Program-made: the position numbers and the translations under genes | The notes under the pieces: model-generated | What the model saw: only the letters and a program-made list of their open reading frames with translations | The model's database searches: none | Told to the model about the DNA's origin: nothing | Part shown: positions 1-64,000 of the stretch, in pieces | Numbering within the stretch: the stretch's first letter is position 1 | How the letters are laid out: each line of letters begins with the position of its first letter | Origin: Haliotis cracherodii | Lineage: Eukaryota | Reading direction: 5' to 3' | DNA length: 64,000 nt | Assembly (NCBI RefSeq): GCF_022045235.1 | Contig: NW_027266266.1 | Location: forward strand, 17,732,001 to 17,796,000

Positions 1-423
1 CTCTCAAGGGAAAAACTAACATGAGAACCAGATGGTTAGGTTACTATGTGTAGGCTCGTGAGTAAGTCGGTAAGGGGATGTCTTACATACCCTCTCAAGG
101 GAAAAACTAACATGAGAATCAGATGGTTAGGTTACTACGTGTAGGCTCATGAGTAAGTCGGTAAGGGGATGTCTTACATACCTTCTCAGGGGAAAAACTA
201 ACATGAGAATCAGATGGTTAGGTTACTATGTGTAGGCTCGTGAGTAAGTCGGTAAGGGGATGTAATACACACCCTCTCAAGGGAAAAACTAACATGAGAA
301 TCAGATGGTTAGGTTACTATGTGTAGGCTCGTGAGTAAGTCGGTAAGGGGATGTCTTACATACCTTCTCAAGGGGAAAAACTAACATGAGAATCAGATGG
401 TTAGGTTACTACGTGTAGGCTCG
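1..423. repeat. 91-bp tandem repeat (~4.6 copies, truncated by window edge)
   Basis: ctctcaagggaaaaactaacatgaga...tcttacatacc recurs at 1, 92, ~183, ~274, ~365. Confidence 0.95.
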
Positions 424-477
424 TGTGTCATCGCGCCCCAAATGTGTGTATCAGTGCTTGTGCTGTCAATCACTGAT

Positions 478-797
478 GTGTGTTTGTTGTTTAACGCCAC
501 CCTCTGCAGTAGTCCAGATTTATGAATAAAGCCTTGACCAGAAAATTCAGTGATTGATATTGTGAGCAGCGACGATCGTGGTCGGGGTACGTTGACACGC
601 CATGATGTAAGTCTCTGAGCCTGACCTCTGGTCAATTAAGACACCTCCTACAACCAGCATAGCTTGTTGGGGACCTATTCTAACCCCAGAATCCCCATAG
701 AGTCAATCACTGGTTGACATATAGCACTGATCATATTTACAGGCTGTTGTACAGTTGGAATAATACTGACTGCAGCGTAAAACAACATTCACTCACA
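478..797 (-). mobile_element. Diverged copy of SINE-like family 4 (structured non-tRNA head) plus an adjacent SINE tail fragment
   Basis: Tail tttgttgtttaacgcc and head revcomp atggggattctggggttagaataggtccccaac resemble 9480-9744; paralogous segment at ~19750-20078. Confidence 0.6.
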
Positions 798-1553
798 TAG
801 AAAACTGAAACCATAATTTCAGCTGTACATGTTTATTGATATTCTTGTTGAGATTGTTTATTAATTGATCACAATCTGCACAATTCTTGCGTAAACAGGA
901 AAATTTAATAAATTTGTCTTTATAATATTCAACTTTCAAATCAGTTTCTCCTTATTTTTGTTCACTGTTCCGCTTCAAAAATTAGGTCTATAGAAATCAT
1001 CCTATGAAGTTTAGCGTGGATAGATAGAACTCTAGATAAAATAGTTTCTTCATACCAGTGAATGCATATGAGAAATTATCAGACTTCATCTGCGCTTTAA
1101 CTTACATGCAGTATCATGCATGGAGAAGTGCTAGACAGCTTAACCCTTAGACTCTGTCTGCGTGACATTTGTTGCACAGGAAGCTGGAAAATTGCATACC
1201 CAACTTTGGGACATCGTAGATGGAAAATTACAATTAGTTAGGAAGTATGGCTCATGAAATGTGACTCTATTTTAATGAACTGTTCTACGTCACTTCAAGG
1301 CACTCTTCTAAATAATTCAGCAGAATAATATGTTCAAGGGAAATACCACACCTGCTCCACCTGGTACATCTCAACAACAGATGTCATATTACTTATTGCA
1401 GTGATGGGTTCTTAGAACTTCTCACTGGCGTGTATTGAACTGTTACACCCCCGCCATATGACATAGATGCTGCTCGTGCGTCTTCACCACTGATTCTATG
1501 GATCATCATGAGTTGATTGATTGGTTTTGAAGCTAATATTTTCCCAAACTGTT

Positions 1554-1632
1554 TCATTTCCACAGTACTTCAAACGTGGTCCCCTTATACCCAACTTCAA
1601 ATGCTTGATTCCTGGTGAATTTGATGTAGTTT
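1554..1632 (-). CDS. MIF: MIF-like gene copy 1, coding exon 3 (R)NYIKFTRNQAFEVGYKGTTFEVLWK*
   Basis: Polypyrimidine acceptor ttttctttattttcag, phase 2 matching exon 2, TGA at 1556-1554; resembles MIF C-terminus [20 protein letters not shown]. Confidence 0.92.
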
Positions 1633-2160
1633 CTGAAAATAAAGAAAAATAGCAATCGGAATTCTGCTCCACTGTGGCTCTGTGTGTGACAACTGCCCAC
1701 CCTAATACTGACCTAGGTCACGGGGTATCATTGTGAGTAGGGATTTAGTCACATCAGTAAATGTTAAATGTTGATGTCGTATCAATAAAAATTTATGAAT
1801 ATCGATACTAAATGAGCAGTTGACTGCGGCATAAATGTTCACATATCTATAGATTACCATGGCTAAGATGGACAATTGAGGATGCAGAAAACTCAAAGGA
1901 CTCGCTTGCCAACAAGGCTTCATATTCATTTCCTCTCATGATAGAATATTTTAATGTATGTATTTTCTTACTGCGACCTTATAAGACTATCAAATATTTA
2001 TTGGATACAAAGAGGTTTATGTCACATCCCCTTACCTTATAAGCAGTGGCCACGTGTTGTCTTGATCTACCACAAGCATAAACTGCAGTGACTTTATTTT
2101 TATGGACAGACTGTTGAAATACTTCAGAAATTCGAAACAGAACCATGTATAATTTGTTAC

Positions 2161-2333
2161 CTTTTAGGGTCAATACCAAGCTTTTGTTGCAGGAATTCTG
2201 AAATGTCTTTGGACATCTGAATGTTTTCCTTATTCCCCATGTTCGTGATACCTTGCAGCTCGGAGTTGGCACATAGATCAGTCGTACCCCCGTGGCTCAT
2301 CATCTGATCTGAATGAATCAACACTGCAATACC
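2161..2333 (-). CDS. MIF: MIF-like gene copy 1, coding exon 2 (173 bp) GIAVLIHSDQMMSHGGTTDLCANSELQGITNMGNKENIQMSKDISEFLQQKLGIDPK(R)
   Basis: atttcag acceptor, gtaac donor, open frame; aligns without gaps to vertebrate MIF exon 2 ([24 protein letters not shown]...LRISPDR), also 173 bp. Confidence 0.95.
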
Positions 2334-2344
2334 CTGAAATATAC

Positions 2345-3242
2345 TTGAGTAAATAAGTTAATAAGTTAAGTGAAAGACTGAGTAAAATGATTGAACGATT
2401 GAGTAAGTTGAGACAATGATATAATGAATGATTTTGCTGAATAATTGAGAAAGTTGAATAAATGATTGAGTAAGTTGAGTGAATGATGGAATAATTTGGG
2501 TGACTGTTTGAGTAAGTGACATGAATGACGAAGTAGGTTGCCTGATTGAATGAGTACATTGTGTGAATAAAGGTTCAGTTGAGTAAATGGTGGAGTAAGT
2601 TAAGTAAATGACGGAGTAAGCTGAATAAATGACGGAAGTTGAGTGAAGGACGGAGTAAGTTAAGTAAATGACGGAATAAGCTGAATAAATGACGGAAGTT
2701 GAGTGAAGGACGGAGTAGGCTGAGTAAAAGACGGAAGTTGAGTGAATGACGGAGTAAGTTAAGTAAATGACGGAGTAAGTTGAGTGAATGACGGAGTAAG
2801 TTAAGTAAATGACGGAGTAGGCTGAGTAAATGACGGAAGTTGAGTGAAGGACGGAGTAAGTTAAGTAAATGACGGAGTAAGTTGAGTAAATGACGGAGTA
2901 AGTTAAGTAAATGACGGAGTAAGTTGAGTAAATGACGGAAGTTGAGTGAATGAGAGATTAAGCTGAGTAAATGAGTGGAGGTGAGTGAATGACGGAGTAA
3001 GTTGTGTAAATGATTGAGTATGTTGAGTAAATGATTGAGTATGTTGGGTAAATGATTGAGTATGTTGAGTATATGGCGCAGTAAATTGAATAAATGATTG
3101 AGTAAGTTGAGTGAATGGCATAGTAAGTTAAGTGAATGGCTGAGTAAGTTGACTGAATGATTTGGATGAGTGAATGATTGGTTAAGTTGAGCAATTGATT
3201 AAGTTGAGTAATTGAGTGAGCAAGTTGAGTGAATGATTGAGA
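2345..3242. repeat. Degenerate ~20-21-bp satellite (gagtaagttgagtgaatgac) in MIF intron 1
   Basis: Direct inspection; paralogous arrays at ~11140-11440, 20079-20645, 34440-35000. Confidence 0.9.
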
Positions 3243-4132
3243 GTAGCAACCAAACCACCTCATTTGAAGGTTAGAATTTACAGTCGACAACTGGCTGCCT
3301 TACTTCATGGGTTTATGATGCCTACTGGAAATCTTTCACAGTGAAGCTTTCAGTGGATAGAAATGTTTGTGGTGTCCAACAACTCTCCAGATAAGCTGCG
3401 TATACAATATTCACAAGAAATAACCATTTCCGAATTACTGTTAAGTTCTTCAAACGCGTGCACAAATTCTTGGAAATAAACAACAGTGTACGAATATTGT
3501 GCATAAATAAGCCAGTGCAACATTTTAAGTTACAGATCCTTTCTACAGATCGAATAAAGACATCATGTATACACGAACAGATGCAAATATAGAAGTCAAC
3601 TGAAACAGCATCCAAAGCAGAGTTATCGTTAAAAAAAGGTCTACTTGTACTCACTGGTTCATAAATACCTAATAGACTGGACCAAAAAATGTCTAAATAT
3701 ACCACTCAAAGTTTGCTAAGGATAACATTTTCCGAATATGAGAAAAACATTCCAATGACAAATACAAATGACCATGTACAAAATCGTGCAGATAAATGTT
3801 TAATTGAAAGGAAATGATTGGAATGTATTTGAGAAAATACCAAAGCAAGACGGTGGCAACTGTGGTTATCATGCATCACGTGCATCACGTGCATATGGTG
3901 TCCTTCACAGCATTCCTTCACCTTTTTAGTGTGGTACTGTTGCTCCAGTGGGGGCACCCAATCATTGTGTACCGGGTTTTACTAAAATAAGACTTCATAT
4001 CATAATTTCATATTGCATTAAGGATGTGATCCTACAGCAAACTTTGAATAGTATGAATGATAAATTGAGTAAATATCCAGTAGATCCAAACATTATCTGG
4101 AGCACTGGTACATATTGGATGTTTTATTGTAG

Positions 4133-4385
4133 TACTGTATATCCTCCATCAAACGCATGGACGTTTATTTTTTCAGACACTCTTTTATCCCCGGCGTTTT
4201 ATCACGGCCCTGCGTTTATAATAATTATATTTCAATTTCCGACTAATGATTTGCTCATACACATCTTCGTAGTTCTATCAAATGCTTCTGTTTCGCGGGG
4301 ACGCATACTGTAGTTGAAATACAATACAACCATATCAACCATCCGGCGTTTAATAAATCCCTGCATTATTCGAGGAAATAAGGTA
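4133..4385. mobile_element. Non-autonomous DNA transposon (MITE) relic in MIF intron 1
   Basis: Imperfect terminal inverted repeats tactgtatatcctc / gaggaaataaggta, internal ccggcgttta motifs; paralogous copies ~11977-12171, ~20995-21285, ~35475-35644. Confidence 0.6.
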
Positions 4386-5409
4386 ACTTGCATCCATCCA
4401 GGTTATTGAACAATATCTTATGAGAGGTCACTACTTACTTCCAACATACTTGAGATCTTGATAGACCCCAGCTATCTGGTGAAGTCACACATAGTGTTAA
4501 AACTATTCTTCAGCCAACGTGACATGAAGCATATTTTGTGTTGTAGTTTTACAGTTTGTATACTTTTGCTCTTCAGGCTCCATCAAACCCTGTTGGGAGG
4601 ACCAAACACCGGAAAACTAGTTCCTAGTTAATTCTAGTTCATGTTCCGAATTGTTTATCATTTAGAATTATCTTATCTGAATTATAGCTGAATTTTATCT
4701 GAATTATATCTGAATTATGTTTTGTCATTAAGCCGAAAAAAGAACAATTACTATCATTATGGAATTTTTTTTGAACTATCCATTCAAATATTCCTTAATT
4801 TCATGCACACAAAAAATTAAGTTACTCTGAAGTGTTATTTCAATTTTAAGAAATACCAAATAATCTTTAAATATTGGATTTATTGTATGGTATTCAAAGA
4901 TAATTTAATTCAAATTTATTTGGTGCCACTCGCAACGCAAAGTTGCATACCAGAAACTTGGGAATGTGGGCCAATTTCGTGGTTTGTCAGCAGCACTTTG
5001 TTAATGCTACAGTCAGCAAGATTCCAGCTATATGACAGTCTTAAAATAATTAAAGTCTGGATCAGTCAATTCAGGGATTGATATTGTGAATCCGTTCCGT
5101 TTGGTCGCCTTTTATGACCAGAAAAGGTTGAACCTGGAATCGACATGGGGATCCTGTGAGTATGTCTTCACCAAAGCGGGAAAAGATCTAAAATCTACAT
5201 GACTTCGGGCTTTCTGACCATCTGTGATATAACTGAAATACTCTCCAAAGCGACATCATATCAAACCCGCTCATTTAGTTGAGAACAATCATTCCTCTAT
5301 ATAAAATTGGGGGCACTACTGCCACTTTTGCTCATTATCTCGTAATGACCTATTTGGAGGTTTCAGTTTTTCTTCGGAAGACCTGGTATGAGGTTTTACG
5401 TTCCCAAAG

Positions 5410-5775
5410 TAAAGTGAGGTGAAATGGGGTTTAACGTCGCGTCCAAGATTATTGCACTTATATAGCGACGTGCATGCACGTGTGTGTGTGTGTGTGTGTG
5501 TGGCTGCTTGTACTAGTCCGGACTGATGCCGATTTATAGTGCTAGCACACTGAGATACCATGCCGCAGTTTAACATGAATACCCCACTTAGACACAGTAT
5601 ACTGACTCCGAGCCGACCAGTCCTTGTTTTAGCCCCTTAATGCCGAGCGCCAGACAGGGTAACAACAAGTACCATCTTTTAACGTCTTTTGGTATGACGC
5701 AGCTGGGGATCGAACCCCGGACCTTCCGCTCTCTCCGGGCGGACGCTCTACCTTTAGACCACGGAGGCGGTCTCC
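5410..5775 (-). mobile_element. tRNA-derived SINE family 3 (possibly MetaSINE-type central domain)
   Basis: Revcomp head has pol III A/B boxes (ggtagagcg...ggttcgatcccc), central ggcgctcggcattaagggg segment and CA-repeat region; related copies 13424-13758, 61485-61790, 63200-63330, 63873-64000. Confidence 0.85.
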
Positions 5776-7132
5776 CATAGTAAGACCTCATGAGTTGAGT
5801 AGTAGATGAAATTTATCTTCGTAGACTTGGAATGAAAGTTTTCATTATGGATTACGGGAATCGAACCTGCAACCTCACATTTCGTGTTAAGTTTTGTTTT
5901 CCTCACTGAGCCACCGGTGGAGATGATGACAAGTAGTTCAGTTTTACTTGTCAAGACCTCTGTTTGTGCTGCATGCTGCACGTGGTCTTTCTCTCGCACG
6001 CATCGATTGCTCGTACCAGCCACGTGGTATAAAACCGCGACACGAGCACGAAATTCTCGTGCCGCGACTGCTTTCGCTAACAGTTGTACACATGAACAGC
6101 TGTACAATAGTCTCGTTTTTACGCCCTAAATGTATTATATTTTTGTTTATATCAAACAAACTCTTCAGACTTTCCCTCGTGTTTACATTTTCAACCAAAG
6201 GCTCGGAGGCATGTTTTCTCCTATATATATAGCTCCCTACGGTTATTTGTAATTTCTAATAAAACATTATTAATTCTAACCTGAACTTACTGAACAATTT
6301 GAGTCTTTCAATATGGCTGCCAAGTATGGACGGACGAAAGATATGCGATGTTGAAACTCACCCTTATTGTTGGGCTTAACAACTCATTTTCAGAGCACTT
6401 GTCCGAATAACAGCATAAAGGCAAACAATGAAATGTAGTCATTCCCCCTCGAACCCTGCCGGGATTCAGATTGAAATTTGTTTCAAACAATCTCTGCTGG
6501 TTGTAGTTGGTGATTAAAAGGACCAAGTTGTCAGGCTTGGTCACTAAGTTAATTGTGTGTCAACGTACCCTGACGGGTTGTGCTCATAATATCAATCACT
6601 GATCACTGGGCCAGACTCCCAGGTGTCCATCATACAGCTGGAATTCACGGCATTAAGCAATAATCACACACAAAATTATGCAACAGATGCCATATGTGCG
6701 TTATGTGTTCCCCGTTATCTGGCTCCCATTTATAAATATCAGAGTCTCCATCTATGATTATAAGATCAAAGATTAAATGTATTAAATTATCATAAGATTA
6801 TTTGGATTCAGGACAGAAGATGGATGCGTCGAAAGCAATGCTTGACGTCAGAGGCAAGTAAGTGGATCGTGTGGTCAAGTTTGGTGACTTGGGTGACTGT
6901 GTGTTGTCGTAACCCAATTGTGTGAATTGATGTCAATCACTGGATTGAAAGTATAATTATTATTTTCATCATACTTTTTTTTTTCTGTTTTCTATATAAT
7001 TCATATATTACCGATACTAATACTGTTAAATGTTACAAAATACATCATCACATCATTACTGCAAGAACTGAAATACATTCCAATACATCTCCTCTTACAA
7101 TAATGAATTACACTTTTCACTACACACACAGC

Positions 7133-7133
<1 letters not shown>

Positions 7134-7213
<80 letters not shown>
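7134..7213. repeat. (CA)n microsatellite
   Basis: Direct inspection. Confidence 0.99.
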
Positions 7214-7216
<3 letters not shown>

Positions 7217-7546
7217 ATATGACCGAAAACATAATGATGACATTATTTCCATCATGAATGAAAATGTTGTTGAAAGAGTGTTCATTTGCCCAAGGAAGCC
7301 CTTACTCGAGAATAATAACCGTCATGTTGAGATACACATATAATCAATAATTGTAATGGCTTTAATGTCAAACATGTCCTGATATGACCAATCTTGACGT
7401 TTGACTCCCCTCTATCTGTTTGATAATACATTGCAATATTCTGAAAATTCATTCAAAATACTGCTACAAAGAACTATTGACAATTCACAACAAATACTGT
7501 GGTTTAGAAACAGAATTTCTACTTCTGCATGTATGCTTGAACGAAC

Positions 7547-7654
7547 CTCTTCCGGTTTCCGAAGAGTTTTGGAGATCATTTTTGTGGTTTCAAACAGAAA
7601 CCCCTTTGGGATGGCACTTGCTGGCAGATTCGTGAACAGAAGAAAAACAGGCAT
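7547..7654 (-). CDS. MIF: MIF-like gene copy 1, coding exon 1 (108 bp) MPVFLLFTNLPASAIPKGFLFETTKMISKTLRKPEE
   Basis: Met-Pro start (catalytic Pro1), TN and KP motifs, 36 codons ending at a GT donor (gttcgt), as for vertebrate MIF exon 1; spliced product 119 aa. Confidence 0.93.
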
Positions 7655-7785
7655 GGTTACACTGACTCCAAGACACAAACTTTTCTGCATACACACACCG
7701 CTGTCCTCGCTTGATAAATCTAGAGCTATGTTGTGGAACTTCTGATGCGCGATCACACTCTGGGACAGTGATGACTTAGCATTAC

Positions 7786-7900
7786 ACCACTGCCACAGGA
7801 CAATTTGCATATTACGTGACCGGAATTTTCCCTTGATAGTGAACACTCCGGTGCAGTCATAACCTAGCATCTTACCACTGCCACAGGACAATTTGCATAC
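7786..7900 (-). promoter_or_regulatory. Putative MIF proximal promoter module: octamer x2, ACGTG core, kappaB-like site
   Basis: ATTTGCAT at 7803-7810 and 7891-7898, TACGTG at 7813-7818, GGAATTTTCCC at 7822-7832; partly retained upstream of copies 2 and 5. Confidence 0.4.
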
Positions 7901-8536
7901 TTTATTCCTTATTCAGAACAGACTGGCCCTATGCAAGCCTTTCGGTACGCGATACATATTGTTTTGCATAAGTGTATAAATATGCTTCGAAAACTATGAC
8001 AGTGAGGTGCATGACAATATATCCTCACACATCCAAGTCACCATATCGCCAGCTCTCCCAGGGGCTTTGATGACAGTACGTGAGGCTGTACAACCAATGT
8101 GAAGATAGAAGAAATAAGATATTGATTTGAAGCATTTTGCATGTGGGAGCTAACATAGAGACGGTCACATCACATGGGGTCACATCATATGGGGTGCAAT
8201 AACCAGACACGTATTACACCCCCCTGTCGGGCTGATATAGCTTGTCAGTGCAGTTGACAAGAGACTGGGAAGCAAGTAATTGGAGTTACGTCCCTTAGTG
8301 CGTCGTCTGCTCAGCGTAAGGAATAATGTCTGTTTTATTGTGCAAGCCCGCTGCTCGAGATACTATGCCGCAGTTTAACATGGATGCCCCACTCTGGGAA
8401 ACAAGTTCCATCTTTTAACGGGCACCTCTCCGGGCAGACGCTGTATCTACTTGACCAAGCGGCGGTCCTCTATTATGAATGTATGTCCGACATGTTGCCT
8501 TGGAAACACAGACAATAATATTCCTTCATATTCCCT

Positions 8537-8879
8537 GCCTGATTTCCCCGGGTATGCTGCGCTGGCGCAACACTGACCCAGGCAATGACTGAACAACTGC
8601 GACCTCCACTAGACAATCAAATATGGCGGACCCGACATGTATTTACTATAGAAAAACGCTAGAACAGGTGGTAAAGATGTCTTTTAACATTTTCATCACT
8701 GTTGTTGCAATGTATACGTCACGAGAATAACGTCCCTTGGTACTTACACCCGTTCTGGCGTTTTTCTATAGTAAATACATGTCGTGCCCGCCATGTTTGT
8801 TCGTCTAGTAGAGGCCGCCATTGTGCAGTCATTGCCTGGGTCAGTGTAGCGCCAGCGCAGCATACCCAGGGAACCAGGC
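8537..8879. mobile_element. Fold-back MITE with ~140-bp imperfect terminal inverted repeats
   Basis: gcctgatttccccgggtatgctgcgctggcg...ctatagaaaaacgctagaac mirrors gttctggcgtttttctatag...cgccagcgcagcatacccagggaaccaggc. Confidence 0.85.
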
Positions 8880-9479
8880 TGTTATACTCCTGCCCAGTGA
8901 TGGACATCGATTCGTCCCTTGTCTGACGTTATTAATATCGAACAAGTAATGAAAGCAATCGCCATTTCCATATGAGGCCGACTTGCTTCCTTGGAAATTT
9001 AACGCAAACAATAAAAACATTTTAAAAATGAACAGCAAAAGGCACTTTCAACACTTTATCGGTGTGTTTTAAGAATTGGCTTTCACTTTGTGGGAGTGCC
9101 CTTGAGTATGAACCTTCATTGGGTGAGGGCCAAACTGTGAACTTCGGAGCCTGCGACGACATTCATACACTTTTTTATATTTTTATATTCCTACTCTGGA
9201 CCACGAAACACGTATTCCAATAAGTAAGCGTGACTTCATGTTTATACTGACACAAACAAACAGCTGTATCCGGAAACCGATAGTTCCGCGATTTAAATTG
9301 TTCTTCAGTCAACTCATTTGTTGTTTGCTAAGATTAACAAGTACGATTTAAATAATATCGTCATGAGAAAATGTCTACCCCTACCACAGTCACTGTCATA
9401 ATACATTTCGTTCAACTGAAAGACGACAAAATGGCCGACACGATCATCGTGACGCGGTGAGATTTCCGAAGTTGTCAAT

Positions 9480-9744
9480 GTTTGTTTGTTTGTTGTTTAA
9501 CGCCATACTCAGCAATATTCCAGCTATATAACGTCGGTCTGTAAATAATCGAGTCTGGACCAGACAATCCAGTGATTTACATCATGAGCATCGATCCACG
9601 CAATTGGGACCGATGACATGCATCAACCAAGTCAGCGAGCCTGACCACCCGATCCCGTTAGTCGCCTTTTACGACAAGCATAGTCGCTTTTTACGGCAAG
9701 CATGGGTTGTTGAAGACGTATTCTACCCCGAACCTCCACGGGTC
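9480..9744 (-). mobile_element. SINE-like family 4 (non-tRNA head, (caaa)n tail)
   Basis: Matches 25428-25641; 3' part gctggaatattgctgag...ggcgttaaacaacaaacaaac resembles the tails of the other SINEs here; internal 22-bp duplication in the head. Confidence 0.8.
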
Positions 9745-10495
9745 GAGGTTGTCAATGTATCAGTCCCGATTAGGTGTCAGTCATCCTTGATAATCTTCAA
9801 GATAATTCAAAAGTGATTATAAGGATGTGTCAAAAAGTCACTGAAGTAAATTTAAAGATTGCTGTAGAATATTGATTACTGTTGCTGTCAGTCAGTGCAT
9901 GGATCGAATCGTCGATAGTGATAGTGTCACTTGTGATCGGTTAACAATCCAAATTTGCCCTGGGTGCACACCGACATCTCAAGAAGACTATACAAAGATA
10001 TATAGACTCCCTGCAGTTGTATTCATAATTTCGCTGCTCTAACGTTTTGTACCGCTAAAATAAATGTAGAAATAACGCATGAATACAATGTCTGAGTGTA
10101 CCCATCCATATATTTTTTTACAGTGCCAAATGAAGCCAAAGTAATACGTCTTCACCACTGATACTATGGATCATCATTAGTTTATTGGAAGTTTTTTTAG
10201 TTAATATTTTGCCCAGACAATTCATTTATTTCCACAAGACCGCAAACTTGGTCCCTCATACCCAACGTCAAGTGGCTTCAGGTTGGTGAATTTGATGTAG
10301 TTTGTGAAAATAAAGAAAACCAGAAATAAGAATTCTGCTCAACTGTGGTTCTGTGTGTGGCAACTGATCACTCAAATACTGGCCGAGATCACAGGATGTA
10401 ATCATGTGTTGTGATGTAGATATCTCAGTAAATGTCTATGTTGTATCAATACAACTTTATGAATATCAATACGCAATGAATAATTCACTCTCACA

Positions 10496-10665
10496 GTGAG
10501 TCAGTGAGTGAGCATGGTTTTACGCAGCTTTTAGCAATATTCCAGCAATATCACGGTGGGTGACACAAGAAATTTGGCTTCACACATTGTACCCATGTGG
10601 GGAATCAAACCCGGGTTTTCGGCGTGACGAGCGAACACTTTAACCATTAGGCTACCCAACCGCCC
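10496..10665 (-). mobile_element. tRNA-derived SINE family 1
   Basis: Revcomp gggcggttgggtagcctaatggttaaagtgttcgctcgtcacgcc...(cact)n; matches 36181-36345; absent from intron 2 of MIF copy 1. Confidence 0.9.
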
Positions 10666-12187
10666 ATTACTGCAACAAAAATGTTTATATACCTATAGAT
10701 TACCATGGCTAAGATGGACAATGAGGTTGCCGAAAAGTCAATGGACTCTACGACAAGGCTTCACATTCACTTCCTCTCATGATAGAATATTTCATGGTAC
10801 CTCATAAGCAGTGGCCTCGTGTTCCCTTGATTTACATCAAGCATAAAGTACAGCGATTTATTCTGCCTCAACACCAACTGTATTTTATGGACAGATTGTT
10901 GAAATACTTCAGCAATTCAAAACAGAACCAAGTATAATTTCTAACCTTTTAGGGTCAATACCAAGCTTTGTTGCAGGAATTCTGAATTTTCTTTGGACAT
11001 CTGAATGTTTTCCTCATTCCCCGTGTGTCCGATACTCAGCAGCTCGGAGTTGGCACATGGATCAGTCGTACCCCCGTGGCTCATCATCTGATCTGGATGA
11101 ATCCTCACCGTCACATACTGAAATATAGCAAAATATTTGGGTGGATGAATTATTAAGTTGAGTGAAAGCTATTTGAATGATTGAGTAAATGATTGGGTAA
11201 GCTGAGTAAATGATTGAGTAAGATGAGTTAACGATGAAACATGTAGAGTGAATGATTGAGGGAATCATTTAGTAAGTCGCGCAAGTGAGTAGTTGAGGAA
11301 GTTGATTTAATGATTGAGTGAATGAATAGGCTAAGTGAAGGATTCAGCTGAGAGAATGATTGAGTAAGTTTTCGGAATCATTTTGATAAAATGAATGATT
11401 AAGTTGGGTGAATGATTGAGTTTAGTGAATGATTGAGTTTAACTGCCAAAAATACACTCATTTGAAACTTGGGATGAACCATTTACATGGAGAGCGACAG
11501 TGTGTTTTTTTTACCTTAAATTTCATATCAATGATTTTAATGGCTACTGGTCATCTTTCACAGTAAAGAAAGGTTTGTGGTGTCCAGGAATCCCCCAGGG
11601 TACACCACAGCTACACAAAATACGCACAATATCACCATTACCTAGTCAGTTTTGACTTCTTCAAATGTGTACAAATATGCATGAAAACACCAATAGTGAC
11701 TAATGGCCAATGTAGCCATTTCAGTTGGTACTCCTGTGTGTCTTACAAAATTTTTCTACTGAAGGAATAAACGCATCATGTACACATGAACAGATCCCAC
11801 TCAAAAGTCACCTGAAACTGATTCCGAAGTATAATTATTGTTGAAAGAGGTCTATATGTACTCATTGGTTCCTTAATACCCAACCGACTGGCCCCAAAGA
11901 AGTAAAATATGTTTAATATGTTCCATAGGGAATTTTCAGTACCCAGTGTGAATGATAACGTGAGTAAATATGGTAATACCATATTTCCTCCATAAGACGT
12001 CGAGGCCCAGCGTTTATAATTTCAATTTCCGACTAATGGTTTTCTCAGACCTATCTTTGACACCGCAGCTTAAAGGTTCTCTAAATCTCGAGGCCCAGCA
12101 TTTAATGGGGATCCGGCATTTATTGTTTTCAGATACCTCGTACACTGGCGATTAATCGAGGAAATACAGTAACATACATCCAACCAG

Positions 12188-12293
12188 GGCCTACTTGCAC
12201 AAAACGATCTTAGCGCTAAGACTATTGTAAGCCATGCTAAAGTATGGGAGTTACGATGATCTTAGCGCTCAGATCGCTTTGTGCAAGTGGGCC
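12188..12293. mobile_element. Palindromic MITE with 3-bp CAG target-site duplication (PIF/Harbinger-like)
   Basis: TIRs ggcctacttgcacaaaacgatct / agatcgctttgtgcaagtgggcc; CAG at 12185-12187 and 12294-12296; empty paralogous sites catccatccaggt at ~4391 and catccatccaggc at ~21291. Confidence 0.85.
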
Positions 12294-13423
12294 CAGGTCA
12301 TTGAACACAGCCTTGGTATAAGAGGTCACTATTAATAGTGTTACACCTCGCAACGGAGATGTCATCGTGACATCATACACAAAACCTTGCATCACAACGT
12401 TGTGACTTGATAATTACACTATCTGTGTAACATTAACATCATTAAACTGGGTCAACAGTTTTAAAATAGGTCGCCGTAATTTCTTATTCAGTTCTAGGAT
12501 TAAACATCAGACAAAATACAACCAGTTTTGAAGGGTTAACACACTTCTCAGCAAAACAAAATATGGTCTCAAAATTTTCAAAACATATTTACATTTCCAC
12601 TGACCTCGAAATGTAAATATCACATAGTCAAGTCTGACGGTAAAACTCAACACTATTCTTGCACAATGCAAATACGCTTGCCCTAAATATTACTAGGCAC
12701 CCCCTTTCCCAAATCACGCTGTCTACATTATGGGCAACCACAGCTGTGAATTTGTCCCTCACTGCAATAATACAGTTTCTATGACAGCACTATTTACACA
12801 GTTTGTTACATCCAGGTTTTACTCTTTATACTTCAAGGACAGTTTTACTTTCTTCATATGTCTTCAGGACTACTTCCTTACGGTATAACATATTGGGATT
12901 ACAGTGTGAACTACCAAAACTACAATCGCAGTCGGTCCTCAACGCAATAGATGGTACAATGTGCAAGTCAGTCCTCAATATATTTTGATCCCCAATAGCC
13001 TATGCTGGGTCGTAGGAGGTGATTTCGTGGATCGTGTGGTCAGGCTCGGTCACGTAGTTGATTGTGTTATCATACCCTGTGAGATTATGATCATAATATC
13101 AATCTTTAAATGCCGGGTCCAAACTTAATTGTTTCTTTACGGCATTAAACGGCATTCACACACAATCATCCAAAAGAAGCTTCATGTTGGTGCTTTTGGT
13201 AAGTGGAATTGTGTGGATTTGATGCTCATGATGTCAATCACTGGATTGAAAGCATTATTATTATTTTCATGATACATGTATTTTTTTTCTCTTTTCTGCT
13301 TCAATTTTAAATGATATCATCAATACTAATACTGTCAAATGATACAATAAAGGTCACATCAGTTTTTAGCAATCACTGCACAGGCAGAGACAGACACATC
13401 TACAGACATATACACACAGACAG

Positions 13424-13758
13424 AGGTGAGGTGAGGTAAAATGGGGTTTAACGTCGCGTCCAAGATTATTGCACTTATATAGCGACGTGCATGCACGTTT
13501 GTGTGTGTCTGCTTGTACTAGTCCTGACCGATGCCGATTTATAGTGCTAACCCACTGAGATACCAAGCCGCAGTTTAACGTGTATACCCCACTCAGACAC
13601 GGTGTACTGACCAGTCCTTGTTTTAGCCCCATAATGCCGAGCGCCAGACAGGGTAACAACAAGTACCATCTTTTATCGTCTTTTGGTATTATTCAGCCGG
13701 TGATCGAACCCCGGATCTTGCGCTCCCCGGGCAGACGCTCTACCTTATAGAGGCGGTT
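13424..13758 (-). mobile_element. tRNA-derived SINE family 3
   Basis: High similarity to 5410-5775. Confidence 0.85.
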
Positions 13759-14722
13759 GTGAATATATGAGGTATTTTTAATGGCCAAAATGTCTTTTTT
13801 AATGTCAAAATTAATTTCTAAAAATATGTTTCCCTCCATCAGTTTGATAATACATTGTAATATTCTATTGGTTTTGTTTATACAATACTACCATACTACC
13901 ACTACTAGTCACAACACATAATGCGGTTTGGAAAAAAAAAATTCTTCTGCTTGTTAACTTGAACTTACACTTTCTGGTTCCCGAATGGCTTTGGCGATGA
14001 CATTTGAGGTTTCCAACAAAAAAACCCTTTGGGATGGCACTTGCTGGCAGATTCGTGAACAGAAGAAAAACAGGCATGGCTTTAATGACTCCGACACTCA
14101 AGCTTTTCTGCTACCACACACTGCTGTCATCGCTTGATAAATCGAGAGCTCAGTTGTGGAACTTCTGAAGCGCGTTCACACTCTTGGGCAGTGATGACTT
14201 AGCATTACACCACTGCCACAAGGGCAATTTGCATATCACGTGACCGAAGCTGAAGCTTTTTTGCTGACAAACACCGCTGTGCTCGCTTTTTTAAATGGAG
14301 AGCTTCTTTGTCGAGCTTCTGTCGTTCTGATGTGCGTTGTTGTGACAGGTTCAAGCTACCCTGCACTTTAATCCGCGAGAATGCGCTCACACAATATTAA
14401 CATGAGTTGGCACATTATGCGAATCTGGATGCAGTACCTGTTCGTATGTGTACAATCCTGATCGGATTCGGTTTCAGAACAGGTTTTGTTTGTTGTTTTG
14501 CTTGTCATTTGTGTTAACTGAACATGGGGCGAGGCTCCCTGACTTTGTAGAGTCCATATCTGGTCACAATGTCTTATGACGGATAAAATAAAACTCACTC
14601 CACCACTCGTGGTGTGTCTAGACTTGAGATGTTTCTTTCTTTATGTGATATTTTTATCAGCTTTTATTATCAAATAGAAGTTGTCAGAAATATTGTTTCA
14701 ATAGAGTGATTAGGATTATGAT

Positions 14723-16034
14723 ACTGGGTGACTGGGTGACTCTGTGACTCTGTGACTCGGTTACTCGGTGACTCGGTGACTCAGTGACTTCGTGACTCGG
14801 TGACTCGGTGACATCTGTGCCTCGGTGACTCTGTTACTCGGTGACACTTTGACTCTGTTACTCGGTGACTCTGTGACTCTGTTATTCGGTGACTCTGTGA
14901 CTAAGTGACTCAGTGACTTGGTGACTCTGTGACTCGGTGACATCTGTGCCTCGGTGACTCTGTTACTCGGTGACTCGGTGACTCGGTGACTTTGTTACTC
15001 GGTGACTCTCTGACTTGGTGACTCGGTGACTCTGTTACTCGGTGACTCTTTGACTCGGTGACTCTGTTACTCGGTGACTCTGTGACTCGGTGACTCTGTT
15101 ACTCGGTGACTCGGTGACTCGGTGACTCTGTGACTCTGTTACTCTGTTACTCTGTGACACTGTGACTCTGTGACTCGGTGTCTCTGTGACTCTGTGACTC
15201 GGTGACTCTGTACCTCGGTGTCTCTGTGACTCTGTTACTCTGTTACTCGGTGACTCTGTTACTCAGTGACTCTCTGACTTGGTGACTCGGTGACTCGGTG
15301 ACTCTCTTACTCGGTGACTGGGTGACTCTGTGACTCTGTTACTCGGTGACTCGGTGACTCTGTGACTCTGTGAATCTGTTACTCTGTGACTCTGTGACTC
15401 TGTGACTCTGTGCCTCGGTGTCTCTGTGACTCTGTTACTCGTTGACTCTGTGACTCTGTTACTCTGTTACTCTGTTACTCTGTGACTCTGTTACTCTGTT
15501 ACTCTGTGACTCTGTGACTCTGTGACTCTGTGCCTCGGTGTCTCTGTGACTCTGTGACTCTGTTACTCTGTGACTCTGTTACTCGTTGACTCTGTGACTC
15601 TGTTACTCGGTGACTCTGTTACTCTGTGACTCGGTGACTCGGTGACTCGGTGACTCTGTTACTCGGTGACTCTGTTACTCTGTGACTCGGTGACTCTGTT
15701 ACTCGTTGACTCTGTGACTCTGTTACTCGGTGACTCTTTGACTCTGTGACTCTGTTACTCGGTGACTCTGTTACTCTGTGACTCTGTGGCTCTGTGACTC
15801 TGTGCCTCGGTGTCTCTGTGACTCTGTGACTCTGTTACTCTGTGACTCGTTGACTCTGTGACTCTGTTACTCGGTGACTCTGTTACTCTGTGACTCGGTG
15901 ACTCGGTGACTCGGTGACTCTGTTACTCGGTGACTCTGTTACTCTGTGACTCGGTGACTCTGTGACTCGTGACTCGGTGACTCTGTTACTCTTTGACTCT
16001 TTGACTCTGTGACTCAGTGACTCTGTGACTCGGT
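14723..16034. repeat. 8-bp satellite (GTGACTCG / GTGACTCT / GTTACTCT)
   Basis: Direct inspection, ~1.3 kb. Confidence 0.98.
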
Positions 16035-17052
16035 CGATTGTGTGTTATCGTATCCCAATTGTGTGGATTACCCATATAAGTCACTGGATTAAAAGCATAA
16101 TTATTCTTTTCATTATACATGTATTTATTGTTTTTATCTATTTTCTAATTCAATTTACATGATATCATTAATAGTAATACTGTCAAATGGTGCAATAATG
16201 CAATATTAGTTACATCAATTTATAGCAATCACTGCACAGGCAGAGACAGACACATCTAAAGACAGAGAGAAAGACACTTGAACAGACACACACACACACT
16301 CACACACACATGCACACACGCACGCACACACGCACACAAACGCATGCGCGATTCTTTTGATGTCAGTGTATTCCGTATGGTGGGTCTGGCCTTACAATTA
16401 GTTCCCAGGTTCAAATCCCACTTAGGCAAAATTATTTGACTTTAACTACAAGTATATCATTTTTTGTATTCTAGCAACACCATTGTGCATTGGACTTGAT
16501 TCATAATCTTAATCACACTATTGAAACACTATTTCTGATCGCTTTTATTTGATAAGTGAAAGCTAATAAAAAATATCATAGAAACATAAACACCAGGATA
16601 TGCCATGAGTGGCGGAGTGAGTCAGCACCATTGTATCTGTATCATAAGACATTGGGACAAGGTATGAACCAGGTATGAACCGGTTACATGTATGAACCGG
16701 GTATGCAAATTCATGGAGCCTAACCCCAATCACAGATTACACGAATGACAAGCAAAACAACAAACACGGCATGACTATACTGACTATACAAACTTTTCTG
16801 CTGACACAGACCACTGTCCTCGTGGAGAGCTTCGCTGTCGAAATTCTGAAGCGCGCTCACACACCCGCGCAATGATGACTTAGCATTACACAACTGCCAC
16901 AACTTTAAGCCTTTCGGTGCGCTTACATTTTGTTTACATATCACCCCACGGGAATGCGCTTACACCAGATTAACATGTGTTGGCATTTTATGCGAATCTG
17001 CATGAAGTACTTGACTTGAAACTTTGACTGAACAGAAAACTATTGTCTAACA
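16035..17052 (-). pseudogene. MIF relic (copy 3): intron-1 fragment, start ATGCC, 5'UTR and promoter; body of exon 1 replaced
   Basis: 16035-16280 matches 6895-7060 and 13205-13420; 16768-16900 (ggcatgactatactgact...caaacttttctgc) matches the MIF 5' region at 7650-7800. Confidence 0.7.
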
Positions 17053-17089
17053 CATAAGATAAATTCATAATGACCTGGGCAGGCTGGGC

Positions 17090-18735
17090 TTAGAAAAGGA
17101 TTTAGAACATCTGATAATGTGTATGTTATCAATGCTTTGATTTAAAAATACTTATTTTCACACAAAGAAGATTCTATTGTGCGTTCATCAGCGTTCTTTT
17201 CAGTGTGTAGGACAAATATATTTTACAAACTCTGGAGGTAATGTTAACGGGAAAATATTTAGAATACTTAAAAATATGTATTAAAATAATATGAAAATGT
17301 TAAATCTTGTATATTTGTTAATGGTGGCTATACAGATTTCTTCCATTGCCAGTCAGGTGTACGACAAGGATGTGAGTTGTCTCCCTTTCTGTTTTTATTC
17401 TTTGTAAATGATATTGTTGATTTTCTTAATTCAGACGGGCAACGTAATATCCAATTAGGAATGATTTAACTTTTTATTCTAATGTTTGCAGATGATATGA
17501 TCTTTATTCGATAGTACAGTCGTGGGGTTGCAAAGACGTCTCGACAAAATGAAGATTTATTGTCATAAATGGGAATTGCCTATTAATATAAGCAAAAGTC
17601 AAGTTATTGTCTTTAGGCCTTGTGGTCGTCTTCGAAGACGTGGAAAGTTTTGGTTTGGCACTGACATTATAGAGATTGTTCCTACTTATAAATATTTAGG
17701 TGTTCATCTTTTATCATCCTGTAGTTGGTACCTTACACAGAAGACACTAGCACTACAAGCGATGAAATATCTTCTCGCTTTAAAATCAGGCTCAAAGGAT
17801 TTTATGAAACTTCCTTATAATGTACTTTTACAGATATTTGATGTCAAAATACTACCTGTTCTTCTCTACTGCTCAGAGCTATGGGGCTTTCATCCGTCTC
17901 AGGATGTCATCAATGTACATGATAGATTCTGTAAGAATAGTTTACAATATGGGATATTTGTCGCCAATATAGTTGCTCGTGGTGAGCTTGGATGCTACTC
18001 ACTTAAAGTCAATCAGCATGTTCGTCAAATTGTCAAATATTGGCTCCGACTTGTATCTTAAAAGACTAATATAATCCTTAGAAATGCTTATTCATATCAA
18101 AACAATCTGGCAGAAAAAGTAATAAATTGCTGGGCACTAAAAGTAAAACAACTTTTTCATAATTATTCATATGGTTTTGGCAATGTTTTGGATAGCCAAG
18201 GAGTAAATCATATTTGTTTTATTGCTAACTTTAAAATAATATGTATTGATATAGATAACCAACAGTGGTCTAGCAGTTTAAGAACTTACTCAAAACTTTC
18301 TTTTTATTCTTGTATTAAGCAATATAATGTATTTGAAAATTATCGAGATTGTATTTCGGTAAGTGCCTATCGTATTGATTTGAGTAAATGGAGATGTCAT
18401 ACTTTACTCATTGAAAATGGAAGAAAGTACAATATACCTAGAGCTATGAGACAATGTCCATTTTGTGTAAGACCTGAAGTGGAATCTGAAAATCATTTTT
18501 GTTTACAATGTCCATATTATGATAGTTTGAGACGTAATGTTCTACCTTATTATTTTGATAAATTTGTTACACTCTGTACATCTAAAACCCCATTCATAAT
18601 TAATGCTTTAGCTTAATTCATATTTCTTGCTTTATAACTATATAACTTTCTCATTGGCGCTGTAATTGTCTAATTCTGATATCATGTATTGTATAATGGG
18701 CCGGTGGCACCTTTACTGAAATAAAGCTCTCTCTC
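17090..18735 (+). mobile_element. Decayed 5'-truncated non-LTR retrotransposon (L2/CR1-group; RT plus C-terminal Cys/His motif)
   Basis: GVRQGCELSPFLF, MFADD, GLQRRLD..YCHKWELPINISKS, YKYLG, CPFC..ESENHFCLQCP; stops and frameshifts; aataaa near the end. Confidence 0.9.
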
Positions 18736-18930
18736 TATAGGCATCCGAATGATTATGATGTTGAAAAGTGCCATATCAAATCGGCCTTGACCTTGTTCTG
18801 TGCTGAGTCCTAAGCTTGGGTGAAGTCGGCTGGTGAAAGAGAAGGCTTTCCGTTTGCTGCTCAGGGCCAGTCACTTCCCACTTTAAACCTTCAATGTGGG
18901 ATTTTGTATCAAAATGTAAATACGAAATGA

Positions 18931-19390
18931 AGAATATGCAATGAATTTAATGAGACTGTCCAACACAGTCATTGTCAGTGGATGCCCAGCCTTGCCACAA
19001 ACACAGTATCTTCATGCCATGACGGTGTAGCTCGATCATTTTATTACCGTCTTCGCTTGTGGTTTTGACACAAAGGTCCATTCATGGTACGACCCAGAAT
19101 ATGTAGAAGAAATGATAAATGCAACTATCTTTGGAATAGCGCGTGTACTGCCTCAGACATATCCAGGCCAACAAACCTGATCTTTTCCTTTTCGATAGAT
19201 CCAATTGAATCATTCTTATGATTGAATTTTCCGTCCCTTTTGATACTAATGTGATTGACAAGATTCAGGAAAAGCATGGTAAATATGCGGACCTCGCGTT
19301 CGAAATGCTAGCTTCCATCCCAAGTGACAAGTTGTCCGACTCCCCATTGTTCTCGGTGCCTTGGGTTTGGTACCTCCTAATCTGTTGATA
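18931..19390 (+). mobile_element. R4/Dong-like non-LTR retrotransposon fragment (CCHC knuckle and restriction-like endonuclease)
   Basis: Frameshifted RICNEFNETVQH..VSGCP, HDGVAR, ANKPDLFLFD, IEFSVPFDTN, EKHGKYADL, PIVLGALG. Confidence 0.8.
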
Positions 19391-19392
19391 GA

Positions 19393-19740
19393 TGTCATCA
19401 CACCCCAACAGTGTGTATCGATGCTTGTGTGTCATCGCATCCCAACAGTGTGTATCGATGCTTGTGTGTCATCGCATCCCAACAGTGTGTATCGATGCTT
19501 GTGTGTCATCGCATCCCAACAGTGTGTATCGATGCTTGTGTGTCATCGCATCCCAACAGTGTGTATCAATGCTTGTGTGTCATTGCACCCAAACAGTGTG
19601 TATCAATGCTTGTGTGTCTTTGCATCCCAACAGTGTGTATCAATGCTTGTGTGTCATCGCATCCCAAAAGCGTGTATCATCGCACCCGGTGCTTGTGTGC
19701 CATCTTGTACCAAGAGTGTGTATCAGTGTTTGTGCTGTCA
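19393..19740. repeat. 37-bp minisatellite
   Basis: atgcttgtgtgtcatcgcatcccaacagtgtgtatcg with period 37 (19421, 19458...). Confidence 0.95.
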
Positions 19741-21874
19741 ATCACTGATGTGTGTTTGTCGTTTGACGACACACTCAGCAGTAGTCCAGTTACATGACAG
19801 CGAATCAAGTCTGGACCAGACAATCTTGTGATTGATATTGTGAGCAGCGAACCCCTCATGGTCGGGGTACGTTGTCACGCCATCAACCAAGTCACTGAGT
19901 CTGACCTCTGGTCCATTAAGTCACCTCCTACAACCAGCATAGGTTGTTGGGGACCTATTCTAACCCCGGAATCCCCATGGGATCAATCACTGGCTGACAT
20001 ATAGCGCTGATCATATTTACGGGCGTTGTACAGCTGGAATAATACTGACTACAGGGTAAAACAACATTCACTCACATAGTTGAGTGAATGACTGACTAAG
20101 TTGAGTGAATGACTGACTAAGTTGAGTGAATGACTGACTAAGTTGAGTGAATGACGGAGTAAGTTGAGTGAATGACTGACTAAGTTGAGTGAATGACTGA
20201 CTAAGTTGAGCGTGAATGACTGACTAAGTTGAGTGAATGACTGACTAAGTTGAGTGAATGACTGACTAAGTTGAGTGAATGACGGAGTAAGGTGAGTGAA
20301 TGACGGAGTAAGGTGAGTGAATGACGGAGTAAGGTGAGTGAATGACGGAGTAAGGTGAGTGAATGACTAAGTTGAGTGAATGACTGAGTAAGGTGAGTGA
20401 ATGACGGCATAAGTTGTGTGAATGACTGAGTGAGGTGAGTGAATGACTGACTAAGTTGAACGAATGACTGAGTAAGGTGAGTGAATGACGGAGTAAGGTG
20501 AGTGAATGACTGAGTGAGGTGAGTGAATGACTGAATGAGGTGAGTGAATGACGGAGTAAGGTGAGTGAATGACGGAGTAAGGTGAGTGAATGACTAAGTT
20601 GAGTGAATGACGGAGTGAGGTGAGTGAATGACTGAGTAAGTTGTTAACGATTGAATAAGTACAGTACATGTTCATGAAAAACCCAATAGTGGACGAATAT
20701 TGTGCCTAAATTAGCCAATGCAGCATTTTAAGTTTGTATTTCCGTATTTCTTTACAGATCGTTTCTGCAGATCGAATAAAGGCATCATGCATACAAAAGT
20801 AACCTGAAACAGCATCCAAAGCAGAATTATTGTTTAAAAAGGTCTACCCGTACTCATTGGTTCAAAGAAGTACAATATGTTGAATACCCAAAGAGAACTG
20901 TCAATACCCAATATGAATGATAATGTGAGTGAATACCCAATGGCCCTAAACATGTATCTGCAGCACAAGTACATATTGGAAGTTTTATGGTAGTGGTGCA
21001 TTTCCTCCATTAAACGCCATTACGTTTACTTAGTTCAGACATTCTTTAACCCCGGCGTTTAATCGAGGCCCTGCGTTTATAATTTCATCTAATTATTTCC
21101 TCAGACCCATCTTCGTAGTTTAAACGTTTTCTAAAATGCTTCTATAGTTGACATACTATGCGTTGATAATTCCATGCATAAAAACTACCCGGTGGCGTTA
21201 AATCGAAACCTGGCGTTTATTGTTACAAGATACTCCGTACCCCAACGTTTTGTCAAGGACTGTGTTTAATCGAGGAATTACGGTAACCTGCATCCATCCA
21301 GGCTGTTGAACAAACTCGTGTTATGAGAGGCCATTACTTACTTCCAACATATTTGAGACTTACTTACTTTACTTCCAACATATTTGAGACTTACTTACTT
21401 TACTTCCAACATATTTGAGACTTACTTACTTTACTTCCAACATATTTGAGACTTACTTACTTTACTTCCAACATATTTGAGACTTACTTACTTTACTTCC
21501 AACATATTTGAGACTTACTTACTTTACTTCCAACATATTTGAGACTTACTTACTTTACTTCCAACATATTTGAGACTTACTTACTTTACTTCCAACATAT
21601 TTGAGACTTACTTACTTTACTTCCAACATATTTGAGACTTACTTTACTTCCAACATATTTGAGACTTACTTTACTTCCAACATATTTGAGACTTACTTTA
21701 CTTCCAACATATTTGAGACTTACTTTACTTCCAACATATTTGAGACTTACTTTACTTCCAACATATTTGAGACTTACTTTACTTAACTTTACTTAACTTT
21801 ACTTAACTTTACTTCCAACATATTTGAGACTAACTTTACTTAACTTTACTTAACTTTACTTAACTTTACTTAAC

Positions 21875-21934
<60 letters not shown>

Positions 21935-21990
21935 TAGATCTTGATAGACCCCAGCTATCTGGTACATGTCACATCTATTGTTAAAGCTAT
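19740..21990 (-). pseudogene. MIF relic (copy 4): 3' flank fused to intron 1, exons 3 and 2 deleted
   Basis: 19740-20078 matches 470-800, then jumps into the intron-1 satellite; 20690-21355 and 21936-21990 match ~3490-3700 and ~4050-4505. Confidence 0.75.
21336..21934. repeat. Compound minisatellite: 31-bp, then 27-bp, 10-bp and (TACT)n units
   Basis: tacttactttacttccaacatatttgagact x~8, then shortened units. Confidence 0.95.
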
Positions 21991-22391
21991 TTGACGAAAG
22001 GGAAACGCCAGTTCAACATCAAATGCAATCTGCAATTATGAATAGGAATGATGTCACACTGAAAATAGATATAAGCGGTGATGGACCAGCAACGGTAACA
22101 CATATAAACTGGTTGAGAGCGTGAAATAGGGTCACACAGCCAGTCGTCTGTCAACTGTGTAAACAAATGCTTCTGAATAACGCAGCGGCCTACTTATCAT
22201 TCCATGAGCTCCTCATTTTGAATAAAGGAAACATTCCAGTATTTCCACGAGGTCATACACATACACAGGTAGGGTTTTGTGAATGAATGTAACCGAGTCC
22301 CGCTCAATAGTTATGAATGGCTCGGCAGTAGGTAAATACAAAAGCTCTGCTCACATCGTCACATCGTTTAAGTCTCATTTCACATGCAACC

Positions 22392-23125
22392 ATGCCGGCT
22401 GATGGTTTGAAAGTTTATTTGTATGATATTTATTTTAATTCAAAACACCCAGCCTCCTCTGGTCCCAACCAGCTGTATCACGTTGTGAAAAGGGATGCGA
22501 AATTTGATATCAGTTACATCACGTTAAGAAGTGGATGCCTATTCACTGCAATGACCTTTACATTACAGATTCAAACGAAAATGGGTCGTGTCTTCAGGCT
22601 TACTTAATCGATGGGACATTGATTTGGCTGATGTCTCCAATATAGCTTCAGAAAATGAAGGAATCAGATACCTACTCACAGCTATCAACGTGTTAACAAG
22701 GTATATGTGGGTCGAACCGTTGAGAAATAAAAAGACCTGAATCATTCAGGCCTTGGAGAAGATGTTCTCTCAGGCAACACTGCCTAAGACTATAAGATCG
22801 GATAAAGAGGTAGAATATAATAATAATCATGTGGAAGCCTTTCTAGAAAGTAACGAAATAACCTATTATGCGACACAGAATGAAACTAAAGCTTCCTTTG
22901 CTGAACGAGTGATCAGATCATTGGAAACAACTATGTACAGGTATTTTACTTACAAACAGAGCTATTTTTATGAGGATATGTTACAAGACTTGGTGAATGA
23001 TTATAATCATAGACCTCACAGATCATTAAATGAACGTTCGCCTAAGGACATAAACAAGACTAATGAAGCTTTAGTATTGAAAGAACAATACATTGATTCT
23101 CTGGGAAAAAAAACATTTAAAACAT
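22392..23125 (+). mobile_element. Polinton/Maverick-type retroviral-like (rve) integrase relic
   Basis: IYFNSKHPAS, WDIDLAD, YLLTAINVLTRYMWVEPLRNK, IRSDKEVEY, ETKASFAERVIRSL, YNHRPHRSL; stops and frameshifts; cut off by a minisatellite. Confidence 0.85.
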
Positions 23126-24250
23126 CGCACCCCGAGTCGGAGTATCAGTGCATGTGTGTCATCACTCACCAAAAGTGTGCATCAGTGCGTGTGTGTCATC
23201 ACTCACCAAAAGTGTGTATCGGTGCTTGTGTGTCTTCGCACTCAACAGTGTGTATCAGTGCTTGTGTGTCATCACTCCCCAAAAGTGTGTATCGGTGCTT
23301 GTGTGTCTTCGCACTCAACAGTGTGTATCGGTGCTTGTGTGTCATCGCACTCAACAGTGTGTATTGGTGCTTGTGTGTCATTGCACTCAACAGTGTGTAT
23401 CGGTGCTTGTGTGTCATTGCACTCAACAGTGTGTATCGGTGCTTGTGTGTCATTGCACTCAACAGTGTGTATCGGTGATTGTGTGTCATTGCACTCAACA
23501 GTGTGTATCGGTGCGTGTGTGTAATCACTCCCCGAAAGTGTGCATCAGTGCGTGTGTGTCATCACTCACCAAAAGTGTGTATCGGTGCTTGTGTGTCTTC
23601 GCACTCAACAGTGTGTATCGGTGCTTGTGTGTCATCACTCTCCAAAAGTGTGTATCGGTGCTTGTGTGTCTTCACACTCAACAGTGTGTATCGGTGCTTG
23701 TGTGTCATCGCACTCAACAGTGTGTATCGGTGCTTGTGTGTCATCGCACTCAACAGTGTGTATCAGTGCTTGTGTTTCATCACTACTCGACAGTGTGCAT
23801 CGGTGCTTGTGTGTCACCGCATTCAAGAGTGTGTATCAGTGCTTGTGTGTCATCGCACTCAACAGTGTGCATCGGTGCTTGTGTGTCACCGCATTCAAGA
23901 GTGTGTATCGGTGCTTGTGTGTCATTGCACTCAACAGTGTGTATCGGTGATTGTGTGACATCGCATCCAACAGTGTGTATAGTTACTTGTTTGTCATTGC
24001 ATCCAACAGTGTGTATTTGTGCTCGTGTGTCATTGCATCCAACAGTGTGTATTTGTGCTTGTGTGTCATCGCACTCAACAGTGTGTATCGGTGCTTGTGT
24101 GTCATCGCACTAAACAATGTGTATTGGTGCTTGTTTGACATCGCATCCAACAGTGTGTATCGGTGCTTGTGTGACATCGCACCCAACAGTGTGTATCGGT
24201 GCTTATGTGTCATCGCACCCAAAAAGTGTGTTTCGCTACTTGTGCTGTCA
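23125..24250. repeat. 36-bp minisatellite (same family as the 37- and 38-bp arrays)
   Basis: cggtgcttgtgtgtcattgcactcaacagtgtgtat with period 36 (23401, 23437...). Confidence 0.95.
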
Positions 24251-24946
24251 ATCACTGGTTTGTGTTTGTTGTTTGACGCCGCAATCAGCAGTAGTCAAGC
24301 TATATGTCAATCATGCCAGCGCGTGTACGAGCGAATTATACAAGAAAATAGTGATGCAAAATATAGCTACATATAGGCATCCAAATAATTATGTTGAAAA
24401 GGGTTTTTGAGCAAAGTGAAAAAATCCTAACATTCCCTTCCTTTACTATATGTACTCTTCAGTAGGTAGTGAAACTCGACCGTCATATAAGAGGCGGTCT
24501 AAATCGTTGTTTAACAAGCGGCATTCCACATTACCTTCTATAAGTGTGGAGCTTGTAAGACAGAGTTAAATTCCTTATTATGAACGATTTTGCTATTTCC
24601 GTGGCTCCAAAAAGTATATAAATATATTTAATGTGAATACCAAGTTATGTTTATATGTGAATACTATGCCACTATAGGAAAAAAGTACCTCTCGCCATAT
24701 TACACTGAATCTCCTCTGATGAAATTCACCTAGCTAATGCAAACAGGTGATAATCTTGTTGTTCATAATATGGATGTGTTCTTGGACAAAGCCTACATAT
24801 ATATACTGTTATATTCTTAACTCCGTCATGTGTGATTTAGGATGTATTAATGTGTTATGGGCAGGTGACCTGTTACTGAATAAATTGTCTGCCTGTCTCA
24901 GTACGAAGTGCGTATTTTATACTGATAGTCTTGTCAAAACAAACGA

Positions 24947-25160
24947 GGGGGCACGGGTGGCCCAGTCGTCTAAGGCGCCGCGATTCGCTGTGCAGAGATG
25001 CGTCCCTTGGGCATGCCAGAAACCTATGATTGTGTGTTTGAATCCCGGTTCGTCCCAATTATGTTTTCTAGGTTTGTCAGCACCATACCCGTGCTCGTGG
25101 GTTTCACCGAAGTGGTAAACGATATAAATGGAATACTGTTGAAAGCGGCGTTAAAACTCA
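24947..25160 (+). mobile_element. tRNA-derived SINE family 2, internally deleted
   Basis: ggggcacgggtggcccagtcgtctaaggcg head; matches revcomp of 26295-26581; absent from paralogous site ~38160. Confidence 0.85.
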
Positions 25161-25427
25161 GAGAGAGAGAGAGAGAGAGAGTAGTGCATGAAAGTAGATG
25201 GCTAATGTGTTATTCTCTTGCGCTTATATCAATATTACACATTTATAAGCAGATGGGCGAAATACTGCCCTTAGTGTTTGGAAGCGTTAGTCAGGAAAAT
25301 ATGGATTGGAGAGGTGAATCTTTGTGGGCAGTGGTGTTCTGGTGTGTCAGGACGTATAGGTTGGGCTTGCTCGTGGTTGTATGTGGGAACTATATGCATG
25401 GCGGCGAGGAATTAGAGTGTAGGATAT

Positions 25428-25765
25428 ATTTGTTTGTTGTTTAACGCCGCACTAAGCAATATTCCAGCTATATGACGGCGGTCTGTAAATAATCGAGTCT
25501 GGACCAGATTAAGTGATATCATGAGCATCAATACCATGAGATGCATCAACCAAGTCAGCTAGCCTGACCACCCGATCACGTTAGTCGCTTCTTACGACAA
25601 GCATGGGTTGCTGCAGACCTATTCTAACCCGGATCTCCACGTGGGTTTCACCGAAGTGGTAAACGTCTGGGACCTACATCACTTCGGGCTTTGCTCACAC
25701 ATTAAGCTGACACGCCACGATATAACTGGAATACTGTTGAAAGCGGCGTTAAAACTCACTTACTC
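25428..25765. mobile_element. SINE family 4 copy (minus, 25428-25641) fused to the 3' half of a family 2 SINE (plus)
   Basis: Similarity to 9480-9744 and 63355-63516. Confidence 0.8.
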
Positions 25766-25840
25766 AAAACGAACAATGGTGAAATCAGCTACACTAAACA
25801 TGGCAGCGTTTTGCCAACACCGCGTGGACTGACGGTCGAG

Positions 25841-25843
<3 letters not shown>

Positions 25844-25905
<62 letters not shown>
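25844..25905. repeat. (GA)n microsatellite
   Basis: Direct inspection. Confidence 0.98.
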
Positions 25906-25908
<3 letters not shown>

Positions 25909-26294
25909 GCGGGGGAGTGTCGCAATCAGTGTGTTAACCTGTGTTGTTGGTATGATTGAGTGTGTCTGAGCATTTCCTAATAACACAATCTACTCCCGAC
26001 AAGTTTCTCCGAAATTGTTCACCAAGTGTGTGACCTTTAATATGATGAAACACTCCATTAGAGAAATGTAAATAAAAATCCCAAATACGGTCACTCTGTA
26101 AATTTAAAATATCTTTGCACAATTTAAAAATAAACTTTCTGAGAAAAGGATCCGTTGTACAGGAGTTTGTGTACAGATTGTGATTGTGGTTAAATGTAAG
26201 ATGCGTATCATATTATATTTAATTGTAAAACAAATACCTGTTGTTACGAAATAAGTATTTACCAAATACTGCTCGTCCTTATAATGTAAATAAG

Positions 26295-26581
26295 TGAGTG
26301 AGTGAGTGAGTGAGTTGTGTTTAACGCCGCTTTTAACAGTATTCCAGTTATATCACGGCGTGTCAGCTTAATGTGGGAGGAAAGCCCGAAGTGATACAGG
26401 TCTCAGACGTTTACCACTTCGATGAAACCCACGAGCACGGATATGGTGCTGACAAACCTAGAAACATAATCGGGGCGAACCGGGAATCGAACCCACAATT
26501 ATAGGTTTCTGGCGTGCCTTAAGGACGCAACTCTGCACAGCGAATCGCGGCGCCTTAGGCGACTGGGCCACCCGTGGCCCC
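26295..26581 (-). mobile_element. Full-length tRNA-derived SINE family 2 with 15-bp TSD
   Basis: TSD tataatgtaaataag at 26280-26294 and 26582-26596; empty paralogous site at ~49363. Confidence 0.95.
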
Positions 26582-27631
26582 TATAATGTAAATAAGACCT
26601 TGTAAGTATTTTACAGTCATAGCAGCAAAGTACAATCACAGCTGTTGCTATTTACTAAAACCATGTATTCAAGGTGTAACACTGCAGCTGTATTGAGTTA
26701 TGTCCCTTGTAAAAACTTTTATGTAAATAAAATTCATAAATGTATGTTTACTGTTCAGTACTGGAAGCTAAAGTTATTGCATTGTACTTGTACTTTTGGT
26801 TCTTGTGCCCTACAACGAATAAACATGCCTGTGAGTTTGTCTGTTTGTCTATCTGTCTGTCTTTACGTCGTATGTACAAACAGGATATATTTCTTCTTGA
26901 GATTAGCACGTGAACAATCACTTGATACGAATATAACTTTGAGAGTAAACTTGCCCCTTGGTGTAGGTCACAGGTACGAGCGCCTGTTTATTATCAGTTA
27001 GCTCCTTCGACAAGCATGTGATACTTGGGGCATTTAGTTGAAGGTGAGATCATAGATAAAAGTACTCCCTTAGGCCAAAAATTATTCGTCAGTCGTACAA
27101 AGTGATAAGTGAGAAAACGAAAGCAATGGAGAATTGAGAACTAATAAATCAAATCATATTTGGAAATATATTCTGATTAGAAAACGTGATTAAAATGCAG
27201 ATTTTAAATTTTAAGGGCAAGAGAGAGAATGTGCAGTCATCTTTTGCCTTACAATGGGCGAGGAGACGTTGATATTGTGGATTGCTGTGCTGAACTAAAC
27301 CATGCGTTATTTTAATAAGGGTAACCGCTGTTTACATCTAATATATGTGAATAAAGTACATGTAAAGTGCTGTCTTTAAGTATATGCTGCTACATACTTA
27401 GATCACCAATGACAGGACTGTGTGCCACATCAGGTAAGTTGAGATAACCTAGTGTTCTTTGCACCCTTGACACGGTGACACTGACTGCGTAATGATAACC
27501 CAATGTGTATACTTGTACTTGTACTCACGCCAGCCACTCCGTAGTAGAAAGCGTCGTGTTATACCCAGAGGTACACGCTCACATCACGCTAACGGACAAG
27601 GACATCTCAGGGGATATTGTACATTCTGAGA

Positions 27632-29095
27632 ATGGCCGAGTTTAAATGTCTTTCCTGGTTGCTGTCATGTACCTACCTGATCTGTCTTTGTAACTGCCAG
27701 GACAGTATTGTGTCTGTCATACAGAGACTAGATCAGTTTCAGGAGGAACTGCTTGATAACAAGGATGATATGATCCGTATGGAGAAAAGGATACTTAATA
27801 TCATAGATGTCGCTAAGACATCATTGAGAGCTGAATTGAAGGAAAACATACGGGATCAGGTGAGAGAAGCCATGGCCGAGATTCTACAAGGAGAGTCTCT
27901 TCAGGACATGGTGAAAAGTCAGGTCGTCTCTGAAGTGTGGCATCTGAAACAGGGCTACCATCAGATGAAGAGGCAATTGCGTCATGTCTCTAGATCCCTC
28001 AAAGACTTTCAGGACGAGACGGGTGAATTTCATGAATCTGTGCTGAAGAAAGCAGATGTGTGGAATCGGGACAACTCAAGTGATACCTGTGTCAGAGATA
28101 AACACAGACTGGAAATAGAACTACGGAAGTGTGATATTTGTGCTGCTGATCTACAGAAAAATATTGAACGATTCATCGTATTGAACGAGACATGCCAGTC
28201 CCAAATATCACAACTGAAAACAGCGCTTGCTATGCCTGCTTCATCCACCGCCCCTGTAAATGTCACCTCAACCCCCAAATCACCAGTGTCAACCACGTCA
28301 GTGACGACACCCAGCCCAGAGGAGGAGAAAAGTAGGATCCTGATTGCTCCAGGCTGGTCAGGCACCCAGCACCAGTTCCGTCAAATCAACATTCACAGTA
28401 ACTCACTTAGTGTCTATCAGTATCACACCATGAAGTATGTGACATCTGTTGCATACATAGTTAAGACAAAGAAACTTCTGATAGGACTAGCCAACCCTGA
28501 TAAAATAGTGTCATCTACACTAGACACAAGTCACGTGACGGTGCTAAGAGAAGGTGTAGAGACATATGGCATGGCCGTGGATGAAGATCGAGACATTGTA
28601 TTCATAGCCACGTATCAACCACGATACTCAATCAACCGCATGTCTACACAAGGGAAAGACTTTACTGCCATCATTGACTTGTCCAAGTACGGAAGCTATC
28701 CCTTTCAAATTACTCTTGACACAAGGAGAAAGAGGATATATGGGTGTAATGAGGGGAAACTGTTCACAGTGACCTATGATGGTCAAGGTCTGGCAACATT
28801 AGTCACAGGAGGTAGCCTGTTTACTGTAACCCTAGATCAGACAGCTGGTGTGTTGTATTATAACATTGAGAAAAAACTTATGAAGATGACAGTGTCCACT
28901 AATGTGAGTACAGAGGTGACCACACTGAGCGCCGTCCCCTGGAACCTGAGACTGTATAGAGACATCATCTACTTCAGTAGCTGGGGTTCCCCTATTGTAG
29001 GTGCAGTGGATGTGACATACAACAATGCTGTATGCACTCTCCAGTCATTATTCATGAAGGGTGCTACTGTATTACTTATGTGTTTGATTCCCTGA
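27632..29095 (+). CDS. Secreted coiled-coil / YWTD-like six-bladed beta-propeller protein, paralog 1 (487 aa, uninterrupted CDS)
   Basis: Intact ORF conserved in three copies; signal peptide MAEFKCLSWLLSCTYLICLCNC|QDS; heptad-rich aa ~25-200; S/T/P linker 201-234; ~40-aa blades such as YGMAVDEDRDIVFIAT, QITLDTRRKRIYGCN, TVTLDQTAGVLYYN. Confidence 0.9.
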   Translation: MAEFKCLSWLLSCTYLICLCNCQDSIVSVIQRLDQFQEELLDNKDDMIRMEKRILNIIDVAKTSLRAELKENIRDQVREAMAEILQGESLQDMVKSQVVSEVWHLKQGYHQMKRQLRHVSRSLKDFQDETGEFHESVLKKADVWNRDNSSDTCVRDKHRLEIELRKCDICAADLQKNIERFIVLNETCQSQISQLKTALAMPASSTAPVNVTSTPKSPVSTTSVTTPSPEEEKSRILIAPGWSGTQHQFRQINIHSNSLSVYQYHTMKYVTSVAYIVKTKKLLIGLANPDKIVSSTLDTSHVTVLREGVETYGMAVDEDRDIVFIATYQPRYSINRMSTQGKDFTAIIDLSKYGSYPFQITLDTRRKRIYGCNEGKLFTVTYDGQGLATLVTGGSLFTVTLDQTAGVLYYNIEKKLMKMTVSTNVSTEVTTLSAVPWNLRLYRDIIYFSSWGSPIVGAVDVTYNNAVCTLQSLFMKGATVLLMCLIP

Positions 29096-29194
29096 ATTCC
29101 ATGATGGATATTCTACCATGAATTTTGGAAAGAGTCAACTGAATCGTTTAGAATCACAAAAAAACATCTCTGATTAAAAAGCTCATTTGGCGGC

Positions 29195-29267
29195 CACTGT
29201 TGCATACGCTCTCCAGTGACTACCCATGAAGGGTGCTACTAATTCACTTATGTGTTTGATTCCCTGA
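29195..29267 (+). pseudogene. Duplicated terminal coding fragment of the propeller gene (TVAYALQ*LPMKGATNSLMCLIP*)
   Basis: Second copy of the last ~24 codons, 172 bp downstream of the first, followed by a second 3'UTR start. Confidence 0.9.
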
Positions 29268-31140
29268 ATTCTATGATGGATATTCTACTTTAAATATCGA
29301 AAATACTCAACTCAGTTGTTTCGAATTACAATAACCAACAGCTGATTTAAACAGCTGATTTGGCGTCCACATCACCATGGAAACTGGCATTTATAGAAGT
29401 ACTTTTTTCTCAGTCATTGTTGGTAGACATTTTATTGTACATTATATTGTATGAATCTTCGTTACAAAGTGCAGAGGTTCCGTCATTCAAAGCACGAGTG
29501 GCAATAGATAGTGGAAGGAAAACACAATGGAACCCGACTGAGTGAGTGTATTTCCAGTTTTGGGGACAAAAGTTAGCTTAAATTAGGCACCTTTCTATAT
29601 CCGACTGTGACGTCACATCATTTGCGTCACAATGAGCGATAATATTTATGCGCTGCGTGGATTAAAACACAGTACGTTTATCAAGTTCCTTCCAAGCGCG
29701 TGACACCTTACATCGCTGTGAGGAGCATGTACGTTTATCTCTTATTCTATTATGAATTTGGAAATTACTCGATTCAGAGGTTGTCATATCACAATAAAGC
29801 CCCACTGATTGAAACGGCCGATTTGACGGCCGCATCACCGCGGAAGCTAATATTAATAGAATAGTACTGTTTTAAGTCATTGACGGTGGGCATATTTCGG
29901 AACGATGAGCGTTCGGTTACAAATTCAATTTAGTGCGGTTAAATCTACATGTAACCTCACTCTACATTGAAAACACAATCAGTCCATCTCCTACATTTTC
30001 CAACACACGCATATTTGAACCTCCATATATGTCCATCATATAGCAGTAGATTATTAAACTCATTTCGATTATTTGAAGTCGGCAAAAGAGTTGATATAAC
30101 TGTACAGCATCGTGTCCCTGATAGAGTGATTTGCAGATTATAGGTTGGAAATAAAATTAAGTTTAGGTTGTAAAGTCGGTGATATGTACTGTAAGATTTT
30201 ATCAATAAATACATCTTCAGAGTTCCATTGTTATTATCCGTTTTTCCAACTTACACAAAACAATGCAAGCTTCTGTACGAAATACCTCTGCTGACACTAA
30301 GGCACCCACCGTCTTTATATTCTGGGAGGGGCCTTGAGATGTTTTTGAACTAATAATTTGTTCCAGAAGAAAATGGAAGATATCAATTTGACCGCAGGTT
30401 TTCCCCAAAAGCCAATTGCCTGGAGGGGGCTGTGTTTCTTGAAGATACTCTAATGTGAAAAACCTTCATTGTGGGGGCTCTTCATTTCACAGAAATACAT
30501 TGTATGTTTTGAAGCAGAGGCTGAAGACATAGCCCCAGAACATTATACAAATACTTACTCTTGACGTAGGGGTCGGGTCCTCGGGTCCAATGACCTCGTC
30601 AAGAGTAATCAGTCGTTGTCGGTATGCCAAAAATCACTTTAAAGTAAGGTATAATTTGCGTATACTATATCAGTATTCCAGGCTAGCTATATAAAGTGCA
30701 AGCACACAAGCACGTTGCTCTTTAAGTGCAATATTCTTGAACGCGATGTGAGACCCCAATTCACCTGAGACTCTTGTGAGCTAGGGGAGATCACTCTTAC
30801 CGCCATGTCCGACAACCCCATAGTGAGACAAGTGCTCGTAATATGTGTGGCGACACGTGTTTAAAAGAGGAAGGCCAGTTTTGAGTCATTCAATTAAAAG
30901 GTTGCTCGACAATCGTTAAATTGGAAATGGAGAGTTTCCTATTAACATATTAATACCATTTTGTTAAATATACACAGTGGAGGATAATGTGTAAAGCGAA
31001 TGGAGATTTTCAAACGCTATCATCAATCCAATTATTCAAATTAAGGTTTTCAATATTAACTCATGATGGCTGGGGTGCTGGGATAGTCTGGCGGTTTGAG
31101 CGTTTGCTCGTCACGCAGAGTGCCCGGGAAAAATATTAAA

Positions 31141-32160
31141 ATGACACTTGGTGGCCGAGTAAAGAAGATACTTGGTGGCAGAGTAAAGAAGACACTTGGT
31201 GACAGAGTAAAGATGGAACTTGGTGGCAGAGTAAAGAAGACACTTGGTGGCAGATTAAAAAAGGGAATTGGTGGCAGAGTAAAAAAGATACTTGGTGGCA
31301 GAGTAAAAAAGACACATGGAGGCAGAGTAAAGAAGACACTTGGTGGAAGAGAAATGAAGACACTTGGTGGAAGAGTAAAGAAGACACTTGGTGGCAGAGT
31401 AAAGAAGGGACTTGGTGGCAGAGTAAAGAAGTCATTTGGTGGCAGAGTAAAGAAGACACTTGGTGGTTGATTAAAGAAGATACTTGGTGGTAGAGTAAAG
31501 AAGACACTTGGTGGCAGAGTAAAGACTCTACTTGGTGGTAGAGTAAAGATGATACTTGGTGGCAGAGTAAAGAAGGGACTTGGTGGCAGAGTAAAGAAGA
31601 CACTTGGTGGCAGAGTAAAGAAGACACTTAGTGGCAGAGTAAAGACGTTACTTGGTGGCAGAGTAAAGACTTTACTTGGTGGCAGAGTAAAGAAAACACT
31701 TGGTGGCAGAGTAAAGACTTTACTTGGTGGCAGAGTAAAGAAAACACTTGGTGGCAGAGTAAAGAAGACGCTTCGTGGCAGAGTAAAAAAGACACTTGGT
31801 GGCATAGAAAAGAAGACACTTGGTGGTAGAGTAAAGAAGACACTTGGTGGCAGAGAAAAGAAGACACTTGGTGGCAGAGTAAAGACGTTACTTGGTGGCA
31901 GAGTAAAGAAGACACTTGGTGGCAGAGTAAAGAAGGGACTTGGTGGCAGAGTAAAGAAGACACTTGGTGGCAGAGTAAAGAAGACACTTGGTGGCAGAGA
32001 AAAGAAGACACTTGGTGGCAGAGTAAAGACGTTACTTGGTGGCAGAGTAAAGAAGACACTTGGTGGCAGAGTAAAGAAGGGACTTGGTGGCAGAGTAAAG
32101 AAGATACTTGGTGGCAGAGTAAAGAAGATACTTGGTGGCAGAGTAAAGAAGATACTTGGT
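31141..32160. repeat. 24-bp satellite (cttggtggcagagtaaagaagaca)
   Basis: Direct inspection; paralogous larger array 57288-59910 has the same left flank. Confidence 0.98.
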
Positions 32161-33044
32161 GTGTTGTCGAGCTTCTGTGTTTCTGATGTGCGTTGTTGTG
32201 ACAGGTTCAAGCTACCCCGCACTTTAATCCACGAGAATGCGCTCACACAATATTAACATGAGTTGGCACATTATGTGAATCTGCATGCAGTGCCTGTTCG
32301 TATGTGCACACTCCTGATCGGATTCGGAGTCAGAACAGGTTTTGTTTGTTGTTTTGCTTGTCATTTGTGTTGGCTTAACATGGGGCGAGGCTCCATACCT
32401 GGTCACAATGTCTTATGACATGGATAAAATAGTGCTGACTCACTCCACCACTCGTGGTATGTCTAGACTTGAGATGTTTCTTTGTTTATGTGATATTTGT
32501 TATCAGCTTTTACTTATCAAATAGAAGTAATCAGAAATGGTGTTTCAATAGGGTGATTAGGATTATGACAGAATTCCAATACACAGATACTATGGTGTTG
32601 CTAGAATATATAAAATGATATACTCATTAAATGATTTTGATTTCTAAGATACAAAGCCTAATGAAATGTAGAATGTTAAACAGCGATTAGACGGTCTTTT
32701 ATATGACGGTTTAATGTCACTAACCTTCTGAAGAGTACTTTGTATTAAAAATGAAGCGATCTTTCACTGTGCTCTTAACACTTTTTAACATTATAATCAT
32801 TCGGATACCTAAATGTGGCTTGATTTTGCATCCCTATTTTCTTGAAGTATAATACTGCAGAAGGCTAGAGTTTTGTGGAGTCTTCACATTCTCTGGTTCT
32901 GTGTTGGGTTCGACTAGGCAGCGCTTCCTGGGTAAAGTTCCATTCGCTGTCTGGCTTGCGTGTAGATTTTAAACTGCAAATAATAACAATGCTGATAATA
33001 ATAGTAATATTAATACTATTAAAATATATTAAATACATGGCATA

Positions 33045-33460
33045 TATGCAGACCCCGCTTTCGGAATGTCACGCTTGCATCCCAAGCACCAAGTTGTCCG
33101 ACTCCCCATTGTTCTCGGTGCCTTAGGTTTGGTACCTCCCAATCCGTTGACTGACATCAGGAGAGTACCCGGGTTTGCTACCAGGAATACAACCCTTCTG
33201 ACAATCTGGTTAATGCAGAAGGCTGCAGTGTTGGGGAGTCTTCACATTCTCCGAAACGTTCTGGGTGGGTTTGACCAGACAGCGCTTCTTGGGAGAAGTC
33301 CCATTCGCTGTCTTGGCTGCATGTAGAGGGGGCAAGGACCCTGAGTTGATGATGAGCCTAACCAGCCTGACTGTGCCAGGATCACCCAAACCCTCTTTGC
33401 TGCATTTTTTATTTTAATCTGTAAATAATGATAATAATAATAATAATGATAATAACAATA
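33045..33460 (+). mobile_element. 3' end of an R4/Dong-like retrotransposon ending in a (TAA)n tract
   Basis: QVVRLPIVLGALGLVPPN...MQKAAVLGSLHILRNVL; overlaps in sequence with 19290-19390; partial second copy at ~32855-33020. Confidence 0.8.
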
Positions 33461-33652
33461 AAAAAATCATAATCATAATATGAAAGGACAATACAACTTG
33501 AAGAAACAAGCAAACAAAGTAAGGCCACCAAACTAGGCACCATGGGGTCTTCTGCCACCTGCATAGAACTCCCAGCAGGACCATCTCTCTACCTGCGATT
33601 GTTGGCACATTTAGCAGAATATTAACAGAACATATACACAACGATTAAAACC

Positions 33653-34192
33653 GTGTGTACCGGTGCTTGTGTGTCATTCACTCCCCAACAGTGTGTATCA
33701 GTGCTTGTGTGTCATTCACTCCCCAACAGTGTGTATCAGTGCGTGTGTGTCATTCACTCCCCAACAGTGTGTATCAGTGCGTGTGTGTCATTCACTCCCC
33801 AACAGTGTGTATCAGTGCTTGTGTGTCATTCACTCCCCAACAGTGTGTATCAGTGCTTGTGTGTCATTCACTCCCCAACAGAGTGTATCAGTGCTTGTAT
33901 GTCATTCACTCCCCAACAGAGTGTATCAGTGCTTGTGTGTCATTCACTCCCCAACAGTGTGTATCAGTGCGTGTGTGTCATTCACTCCCCAACAGTGTGT
34001 GTCGGTGCTTGTATGTCATTCACTCCCCAACAGTGTGTATCAGTGCGTGTGTGTCATTCACTCCCCAACAGTGTGTATCAGTGCTTGTGTGTCATTCACT
34101 CCCCAACAGTGTGTATCAGTGCTTGTAAGTCCTCACAGCCCACCAGAGTGTATCAGTGCTTGTGTGTCATTCACTCCCCAACAGTGTGTATC
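33653..34192. repeat. 38-bp minisatellite
   Basis: cagtgcttgtgtgtcattcactccccaacagtgtgtat with period 38. Confidence 0.95.
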
Positions 34193-34249
34193 AGGTCAAA
34201 TAAAGAGGTCTGTGTTAAAAAAACATTAAATAAATTACCAGACTATCAA

Positions 34250-37200
34250 GATATCTATTGTCATGTAAAGAAGTATATCATGACATCCCCTAGCCATAAG
34301 CAGTGGCCACGTGTTGTCTTGATTTACCACAAGCATAAAGTTCGCAATTTCTTCTCCCTCAGAACTCTACCAACCTGACCGATACTTCAGCAATTCAAAA
34401 CAGAACCATGTGCTATTTCTAACCCTTTTGGAAATATACTTGAGTAAATGAGTTATTAAGTTGAGTGAAAGACTATGATGTTTGAATGATGGAGTAAGTG
34501 GAGTAAATGATATAATGAATGATTGAGTGAATAATTGATACCCCCGTGGCTCATCAGCTGATCTGGATGAATCCTCACCGTCACATACTGAAATAAAGCA
34601 AAATACTTGTGTAAATGAGTTATTAAGTTTAGTGAAAGAATTTTGAATGATTGAGTAAGTTGAGTAAATAATTGAGTAAGCCGGGAGGATCATTCGGATG
34701 AGTAAATGATGGTGTAGGCTGATCAAATCATTGAGTAAGATGAGTGAAAGATTGAACAAGTAGAGTGAATGATTGCGGGAAGCATTTTGTAAATCGCGCA
34801 ATTGAGTAGTTTAGTGATTGAGGAAGTTGAGTTCATGATTGAGTGAATGATTCAGTAAGCTGAGTAAATGATTCACTTAGCTGAGTACATTATTCAGCAA
34901 GTTGACACAATGATTCAGTAAGTTGACGGAATGATTAAGATGAGTGAATGATTAAGATGAGTGAATGATTGTGTAGGTTAGGTGAATGACTGAGGGTAAG
35001 TACCAAAAATACATTCATTCAAAACTTAGAATGAACCATTTACATGCAGTCGATGCGCGGCTTCTTTACCTTACATATCAAATGAATGATATTTTATGAC
35101 TACTGGTCATCTTTCACAGTCAAAAGAAATGTGTATGGTGTCCAGGAATCCCCCAGGGTACCCCACAGCTGCATAAAATACGCACACTATGTCACCGTTA
35201 CCCAGTCACTTTTGAGTTCTTCAAATGTTTACAAATATGCATAAAAAACAAAAGTGACTAATGGCCAATGTAGCCATTTTAGTTCGTACTCCTCTATGTC
35301 CCACAGGCCGTTTCTACTGAACGAATAAACGCATCATGTATACACGAACAGATGCAACTTAGAAGTCACCTGAAACAGCACCCAAAGCAGAATTATTGTC
35401 TAACTCACTGGTTCATTAATACCCAACAGAACAGCCCCCGGGAAGTAGAAATATGTTAAAAACCCATAGGGAATTGGGCCCAGCGTTTATAATTTTAATT
35501 TCCGACTGACAGTTTTCTCAGATTCATCTTCGGCACCGCAGTATAAAAGTTCTCTAAATCTCGAGGCCCAGCGTTTAATGGAGATCCTGCATTTATTGTT
35601 TTCAGACACCCCTACGCCGGCGTTTAATTGAGGAAATACGGTAACCTGCATCTATCCAGTCCATGGAACACAGCCTTGTTATCAGAGGTCACAACTGACA
35701 ATGTTACACCCTCGCAACGGAGATGTCATCGTGACATCACACGCAAAGGGTTAACACACCTCTCTGCAAAACAAACTGTCGTCTCAAAGTTTTCAAAACA
35801 TACTTACATTTCCAATGACCTCGAAATGTATACATCACATATTCAAGTCTGACGGTAACACCCAGCACTTAGTCTATTCTTGCACAATGCAAATGATGAC
35901 GATACATCTGCTCGTCCTAAATACTGCGAGGCATCCCCTTTCCCAAATGACGTTGTCTACATTATGAGCAACCAGAACTGTGAATTTTACCTTCACTGCA
36001 ATAATAACAATAAAAAAAATCAATCCCTTTTCACCACAGATTCTACGACAGCACTATTTACGCAGTTTGTTACATCAACTCCATGAAAAAAGCGGTAGGC
36101 TTTACTTCTTGTACATATTGCACAGTTTCGCTTCCTTCATATGTCTTCAGAACTACTTCCTTAAGGCATAACATCTTGGGGACGGTCGGGTAGCCTAGTG
36201 GTTAAAGCGTTCGCTCGTCACGCCGAAGACCCGGGTCCGATTCCCGACATGGGTACAATGTGTGAAGCCTATTTCTGGTGTCCCCCGCCGTGATATTGCT
36301 GGAATATTGCTTAAAGCGGTGTAAAACCATACTCACTCACTCACTCATAACATCTTGGGATAACAGTGTAAACATCCAATGTCAAACTACCAAAAGTACA
36401 ATCGCAGTCAGTCCTCAATACAATGAATGGTACAATTTGCAAGTCAGCCCTCATGGTAATGGTACAATGTGCATGGAATACCACACAACGGGACAAACTA
36501 TTTTTCCTGAAGGATTTCTAATTGAGCCTACAGCGAAGATTGTCAGCCTGCTGTGTACATAAACCGGATCATACCATGAACATTAAGCGAAATGAATGTA
36601 AATTTATTTAAATTTGTTAGGATCTTGTATACGTAGTATAAACTTAAAGCGAGTGATATTTATTAGCCTGTATTAGGAATATTTTTATATACTGTATATA
36701 TAACAGTGCAGCCTTGTCAATGGGACATTTCACCCTCACATACCACGAGGAAACTCACCCACTTTGGGTTCATTGGGTTAAACAATTCATTTTCACAGAA
36801 TTTGACTGAATAAACACACCATTAAGGCAAACAAACAATTATTACAATTAACACTGCTTTGGCAAATATCAATCAATTACTACATTTCCATGTCAATGTG
36901 AGTTTTAGAGAGGGGTTTTTAATCTTTTTTAATAATGTCCAACATATCCTGATACGATATATGTTGACGCCAGGTCAATTTCTCAAGGAAAGTATTCGCA
37001 CTATTAGTTTGACAATATTCTGATAAGTGTTTCAAAAATACTAGTATAAAGAACATTGATTGGTCACAACACATATTGTGGTATAGAGAAATATATCCTT
37101 GATCGTGTAAGCTTGAACTTACAATTTCCGGTTTCCGAATGGCTTTGGCAATGACTGTTGAGGTTTCCAACAAAAAGCCCTTTGGGATGGCACTTGCTGA

Positions 37201-37600
37201 ATTCTGAAGCGCGTTCACACCCCGGATGACGTAGCATCACACAACTGCCACAAATTAAGTTGCATACCACGTGACAGGAATTTTCCCTCGTGGGTGAACA
37301 CTCGGGTACAGTGATACCCTAACATCACACCACTGCCACAGGACCATTTGGGTATCTCGTGACCGGACTTTCTCTTTTTGAAAACAAACTAGCTTATTCC
37401 TAATTCAGAACAGGCCTAGGTTGGCCTTATGCAAGCCTTTCAGTGCACTTTACATTTTGTTCACATATCACCCCTCAAGAATGCGACCACACAATATTGA
37501 CATGGGTTGGCAAGTTTTGCGAATTTGCATGAAATACTTGTTCGTATGTGTACGTCGAACTGTGACTGAACAGAAACTTATTGTCTAACACGTCTAGTAA
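34250..37600 (-). pseudogene. MIF: Truncated MIF pseudogene (copy 5)
   Basis: Exon-1 remnant 37199-37123 (ASAIPKGFLLETSTVIAKAIRKPEI|gtaagt) lacks the ATG and first ~11 codons; only the 5' part of exon 2 remains (34587-34539, YVTVRIHPDQLMSHGG); intron-2 fragment ~34260-34425; no exon 3. Confidence 0.88.
36181..36345 (+). mobile_element. tRNA-derived SINE family 1 with 14-bp TSD
   Basis: A box tagcctagtgg, B-box-like ggtccgattcc, (cact)n tail; TSD cataacatcttggg at 36167-36180 and 36346-36359; empty site at ~12884. Confidence 0.95.
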
Positions 37601-38466
37601 GTAAGTTTGAAATATTTTCTTGATTGATTAATAACTGTTCTTGGTAAAACTGTCCCTATACATGTAAATCATGCCAGCGCTCTTCAGTAGGTAGTGAAAC
37701 TCGACCGTCATATAAGAGGCGGTCTAAATCGTTGTTTAACAAGCAGCATTCCACATTACCTTCGATAAGTGTGGAGCTTGTAAGACAGAGTTAAATTCCT
37801 TATTATGAACGATTTTGCTATTTCCGTGGCTCCAAAAAGTAAATATGTATTAAATATGAATACCAAGTTATGTTTATATGTGAATACTATGCCACCATAG
37901 GAAGAAAGTACCTCTAACCATATTACACTGAATCTCCTCTGATGAAGTTCACCTAGCTAATGCAAACAGCTGATAATCTTGTTGTTCATAATATGGATGT
38001 GTTCTTAGACAAAGCCTACACATATATACTGTTATATACTTTACTCCGTCATGTGTGATTTAGGATGTATTAATGTGTTATGGGCAGGTGACCTGTTACT
38101 GAATAAACAGTCTGCCTGTCTCAGTACGAAGTGCGTATTTTATACTGATAGTCTTGTCAAAATGAACGATGGTGAATAATTGTATCATACTTTTCAGACA
38201 GAATTGTACTCATATATTACTCGTATTAATCACGTGAATGATGTTCAGCAAATCAGTTACACTAAACATGGCTGCGTTTAGCCCACTCCCGCTTGGCCTG
38301 ACGGTCCCTCGTGTGTCATGTTTGTTTGACATGCCACCTCTACTTGTAAAACAGGATTATCCTGAATTTCCCTTCGGGGTGGTTGTAAGTCGAAACTAAA
38401 CCCTTCAAACATGCACGGTTTTCCGAACACAGCGCAAGGTTGTTGGTATGATTGAATGTGTCTGAA

Positions 38467-38656
38467 NNNNNNNNNNNNNNNNNNNNNNNNNNNNNNNNNN
38501 NNNNNNNNNNNNNNNNNNNNNNNNNNNNNNNNNNNNNNNNNNNNNNNNNNNNNNNNNNNNNNNNNNNNNNNNNNNNNNNNNNNNNNNNNNNNNNNNNNNN
38601 NNNNNNNNNNNNNNNNNNNNNNNNNNNNNNNNNNNNNNNNNNNNNNNNNNNNNNNN
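38467..38656. other. Assembly gap (190 N)
   Basis: Run of n. Confidence 1.
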
Positions 38657-39012
38657 TAACAAGTCTCCTTGTGTCACTCTCATTGTGTGAACATGTCTCC
38701 AAATGTCGCACTCATTGTGTTATCATAACTCCAAATGTCGCACTCATTGTGTTGATATGTCTCCTTGTGACGCAGTCATTGTGTGAACATGTCTCTTTGT
38801 GTCGTACTCATTGTGTTAACATGTCTCTGTGTGTCGCACCCACTCTGTTAACATGTCTCCGTGTGTCACACTCATTCTGTTAACATGTCCCCGTGTGTCG
38901 CACGTATTCTTTTAACATATCTCTGTGTGTCGCACCCATTCTGTTAACATGTCTCCGTGTGTCGCACTCATTGTGTTAACACGTCTCCATGTGGCACAGT
39001 CATTGTGTTAAT
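38657..39012. repeat. 32-bp minisatellite (attgtgttaacatgtctccgtgtgtcacactc)
   Basis: Also at 48775-49005 and 50025-50592. Confidence 0.9.
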
Positions 39013-40311
39013 GTTCACAGTCGCACACTGATCATTTCCTAATAACACAATCTACTCCTGACAACCTTTTCCGGGACAACGATGACTCATTGTTCACCAA
39101 TTGCGTGACCTTGAAGTTTAATATGTAGAAGCACTTCATTAGAGAAATGTAAATTACATATAAATCCTAAAGACGGTCACTCTGTAAATTTAAAATATCT
39201 TTGCACAATTCAAAAAAAAACTTTCCGAGAAAAGGATCCTTTGTACAGGAGTCTGATTGTATACAGATTGTGATTGTGGTTAAATGTAATATGCGTATCA
39301 TACTATATTTAAATGTAAAACAAATACCTGCTGTTACGAAATAAGTATTTACCCAAAACTGCCCGTCCTTACATGTAAATTTTGCACTTGTGTTGAGCTG
39401 TGTCCCTTGTAAACACTTTTATGTACGCTTCATAAATCTATGTTTACTGTTCAGAACTGGAAGCTAAGGTCATGCATTGTATTTGTACTTTTGGCTATTG
39501 TGCCCTACAACTGAATAAACATGCCTGTGTGTTTGTCTGTGTTTCTATCTGTCTGTCTTTACGTCGTATGTACAAACAGGAACTATTTCTTCTTGAGATT
39601 AGCACGTGAACAATCACATTGTGCGAGTATGACTTTGAGAGTAAACTTGCCCCTTGGTGTAGGTCACAGGTACGAGCGCGTGTTTATTATCAGTTAGCCC
39701 CCTTGACATGCATGTGTTACTGGGGGCATTTAGTTGAAGGTGAGATCATAGATAAAAGTACTCCCTCCGTCAGTCGTACAAAGTGAGAAGTGAGAAAACG
39801 GAAGCAATGGGGAATTGAGAACTACAAAATTCAAATTATATTGGAAATATATTTTGATTAGAAAACGTGATTAAAATGCAGATTTTACATTCTAGGGGCA
39901 AGAGAGAATGTGCAGTCATCTTTGGCATCACAATGGGGAGGAGACGTCGTTATCATGGATTGCTGTGATGAACTAAACCATGCATTATTTTAATAAGGGC
40001 GACCACTGTTTAATCTAATATATGTCAATACAGCACATGTAAAGTGCAGTGTTTAAGTATATACTGCTACGTACTTAGATCACCAATGACAGGACTGTGT
40101 GCCACATCAGGTAAGTTGAGATAACCTAGTGCTCTTTGCACCCGGGACACGGTGACACTGACTGCGTAATGATAACCCAATATGTGTAAACATGTACTTG
40201 TACCTCAAGACAGCCACTCATTAGTAGAAAACGTCGTGTCGTACCAAGAGGTACACGCTCACATCACGCTAACGGACAAGGACATCTCAAGGGATATTGT
40301 ACATTCTGAGA

Positions 40312-41775
40312 ATGGCCGAGTCTAAATGTCTTTCCTGGTGGCTGTCATGTACCTACCTGATCTGTGTTTGTAACTGCCAGGACAGTATTGTGTCTGTCAT
40401 ACAGAGACTAGATCAGTTTCAGGAGGAACTGCTTGATAACAAGGATGATATGATCCGTATGGAGAAAAGGATACTTAATATCATAGATGTCGCTAAGACA
40501 TCATTGAGAGCAGAATTGAAGGAAAACATACGGGATCAAGTGAGAGAAGCCATGGCCGAGATTCTACAAGGAGAGTCTCTTCAGGACATGGTGAAAAGTC
40601 AGGTCGTCTCTGAAGTGCGGTATCTGAAACAGGGCTACCATCAGATGAAGAGACAGTTGCGTCATGTTTCCAGATCACTCAAAGACTTTCAGGACGAGAC
40701 GGGTGAATTTCATGAATCTGTGCTGAAGAAAGCAGATGTGTGGAATCGAGAAAACGCAAGTGATACCTGTGTCAAAGATAAACACAGACTGGAAATAGAA
40801 CTACGAAAAAGTGATATTTATGCTGCTGATCTACAGAAAAATATTGAACGATTCATAGTATTGAACGAGACATGCCAATCCCAAATATCACAACTGAAAA
40901 CAGCTCTTGCTATGCCTGCTTCAACACCCGCCCCTGTAAATGTCACCTCTATCCCCAAATCACGAGTCTCAACCACGTCAGTGACGACACCCAGGCCAGA
41001 GGAGGAGAGAAGTAGGATCCTGATTGCTCCAGTCTGGTCAGGCACCCAGCACCAGTTCCGTCAACTCAACATTCACAGTAACTCACTTAGTGTCTATCAG
41101 TATCACACCATGAAGCAGGTGACATATGTTGCATACATTGCTAAGACAAAGAAACTTCTGATAGGATTACGGATCTCTGATAAAATAGTGTCATCTCCAC
41201 TGGATACAAGTCACGTGACGGTGCTAAGAGAAGGTGTAAAGACATATGGCATGGCAGTGGATGAAGATCGGGACATTGTATTCATAGCCACGTATGAACC
41301 ACGATACTCAATCAGCCGCATGTCTACACAGGGGAAAGACTTCACTGCCATCATTGCCTTGTCCAAGTACGGAGGCTTTCCAAGGGAAATAACTCTTGAC
41401 ACAAGGAGAAAGAGGATATATGGGTGTAATCAGGGGAAACTGTTCACAGTGACATATGATGGTCAAGGTCTGGCAACATTAGCCACAGGAAGTAACATGT
41501 ATGCTGTAACCCTAGATCAGACAGCTGGTGTGTTGTATTATAACATTGAGAAGAAACTGATGAAGATGACAGTGTCCACTAATGTGAGTACAGAGGTGAC
41601 CACACTGAGCGCCGTCCCCTGGAACATGAGACTGTACAGAGGCACTATCTACTTCACTTGCTATAGTTCTCCTATTGTAGGTGCAGTGGATGTGACATAC
41701 AACACTGTTGCATACACTCTCCAGTCATTATCCATGAAGGGGGCCCGTGCTTTACTTATGTGTTTGATTCCCTGA
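40312..41775 (+). CDS. Secreted coiled-coil / YWTD-like beta-propeller protein, paralog 2 (487 aa)
   Basis: Colinear, gap-free paralog of 27632-29095; intact ORF. Confidence 0.9.
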   Translation: MAESKCLSWWLSCTYLICVCNCQDSIVSVIQRLDQFQEELLDNKDDMIRMEKRILNIIDVAKTSLRAELKENIRDQVREAMAEILQGESLQDMVKSQVVSEVRYLKQGYHQMKRQLRHVSRSLKDFQDETGEFHESVLKKADVWNRENASDTCVKDKHRLEIELRKSDIYAADLQKNIERFIVLNETCQSQISQLKTALAMPASTPAPVNVTSIPKSRVSTTSVTTPRPEEERSRILIAPVWSGTQHQFRQLNIHSNSLSVYQYHTMKQVTYVAYIAKTKKLLIGLRISDKIVSSPLDTSHVTVLREGVKTYGMAVDEDRDIVFIATYEPRYSISRMSTQGKDFTAIIALSKYGGFPREITLDTRRKRIYGCNQGKLFTVTYDGQGLATLATGSNMYAVTLDQTAGVLYYNIEKKLMKMTVSTNVSTEVTTLSAVPWNMRLYRGTIYFTCYSSPIVGAVDVTYNTVAYTLQSLSMKGARALLMCLIP

Positions 41776-43252
41776 ATTCTACAATGGATATTCTACCATG
41801 AATATGGAAAATACTCCACTCAGTAGTTTCGACTTACAATAACCAACAGCTAATATAAACAGCTGATGTGGCGTCCACATCACAATGGAAACTGATATTT
41901 ATAGAAGTACGTTTTTCCCAGTCATTGTTGGTAGACATTTTATTGTACATTATATTGTACAAACATACGTTACAAAGTGCAGAGGTTCCGTCATTCAAAG
42001 CACGAGTGGCAATAGATAGTGGAAGTAAAACACAATGGAAACCGACTGAGTGAGTGTATTTCTAGTTTTGGGGACAACAGTTAGCTAAAATTAGGCACCT
42101 TTCTATATCCGAATGTGACGTCACATCATTTGCGTCACAATGAGCGAAAATATTTATGCGCTGCGTGGATTAAAACACAGTACGTTTATCAAGCTCCTTC
42201 CAAGCGCGTGACACCTTACATCGCTGTGAGGAGCATGTACGTTTATCTCTTATTCTATTATTAATTTGGAAATTACTCGATTCAGAGGTTGTCATATCAC
42301 AATAAAGCCCCACTGATTGAAACAGCCGATTTGACGGCCGCACCACCGCGGAAGCTAATATTAATAGAATAGAACTTGACGGTAGGCATATTTCGGAACG
42401 ATGAGCGTTCGGTTCCAAATTGAATTTAGATCGGTTAAATCTACATGTAACCTAGCTCTACATTGAAACACAGTAAGTCTATCTCCTACATTTTCCAACA
42501 CACGAATATTTGAACCTCCATATATGTCCATCATATAGCAGTAGGTTAATTGGACTTATTTCGTTTATTTGGAGTCGGCAAAAGAGTTGATATAACTGTA
42601 CAGCATCGTGTCCCTGATAGAGTGATTTGGGGATTATAGGTTTGATATAAAATTAAGTTTAGGTTGTAAAGTCGGTGATATGTACTGTAGGATTTTAGCA
42701 ATAAATACATTTTCATAGTTGCATTGTTATTATCCGTTTTTTCAACTAAAACAAAACAATGCATGACTCTGTACGAAATACCTCTGCTGACACTAAGGCA
42801 CCACCGTCTTTATATTCAGGGAGGGGCATTGGGTTGTTTTTAAACTAATACTTGTTCCAGAAAAAAATGGAAGATATCAATTTGACCTCAGGTTTTCCCC
42901 AAAAGCCAATTGCCTGGAGCGGGCTGTGTTTCTTGAAGATACTCTAATGTGAAAAACCTTCATTGTGGGGGCTCTTCATTTCACAGAAATACATTGTATG
43001 TTTTGAAGCAGGAGCTGAATACATAGCCCCAGAACATTATACAAATACTTACTCTTGACGAAGGGGTCGGGTCCTCGGGCCCAATGACCTCGTCAAGAGT
43101 AATCAGTCGTTGTCGGTATGCCAAAAATCACTTTAAAGTGCCAGTATAATTTGCATATAATATATCAGTATTCCAGTATATCATGGCGTGTCAGCTTAAT
43201 GTGGGAGAAAAACCCGAAATGATGCAGGTCTCAGACGTTTACCACTTCGGTG

Positions 43253-46200
43253 AATGCGCATGCGTCAGAACAGCAAGTCGCTGAAAAGTCTTCTCCACCA
43301 AAATCATCTTATATCTGTATCATTATCAGATACTGTGACGCAAAAATCAGGTAAGGTGACTATGAAGATACCTACAATGGACTCATGTTAGTGAATCATG
43401 AAGATGGTTTTAGGTTTTGCTTAAAATCAAGTGTCCAAAATATGTAGAAATGTTTAAGGAGAATTTACACAAGTGGACTAGTGCTGATTGACTGAGCGTC
43501 CGATTAATCAACAAACAATGGTCAGCCCAAACAGAGTCAGTGAAGCATTGAGTGGCCCTGTCAGCGAGGAAGATGACCTTCGACACGCTACACAAAGTGT
43601 GGATGATATAGAGAATAACATTTTCATTGAAATACACACACGCCTTGGAAAACTAGATCGAATTTCTTTCGAAACTGAACTTCTGGACACATACAATGAT
43701 GATGAAGAAAAACTAAACGAAGTGAGACAAAGTCTTTATGACGTAGCCAAGGAGACTCGACACGATACCCCAAATGGATATCTACCAAAACATGTACAAA
43801 GAGAACATTCCAGGAAGTCTGTGACTGAGAAATATGCGTCTGATGTATATTGCCTCTATGGTTTTATTACACACACAATCCCCTCTCATATACTGGAAAA
43901 ACAAGTACTCAACAAAGGCAAATCAAACGCACGTCCCTACAACGTACTTGGAGATAGTTTGCTGGATACACAAAGAGGTAATGATCTTTTGACCCTAATC
44001 TATACTACGCAGAGCTGGTTTGACTGTCTTAATGATAGGTTTGACTTCGCGACTAAGGTTAAGGCTAACCAGCGAGGATGTAGAGGGGAGGGCGGTGTGG
44101 CAATTTTAGTTAAGAAAATTATACACAGGTACACTGATATATGTGAATGTGAGTATGATAGTTTTGTAGCTGTGAAACTCTCCCGTCCCCAGTGTGCTGA
44201 TATGTATGTAGTGTGTGCTCTGCTCCCCTCCACTAATCACAACACAGTAGTGTATGAGGAGAGTGACAAGGAAGTGTTCGACGTTGTTGATGAGCTATCA
44301 GTTATGTTGTTCTTTGTGGAGATTTTAATACAGATCTTGTAAATTACCCAGCATCCCCTCGCTCTACTGTACTGCATCCATACTTGAATACAGGAAACAT
44401 GGTACCAACATCATACAACTGTGGTGTCATTCAAGGTCAACTCAAGACATTGTGCAACAAGGCTGGAACACAGTCATCTCTGATTGATAATATATTCTTG
44501 CCAGATGCTCTTCAATCATCTGTGTTGACGACCTCTGTCAATAACAACATCGATTTCGAGATATCGGATGATTCACCAGTAGTGGTATCATTCCTTAGGG
44601 ATGCGTTCTTAACAGAGCAAAATCTATGGACTCCCCCAACTTACAAATGGCAGAAGGCGAATGGCCTTGAACTGAAGGATGACACCCTTCCAGACATGAC
44701 ACATGCTGACAGCGATATGATGGAATATTATTTTGATGCTATATTGAGCACTCTCCACACGTCAACAGCAATGTACATCCCAACAGGATACTACAGACCC
44801 TTATTGGAGAGGATCTAGTCTAGACTACTACCACTACCAGATTCGTCATGCTAGACGACAATGGATATCTCAAGGTAAACCTGGAGGAGATGCACATGGC
44901 TCTTATCAATAGTATATGGCAGTAAGATGCAACTTCCCTCGACAGAAAAGAAAAGCAATCGGACAGACACAAGTATGCAGACCCGAACTCTGCCTGTGAA
45001 GTGGACATTGGTGAATTTTATAGAAGTGTCAGGAAACAGAGGAAGACTAATGCAACATGTACATCTCTACTGTATAAAGACAAGACGGCCAGCACACCCG
45101 AGGACATCTGCAATATGTGGACTGGTTATTATGGGGATCTGCTGTCTCCTCTCGGTAGACCTGAGTTTGAAACGGACTTTTATGAGGAAACAAAATCAAA
45201 GGTTTGTGATATAGCAAACAGTAACATATCTGAGAACGATCCAATCCTGACGACAAGTATTGTTGCATCTAATGAAGTGAAATCAACCATTAAGAGGCTG
45301 AAAAACAATAAGTCTCCTGGACCAGACTGTATTACTGTAGAACGCCTCTATAATGCTGACAATCTTCTGTTTAAACATCTGGCACACCTCTACAATATGA
45401 TGATCAGTACTTGTTACACGCCTGTCATGATGAGAACTGGAACTATTATTCCCATCTACAAAGGGAATAATAAAGATAAATGTAACCCAGCTAATTAAAG
45501 CGGTATCACTCTAACATCCAATATTGGGAAGGTTTTTGAGAGGTTGTTGCTAGACAGACTGGAATCCTACATCAAAACCAGTAATCCTGATTTCCCACAT
45601 CGTCTCCAGTGCGGCTTCCGGAAAGAGCATGGCGCCAGTGTTGCTACATATGTTAAAAGAGGCTATTTCCCATTAACAAGATAGACACTCAAATATATAT
45701 GTTGCCTTTCTGGATAACAAAAAGGCCTTCGACAGGATGTGGCATGAGGGGCTGCTACTGAAACTATACAATCTTGGTGTGAAAGGCCGTGCATGGCACA
45801 TTATCCGTCAATCTTACCAAGAAGCAAGTGCTTGTGTTAAATACAATGAGAGGACAAGTGATTTGTTCAATGTTCATCAAGGAGTAGGAAAAGGTCGCGT
45901 GCTCTCAGCATGATTGTTTCTTGTCTATATTAATGACCTGATATCTCAGTTTGATAATCTACAATGTGGACTAATTGTTGGTAAGGAGCTGATGACACTA
46001 CTGTTGTTAGTACGAGTGTACATGGACTGAATATGTCTCTTGATACTATCCACAAGTATGCGCGGCGCTGGAGACTGACGTATAACGCCAATAAGAGCTG
46101 TGCCTTGTCTTTTAGCAATAACAGAAGACATTGTAATAGACCTGTGTTCAGAATTGGCGTTGTGACAATGAAGTACCAAAGTAGTACGATTTATGCCGGC

Positions 46201-47510
46201 TCTCTGTTACACACGGAAAAAACAAATGAACGAACTACTAGAGCTTGTGCTAAGGCGCGACAGACAATCAACTCCTTAAGAAATGTTGGTCTTAGAGCTG
46301 GAGGATTGAGCCTAGTATCTTCATCGATACTGGGCTCGATACTGCGAAACCCAACAGCGCTACTTTGCTCGACGAGTCCAAAACCTTCACAGGAGATCCT
46401 CTCCAGCTGCTACAACTCAGGTTCTAGTATTATGGTCAATGCTGGTCAAAGTGGAGAAAATGAAGCTTCTCTTTCTGGGACGACTCTGTAGAGTTGCAAG
46501 CACAACCATTGTGAAGCCGATTTTCTATCTCAGATTATCCCAGTATGTCACCACTCTCTCACACAGTGCCAGATCCGTAACACACGATCTACTGAATGTG
46601 GCTCAAAAGTATGGAGTGAGTGAGTGAGTATGGTTTTACGCCGCTTTTAGCAATATTCCAGCAATATCACGGCGGGGGACACCAGAAATGGGCTTCACAC
46701 ATTGTACCCATGTCGGGAATCGAACCCGGGTCTTCGGCGTGACGAGCGAACGCTTTAGCCACTAGGTTACCCGACCGCCCCTCAAAAGTATGGATTCTCA
46801 GGCGTCTTAGATAAACTAATCAACTCTGGGGAATTTCCACCTAAAAGTGTATGGAAAAGCATGGTACAACGAGCTATTAGTGAGTCTGAAAATATGAATT
46901 GGAGAAATACTTTGCAACAGCGTCCAGACATGCATAGGTTTAGTTCTAGCCACACCTGCCTTGCACCACATCGTCTCTAGTCTCTGTGTGTATGGTATGA
47001 TATTGCTTCCCCCTGTATATGCTCTTGTAAAGCTCGGCATATTACCTGTAACGTCAGGACTGTGTCTTATCTGTAACTGTGAATGTGATGGCATTGTTAA
47101 GCACCAATTGTTTTACTGGATGGCCTAATGAAACAGAGAAATGTGCTTAGCGAGTCTCTATTTGACAATGTCAGCCTTGACACCTATCTCAGACTTGAGG
47201 ACACGTCTAGTGATAACGTCAAGCTTCTGGCACGTGCCTGTGGTCCAGGACATGACACTTGACAGCTGGGCAACATTCATGAGTATCGTGGCTAAACATG
47301 TCAGCTCATGGAACTTAACATCCATATTGTATTTGTGAAGCTATGTCACACATCATGTAAATATAGTTTCACGCATCACTTCATTACTGCTTACCCAGCT
47401 CAATCTGTTGTATTTATATGTATTTTGTCATTGCCGTTGTCAAATTATGTAATGTAATTATATGTACTACTCTCCGAATCCTTGGGGGAAATAAAGAGTA
47501 TTCATTCATT
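43253..47510 (+). mobile_element. Near full-length decayed LINE (L2/CR1-group): ORF1 remnant, AP endonuclease, RT
   Basis: GEGGVAILVKK, SLIDNIFL, ISDDSPV, KSPGPDCIT, IIPIYKG, QCGFRK, FLDNKKAFD; many stops; ends aataaagagtattcattcatt. Confidence 0.9.
46616..46780 (-). mobile_element. SINE family 1 nested in the LINE, 14-bp TSD
   Basis: TSD ctcaaaagtatgga at 46602-46615 and 46781-46794. Confidence 0.95.
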
Positions 47511-49004
47511 TATCACCCCTCAAGAATGCGACCACACAATATTGACATGGGTTGGCATGTTTTGCGAATTTGCATAAAATACTTGTTCGTATGTGTACGT
47601 CGAACTGTGCCTGAACAGAAACTTATTGTCTAACACGTCTGGTAGTCTTCGTGGAGTTGATAAAACACGAGAAAGTTTGAAATATTTTATTGATTAATTA
47701 ATAACTATTCTTGGTAACACCTATACATGTCAATCATGCCAGCACGTGTACGAGCATATTGTACTACAAGAAAAGAGAGTTGCAAATTATAGCTACATAT
47801 AGGCATCCAAATAAAATGTTGAAAAGTGTTTTGAGTACAGTGAAAAAGGCCTAACAGTCACTTCATTTACTATATGTACTCTCCAGTAGGTCGTGAAACT
47901 CGACCGTCATATAACAGGCGGTTTAAATCTTTGTTTGAAAAGCGGCATTCCCCATTGTCTAAGATATGTATCCCAGAGTGGAGATGGAACATTTTCCATT
48001 CAAGTGTAGAGCTTGTAAGACAGAGTTCAATTCCTCATTATGAACGATTTTGCTATTTCCGTGGCTCCAAAAAGTAAATCTATATTTAATATGAATACCA
48101 TGTTATGTTTATATGTGAATACTGTGCCACTGTAGGAAGAAAGTACCTCTAACCATATTACACTGAATCTTCTGTGATGAAGTTCATCTTGCTAATGCAA
48201 ACAGGTGATAATCTTGTTGTTGATAATATGGATGTGTTCTTAGACAAAGCCTACATATATATACTGTTATATACTTTACTCCGTCATGTGTGGTTTAGGA
48301 TATATTAATGTGTTATGGGCAGGTGGCCTGTTACTGAATAAATTGTCTGCCTGTCTCAGTACGAAGCGCGTTTTTGATAGTGATGATCATGTGATAATGA
48401 ACGATGGTGAATATTTGTATCATACCTTACAGACAGAATTGTAATCATATATAACTCATATCAATCACGTGAATGATGTTCAGTAAATAAGTTACACTAA
48501 ACATGGCAGCGTTTAGCCCACTCCCGCTTGGCCTGACGGTCCCTCGTGTGTCATGTTTGTTTGACATGCCACCTCTACTTGTAAAACAGGATTACCCTTA
48601 ATTAAAAAAAGTCGAAAATAAACGCTTCAAACATGCACGGTTTTCCGAACACAGCGCAAGGTTGTTGGTATGATTGAGTGTGTCTCAACATGTACGGTGT
48701 GATAGTGTGCGTGGGGGGTGGGGGTGGGGTGGGTGGGGGTGTTGGGGGGGTTGGGGGAGTGGGGTCGCAATCAGTGTGTTAACATGGCTCTTTGTGTCGC
48801 ACTCATTGTGTTGACATGTCTCCGTGTGTCACAGTCATTGTGTTAACATGTCTCCGTGTGTCGTACTCATTGTGTTAACATGTCTCTGTGTGTCGTACGC
48901 ATTGTGTTAACATGCCTCCGTGTGTCGCACCCATTCTCTTAACATGTCTCCGTATGTCACACTCATTGTGTTAACATGTTTCCATGTGGCATAGTCATTG
49001 CGTT

Positions 49005-50000
49005 AATGTTCATAGTCGCACACTGAGCATTTCCTGATAACACAATCTACTCCTGACAACCTTCTCCGGGACAACGATGACTCGTTGTTCACCAAGTGTG
49101 TGACCTTAAAGTTTAATATGATGAAACACTTCATTAGAGAAATGTAAATTACATATAAATACTCAATACGGTCACTCTGTAAATTTAAAATATCTTGGCA
49201 CAACTTAAAAATATACTTTCCGAGAAAAGGATCCATTGTACAGGAGTCTGGTTGTGTACAGATTGTGATTGTGGTTAAAGGTAAGATGCGTATCATATTA
49301 TATTTAAGTGTAAAACAAATACCTGTTGTGACAATAAGTATTTACCAAATACTGCTCGTCCTTATAATGTAAATAAGGCCTTGTAAATATTTTACAGTCA
49401 TAGCAGCAACGTACAATCACAGTTGTTGCCATTTACTAAAACCGTGTGTTCAACATGTAAATTTGCAGTTGTGTTGAGTTATGTCCCTTGTAAACACTTT
49501 TATGTACGCTTCATAAATTTATGTTCAGAACTGGAAGCTAAAGTTATTGCATTGTATTTGTAATTTTGGCTATTGTGCCCTACAACTGAATAAACATGCC
49601 TGTGTGTTTGTCTGTTTGTCTATCTGTCTGTCTTAACGTCGTATTTTCGTTTATTTGAAGTCGGCAAAAGAGTTGATATAACTGTACAGCATCGTGTCCC
49701 TGATATAGTGATTTGGGGATTATAGGTTTGATATATAATTAAGTTTAGGTTGTAAAGTCGGTGAGCCTGGAGCGGGCTGTGTTTCTTGAAGATACTCTAA
49801 TGTGAAAAACCTTCATTGTTCGGCTCTTCATTTCACAGAAATACATTGCATGGTTTGAAGCAGAGGCTGAAGAAATAGCCCCAGAATATTATACAAATAC
49901 TTACTCTTGACGAAGGGGCCCTCGCGTCCAATGACCTCGTCAAGTGTAATCATTCGTAGTCGGTATACCAAAAATCACTTTAAAGTGCCAGTATAATTTT
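49005..50000 (+). other. Gene-less fourth propeller cassette (5' flank fused to 3' flank)
   Basis: 49028-49644 matches upstream flank ~25971-26874 (without the SINE); 49645-50000 matches downstream flank ~30063-30657 with a further deletion. Confidence 0.85.
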
Positions 50001-50024
50001 CCCCAAACGCCCTTATTCTGAAAT

Positions 50025-50592
50025 ACACTCATTGTGTTAACATGTCTCCATTTGGCAAACTCATTCTGTTAACATGTCTCCGTGTATCACAGTCATTGTG
50101 TTAACATGTCTCCGTTTGTCACACTCATTGTGTTAACATGTCTTCGTGTGTCACACTCATTGTGTTAACATGTCTTCGTGTGTCACACTCATTCTATTTA
50201 CATGTCACCGTGTCTCCGTGTGGCGCACTTATTCTGTTAACATGTCTCCTTGTGGAACACTCATTTTGTTAACGTGTCTCCGTGTGGCACACTCATTGTG
50301 TTAACGTGTCTCCGTGTGGCACACTCATTGCGTTAACGTGTCTCCGTGTGGCACACCCATTGTGTTAACATGTCTCCGTGTGGCACACACATTGTGTTAA
50401 CATGTCTCCATGTGGCACACTCATTGTGTTAACATGTCTCTGTGTGTCACACTAATTCTGTTAACATGTCTGCGTGTGTCACACTCATTGTGTGAACTTG
50501 TCCGTGTGTGTCACACTCATTGTGTTAACACGTCTCCGTGTGTCGTATGCATTGTGTTAACATGTCTCTGTGTGTCGCACTCATTGTGTTAA
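50025..50592. repeat. 32-bp minisatellite
   Basis: Same unit as 38657-39012. Confidence 0.9.
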
Positions 50593-51453
50593 TGTTCATA
50601 GTTGCACACTGAGTATTTCCTCATAACACAATCTACTACTGACAACTTTCTCCAGAACAACGATGACTCCTTATTTACTAATTATGTGACCTTGAAGTTT
50701 AATATGAAGAAACACTTCATTAGAAAAATGTAAATGATATTTAAATCCTTTAGACGGCCCCTCTGTAAATTTAAGATAGCTTTGCACAATTTAAAAATAA
50801 ACTTTCCGAGAAAAGGATCCATTGTACAGGAGTCTGATTGTTTACAGATTGTGATTGTGGTTAAATGTAAGATGCGTATCATATTATATTTAAGAGTAAA
50901 ACAAATACCTGTTGTGACAAAATAAGTATTTACCAAATACTGCTCGTCCTTACGATGTAAATAAGACCTTGTAAGTATTTTACAGTCATAGCAGCAACGT
51001 ACAATCACAGATGTTGCTATTTAATAAAACCATGTATTGAACATGTAAATTTGCAGTTGTCTTGAGCTATGTCCCTTGTAAACACTTTTATGTAAGCTTC
51101 ATATATCTATGTTCAGAACTGGAAGCTAAAGTTATTGCATTGTATTAGTAATTTTGGCTATTGTGCCCTACAACTGAATAAACATGTTTGTCTGTTTGTT
51201 TATTTGTCTGTCTTTATGTCGTATGTACAAACAGGACACATTTCTTCTTGAGATTAGCACATGAACAATCACATTGTGCGAGTATGACTTTGAGAGTAAA
51301 CTTGCCCCTTGGCGTAGGTCACAGGTACGAGCGCCCTGTTTATTATCAGTTAGCTCCCTCGACAAGCATGTGATACTGGGGGCATAGGGCATAGGGTAAA
51401 CGTCAGATCATAGATCAAAGTACTTCCTTAGGCCAAAAATTTGTTCGTCAGTC

Positions 51454-52843
51454 CATTCACTTTATTCAGATGTATTGTAGGCCATAGGCCCATGATACAA
51501 TGGTTACAGTGTGGTAATGGGAGTTGGAGATCCCAACAAACTTTGCCTTAGATTCATAGCTTTCAGAATATACATGGCTAGTTTCTTAACAGTAAATGGG
51601 TTGGTAGATGACATTAAAATATTGTACTTATGTCTTGTCGGGAACTCATAATAATGCAAGGATATATATTCTGACCTCAAAGCTTGATAACAATCACAAA
51701 TTAAAATAAGGTGATACTCATCTTCGATATAACCATGTTTACAGACAGTACAAACTCTTTCTCCTCTAGGTTCCTTGTTATGTCTACCTGATTCAATTCT
51801 TAGATGATGAGAACTACATCTGAAACGTGCCATAATACTTCTAAATTTATCACATGATAGCCTTGTAATATACATTTCAACACCAAATGTTTGCTTGTAC
51901 AAAGAATAATAATATGATTTCGAACTTTCATGTATAGCTAAATGCCAGTCTTGTTGGTACGATAATTTTAGCCTCACAAAAAAATCCTTTATGAACAAAG
52001 GTATATTTGCAACACACTGTTGATCCCATATAAAACCAAATCCTGCTGACACAATTATGTGTCTAATTTTGGAAACCCAGTTTACTTTACCATTACTTAC
52101 AGCTTGCAGTTGCATATTATAGCATTTCTTTACATATCTAGATTCTGGCATTTTCAAAATTTTGCACCAATATTTAACAACTCTTTTATAAGAATAAATG
52201 TATAGAGGATATCGGCCACATTCACCTCTTATAACGTGATTTGAGGTGGAGACCTTAACACCTAAAAAGCGCTTACAAGCCCTCATGTGGATACTTTCAA
52301 TATCATTACAAATTTCGGGACTCAGACCCCATATTTCTGCTCCATATAGCAAAATTGGGCTAATTTTGGTATCAAATATTTTAAAAAATAAATGAAAGGG
52401 TATGGGCTTAAAGTTGGACAGAGATTTCAGTATGCCACATAGTACTTTCTTAGCTTGTAGTGCTGCAACCTTAACATGTTTACCCCATGATGAAGTTCTT
52501 GTAAAAGATAAACCTAAATATTTGTACGAGGTTACACACTCAAGACTGGAACCATCAAAGTTCCATTTCTCATACTTTGATAAAACACCACCTTTTTTAA
52601 AAACAATGACTTTAGTTTTTTCCAGATTAACACACAAATGGTAGGTATCACAAAAATATTTTAACGTATCAATACGTTTCTGGAGACCAGAAACAGTGTC
52701 AGAAAGCAAAACAACATCATCTGCAAATAATAACAAAAATAGTTGAATACGTTCAGGATGAAGCTGTATGCCTGTTGAACAAGATAATTCTATATCCATT
52801 GCCAACTCATTTATAAGCATAGAAAATAATAATGGACTTATTA
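51454..52843 (-). mobile_element. Young 5'-truncated LINE (L2/CR1-group RT C-terminal half) with 9-bp TSD
   Basis: Uninterrupted frame ISPLLFSMLINEL, LLFADD, YKYLG, CTVC..EDEYHLILIC to the stop at 51504; TSD tcgtcagtc at 51445-51453 and 52844-52852; empty sites at ~27086 and ~39768. Confidence 0.95.
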
Positions 52844-53389
52844 TCGTCAGTCTTGTAAAGTGAGAAGTGAGGAAACGGAAGAATTGCAGATTGAGAACTA
52901 AAAAAATCAAATTATATTTGGAAATATATTCTGATTAGAAAACGTGATGAAAAAATGCAGATTTTAAATTTTAGGGGCAAGGGAGAAAGTGCAGTAAACT
53001 TAACGTCTGAATGGGCGAGAAGAAGTTGTTACCATGGTTTGCTGTGATGAACTAAACCATGCGTAATTTTAATAAGGGCGACCACTGTTTAATCTAATAT
53101 ATGTGAATACAGTACATGTAAAGTGCAGTGTTTAAGTATATGCTGCTACATACTTCGATCACCAATGATAGGACTGTATTCCACATCAGGTAAGTTGAGA
53201 TAACTTAGCGTTCTTTGCACCCGGGACACGGTGACACTGACTGCGTAATGATAATCCAATATGTGTATACATGTACTTGTACCTCACGCCAGCCACTCAG
53301 TAGCAGAAAACGTCGTGTCGTACCAAGAGGTACACGCACACATCACGCTAACGGACAGGACATCTCAAGGGATATTGTACATTCTGAGA

Positions 53390-54853
53390 ATGGCCGAGTT
53401 TAAATGTCTTTCCTGGTTGGTGTCATGTACCTACCTGATCTGTCTTTGTAACTGCCAGGACAGTATTGTGTCTGTCATACAGAGACTAGATCAGTTTCAG
53501 GAGGAACTGCTTGATAACAAGGATGATATGATCCGTATGGAGAAAAGGATACTTAATATCATAGATGTCGCTAAGACATCATTGAGAGCAGAATTGAAGG
53601 AAAACATACGGGATCAAGTGAGAGAAGCCATGGCCGAGATTCTACAAGGAGAGTCTCTTCAGGACATGGTGAAAAGTCAGGTCGTCTCCGAAGTGCGGCA
53701 TCTGAAACAGGGCTACCATCAGATGAAGAGGCACTTGCGTCATGTCTCTAGATCCCTCAAAGACTTTCAGGACGAGACGGGTGAATTTCATGAATCTGTG
53801 CTGAAGAAAGCAGATGTGTGGAATCGGGAAAACTCAAGTGATACCTGTGTCAGAGATAAACACAGACTGGAAATAGAACTACGGAAGAGGGATATTTGTG
53901 TTGCTGATCTACAGAAAAATATTGAACGATTCATCGTATTGAACGAGACATGCCAGTCCCAAATATCACAACTCAAAACAGCTCTTGCTGTGCCTGCTTC
54001 AACCCCCGCCCCTGTAAATGTCACCTCTATCCCCAAATCTCCAGTGTCAACCACGTCAGTGACGACACCCAGCCCAGAGGAGGAGAAAAGTAGGATCCTG
54101 ATTGCTCCATACTGGTCAAAGACCCAGCACCAGTTCCGTCAAATCAACATTCACAGTAACTCACTTAGTGTCTATCAGTATCACACCATGAAGCAGGTGA
54201 CATATGTTGCATACATAGCTAAGACAAAGAAACTTCTGATAGGACTAGCCTACCCTGATAAAATAGTGTCATCTACACTGGATACAAGTCACGTGGCGGT
54301 GCTAAGAGAAGGTGTAGGGACATATGGCATGGCAGTGGATGAAGATCGAGACATTGTATTCATAGCCACTCATCAACCAGGATTCTCAATCAACCGCATG
54401 TCTACACAGGGGAAAGACTTTACTGCCATCATTGACTTGTCCAAGTGCGGAAGCCATCTAAGGCAAATAACTCTTGACACAAGGAGAAAGAGGATATATG
54501 GGTGTAATCAGGGGACACTGTTCACAGTGACCTATGATGGTCAAGGTCTGGCAACATTAGTCACAGGATGTAACATGTATGCTGTAACCCTAGATCAGAC
54601 AGCTGGTGTGTTGTATTATAACACTGAGAAGAAACTGATGAAGATGACAGTGTCCACTAATGTGAGTACAGAGGTGACCACACTGAGCGCCATCCCCTGG
54701 AACATGAGACTGTATAGAGGCACCATCTACTTCACTTGCTATAGTTCTCCTATTGTAGGTGCAGTGGATGTGACATACAACACTGTTGCACACACTCTCC
54801 AGTCAATACCCATGAAGGGTGCTACTGTTTTACTTATGTGTTTGATTCCCTGA
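53390..54853 (+). CDS. Secreted coiled-coil / YWTD-like beta-propeller protein, paralog 3 (487 aa)
   Basis: Colinear, gap-free paralog; ATG of the signal peptide at 53390. Confidence 0.9.
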   Translation: MAEFKCLSWLVSCTYLICLCNCQDSIVSVIQRLDQFQEELLDNKDDMIRMEKRILNIIDVAKTSLRAELKENIRDQVREAMAEILQGESLQDMVKSQVVSEVRHLKQGYHQMKRHLRHVSRSLKDFQDETGEFHESVLKKADVWNRENSSDTCVRDKHRLEIELRKRDICVADLQKNIERFIVLNETCQSQISQLKTALAVPASTPAPVNVTSIPKSPVSTTSVTTPSPEEEKSRILIAPYWSKTQHQFRQINIHSNSLSVYQYHTMKQVTYVAYIAKTKKLLIGLAYPDKIVSSTLDTSHVAVLREGVGTYGMAVDEDRDIVFIATHQPGFSINRMSTQGKDFTAIIDLSKCGSHLRQITLDTRRKRIYGCNQGTLFTVTYDGQGLATLVTGCNMYAVTLDQTAGVLYYNTEKKLMKMTVSTNVSTEVTTLSAIPWNMRLYRGTIYFTCYSSPIVGAVDVTYNTVAHTLQSIPMKGATVLLMCLIP

Positions 54854-56204
54854 ATTCTACAATAGATATTCTTCTTTGAATTTGGAAAATACTCAACTCA
54901 GTAAGTTCGAATTACAATAACAAACAGCTGATTTAAACAGCTGATTTGGCGTCCACATCACCATGGAAACTGATATTTATCGAACACTTTTTCCCAGTCA
55001 TTGTTGGTAGACATTTTATTGTACATTATATTGTACCAACATACGATACAAAGTGCAGAGGTTCCGCCATTCAAAGCACTGAGCGAGTGTATTTCCAGTT
55101 TTGGGGACAACAGTTAGCTTAAATTAGGCACCTTTCTATATCCGACTGTGACGTCACATCATTTGCGTCACAATGAGCGATAATATGTATGCGCTGCGTG
55201 GATTAAAACACAGTACATTTGTCAAGCTCCTTCCCAGCGCGTGACACCTTACATCGCTGTGAGGAGCATATACGTTTATCTCTTATTCCATCATGAATTT
55301 GGAAATTACTCGATTTTGATTGGTTAATCAGAGGTTGTCATATCACAATAAAGCCCCTCTAATTGAAACAGCCGATTTGACGGCCGCATCACCGCGGAAG
55401 CTAATATTAATAGAATAGTACTGTTTTAAATCATTGACGGTAGGCATATTTCGGTACGATGAGCGTTCGGTTCCAAATTCAATTTAGAGCGGTTAAATCT
55501 ACATGTAACCTAGCTCTACATTGAAAACACAGTAAGTGTATCTCCTACATTTTCCAACACACGCATATTTGAACCTCCATATATGTCCATTTCGTTTATT
55601 TGAAGTCGGCAAAAGAGTTAATATTACTGTACAGCATCGTGTCCCTGATATAGTGATTTGGGGATTATAGGTTTGATATATAATTAAGTTTAGGTTGTAA
55701 AGTCGGTGATATGTACTGTAAGATTTTATCAATAAATACATTTTCATAGTTCCATTGCTATTATCCGTTTTTCCAACTTACACATAACAATGCAAGCTTC
55801 TATACGAAATACCTCTACTGACACTAAGGCACCCACCGTCTTTATATTCTGGGAGGGTCATTGGGTAGTTTTTGAACTAATAATATGTTCCAGAAAAAAA
55901 TGGAAGATATCAATTTGACCTCAGGTTTTCCCCAAAAGCCAATCGCCTGGAGCGTGCTGGATTTTTTTAAGTTACTCTAATGTGAAAAACCTTCATTGTT
56001 CGGCTCTTTATTTCACAGAAATACATTGTATGTTTTGAAGCTGAGGCTGAAGACATAGCCCTAGAACATTATACAAATACTTACTCTTGACGAAGGGGTT
56101 GGGTCGTCGGGTCCACGGGTCCAATGACCTCGTCAAGAGTAATCAGTCGTTGTCGGTATACCAAAAATCACTTTAAAGTGCCAGTATAATTTGCGTATAC
56201 TATA

Positions 56205-56449
56205 TCAGTATTCCAGTATATCACGGCGTGTCAGCTTAATGTGGGAGGAAAGCCCGAAGTGATGCAGATCTCAGACGTTGGACCACTTCGGTGAAACCCA
56301 TGAGCACGGGTATGGTGCTCACAAACCTAGAAACATAATCGGGGCGAACCGGGATTCGAACCCACAATCATAGGTTTCTGGCGTGCCCAAGGGACGCAAC
56401 TCTGCACATCGAATCGCGGCGCCTTAGACGACTGGGCCACCCATGACCC
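56205..56449 (-). mobile_element. SINE family 2
   Basis: Matches 26337-26581; a truncated copy at the equivalent position 43165-43252 is cut by the LINE. Confidence 0.88.
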
Positions 56450-57287
56450 CTGCAGTCTTGGAACTTCAAACAAATAAAACAGGAAAGCCATGGTGCATGA
56501 ACAAGGTTCCAAAACGCTCTCTGACACCACTCAATTCGGGCCACTAAGATTATTGGTTTTGTTTTTGTTTGTGGATTTAACGCTCCACTCAGAAATATTC
56601 CAGCTTGCTCCGGTCTGTAAATAATAGTCTGGACCAGGCAACCCAGAGGTTATTTCTTCATCAGAGGTTTGATTGTCGTTCGTTGGTGAGTAAATATGAA
56701 AATATTCAACCTCATGAATGATAACTTCTGGTTTATTGCATTAACGAAGTTTTCATGTAGACTCTTACACCCTTCTCATTCAAGTTTGATGGTGTAAAAC
56801 TTCTAATGCAAATCACCAGAGGCATATATGTAGCCATGTAAAGTACAAGCACACAAGCACGTTGCTCTTTAAGTGCAATATTCTTGAACGCGATGTGAGA
56901 CCCCAATTCACCTGAGACTCTTGTGAGCTAGGGGAGATCACTCTTACCGCCATGTCCGACAACCCAACAGTGAGACAAGTGCTCGTAATATATGTGGCGA
57001 CACGTGTTTAAAAGAGGAAGGCCAGTTTTGTGTCATTGAATTAAAAGGTTGCACAACAATCGTTAAATTGGAAAGGAAGAGTTTCGTATTGACATATGAA
57101 CACCATTTTGTTAAATATACACAGTGGAGGATAATGTGTAAAGCGAATGGAGATTTTCAAACGCTACATCAATCCGATTATTCAAATTAAGGTTTTCAGA
57201 ATTAACTCATGATGGCTGGGGTGCTGGGGTAGTCTGGCAGTTTGAGCGTTTGCTCGTCACGCAGAGTGCCCGGGAAAAATATTAAAA

Positions 57288-59910
57288 TGACACTTGGTGG
57301 CAGAGTAAAGAAGATACTTGGTGGCAGAGTAAGGAAGAAACTAGGTGGCAGAGTAAAGAAGATACTTGGTGGCAGAGTAAAGAAGACACTTGGTGGCAGA
57401 GTAAAGAAGATACTTGGTGGCTGAGTAAGGAAGACACTAGGTGGCAGAGTAAAGAAGATACTTGGTGGCAGAGTAAAGAAGACACTTGGTGGCAGAGTAA
57501 AGAAGATACTTGGTGGCAGAGTAAAGAAGACACATAGCAGCAGAATAAAGAAGATACTTGGTGGCAGAGTAAAGAAGATACTTGGTGGCAGAGTAGAGAC
57601 GATACTTGGTGGCAGAGTAAAGAAGATACTTGGTGGCAGAGTAAAGAAGACACATAGCAGCAGAGTAAAGAAGATACTTGGTGGCAGAGTAAAGAAGACA
57701 CTTGGTGGCATACTAAAGAAGACACTTGGTGGCAGAGTAAAGAAGATACTTGGTGGCAGAGTAAAGAAGACACATGGCAGCAGAGTAAAGAAGATACTTG
57801 GTGGCAGAGTAAAGAAGACACTTGGTGGCAGAGTAAAGAAGATACTTGGTGGCAGAGTAAAGAAGACACATGGCAGCAGAGTAAAGAAGATACTTGGTGG
57901 CAGAGTAAAGAAGACACCCGGTGGCAGAGTAAAGAAGACACTTGATAGCAGAATAAAGAAGATACTTGGTGGCAGAGTAAAGAAGACGCTTGGTGGCAGA
58001 GTAAAGAAGACACATGGTAGCGGAGTAAAGAAGGCACTTGGTGGCAGAGTAAAAAAGACACATGGTAGCAGAGTAAAGAAGATACTTGGTGGCAGAGTAA
58101 AGAAGATACTTGGTGGCAGAGTAAAGAAGACACTTGGTGGCATACTAAAGAAGACACTTGTGCAGAGTAAAGATGATACTTGGTGGCAGAGTAAAGAAGA
58201 TACTTGGTGGCAGAGTAAAGAAGACACTTGTGCAGAGTAAAGAAGATACTTGTGCAGAATAAAGAAGATACTTGGAGGCAGAGTAAAGAAGATACTTGGT
58301 GGCAGAGTAAAGAAGACACCCGGTGGCAGAGTAAAGAAGACACCCAGTGGCAGAGTAAAGAAGACACTTGTGCAGAATAAAGAAGACACTTGGTGGCATA
58401 CTAAAGAAGACACTTGGTGGCATACTAAAGAAGACACTTGTGCAGAATAAAGAAGACACTTGTGCAGAATAAAGAAGATACTTGGTGGCAGAGTAAAGAA
58501 GATACTTGGTGGCAGAGTAAAGAAGACACTTGGTGGCAGAGTAAAGATGACACCCGGTGGCAGAGTAAAGAAGACACTTGTGCAGAATAAAGAAGATACT
58601 TGGTGGCAGAGTAAAGAAGACACATGGCAGCAGAGTAAAGAAGATACTTGGTGGCAGAGTAAAGAAGACACTTGGTGGCAGAGTAAAGAAGATACTTGGT
58701 GGCAGAGTAAAGAAGACACATGGCAGCAGAGTAAAGAAGATACTTGGTGGCAGAGTAAAGAAGACACCCGGTGGCAGAGTAAAGAAGACACTTGATAGCA
58801 GAATAAAGAAGATACTTGGTGGCAGAGTAAAGAAGACGCTTGGTGGCAGAGTAAAGAAGACACATGGTAGCGGAGTAAAGAAGGCACTTGGTGGCAGAGT
58901 AAAAAAGACACATGGTAGCAGAGTAAAGAAGATACTTGGTGGCAGAGTAAAGAAGATACTTGGTGGCAGAGTAAAGAAGACACTTGGTGGCATACTAAAG
59001 AAGACACTTGTGCAGAGTAAAGATGATACTTGGTGGCAGAGTAAAGAAGATACTTGGTGGCAGAGTAAAGAAGACACTTGTGCAGAGTAAAGAAGATACT
59101 TGTGCAGAATAAAGAAGATACTTGGAGGCAGAGTAAAGAAGATACTTGGTGGCAGAGTAAAGAAGACACCCGGTGGCAGAGTAAAGAAGACACCCAGTGG
59201 CAGAGTAAAGAAGACACTTGTGCAGAATAAAGAAGACACTTGGTGGCATACTAAAGAAGACACTTGGTGGCATACTAAAGAAGACACTTGTGCAGAATAA
59301 AGAAGACACTTGTGCAGAATAAAGAAGATACTTGGTGGCAGAGTAAAGAAGATACTTGGTGGCAGAGTAAAGAAGACACTTGGTGGCAGAGTAAAGATGA
59401 CACCCGGTGGCAGAGTAAAGAAGACACTTGTGCAGAATAAAGAAGACACTTGGTGGCATACTAAAGAAGACACTTGTGCAGAATAAAGAAGATACTTGTG
59501 CAGAATAAAGAAGACACTTGTGCAGAATAAAGAAGATACTTGGTGGCAGAGTAAAGAAGATACTTGGTGGCAGAGTAAAGAAGACACTTGGTGGCAGAGT
59601 AAAGAAGACACCCGGTGGCAGAGTAAAGAAGACACTTGTGCAGAATAAAGAAGACACTTGGTGGCATACTAAAGAAGACACTTGTGCAGAATAAAGAAGA
59701 TACTTGTGCAGAATAAAGAAGACACTTGTGCAGAATAAAGAAGACACTTGTGCAGAATAAAGAAGACACTTGGTGGCATACTAAAGAAGACACTTGTGCA
59801 GAATAAAGAAGATACTTGTGCAGAATAAAGAAGATACTTGGTGGCAGAGTAAAGATGATACTTGGTGGCAGAGTAAAGAAGATACTTGGTGGCAGAGTAA
59901 AGAAGACACT
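57288..59910. repeat. 24-bp satellite with 22-bp variants and an 850-bp higher-order duplication
   Basis: Variant units recur at +850 (57911/58761, 58145/58995, 58546/59396). Confidence 0.97.
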
Positions 59911-59920
59911 TTGTGATAAG

Positions 59921-60281
59921 GGCAAGGGCTTTAACTAACTATAAAAGTCCAGTTTCTACCCTTGCCGAACTAGGCTGAAATTTCCAGTCTCGATCGAAGC
60001 GCCACCAGTGATAAAGCGGGTCTAATCTCGCGCAATGCATCAAATCACCTGAGCATGAAAAGATTTGCAAAATATCTGTCGACGCCCAGTTGGCGGTACA
60101 CATGCTTTGCAAATCCTGTAGCCGACAGAAATCTGCACATTGAAATCCATGTTGTTTACAAACCGGATGCCTAGTTCGTTTTTATTGGCCTATGCATAGA
60201 CTCGTTAGTCCAGCCAAAATGCCGGAATTCCAGCCTAGTTCGGCAAGGGTGGCACTTCTATAGTCAGTTAACTCCCTTGCC
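59921..60281. mobile_element. MITE with ~60-bp imperfect TIRs
   Basis: ggcaagggctttaactaactata...acccttgccgaactaggctgaaatt mirrors aattccagcctagttcggcaagggt...tatagtcagttaactcccttgcc. Confidence 0.8.
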
Positions 60282-61484
60282 TCGGTAAGATAAGCATAAC
60301 ATTATGTTAACCGAGAAATATGTATGTATAAGAATTTAGTGTGAATCAAAAAAACAATCAACAAATGGTATACAATCAACAATTGTATTACCTAGTTAAC
60401 CAGGTTTACAAATCAATTCAAATCAATGCACAGCAATTACAATGGCAGTACACAGGAGAGTGGTAATACAATATTCAATTGCAGTACACAATGTGAAAGC
60501 AGTGGAAATGATAATGACAATAATAATAATCAATTCGCCGCAACAGTGATCTAGGCTGAATACCAGGGTGAAAAGCTGACTTCACAGCTGGTCTTGATGT
60601 AATGCCAGATGAAATGTGAGATGAGACAAGGACGCGCCCGCTCCACTAATAGAGTCTAACTACCTTCCAGCACTTTCCACACAGTGCTAGTACAGTCCAG
60701 TGTCACTAGAACATCGCAGAATATTCCACATGTTTCTATAACGATTGACATCCATCCATGCTATTCCGGAAGTTTACAGATAAATCGAGCATCTTAATAT
60801 AATAACTTCCTCGCCACTGCTTACATTCAATAGTACTACATTCCTGACAACTGATCATTGTCCAAATTTAATGCAATGAACTGCTACCGAATCTCAACGG
60901 AAACAATGTAATACAGTTACAATTATTGTTTAACAATTACAGCCGTATAACAATATTATTTATAATTTATAATTTCATCCCTAAATCTATCTCAGTAAAC
61001 TTCAGATGCCATCTGTACTACAATTTTTTTAACAAATTAACCCAAAGCTTTGTCTTAAAGATGTAACTCGATAATCTGGCAATCACTGCGAAATACTTCT
61101 CTTGTAAACATATCTATCGCTCTTAGTGAAAAACATCATTTCTATGTTCTGCAGAAAAATATTAATATTTTCATTGAAAATGTTATTTGATCAAAATTTA
61201 ACAGAAATCCGGCACTTTACATTAAATTCTCCCCTGTCGAGCTTTACAAGCAGGACAGCGAATCTACATTATGAAACGGCAAAATTCTGTCGCCCAAAGC
61301 AGCAACAGTTGCAAAATATAATATATTTCGATTTTTTTAATTTCTTCATAAAATAATAAATAGACGTGACAAGGCATATAACAACACAGTTCGAATTACA
61401 TGACATGTCAACATTTTGCTTGAGACATCAATAAAACACTTCCTCAGCGCCCGCATGTTTGTTTTCCCCTCGTGACATGGGCTT

Positions 61485-61790
61485 CGTGGTAGAGCGTCCG
61501 CCCGGAGAGCGGAAGGTCCGGGGTTAATAGACGTTCAAAGATGGTACTTGTTGTTACCCTGTCTGGCGCTCGGCTTTAAGGGGCTAAAACAAGGACTGGT
61601 CGGCTTGAAGTCAGTATACTGTGTCTGAGTGGGGTATTCATGTTAAACTGCGGCATGGTATCTCAGTGTGCTAGCACTATAAATCGGCATCAGTCCGGAC
61701 TAGTATAAGCAGCCACACAAACTCACAGTTGTCGCTATATATGTGCAATAATCTTGGACGCGCGCGCACGCACGCACGCACGCACACACA
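61485..61790 (+). mobile_element. SINE family 3
   Basis: Matches revcomp of 5410-5775. Confidence 0.85.
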
Positions 61791-61799
61791 CGTCTGACT

Positions 61800-63198
61800 G
61801 ACAGACTGATATAGGAAATTTTACGTGCGCTTTCCGACTGTAGCGTATTTCGCACACGGGCCTGGCCGGGCCATTTAGTGTGTTCCGAAAAGGGTGAAGG
61901 TGGTGAGTGCAACCCAAGAGGGAGCTTTTAGGGGTTGCTTATATTGAATTTTTTTAATGCCGAAGTGGGTGGAGGGGGGAACTAAAGGAGCCGTTGTGGT
62001 GGGTGTTTTGTATGTATATTTGATTTTGGATTGGTAGATTAATATGTTTTTAGATGCGCTTAATTAGAGCTGTTTTGATTAGAAATATGCCTAGGGCCTT
62101 GAAGTTTTCTAGTTTATTTTGAGGGTTTAGTATTTCATCTAGAGTAGGAACCATATTTAGATTGAGGGTGGTTTGTAGTGTGGTTCTGTGTGTTTGGTAG
62201 TGGGTGCAGAGGATGAGTGCGTGTTCTGTGGTTTCGGGTTGTTTGCAGTGTTTGCCTGTGGTGTGTCTTTTAAGTTTTTTTTGGTGGTTATTTAGGTTTG
62301 TGTGTCCTGTTTGGAGCTTTGTAATTAATCTGTCAATTTTTTTAGAGGTGTGTAGGATATTAGGTTTGGCTAGTGGTTTCCTGAGTACTTTTTTGATTTG
62401 GCTATTTGAGTTTTGATATTGATTATGCCATTTTTCGGTAATTTTTTGTTTGTTTACACTTTTAATTTCTGATTTTGAGATGGGTAGGTTTAGGCTTATT
62501 TCTGGTATTTTGAGAGATAATTTAGCTGCTTTGTCGGCGCTTTCGTTGCCGTTAATTCCTACGTGGGCGGGGATCCACAAGAAGGTTATTTGTTTGCCTG
62601 CTTTTGTAAGGTCGTTGGAGCTTTTAAGCATTTGGTTTATTAATTTAGGTCGGTTTTTGGCATTTTTGTTTTGGAGGGCTTGTAGTCCACTAAGGGAGTC
62701 AGTGAGAATTAGGATTTTATTGTTGTTTTTTAGATTATTGGTTGTGCAGGGCTGAGGCCATGCCCATAAGTTCGGCCGTGAATATAGATTGGTTGTTAGG
62801 GAGTCGGTAAGATTGTGTGGTTTTAACTGGTTGTGTGGTATGGACTCCGAAGCGTGTGTGGTTGGAGATCGGGTCTGAAGATCTGTCCGTGTATATGTGA
62901 CACCAATTCGACCAATTTTCATGTATGTATGCTAGTGTGGTGGTTTTAGCTATGTTTTGGTCGGTTTGTTTATTTATTTGGTTAGCTAGCGTTGTGTCTA
63001 TATTGGGTATTTTGAGTTTAGGGGTGAAGATATTTGATTTTTTGCAGTTTTGTTTAAGATTTAGAGTTTGGTGTTCATTGAGGTAGTTAGTTATTCTTTG
63101 GGATATTGGGGTGAGTAAGGGGTGTTTGCGAGCTAGAGCTTGGTTTCTTGGGCTAATGTTTTGGTTAATTAAGTTTTGGATGAGAGGGTTTGAACATA
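61800..63198 (-). mobile_element. 3' portion of an I-group non-LTR retrotransposon with RNase H
   Basis: IYTD, SIFTAEL, ILTDSLS, FLWIPAHVGINGNESADKAAK, TGH, ETTEHALILC; frameshift near 62745. Confidence 0.88.
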
Positions 63199-63199
63199 C

Positions 63200-64000
63200 G
63201 TACTTGTTGTTACCCTGTCCGGCGCTCGGCATTAAGGGGCTAAAGCAAGGACTGGTCGGCTCGGAGTCAGTATACTGTGTCTGAGTGGGGTATTCATGTT
63301 AAACTGTGGCATGGTATCTCAGTGTGCTGGCGGTATTTGGTCGTGCATTATCCTGTTTCTAGGTTTGTCAGCACCATACCCGTGCTCGTGGGTTTCACCG
63401 AAGTGGTAAACGTCTGAGACCTGCATCACTTCGGGCTTTCCTCCCACATTAAGCTGACACGCCGCGATATAACTGGAATGCTGTTAAAAACGGCGTAAAG
63501 ACCAACTCACTCACTCATAGTGTAGGGCGGCGGGGTAGCCCAGTGGTTAAAGCGTTAGCCCGTCAAGTCGAATGCCTGCGTTCGATTCCCCATATGAGAA
63601 TTTCTGGTGTCCCAGCCGTGATATTCTTTCGAGTATTGCTAAAAGCAACTATGCAGATGATTAGTGAAAGTGTTTATACTAAGTGGTATACTTAGTGAAA
63701 TGTTTGTAGCAATATCACGGCGGGGGACACCAGAAATGGGCTTCACACATTTTAACCCATGTCGGGAATCGAACCCGGGTCTTCGGCGTGACGAGCTAAC
63801 GCTTTAACCACTAGGCTACCCGACCGCCCCAGGTATTAAAGAAGTTTGTGGAATTGTAGTCTTTATAGTAAAAGACCGCCCCCGGGGTCTCGTGGCACAG
63901 CGCGTGGTATCTACCCGGATAGCGAAAACGTCATACCAAATTACGTTAAAAGATGGTACCCTGCATTATGGGGCTAAAACAAGGACTGGTCGGCTCGGAG
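63200..64000. mobile_element. Cluster of SINE fragments (families 3, 2, 1 plus, 1 minus, 3)
   Basis: 63200-63330 family 3; 63355-63516 family 2; 63524-63647 family 1 (+); 63706-63830 family 1 (-); 63873-64000 family 3. Confidence 0.85.

Follow-up and report, generated by a model that had tools for sequence, protein, structure and literature searches.

To our knowledge, six-bladed propellers of the LDLR class B (YWTD) type occur almost exclusively in matrix proteins and large membrane receptors, where EGF modules always accompany them. The group takes in LDLR, ApoER2, LRP2/4/5/6, nidogen, and ROS1/Sevenless. Its propellers share blades of ~42 residues, an offset repeat in which blade 1 is completed by the final strand, and a strand-1 motif that ends in Asp. 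A propeller following a coiled coil is found in TRIM-NHL proteins (TRIM2/3/71, Brat), which are cytosolic, carry RING and B-box domains, and use a six-bladed propeller as a binding module. Collectins, ficolins, FREPs, C1qDC proteins, and angiopoietin-like proteins pair an N-terminal oligomerizing stalk with a C-terminal globular head, and the invertebrate families built in this way are multigene and diversified. Members of the olfactomedin family are secreted as oligomers, held together by a parallel coiled coil with interchain disulfides, that present several copies of a C-terminal propeller (PMC4463452). The abalone family described here joins a predicted coiled coil to a YWTD-type propeller. 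This combination of domains is new, and its general layout has precedent in the olfactomedins; the first-pass annotation of the locus, which recognized no named family with this architecture, was right about the combination but not about the layout.

A tandem array and its relatives

The 64-kb window, by which we mean the whole stretch of Haliotis cracherodii DNA that was analyzed, holds three intact intronless open reading frames on the + strand. Gene 1 (27632..29095), gene 2 (40312..41775), and gene 3 (53390..54853) each encode 487 residues before the stop, and none is interrupted by an internal stop. Their starts lie 12,680 bp (genes 1 and 2) and 13,078 bp (genes 2 and 3) apart. The proteins are 89-90% identical across the three genes, with gene 2 at 89% and gene 3 at 90% identity to gene 1. 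The open reading frame listed for gene 3 opens upstream, at 53261, and the start shared with the family is the ATG at 53390. Self-BLAST shows that the copies have in common only a ~3.5-4 kb core at 90-92% identity (26683..30681 on the + strand, 39383-43254, and 52840-56295). The first of these cores contains ~0.95 kb of upstream DNA, the coding sequence, and the 3′ UTR. Outside the shared core, each unit is made up of satellites and retroelement pieces. The sole N run in the window, 38467..38656, is an intergenic assembly gap 9.4 kb past the gene 1 stop and 1.66 kb ahead of the gene 2 ATG, and because none of the listed open reading frames of the window crosses it, it affects only the spacing of genes 1 and 2 and no frame. 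To its right (38657-39011) it abuts a 32-bp minisatellite, found again in the next unit at 48764-49006 and 50025-50592, and its left flank (37680-38466) aligns with 47879-48688. Self-BLAST also detects a ~175-bp tandem duplicate of gene 1's own 3′ end at 29195..29370 (+ strand), which repeats the last ~75 nt of the coding sequence and the start of the 3′ UTR and has no counterpart in genes 2 and 3. One contig from run X1 omits 29176-29349.

Contigs from four runs presumed to be RNA, belonging to three studies, cover 27456..30215 on the + strand at depths from tens to ~2,000. This stretch takes in the coding sequence and ~1.1 kb of 3′ UTR. Cover in the same four runs is near zero over the flanks, 26720-27455 and past 30400. 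AATAAA motifs lie at 30150 and 30204, and the contig cover stops just past AATAAA. This transcript-shaped cover in presumed RNA suggests that the genes are expressed. With short contigs placed at ≥93% identity, close paralogs are indistinguishable and the expression is assignable to no single copy. Cover differs ~tenfold between runs X1 and X5 of one study.

The first-pass annotation described three intact 487-aa tandem paralogs ~12.7-13.1 kb apart, and the uninterrupted frames and their spacing agree with that description. As a measure of the family it proved far too small, because the genome-wide count gives at least 19 intact full-length copies in Haliotis cracherodii, with dozens of more distant paralogs beyond these in the same genome. 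In some of the distant paralogs, a PAN domain instead of a coiled coil precedes this propeller. All of the named relatives are labeled "uncharacterized protein" and all come from Haliotis. Further relatives occur in Logan and JGI sequence data. Neither a profile search with the distant paralogs nor a query with the orphan relative P0077 added further taxa, and a feature search of the ESM Atlas returned only sub-threshold leads (0.77). The family is apparently lineage-restricted. In line with the first-pass annotation, which recognized no named family of this architecture, literature searches found no paper on this stalk-plus-propeller family.

The propeller head and its class

In the AF2 model, residues 235-487 (gene 1, 28334..29092, + strand) form 24 strands arranged as six four-stranded blades with pLDDT above 90, which matches the six four-stranded blades in ~250-270 residues expected of a YWTD propeller. 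The best Foldseek matches of the head are YWTD propellers throughout (E 1e-15). With VIA-align, the 11 best entries are likewise all YWTD propellers at Z 24-30, including nidogen (30.2), ApoER2 (29.9), LRP4 (29.8), and LRP6 (27.9). Other propeller classes follow at Z 22-23 (TolB and Kelch) and Z 20-23 (NHL). The head superimposes on YWTD propellers at Z 25-30 with an rmsd of 2.2-3.0 Å across 235-250 residues. A profile of the family searched against the PDB finds LRP2 (1.5e-15) and LRP6 (5e-4) and nothing else, and the repeat register agrees. Judged by profile and model together, the head is probably homologous to the YWTD propellers of the LDLR/LRP/nidogen group, and its homology to the class B repeat is supported, although the curated Pfam model PF00058 (Ldl_recept_b) stays sub-threshold in 40/40 members examined.

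The sequence has drifted considerably from the consensus that gives the class its name. The strand-2 segments of the six blades read ILIAP, LLIGL, VFIAT, IYGCN, LYYNI, and IYFSS; Tyr-Trp-Thr-Asp is absent from strand 2 of each blade, and only a hydrophobic-Tyr/Phe remnant persists. In the strand-1 motif, the conserved Asp317, Asp363, and Asp402 occupy the structural Asp position. A strand at residues 480-486 comes after the fourth strand of blade 6 and has the strand-1 pattern, with Cys replacing the usual small residue. Read from strand order and the LRP2/LRP6 alignment rather than from coordinates, it supplies strand 1 to the blade that takes its strands 2-4 from residues 235-267, which gives the offset ring closure typical of YWTD propellers. 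The protein ends at residue 487, one past this closing strand, and the Cys-Leu-Ile-Pro-type tail is conserved. CaaX prenylation of this tail was considered and rejected, given the leader peptide of the proteins and the place of the motif in a buried strand with pLDDT ~93. A Cys372-Cys484 disulfide was also set aside, since topology, judged without coordinates, places one cysteine in strand 2 of blade 4 and the other in strand 1 of blade 1.

In contrast to known YWTD proteins, the abalone proteins have no EGF module, LDL-A repeats, or membrane anchor. Pfam searches assign no named domain and find no EGF, LDL-A, or transmembrane-associated domain; no EGF-like module of the kind that comes directly after the LDLR, LRP, and nidogen propellers follows this one, the protein having stopped at residue 487. 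The N-terminal partner also differs, being a coiled coil or, in the sister paralogs, a PAN domain. The first-pass annotation had put forward a six-bladed class B head, closure of blade 1 by the C-terminal strand, and the lack of EGF, LDL-A, and membrane-anchoring parts, and had named a Foldseek comparison of residues 235-487 as a check. The YWTD propellers that lead the Foldseek matches, the structural Z scores and LRP2 profile match, the strand order, and the Pfam results bear out each of these proposals.

The other systems with a related layout stand further away. Olfactomedins (olfactomedin-1/noelin, myocilin, and sea-urchin amassin) are the closest functional analogy, with a leader, a coiled coil, and a C-terminal propeller, but the OLF head is five-bladed and unrelated in sequence to the six-bladed abalone head. 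Membership in that family was rejected on the blade count and on the lack of a Pfam match to the OLF domain (PF02191); no OLF structure is among the best 50 structural matches, and the resemblance is convergent. The TRIM-NHL proteins, unlike the abalone proteins with their hydrophobic leader, are cytosolic. No Pfam match to RING or B-box was found in the abalone family, and its propeller resembles the YWTD class more closely than NHL propellers. As for the collectin- and ficolin-type proteins, Pfam gave no match to a collagen Gly-X-Y stalk or to a C-type lectin, fibrinogen-like, or C1q head, and the abalone stalk is α-helical.

Leader, stalk, and hinge

At the hydrophobic N-terminus, small residues occupy positions -3 and -1 ahead of residue 23, and a signal peptide is predicted from sequence (gene 1, 27632-27697, + strand). 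A hydrophobic leader persists even in paralogs at 25-35% identity, and we infer that the family proteins are secreted. They are probably N-glycosylated; sequons at 148, 185, and 424 are conserved in 15-18 of 18 paralogs. The AF2 secondary structure and pLDDT place a helical stalk behind the leader (27701-28231, + strand), with helices over residues 26-199 and ~175 helical residues in all. When the stalk was folded alone, it gave one helix at 26-147 and another at 152-199 with pLDDT 78 yet pTM 0.30, which indicates long helices without a compact fold. Foldseek with this stalk-only model returned zero matches, as expected of long bare helices. Pfam matches of the stalk to DUF7260, dCache_2, and XH were all sub-threshold and were dismissed as coiled-coil noise. 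Between the stalk and the head, the hinge (28232-28333, + strand) is rich in Ser/Thr/Pro at residues 201-231 and disordered, with pLDDT below 50, and it lengthens among paralogs by 12-aa Ser/Thr/Pro repeats. The succession of signal peptide, long helical stalk, and mucin-like hinge is that of the first-pass annotation.

The stalk has a hydrophobic periodicity of 3.48-3.64, and in three paralogs it is shortened by a deletion of exactly 7 residues. Cys153, Cys167, and Cys188, which are present in 12-14 of 18 paralogs, are separated by 14 and 21 residues and so all fall at one heptad position. No partner cysteines for them were found in other helices. Cysteines at a single heptad position favor an even-numbered disulfide-linked oligomer, and from this pattern the proteins probably form a disulfide-linked dimer or other even-numbered oligomer, with a collectin-like trimer less likely. 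The leader, long helices, and heptad-spaced cysteines would be compatible with an olfactomedin-type secreted coiled coil with predicted interchain disulfides. A two-copy complex prediction of the stalk (residues 24-200; score 0.08, mark 0.32) was counted neither way on oligomerization. Asn185 is at a core "d" position in the assigned heptad register yet inside a conserved sequon, which suggests that the register may shift there.

Variation on the head and what it may mean

Differences among paralogs are concentrated on one side of the propeller. The faces were assigned via strand topology, not coordinates, and the variable "top" face (face A) consists of the 4-1 and 2-3 loops and adjoining strand ends. 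The three window genes differ at 32/91 sites of face A and at 9/98 sites of the opposite one (Fisher P = 1.6e-5). Over 18 paralogs, entropy is 1.14 bits on face A versus 0.38 bits opposite (P = 1e-9), and face A holds 27 of the 30 head positions that vary most. In gene 1 this face includes residues 241, 269, 287-290, 310, 328-332, 355-356, 374, 395, 433-435, 451-454, and 476-480. The variation recurs at identical head positions across the 18 paralogs, and no two of the six blades are alike or show a repeated per-blade motif. Over seven phylogenetically independent paralog pairs, face A has a pN/pS of 1.12 and exceeds 1 in 6/7 pairs, an excess that is not significant (P = 0.19), so relaxed constraint fits as well as positive selection. 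Elsewhere pN/pS is 0.37 (opposite face), 0.57 (blade cores), and 0.38 (stalk); variability is one-sided, with purifying selection on the remainder. The stalk in particular is under purifying selection, with dN/dS of 0.13-0.37 in close pairs and dN<dS at P = 1e-20 over seven independent pairs. Trees built from head and stalk disagree, and the paralog L014 differs from the window genes by a dS of 0.08-0.14 in the head and 0.36-0.45 in the stalk. Discordance of this kind is a sign of gene conversion, a process that distorts dN/dS estimates from pairs.

In YWTD propellers, the side equivalent to the abalone variable face is the top surface, where ligands bind. Position 356, among the most variable of the head at 2.86 bits, aligns to LRP6 W183, and position 328 aligns to W157; we take both of these residues of LRP6 E1 to be ligand-contact positions. 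Position 358 aligns to N185, a residue of the LRP6 top surface that touches sclerostin (PMC7585440). By analogy, the variable face is the predicted ligand-binding face, and its variation would be adaptive. Divergence of the paralogs mostly on a ligand-type face suggests a set of diversified soluble binding proteins.

The reading that we favor, and regard as somewhat more likely than not, is that these proteins are disulfide-linked oligomeric soluble binders with a coiled-coil stalk and YWTD-type heads diversified on the predicted ligand face. A long parallel coiled coil would assemble the secreted chains, probably as a disulfide-linked dimer or other even-numbered oligomer, and a flexible mucin-like hinge would carry two or more divergent propellers at its tip. 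Ligand would be bound on the "top" face, the same side as in the LRP6, LRP4, and nidogen propellers, and that face would be diversified among paralogs while the stalk, blade cores, and opposite face stay conserved. Together, the tandem genes would then amount to a set of multivalent soluble binders that differ in specificity and gain in avidity. A broader proposal, which we put forward tentatively, is that of a new abalone soluble receptor class. It would pair a disulfide-linked coiled-coil oligomer with YWTD heads in a ~20-gene tandem repertoire reshuffled by conversion, within a superfamily with exchangeable N-termini (the "CLIP-tailed" propeller joined to a coiled coil or a PAN domain), and serve non-self or gamete recognition.

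What such binders would recognize divides the more specific readings. A humoral immune family, whose members would bind microbes as opsonins and cross-link them or flag them for hemocytes, is possible at rather less than an even chance; with its propeller heads it would be a functional counterpart of collectins, ficolins, FREPs, or C1qDC proteins. Propellers act as lectin heads elsewhere, for example in tachylectins. The family is presumably secreted, multicopy, tandem, and apparently lineage-restricted, and invertebrate recognition families typically show a diversified binding face such as the putative one here. The difference in cover between X1 and X5 is compatible with regulated expression, although it is a weak measure. 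Unlike multi-site propeller lectins, the abalone blades have no common per-blade motif, which would favor a single composite site for a protein or peptide rather than for glycans. Abalone are also the classic case of fast-evolving secreted gamete proteins, and recognition proteins of the egg coat, sperm, or seminal or spawning fluid, evolving fast under sexual conflict, could account for a fast-evolving putative binding face beside a conserved scaffold in a family whose named members are all from Haliotis. We consider this quite unlikely, since at least 19 intact paralogs and a wider superfamily are unusual at gamete-recognition loci and Pfam searches gave no link to ZP-N, lysin, or sp18.

Two further readings dispense with diversified recognition. 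If the proteins were structural extracellular components of mucus, matrix, or shell, the head variation could reflect relaxed constraint plus gene conversion in a young redundant array. A face A pN/pS of about 1, not significantly above it, the mosaic dS indicating conversion, the mucin-like hinge that extends by repeats, and the role of nidogen's YWTD propeller as a matrix connector are all in keeping with this explanation. It is nevertheless improbable, because relaxation of one face is unexpected under simple redundancy when the opposite-face loops are equally exposed yet constrained, and because identical positions vary repeatedly over 18 paralogs. A stalk-borne six-bladed hydrolase or lyase (SGL/gluconolactonase, paraoxonase, or strictosidine-synthase-like) is very hard to credit. 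Such enzymes do rank further down among the structural matches, at Z 19-21, and a few members have sub-threshold DUF5050 matches. Against this, the propellers of YWTD receptors lie 5-9 Z units above them, the sequence profile finds only LRP proteins, the mouth of the central channel, where the active site of these enzymes sits, is the most variable surface of the head, and the three conserved Asp residues occupy a structural position.

In abalone, then, a YWTD domain serves as the lone head of a small, presumably secreted protein that has been multiplied in tandem and varies on the ligand-type face. If ligand binding is true, the head would be a new type among invertebrate stalk-plus-head recognition proteins, and the family would represent a second, independent coiled-coil-plus-propeller solution beside the olfactomedins. 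Because the family is compact and intronless, its members should be easy to express and test. They would then be candidate genes for disease resistance or fertilization biology in abalone, the endangered black abalone included.

Tandem genes and their probable transcripts

Read from the family's start codon, each of the three tandem paralogs on the + strand (gene 1, 27632-29095; gene 2, 40312-41775; gene 3, 53390-54853) encodes 487 residues without interruption, and the proteins align without gaps at 89-90% identity, which bears out the three intact 487-aa paralogs proposed in the first-pass annotation. The sole run of Ns in the window (38467-38656) is intergenic, lying between genes 1 and 2 and 1.66 kb upstream of the ATG of gene 2, and none of the ORFs listed for the window crosses it. 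On its right lies a 32-bp minisatellite (38657-39011) that is present again in the next unit (48764-49006 and 50025-50592), and the flank on its left aligns to 47879-48688; the gap is therefore intergenic satellite that the assembly left unresolved. Owing to this gap, the 12.68 kb spacing of genes 1 and 2 is an estimate, and the reading frames are unaffected. The core common to the three copies amounts to only ~3.5-4 kb at 90-92% identity (26683-30681, 39383-43254, and 52840-56295), and the spacers consist of satellites and retroelement pieces. Between genes 2 and 3 these include a reverse-transcriptase ORF on the - strand (51507-52910; RVT_1, E 5e-11) and, on the + strand, retroelement remnant ORFs with no Pfam match (43488-46491). 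Unlike genes 2 and 3, gene 1 has its own 3′ end duplicated in tandem over ~175 bp (29195-29370), the duplicated segment comprising the final ~75 nt of the CDS and the start of the 3′ UTR. A donor-like CAG/GTAAGT is conserved 200 nt upstream of each ATG in genes 1-3 (27432-27438 for gene 1) and is followed by an AG ~20-25 nt before the ATG, an arrangement that could represent a small 5′-UTR intron.

Several other repeats were observed in the window. A 24-bp minisatellite lies downstream of gene 1 (31143-32161, 42 copies) and gene 3 (57289-59915, 111 copies); gene 2 lacks it and is followed instead by a retroelement-like insertion. This minisatellite generates spurious long ORFs on each strand, one of which consists of an eight-residue Pro/Ser/Val/Phe-rich unit repeated over 396 aa. 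We rejected it as a gene since the ORFs are a product of the repeat array. The Cys-rich pseudo-ORFs that run in three frames through 36-38-bp minisatellite arrays (33649-34194, 23142-24256, and 19393-19746) were likewise rejected as coding sequence, these being repeat DNA. A weak tRNA-like match at 63761-63819 on the - strand (30.8 bits against an Rfam threshold of 29, model positions 7-64) may be a tRNA-derived repeat and not a gene.

The public sequencing runs containing the gene could only be guessed to be RNA, and contigs of four of them (three studies, three organism labels) were mapped to 25800-31300 at ≥93% identity. Cover was near zero over 26720-27455, summed contig depth across 27456-30215 ranged from tens to ~2,000, and cover stopped just after the AATAAA signals at 30150 and 30204, to be near zero again past ~30400. 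This gene-shaped cover argues for transcripts, because a DNA run would also cover the unique flanks. The contigs are short because the paralogs collapse, and expression is assignable to the subfamily of gene 1, not to a particular copy. One contig of the run designated X1 jumps from 29176 to 29349, skipping the 3′ duplicate of gene 1, so transcripts or paralogs without this duplicate exist. Separately, an interval of ~0.5 kb in length upstream of gene 1 (26168-26719) had a summed contig depth of ~20,000 to ~1,000,000 across all four runs, exceeding that of gene 1 by two to three orders of magnitude. Its many internal joints and loose ends mark it as an extremely abundant dispersed repeat in the transcript data. 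It has no Rfam match, and genes 2 and 3 likewise have related copies upstream (39028-39380, 49023-49377, and 50609-50965).

Stalk, hinge, and propeller head

With 40 family sequences as input, AlphaFold2 predicts a helical stalk (residues 26-199, modest confidence), a disordered Ser/Thr/Pro hinge (residues 201-231), and a head of 24 strands forming six four-stranded blades (residues 235-487, pLDDT >90). Strand 480-486 follows the fourth strand of blade 6, has a strand-1 pattern, and completes a blade whose strands 2-4 come from residues 235-267. This offset ring closure is the one known for YWTD propellers, and its register was confirmed by LRP2 and LRP6 repeat alignment, so the closure of blade 1 by the C-terminal strand held as first proposed. 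The terminal pattern [Ile/Val/Met]-Cys-[Leu/Ile]-[Leu/Ile/Val]-Pro is retained even in paralogs with 25-30% identity.

A Foldseek search of the PDB returned solely YWTD propellers as top matches (ApoER2, LDLR, LRP4, LRP6, nidogen, and LRP2; E ~1e-15). In a second, independent all-against-representatives structure search, nidogen (Z 30.2), ApoER2 (29.9), LRP4 (29.8), LRP6 (27.9), LDLR (26.7-27.8), and ROS1 (25) ranked above the other six-bladed classes (TolB, Kelch, and NHL; Z 22-23), and the olfactomedin domain was absent from the best 50 structural matches. By sequence, a single family protein matched LRP2 at 3e-5, and the family profile matched LRP2 (1.5e-15), LRP6 (5e-4), and nothing else. 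The blades had been likened to LDLR class B repeats, a likeness that stands at the level of structure and profile and fails at that of the consensus: the YWTD motif is degenerate, and none of the 40 family members reaches the threshold of the Pfam class B repeat model. The head is homologous to the YWTD propeller and has diverged from it.

When residues 24-200 were folded alone, helices 26-147 and 152-199 were obtained with a pLDDT of 78 and a pTM of only 0.30; the stalk is thus modeled as long helices that do not pack into a compact fold, which would be expected of a chain needing partner chains. Its hydrophobic periodicity is 3.48-3.64 residues, and three paralogs have a deletion of exactly seven residues (47-53). 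Cys153, Cys167, and Cys188 (retained in 14, 12, and 13 of 18 paralogs, respectively) are separated by 14 and 21 residues and therefore occupy one heptad position, and the other stalk helices offer no cysteine to pair with them. From the long helices, the periodicity, the seven-residue deletion, and the heptad-spaced cysteines, we infer that the chains run parallel and in register in a coiled coil joined by interchain disulfides, for which an even-numbered oligomer would be likelier than a trimer. The hinge differs in length through 12-residue Ser/Thr/Pro repeats, with 72 extra residues in one paralog. Three sequons are conserved in the family, and all paralogs, including distant ones, start with a hydrophobic leader and then small residues; both features are consistent with secretion.

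One-sided variation and candidate roles

Head residues were classed by topology alone into face A (4-1 and 2-3 loops), face B (1-2 and 3-4 loops), and the remaining blade core, with two adjoining strand residues counted with the loops on either face. The three window genes differ at 32 of 91 face A sites versus 9 of 98 on face B (Fisher P = 1.6e-5), mean entropy among 18 paralogs is 1.14 bits versus 0.38 bits (P = 1e-9), and of the 30 head positions that vary most, 27 are on face A. Because both faces are exposed loops, this asymmetry is not merely one of loops versus strands. Across seven independent pairs, pN/pS is 1.12 on face A, 0.37 on face B, 0.57 in the core, 0.38 in the stalk, and 0.97 in the hinge. 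The face A value exceeds 1 in six of the seven pairs, an excess that is not significant (P = 0.19), so diversifying selection is suggested, not shown. Head and stalk trees conflict, and dS is unequal between the domains in some pairs, which indicates gene conversion among the paralogs.

In a profile alignment with LRP6 E1, one of the most variable head positions, 356, aligns to W183, with position 328 at W157 and position 312 at R141, LRP6 residues with presumed roles in ligand contact. Position 358 aligns to N185, a residue of the LRP6 top surface that contacts sclerostin (PMC7585440). By these correspondences, variable face A is the counterpart of the ligand face in YWTD receptors.

The best-supported reading, which we consider probable, is that secreted, glycosylated chains would assemble into a disulfide-linked coiled-coil oligomer, that the flexible hinge would allow each oligomer to present several propeller heads, that ligand would be bound through the diversified top face, and that the tandem genes would supply a repertoire of differing specificities. 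Since no motif recurs from blade to blade and variability is centered on the channel top, one composite site that binds a protein or peptide seems likelier than a multi-site lectin. As for the setting, immune recognition is a tentative possibility. A matrix or mucus role, with constraint on the head merely relaxed, is unlikely, gamete recognition slightly more so, and an enzymatic propeller is highly improbable.

Family extent and known systems

All 45 close relatives in a 5.8-billion-protein collection are an "uncharacterized protein" of Haliotis cracherodii, H. rufescens, H. rubra, or H. asinina. The tandem family was first described as three genes; the genome holds 19 full-length matches without stop codons, as well as pseudogenes and fragments. 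Eighteen of the 19 lie on the chromosome-scale contig of the window, with clusters near 14.4, 17.5-17.8, 39.35-39.72, and 40.34-40.46 Mb. Other contigs carry more distant paralogs of 470-640 aa, in which the leader, helical region, propeller, and tail of the family all recur. One distant paralog of 644 aa with this leader, propeller, and tail (locus L001, G000:C56:12598640-12602640, ORF 1068-2999) has seven Cys-x-Cys pairs exactly 26 residues apart (146/148 to 302/304); these make up an inserted repeat module that separates the stalk from the head. Propeller-exon arrays on contigs C6 and C23 encode proteins with the family propeller behind a PAN domain (PAN_1 is above its threshold in the protein P0068), so the propeller module is common to two or more architectures. 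When 1.84 billion representatives were scanned exhaustively with HMMER, 41 proteins fell below 1e-10, of which all nameable ones are from Haliotis, and generic YWTD proteins came next. The relative P0077 is full-length with the family layout and tail and is only 25-31% identical to anything in the window's genome; it thus comes from another organism, and the range of the family may extend beyond the genus.

Literature searches found no publications on the family. By structure and profile, the head belongs to the YWTD propeller superfamily, although it does not reach the Pfam threshold and has neither the consensus motif nor the EGF module that always follows the propeller in LDLR, LRP, and nidogen proteins. 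The olfactomedin family, whose members are secreted as disulfide-linked coiled-coil tetramers and carry their propellers at the C terminus (PMC4463452), works alike in overall design; however, its propeller is five-bladed and unrelated, so the abalone family is not a member, nor is it a TRIM-NHL or collectin family. The domain and the design principle are thus already known, and it is their combination, together with its lineage-specific expansion, that had not previously been described.

Follow-up and report, generated by a model that had tools for sequence, protein, structure and literature searches.

Why should three tandem copies of an abalone gene keep the stalk of their product nearly identical and concentrate their differences on one face of its head? 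The question is raised by a 64,000-nucleotide stretch of the Haliotis cracherodii genome (the window), which contains three tandem intronless paralogs, A, B and C, all three with intact ORFs. Paralog A is a complete intronless coding sequence of 487 aa plus stop at 27632..29095 on the + strand, the strand of every feature given below; its ORF is intact and begins at a conserved Met that aligns across 20 paralogs, and an identical protein is already deposited in a public collection (P0001). The complete coding sequence of paralog B (L003; 40312..41775, head at 41014-41772, 89% aa identity with A) lies 12.7 kb past A, and that of paralog C (L002; 53390..54853, head at 54092-54850, 90% aa identity with A) a further 13.1 kb downstream. 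In paralog C the ORF is open upstream to 53261, the conserved Met being at 53390.

All three proteins open with a signal peptide and a stalk of roughly 178 aa in heptad-like helices, which a disordered Ser/Thr/Pro linker joins to a head of 253 aa. The predicted signal peptide of A (aa 1-22; 27632..27697) contains a hydrophobic N-terminal helix at residues 2-21 in the AF2 model. Judging from this signal-peptide-like N-terminus, the protein would be secreted, with cleavage expected to follow a small-residue motif. The stalk of A (aa 23-200; 27698..28231) is modeled in the full-length AF2 prediction as amphipathic helices spanning residues 23-86, 90-144 and 152-199, with a hydrophobic periodicity of 3.45-3.65 and a hydrophobic fraction at a/d positions of 0.67-0.86. 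The helical stalk would probably self-associate; a two-copy complex prediction of aa 23-200 gave a score of 0.08, which weighs neither way on oligomerisation. The Ser/Thr/Pro-rich linker (aa 201-234; 28232..28333) is predicted to be disordered from its composition and from pLDDT values below 50 at residues 201-231, and it is probably O-glycosylated.

The head of A (aa 235-487; 28334..29092) had been described in the first-pass annotation as a propeller and compared with those of LRP5/6 and nidogen, a description supported by the AF2 model, by Foldseek and by profile matches. The AF2 head model (pLDDT 96.6, pTM 0.92) has 24 strands in six four-stranded blades over approximately 250 aa, which is the YWTD layout, and the ring is closed by the C-terminal strand joining three N-terminal strands. 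In Foldseek, the solved YWTD propellers of ApoER2, LRP4, LRP6, LRP2, nidogen and LDLR matched the model with TMq 0.80-0.85 and E values of 3e-15 to 5e-12, and the best 50 matches were YWTD propellers without exception. A family profile compared with the PDB matched LRP2 (2.6e-57, over 12 stretches), LRP4 (5.6e-21), LRP6 (6e-13) and nidogen (5e-05), and distant phmmer matches (1e-12 to 1e-9) bear the Ldl_recept_b domain, PF00058. The predicted head is therefore a six-bladed YWTD propeller. It is a divergent one: the canonical Tyr-Trp-Thr-Asp motif is degenerate in six of the six blades, and a Pfam scan of A and 44 family members left both head and stalk unrecognised at the cut-off, with no match to PF00058 in any of the 44 and sub-threshold matches to DUF5050 in seven of them. 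A C-terminal EGF module is absent, the protein stopping two residues past the final strand, and Pfam detected no other domain. Look-alikes in the ESM Atlas, with scores of 0.77, were uninformative. An olfactomedin-like head was ruled out by the six blades, by the lack of a Pfam match to OLF (PF02191) and by the YWTD-only top matches in Foldseek.

The register of the strands was set from AVD/YW-like motifs and an LRP2 alignment, and the top and bottom of the propeller were assigned by DSSP strand order, that is, by secondary-structure topology and not by 3-D coordinates. By convention the b-c and d-a loops form the top face of a propeller (PMC3419727), and in YWTD propellers the top face receives the ligand and the bottom face the EGF module (PMC12667055; for LRP6, PMC7585440); contact residues of LRP6 include N185 and E73 (PMC7585440). 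Strand topology, read with that convention, bears out the earlier proposal that the variable loops, d-a and b-c, make up the top face. Both ends of the head are on its a-b/c-d side, and the variable face is accordingly directed away from the stalk. It would be the ligand-binding face of the protein, and its ligands may be fast-evolving extracellular molecules. The likeness to antibody CDRs that was drawn for this face would be an analogy only, and there is no hint of somatic diversification.

Among A, B and C the manual counts of the first-pass annotation were reproduced exactly (Met numbering): aa 20-102 are identical in all three, and 9 of 178 stalk positions (23-200) vary, against 49 of 253 in the head. 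The variable motifs that it listed each lie at the place given, in d-a or b-c turns, and the d-a/b-c half accounts for 38 of the head's 49 variable sites (Fisher p=5e-6). The changes, which had been called often multi-nucleotide and radical, fit that description moderately: in the head, at least two bases differ in 7-8 of the 30-38 replaced codons, compared with 0-1 of 10-16 outside it, and BLOSUM62 scores are negative for 40-57% of replacements. Whole-head omega among the three is 0.65-1.23 and stalk omega is 0.13-0.31, indicating purifying selection on the stalk. The view that the stalk is frozen holds among A, B and C but not across 20 paralogs, where stalk omega is about 0.47 and near-invariance is limited to aa ~76-115.

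It was also considered whether the variable sites might be scattered evenly over the structure, or dS raised in the head, and neither was seen. For the A/B/C pairs, NG86 dS comes to 0.12/0.07/0.07 (head) and 0.13/0.05/0.11 (stalk), and four-fold sites do not differ between head and stalk (p 0.23-0.75). With stalk and head equally diverged at synonymous and four-fold sites, gene conversion is rejected as the only source of stalk identity among A, B and C over the full length of the stalk. Codons 1-66 contain no synonymous difference among the three paralogs, and local homogenisation or nucleotide-level constraint is therefore possible at the 5' end.

The three genes belong to a much larger family. 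A genome search gave 95 matches, including at least 18 full-length intact paralogs, with clusters at 14.4, 17.3-17.8 and 39.1-40.5 Mb on contig C3. Named relatives in the databases come exclusively from Haliotis. The family represents a lineage-specific tandem expansion, and we found no literature on this stalk-propeller family in abalone or other molluscs.

Selection was analyzed in 20 intact paralogs of this one genome with our own implementation of the codon models, in which relative branch lengths were fixed from M0. In the head, comparison of M2a with M1a gave an LRT of 188.5 with 19% of sites at omega 3.5; the M8-M7 comparison, which the first-pass annotation had suggested as a check, strongly favored positive selection (LRT 241), and M8-M8a gave 198. 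Over the range of models, 12-19% of head codons are positively selected, with omega 3.5-4.0. The stalk gave a weak signal (M2a-M1a LRT 8.1). All 26 sites with a posterior above 0.9, the posteriors being naive and not Bayes empirical Bayes, fall on the d-a/b-c half (Fisher 1e-9), and none of the 50 residues of the a-b/c-d loops is among them. When the head was divided into two segments with their own trees, the LRTs were 73 and 136, with 25 of 25 sites on the top half. The head is thus under recurrent positive selection located on the d-a/b-c face, and the diversifying selection on a single face that had been suspected from three genes is upheld by these LRTs and by the placement of the sites.

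In A, the hypervariable positions (posterior >0.9 under M2a/M8, placed by the strand topology map) are distributed over all six blades. They comprise aa 241, 242 and 244 in the blade 6 b-c turn (28352..28363); aa 269, 271 and 272 in the d6-a1 turn and the start of strand a1 (28436..28447); aa 287, 288 and 290 in the blade 1 b-c turn (28490..28501); aa 310 and 312 at the start of strand a2 (28559..28567); aa 328, 329, 331 and 332 at the end of strand b2 and in its b-c turn (28613..28627); aa 356 in the d2-a3 loop (28697..28699), with nine residue types among 20 paralogs; aa 374 in the blade 3 b-c turn (28751..28753); aa 395 in the d3-a4 loop (28814..28816); aa 435 and 437 in the d4-a5 loop and the start of a5 (28934..28942); aa 451 and 452 in the blade 5 b-c turn (28982..28987); and aa 474, 476, 479 and 480 in the d5-a6 loop and the start of a6 (29051..29071). 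Variation at the selected sites is many-way, with 7-9 residues per column among the 20 paralogs, and the sites are enriched relative to the rest of the head in Tyr (14% versus 6%) and Trp (6.5% versus 0.2%).

The contrast between the faces lies in replacements: tree dN is 2.59 for the top half and 0.73 for the bottom, and tree dS is 2.40 for the top, 2.00 for the bottom and 2.96 for the stalk. The top half overall has a tree omega of 1.08, and the 26 selected sites have a dN/dS of 2.85. Without a tree, pooled pN/pS over five independent sister pairs is 1.89 for the top loops (p=0.009), 0.39 for the bottom loops and 0.35 for the stalk, and nine of ten close pairs have a top-half omega of at least 1. 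In Haliotis asinina, the 26 head columns that vary most among 16 paralogs include 24 on the top half and 15 that match selected sites.

The best explanation, and one that we consider highly likely, is a tandemly expanding stalk-propeller family whose distal face is diversified by positive selection. Its architecture, its fold and the selection signal with its location are observed. According to this model, tandem duplication would generate secreted proteins in which a flexible, mucin-like linker joins a helical stalk to a YWTD head, and diversifying selection on the distal d-a/b-c face would recur following each duplication. Approximately 25 positions over the six blades, with many Tyr, Ser, Trp, Arg and Asn residues, would turn over at an omega of about 3.5-4, the blade framework, the loops of the opposite face and the stalk would be held by purifying selection, and gene conversion would homogenise parts of the framework between paralogs. 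The outcome would be a germline-encoded panel of heads in which one scaffold carries differing binding surfaces.

What such a panel would bind is a separate matter. Our preferred reading, held tentatively and at somewhat short of an even chance, is recognition of non-self, microbial or parasite; the main alternative is gamete or conspecific recognition. The same molecular evolution could serve gamete or conspecific recognition under sexual conflict, as with abalone lysin and VERL, or the binding of diversified endogenous matrix or shell ligands, with no pathogen involved. Abalone reproductive proteins are classic cases of positive selection, the named relatives of the present family are restricted to the genus, and no feature of the sequence is specifically immune. 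Nevertheless, at least 20 intact, tandemly expanding paralogs per genome with so many residues per column suit a repertoire more than a one-to-one lock-and-key, and a secreted stalk with a globular head is typical of soluble pattern-recognition proteins, among them collectins, ficolins and C1q-domain proteins. Neither argument is decisive, and we give the reproductive or endogenous account somewhat less weight. The non-self reading can be extended, with more doubt, to an undescribed humoral system of abalone, in which dozens of germline-encoded, stalk-mounted YWTD binders would act against microbes in the manner of pattern-recognition molecules or opsonins, their distal face diversified by duplication, framework gene conversion and positive selection. 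This would be the first LDL-receptor-type propeller to serve as a variable immune scaffold.

It is very improbable that the pattern is an artefact of mutation or recombination, in which short-tract gene conversion or local hypermutation would cluster the differences and produce a spurious omega above 1 without selection for binding. The paralogs are clearly mosaic: stalk and head trees are incongruent, head four-fold divergence is below that of the stalk in the pairs L003-L004 (p=0.003) and L004-L005 (p=0.0006), head dS is well under stalk dS in several paralog pairs, L008 and L017 share one tract that is 100% identical, and pS dips at codons 76-100 and 376-425. Recombination inflates site-model LRTs. 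Multi-nucleotide changes are found in about 20% of replaced head codons, and dS is 3.4 at the 26 selected sites, compared with 2.1 elsewhere. However, conversion and hypermutation strike synonymous and non-synonymous positions alike, yet dN/dS at the selected sites is well above 1 and dS differs by just 20% between top and bottom. Errors in the tree leave the pairwise tree-free tests unaffected, and restriction to one face in six blades, with the same columns in H. asinina, fits a structural or functional filter. Selection probably acts on variants that conversion provides, conversion being its complement and not its substitute; the somewhat higher dS at the 26 sites may reflect a mutational contribution there, or patches imported by conversion. 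Relaxed constraint, with the d-a and b-c turns as tolerant surface loops drifting neutrally after duplication and no adaptation, is scarcely credible: the whole-head omega among A, B and C and the top-half tree omega are both near 1, as it would predict, but models with omega <=1 are rejected (LRT 188 for M2a-M1a and 198 for M8-M8a, with a site class at 3.5-4.0), the a-b/c-d loops are equally surface-exposed and have a pN/pS of only 0.34-0.39, tree-free top-loop pN/pS significantly exceeds 1 and the ORFs are intact throughout.

Selective diversification of the distal face, to return to the favored model, places in a multigene family a fold that is otherwise a conserved docking module of the LDL-receptor family and nidogen, here with its docking face evolving several-fold faster than synonymous sites. 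Should the proteins prove to be expressed and to bind non-self, they would be a new scaffold beside FREPs, C1q-domain proteins, VLR-like LRRs and fungal WD40 NLRs, and a candidate gene family for abalone disease, including withering syndrome and vibriosis, in the endangered black abalone. If they act in fertilisation, they would enlarge the abalone model for the evolution of gamete recognition. Either way, with about 25 positions mapped on a very confident model, experiments on binding specificity would be easy to design.

The closest structural counterparts are the YWTD propellers of LRP5/6, LRP4, LDLR/ApoER2 and nidogen, which share the fold, homology at the profile level, a size of about 250 aa and the same ring closure. 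The hypervariable face of the abalone head corresponds to the ligand-docking top face of the YWTD receptors (PMC12667055, PMC7585440). Unlike those receptors, the abalone protein has no EGF module, no LDL-A/EGF repeats and no membrane anchor, its YWTD motif is degenerate, and its b-c turns are shorter than in its YWTD relatives in the profile alignment. The classical receptors are conserved and single-copy, whereas the abalone propeller is mounted on a helical stalk, multigene and diversifying.

In evolutionary mode the family resembles the fungal HET-D/E/R NWD (NLR-like) proteins, for which positive selection is reported at a few positions per WD40 blade, on the interaction face, together with sequence exchange between members (PMC4986451, citing Paoletti et al. 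2007); both systems combine diversifying selection on one propeller face with exchange within the family. HET-D/E/R differ in being intracellular, in having WD40 propellers and in carrying NACHT and HET domains. Within one such protein the repeats are near-identical, shuffle and vary in number, in contrast to the six dissimilar abalone blades of fixed number. The order of domains, with a signal peptide, coiled-coil stalk, linker and C-terminal propeller, is that of the olfactomedin proteins (myocilin, noelins and gliomedin). The olfactomedin propeller head (PMC6719662) is nevertheless five-bladed, of a different family, and conserved rather than hypervariable. Bivalve C1q-domain proteins, snail FREPs and coral tachylectin-2 are alike in being secreted and tandem-amplified, with a stalk or oligomerising region, a binding head and positive selection (PMC6835236, PMC2880987), although the head folds differ, being respectively a C1q jelly-roll, a fibrinogen domain and a five-bladed tachylectin. 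Positively selected sites of the coral protein neither cluster nor coincide with its binding sites (PMC2880987), whereas in the abalone family 26 of 26 fall on one face.

The three tandem paralogs in the window (contig C3:17,732,001-17,796,000), A, B and C, are each encoded on the forward strand by an uninterrupted ORF (27617-29095, 40297-41775 and 53261-54853) with a conserved Met start at 27632, 40312 and 53390, respectively, and with no internal stops and no introns in the coding region. They are spaced by 12.7 kb and 13.1 kb, their repeat units also contain minisatellites and retroelement fragments, and their flanks, where alignable, diverge by ~5-8%. A perfect splice donor-like AG/GTAAGT lies at 27432-27439, ~200 bp 5' of the A start, and is kept in all three copies; a TATA-like motif is found ~50 bp upstream of it and a pyrimidine-rich stretch ending in CAG ~100 bp downstream. 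This arrangement may mark a short 5'-UTR intron, so the description "intronless" is limited to the coding region.

The A, B and C proteins align without gaps. In the full-length AF2 model, a hydrophobic N-terminal helix (residues 2-21), which we read as a predicted signal peptide, precedes a stalk of three long helices (23-86, 90-144 and 152-199), a disordered Ser/Thr/Pro-rich linker (201-231, pLDDT <50) and an all-beta domain. The stalk helices are amphipathic, with a period of 3.45-3.65 and hydrophobic residues at 67-86% of a/d positions, which fits a coiled coil or helical bundle. Modeled separately from a 68-sequence alignment, the head (pLDDT 96.6, pTM 0.92) has 24 strands forming six four-stranded blades. 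Its top Foldseek hits are without exception YWTD propellers (ApoER2, LRP4, LRP6, nidogen, LDLR and LRP2; E 3e-15 to 5e-12, TM 0.80-0.85), and a family profile search matched LRP2 (2.6e-57 over 12 stretches) and LRP6 (6e-13), as well as LRP4, nidogen and LDLR; distant phmmer matches are Ldl_recept_b proteins. Both its fold and the profile matches place the head in the YWTD propeller superfamily. The YWTD motif itself is degenerate, a Pfam scan of family members gave nothing above threshold, and the chain ends two residues past the last strand, so there is no EGF module. Failing the Pfam repeat threshold and lacking the EGF partner, the abalone heads are a divergent, unannotated branch of the superfamily.

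We labeled the 24 strands with the help of the LRP2 alignment, recognizing strand a as AVD-like and strand b as YW-like. The chain runs first through b6, c6 and d6, continues with strands a-d of each of blades 1-5 and finishes with a6, closing the ring as LDLR-type propellers do. Blades of the up-and-down type have their d-a and b-c turns on one face of the propeller and their a-b and c-d turns on the opposite one. The d-a/b-c face is conventionally the top face (PMC3419727), and in YWTD propellers ligands bind on top, whereas the EGF module, which comes after the C-terminal strand, packs on the bottom (PMC12667055; LRP6-sclerostin, PMC7585440). Strand topology, from which we assigned the faces, places both chain ends of the abalone head on the a-b/c-d side, and the d-a/b-c face is therefore directed away from the stalk.

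The first-pass annotation had proposed that hypervariable residues cluster on one propeller face while the stalk is frozen. Its counts are exact: residues 20-102 (Met numbering) are identical in A, B and C, 9 of 178 stalk positions (23-200) and 49 of 253 head positions (235-487) vary, and each variable motif that it quoted occurs where it was placed. The clustering was also borne out, 38 of the 49 variable head sites being on the d-a/b-c half (p=5e-6). About a fifth of the replaced head codons differ at 2-3 bases, compared with 0-1 of 10-16 elsewhere, and 40-57% of replacements have a negative BLOSUM62 score.

At least 95 matches to protein A are present in the 1.18-Gb assembly, among them 20 distinct intact full-length genes with 62-90% identity. 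In the alignment of these 20 paralogs, the same columns vary repeatedly and long stretches are constant; 19 columns contain 7-9 different residues, and 17 of these are head columns located in d-a or b-c turns or in the strand ends next to them. The family also includes broken copies and more distant members with the same layout. One locus (L019/L026, contig C3, 17332298-17334501, minus strand), 80% identical to A, is divided into residues 1-158 and 151-487 by a ~720-bp insertion, has a retroelement-like ORF nearby and is probably a disrupted pseudogene; in-frame stops occur in copies L016, L022 and L024. The distant members L029 (C56:12599065-12603054), L030 and L034 (32-39% identity) retain the signal peptide, helices, Ser/Thr/Pro linker and propeller, and the L029 stalk contains an insertion of at least seven tandem copies of a ~25-residue acidic, Cys-containing repeat. 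Head-only ORFs of ~260-280 residues (e.g., L031-L033), 22-31% and mostly 24-31% identical to A, form dense tandem arrays on contigs C6 (7.6-11.0 Mb and 23.5/33.2-33.9 Mb) and C23 (15.26-15.38 Mb); these ORFs may either belong to other genes as exons or constitute a subfamily of heads only. Named homologs, from four Haliotis species, are in every case "uncharacterized protein", and a literature search found no paper on the abalone stalk-and-head propeller family.

Selection was assessed among the 20 paralogs of this one genome with our own codon-likelihood program (GY94/F3x4; branch lengths optimized under M0 and then scaled with relative lengths fixed), with naive empirical Bayes site posteriors and the stalk as internal control. 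For the whole gene, M2a was favored over M1a with an LRT of 184. For the head on its own tree, the LRT was 188.5 for M2a versus M1a (p 1e-41; 19% of codons at omega 3.5) and 198 for M8 versus M8a; M8 versus M7, the site-model comparison that the first-pass annotation had proposed for a larger paralog set, likewise favored selection (LRT 241; 12% of codons at omega 4.0). The stalk gave 8.1 (M2a versus M1a, p 0.017) with omega 1.8. Of the head sites, 26 have a posterior >0.9. All of them map to d-a or b-c turns or to the neighboring half of an a or b strand, whereas the a-b and c-d loops, with 50 residues, contain none (Fisher p=1e-9). Selected sites occur in every blade, most in blades 6, 1, 2 and 5 and fewest in blade 4. 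Head segments h1-118 and h119-253, each run on its own tree (M2a versus M1a, LRT 73 and 136), yielded 14 and 11 sites with P>0.9, all in the top half, and jointly recovered 25 of the 26. The pattern recurs at the protein level in 16 H. asinina paralogs: of the 26 head columns that vary most, 24 belong to the top half and 15 match the selected sites. Selected positions are enriched in Tyr (14% versus 6%) and Trp (6.5% versus 0.2%), and also in Ser, Arg and Asn, a composition typical of binding hot spots.

Mutation and gene conversion have to be weighed against selection. The first-pass annotation had named an even scatter of variable sites, or an equally raised head dS, as results that would speak against it; neither was observed. 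In comparisons of A, B and C, stalk and head have similar NG86 dS values (0.13/0.05/0.11 and 0.12/0.07/0.07), their four-fold sites do not differ (p 0.23-0.75), and omega ranges over 0.13-0.31 for the stalk but 0.65-1.23 for the head. The 20-gene tree gave dS values of 2.40 for the top half, 2.00 for the bottom half and 2.96 for the stalk, and dN values of 2.59 for the top versus 0.73 for the bottom half. A tree-free test, in which five independent sister pairs were pooled and pN/pS compared with 1, gave values above 1 for the d-a and b-c loops (1.89, p=0.009) and the whole top half (1.64, p=0.006), and below 1 for the a-b and c-d loops (0.39), the bottom half (0.43) and the stalk (0.35). Of 10 close pairs, 9 have a top-half omega of 1 or more. 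Simple tolerance of loops to change is ruled out, since conservation of the loops on the opposite face equals that of the strands.

The family is nonetheless a recombining mosaic, with stalk and head trees in disagreement. In several pairs the synonymous divergence of the head is far below that of the stalk (four-fold 0.05 versus 0.26 in copies L004-L005, p=0.0006), and L008 and L017 share a tract of 100% identity in blades 3-4; conversion, where active, thus homogenizes the head framework rather than the stalk, and the variable sites stand out against it. Among the 20 paralogs, pS at codons 76-100 and 376-425 (27857-27931 and 28757-28906 in A) is 0.12-0.20 versus 0.3-0.5 elsewhere, and these dips, in the most conserved stalk segment and in blades 3-4, point to gene conversion or nucleotide-level constraint. 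The somewhat raised dS at the 26 selected sites (3.4 versus 2.1) indicates that imported patches or multi-nucleotide events may feed raw variation there.

Other local features accompany the copies in the window. Codons 1-66 (27632-27829 in A) have no synonymous differences among A, B and C, despite 3-4 replacements in the signal peptide and in contrast to 6-7% divergence in the 250 bp upstream of the starts, which suggests local homogenization or nucleotide-level constraint at the 5' end. Gene A has a tandem duplication of ~172 bp across its stop codon (29080-29267), present as a single copy in B and C by alignment; the final 16 CDS bases (29080-29095) reappear at ~29252-29267, behind a diverged repeat of the codons before them. 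Each gene copy is flanked by long minisatellite arrays (23148-24410, 31056-32256, 33653-34378 and 57202-59747), which generate spurious repetitive ORFs on both strands, for example with FFTLPPS-type and CVSVLVCH-type units. Between and around the paralogs, ORFs at 51504-52910 and 62050-62922 (minus strand) and at 22753-23478 and 43488-44342 (plus strand) resemble, by eye, retroelement reverse transcriptase, RNase H, integrase and endonuclease.

The best-supported interpretation is that the distal, ligand-docking side of a YWTD propeller evolves under diversifying selection, the propeller being the head of a tandemly expanding family of stalk-and-head proteins that are presumably secreted; we infer secretion, stalk oligomerization and the nature of the ligand. 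Such selection would create a set of germline-encoded binding surfaces that share one constant scaffold. The earlier comparison with antibody CDRs holds only as an analogy, variable loops on a fixed frame, with no hint of somatic diversification. The main alternative for function is recognition of gametes or conspecifics, a process for which abalone are well known. We prefer non-self recognition, given the size of the repertoire, the number of alternative residues per site and a layout like that of collectin-, ficolin- and C1q-type molecules. Olfactomedins share this layout but have a different fold. Bivalve C1q-domain proteins and coral tachylectin-2 have in common with the abalone family an ecology of expansion and selection (PMC6835236, PMC2880987). 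The nearest conceptual parallel of the abalone heads is the fungal HET/NWD WD40 propellers, in which the interaction face is under positive selection and the repeats undergo concerted evolution (PMC4986451).
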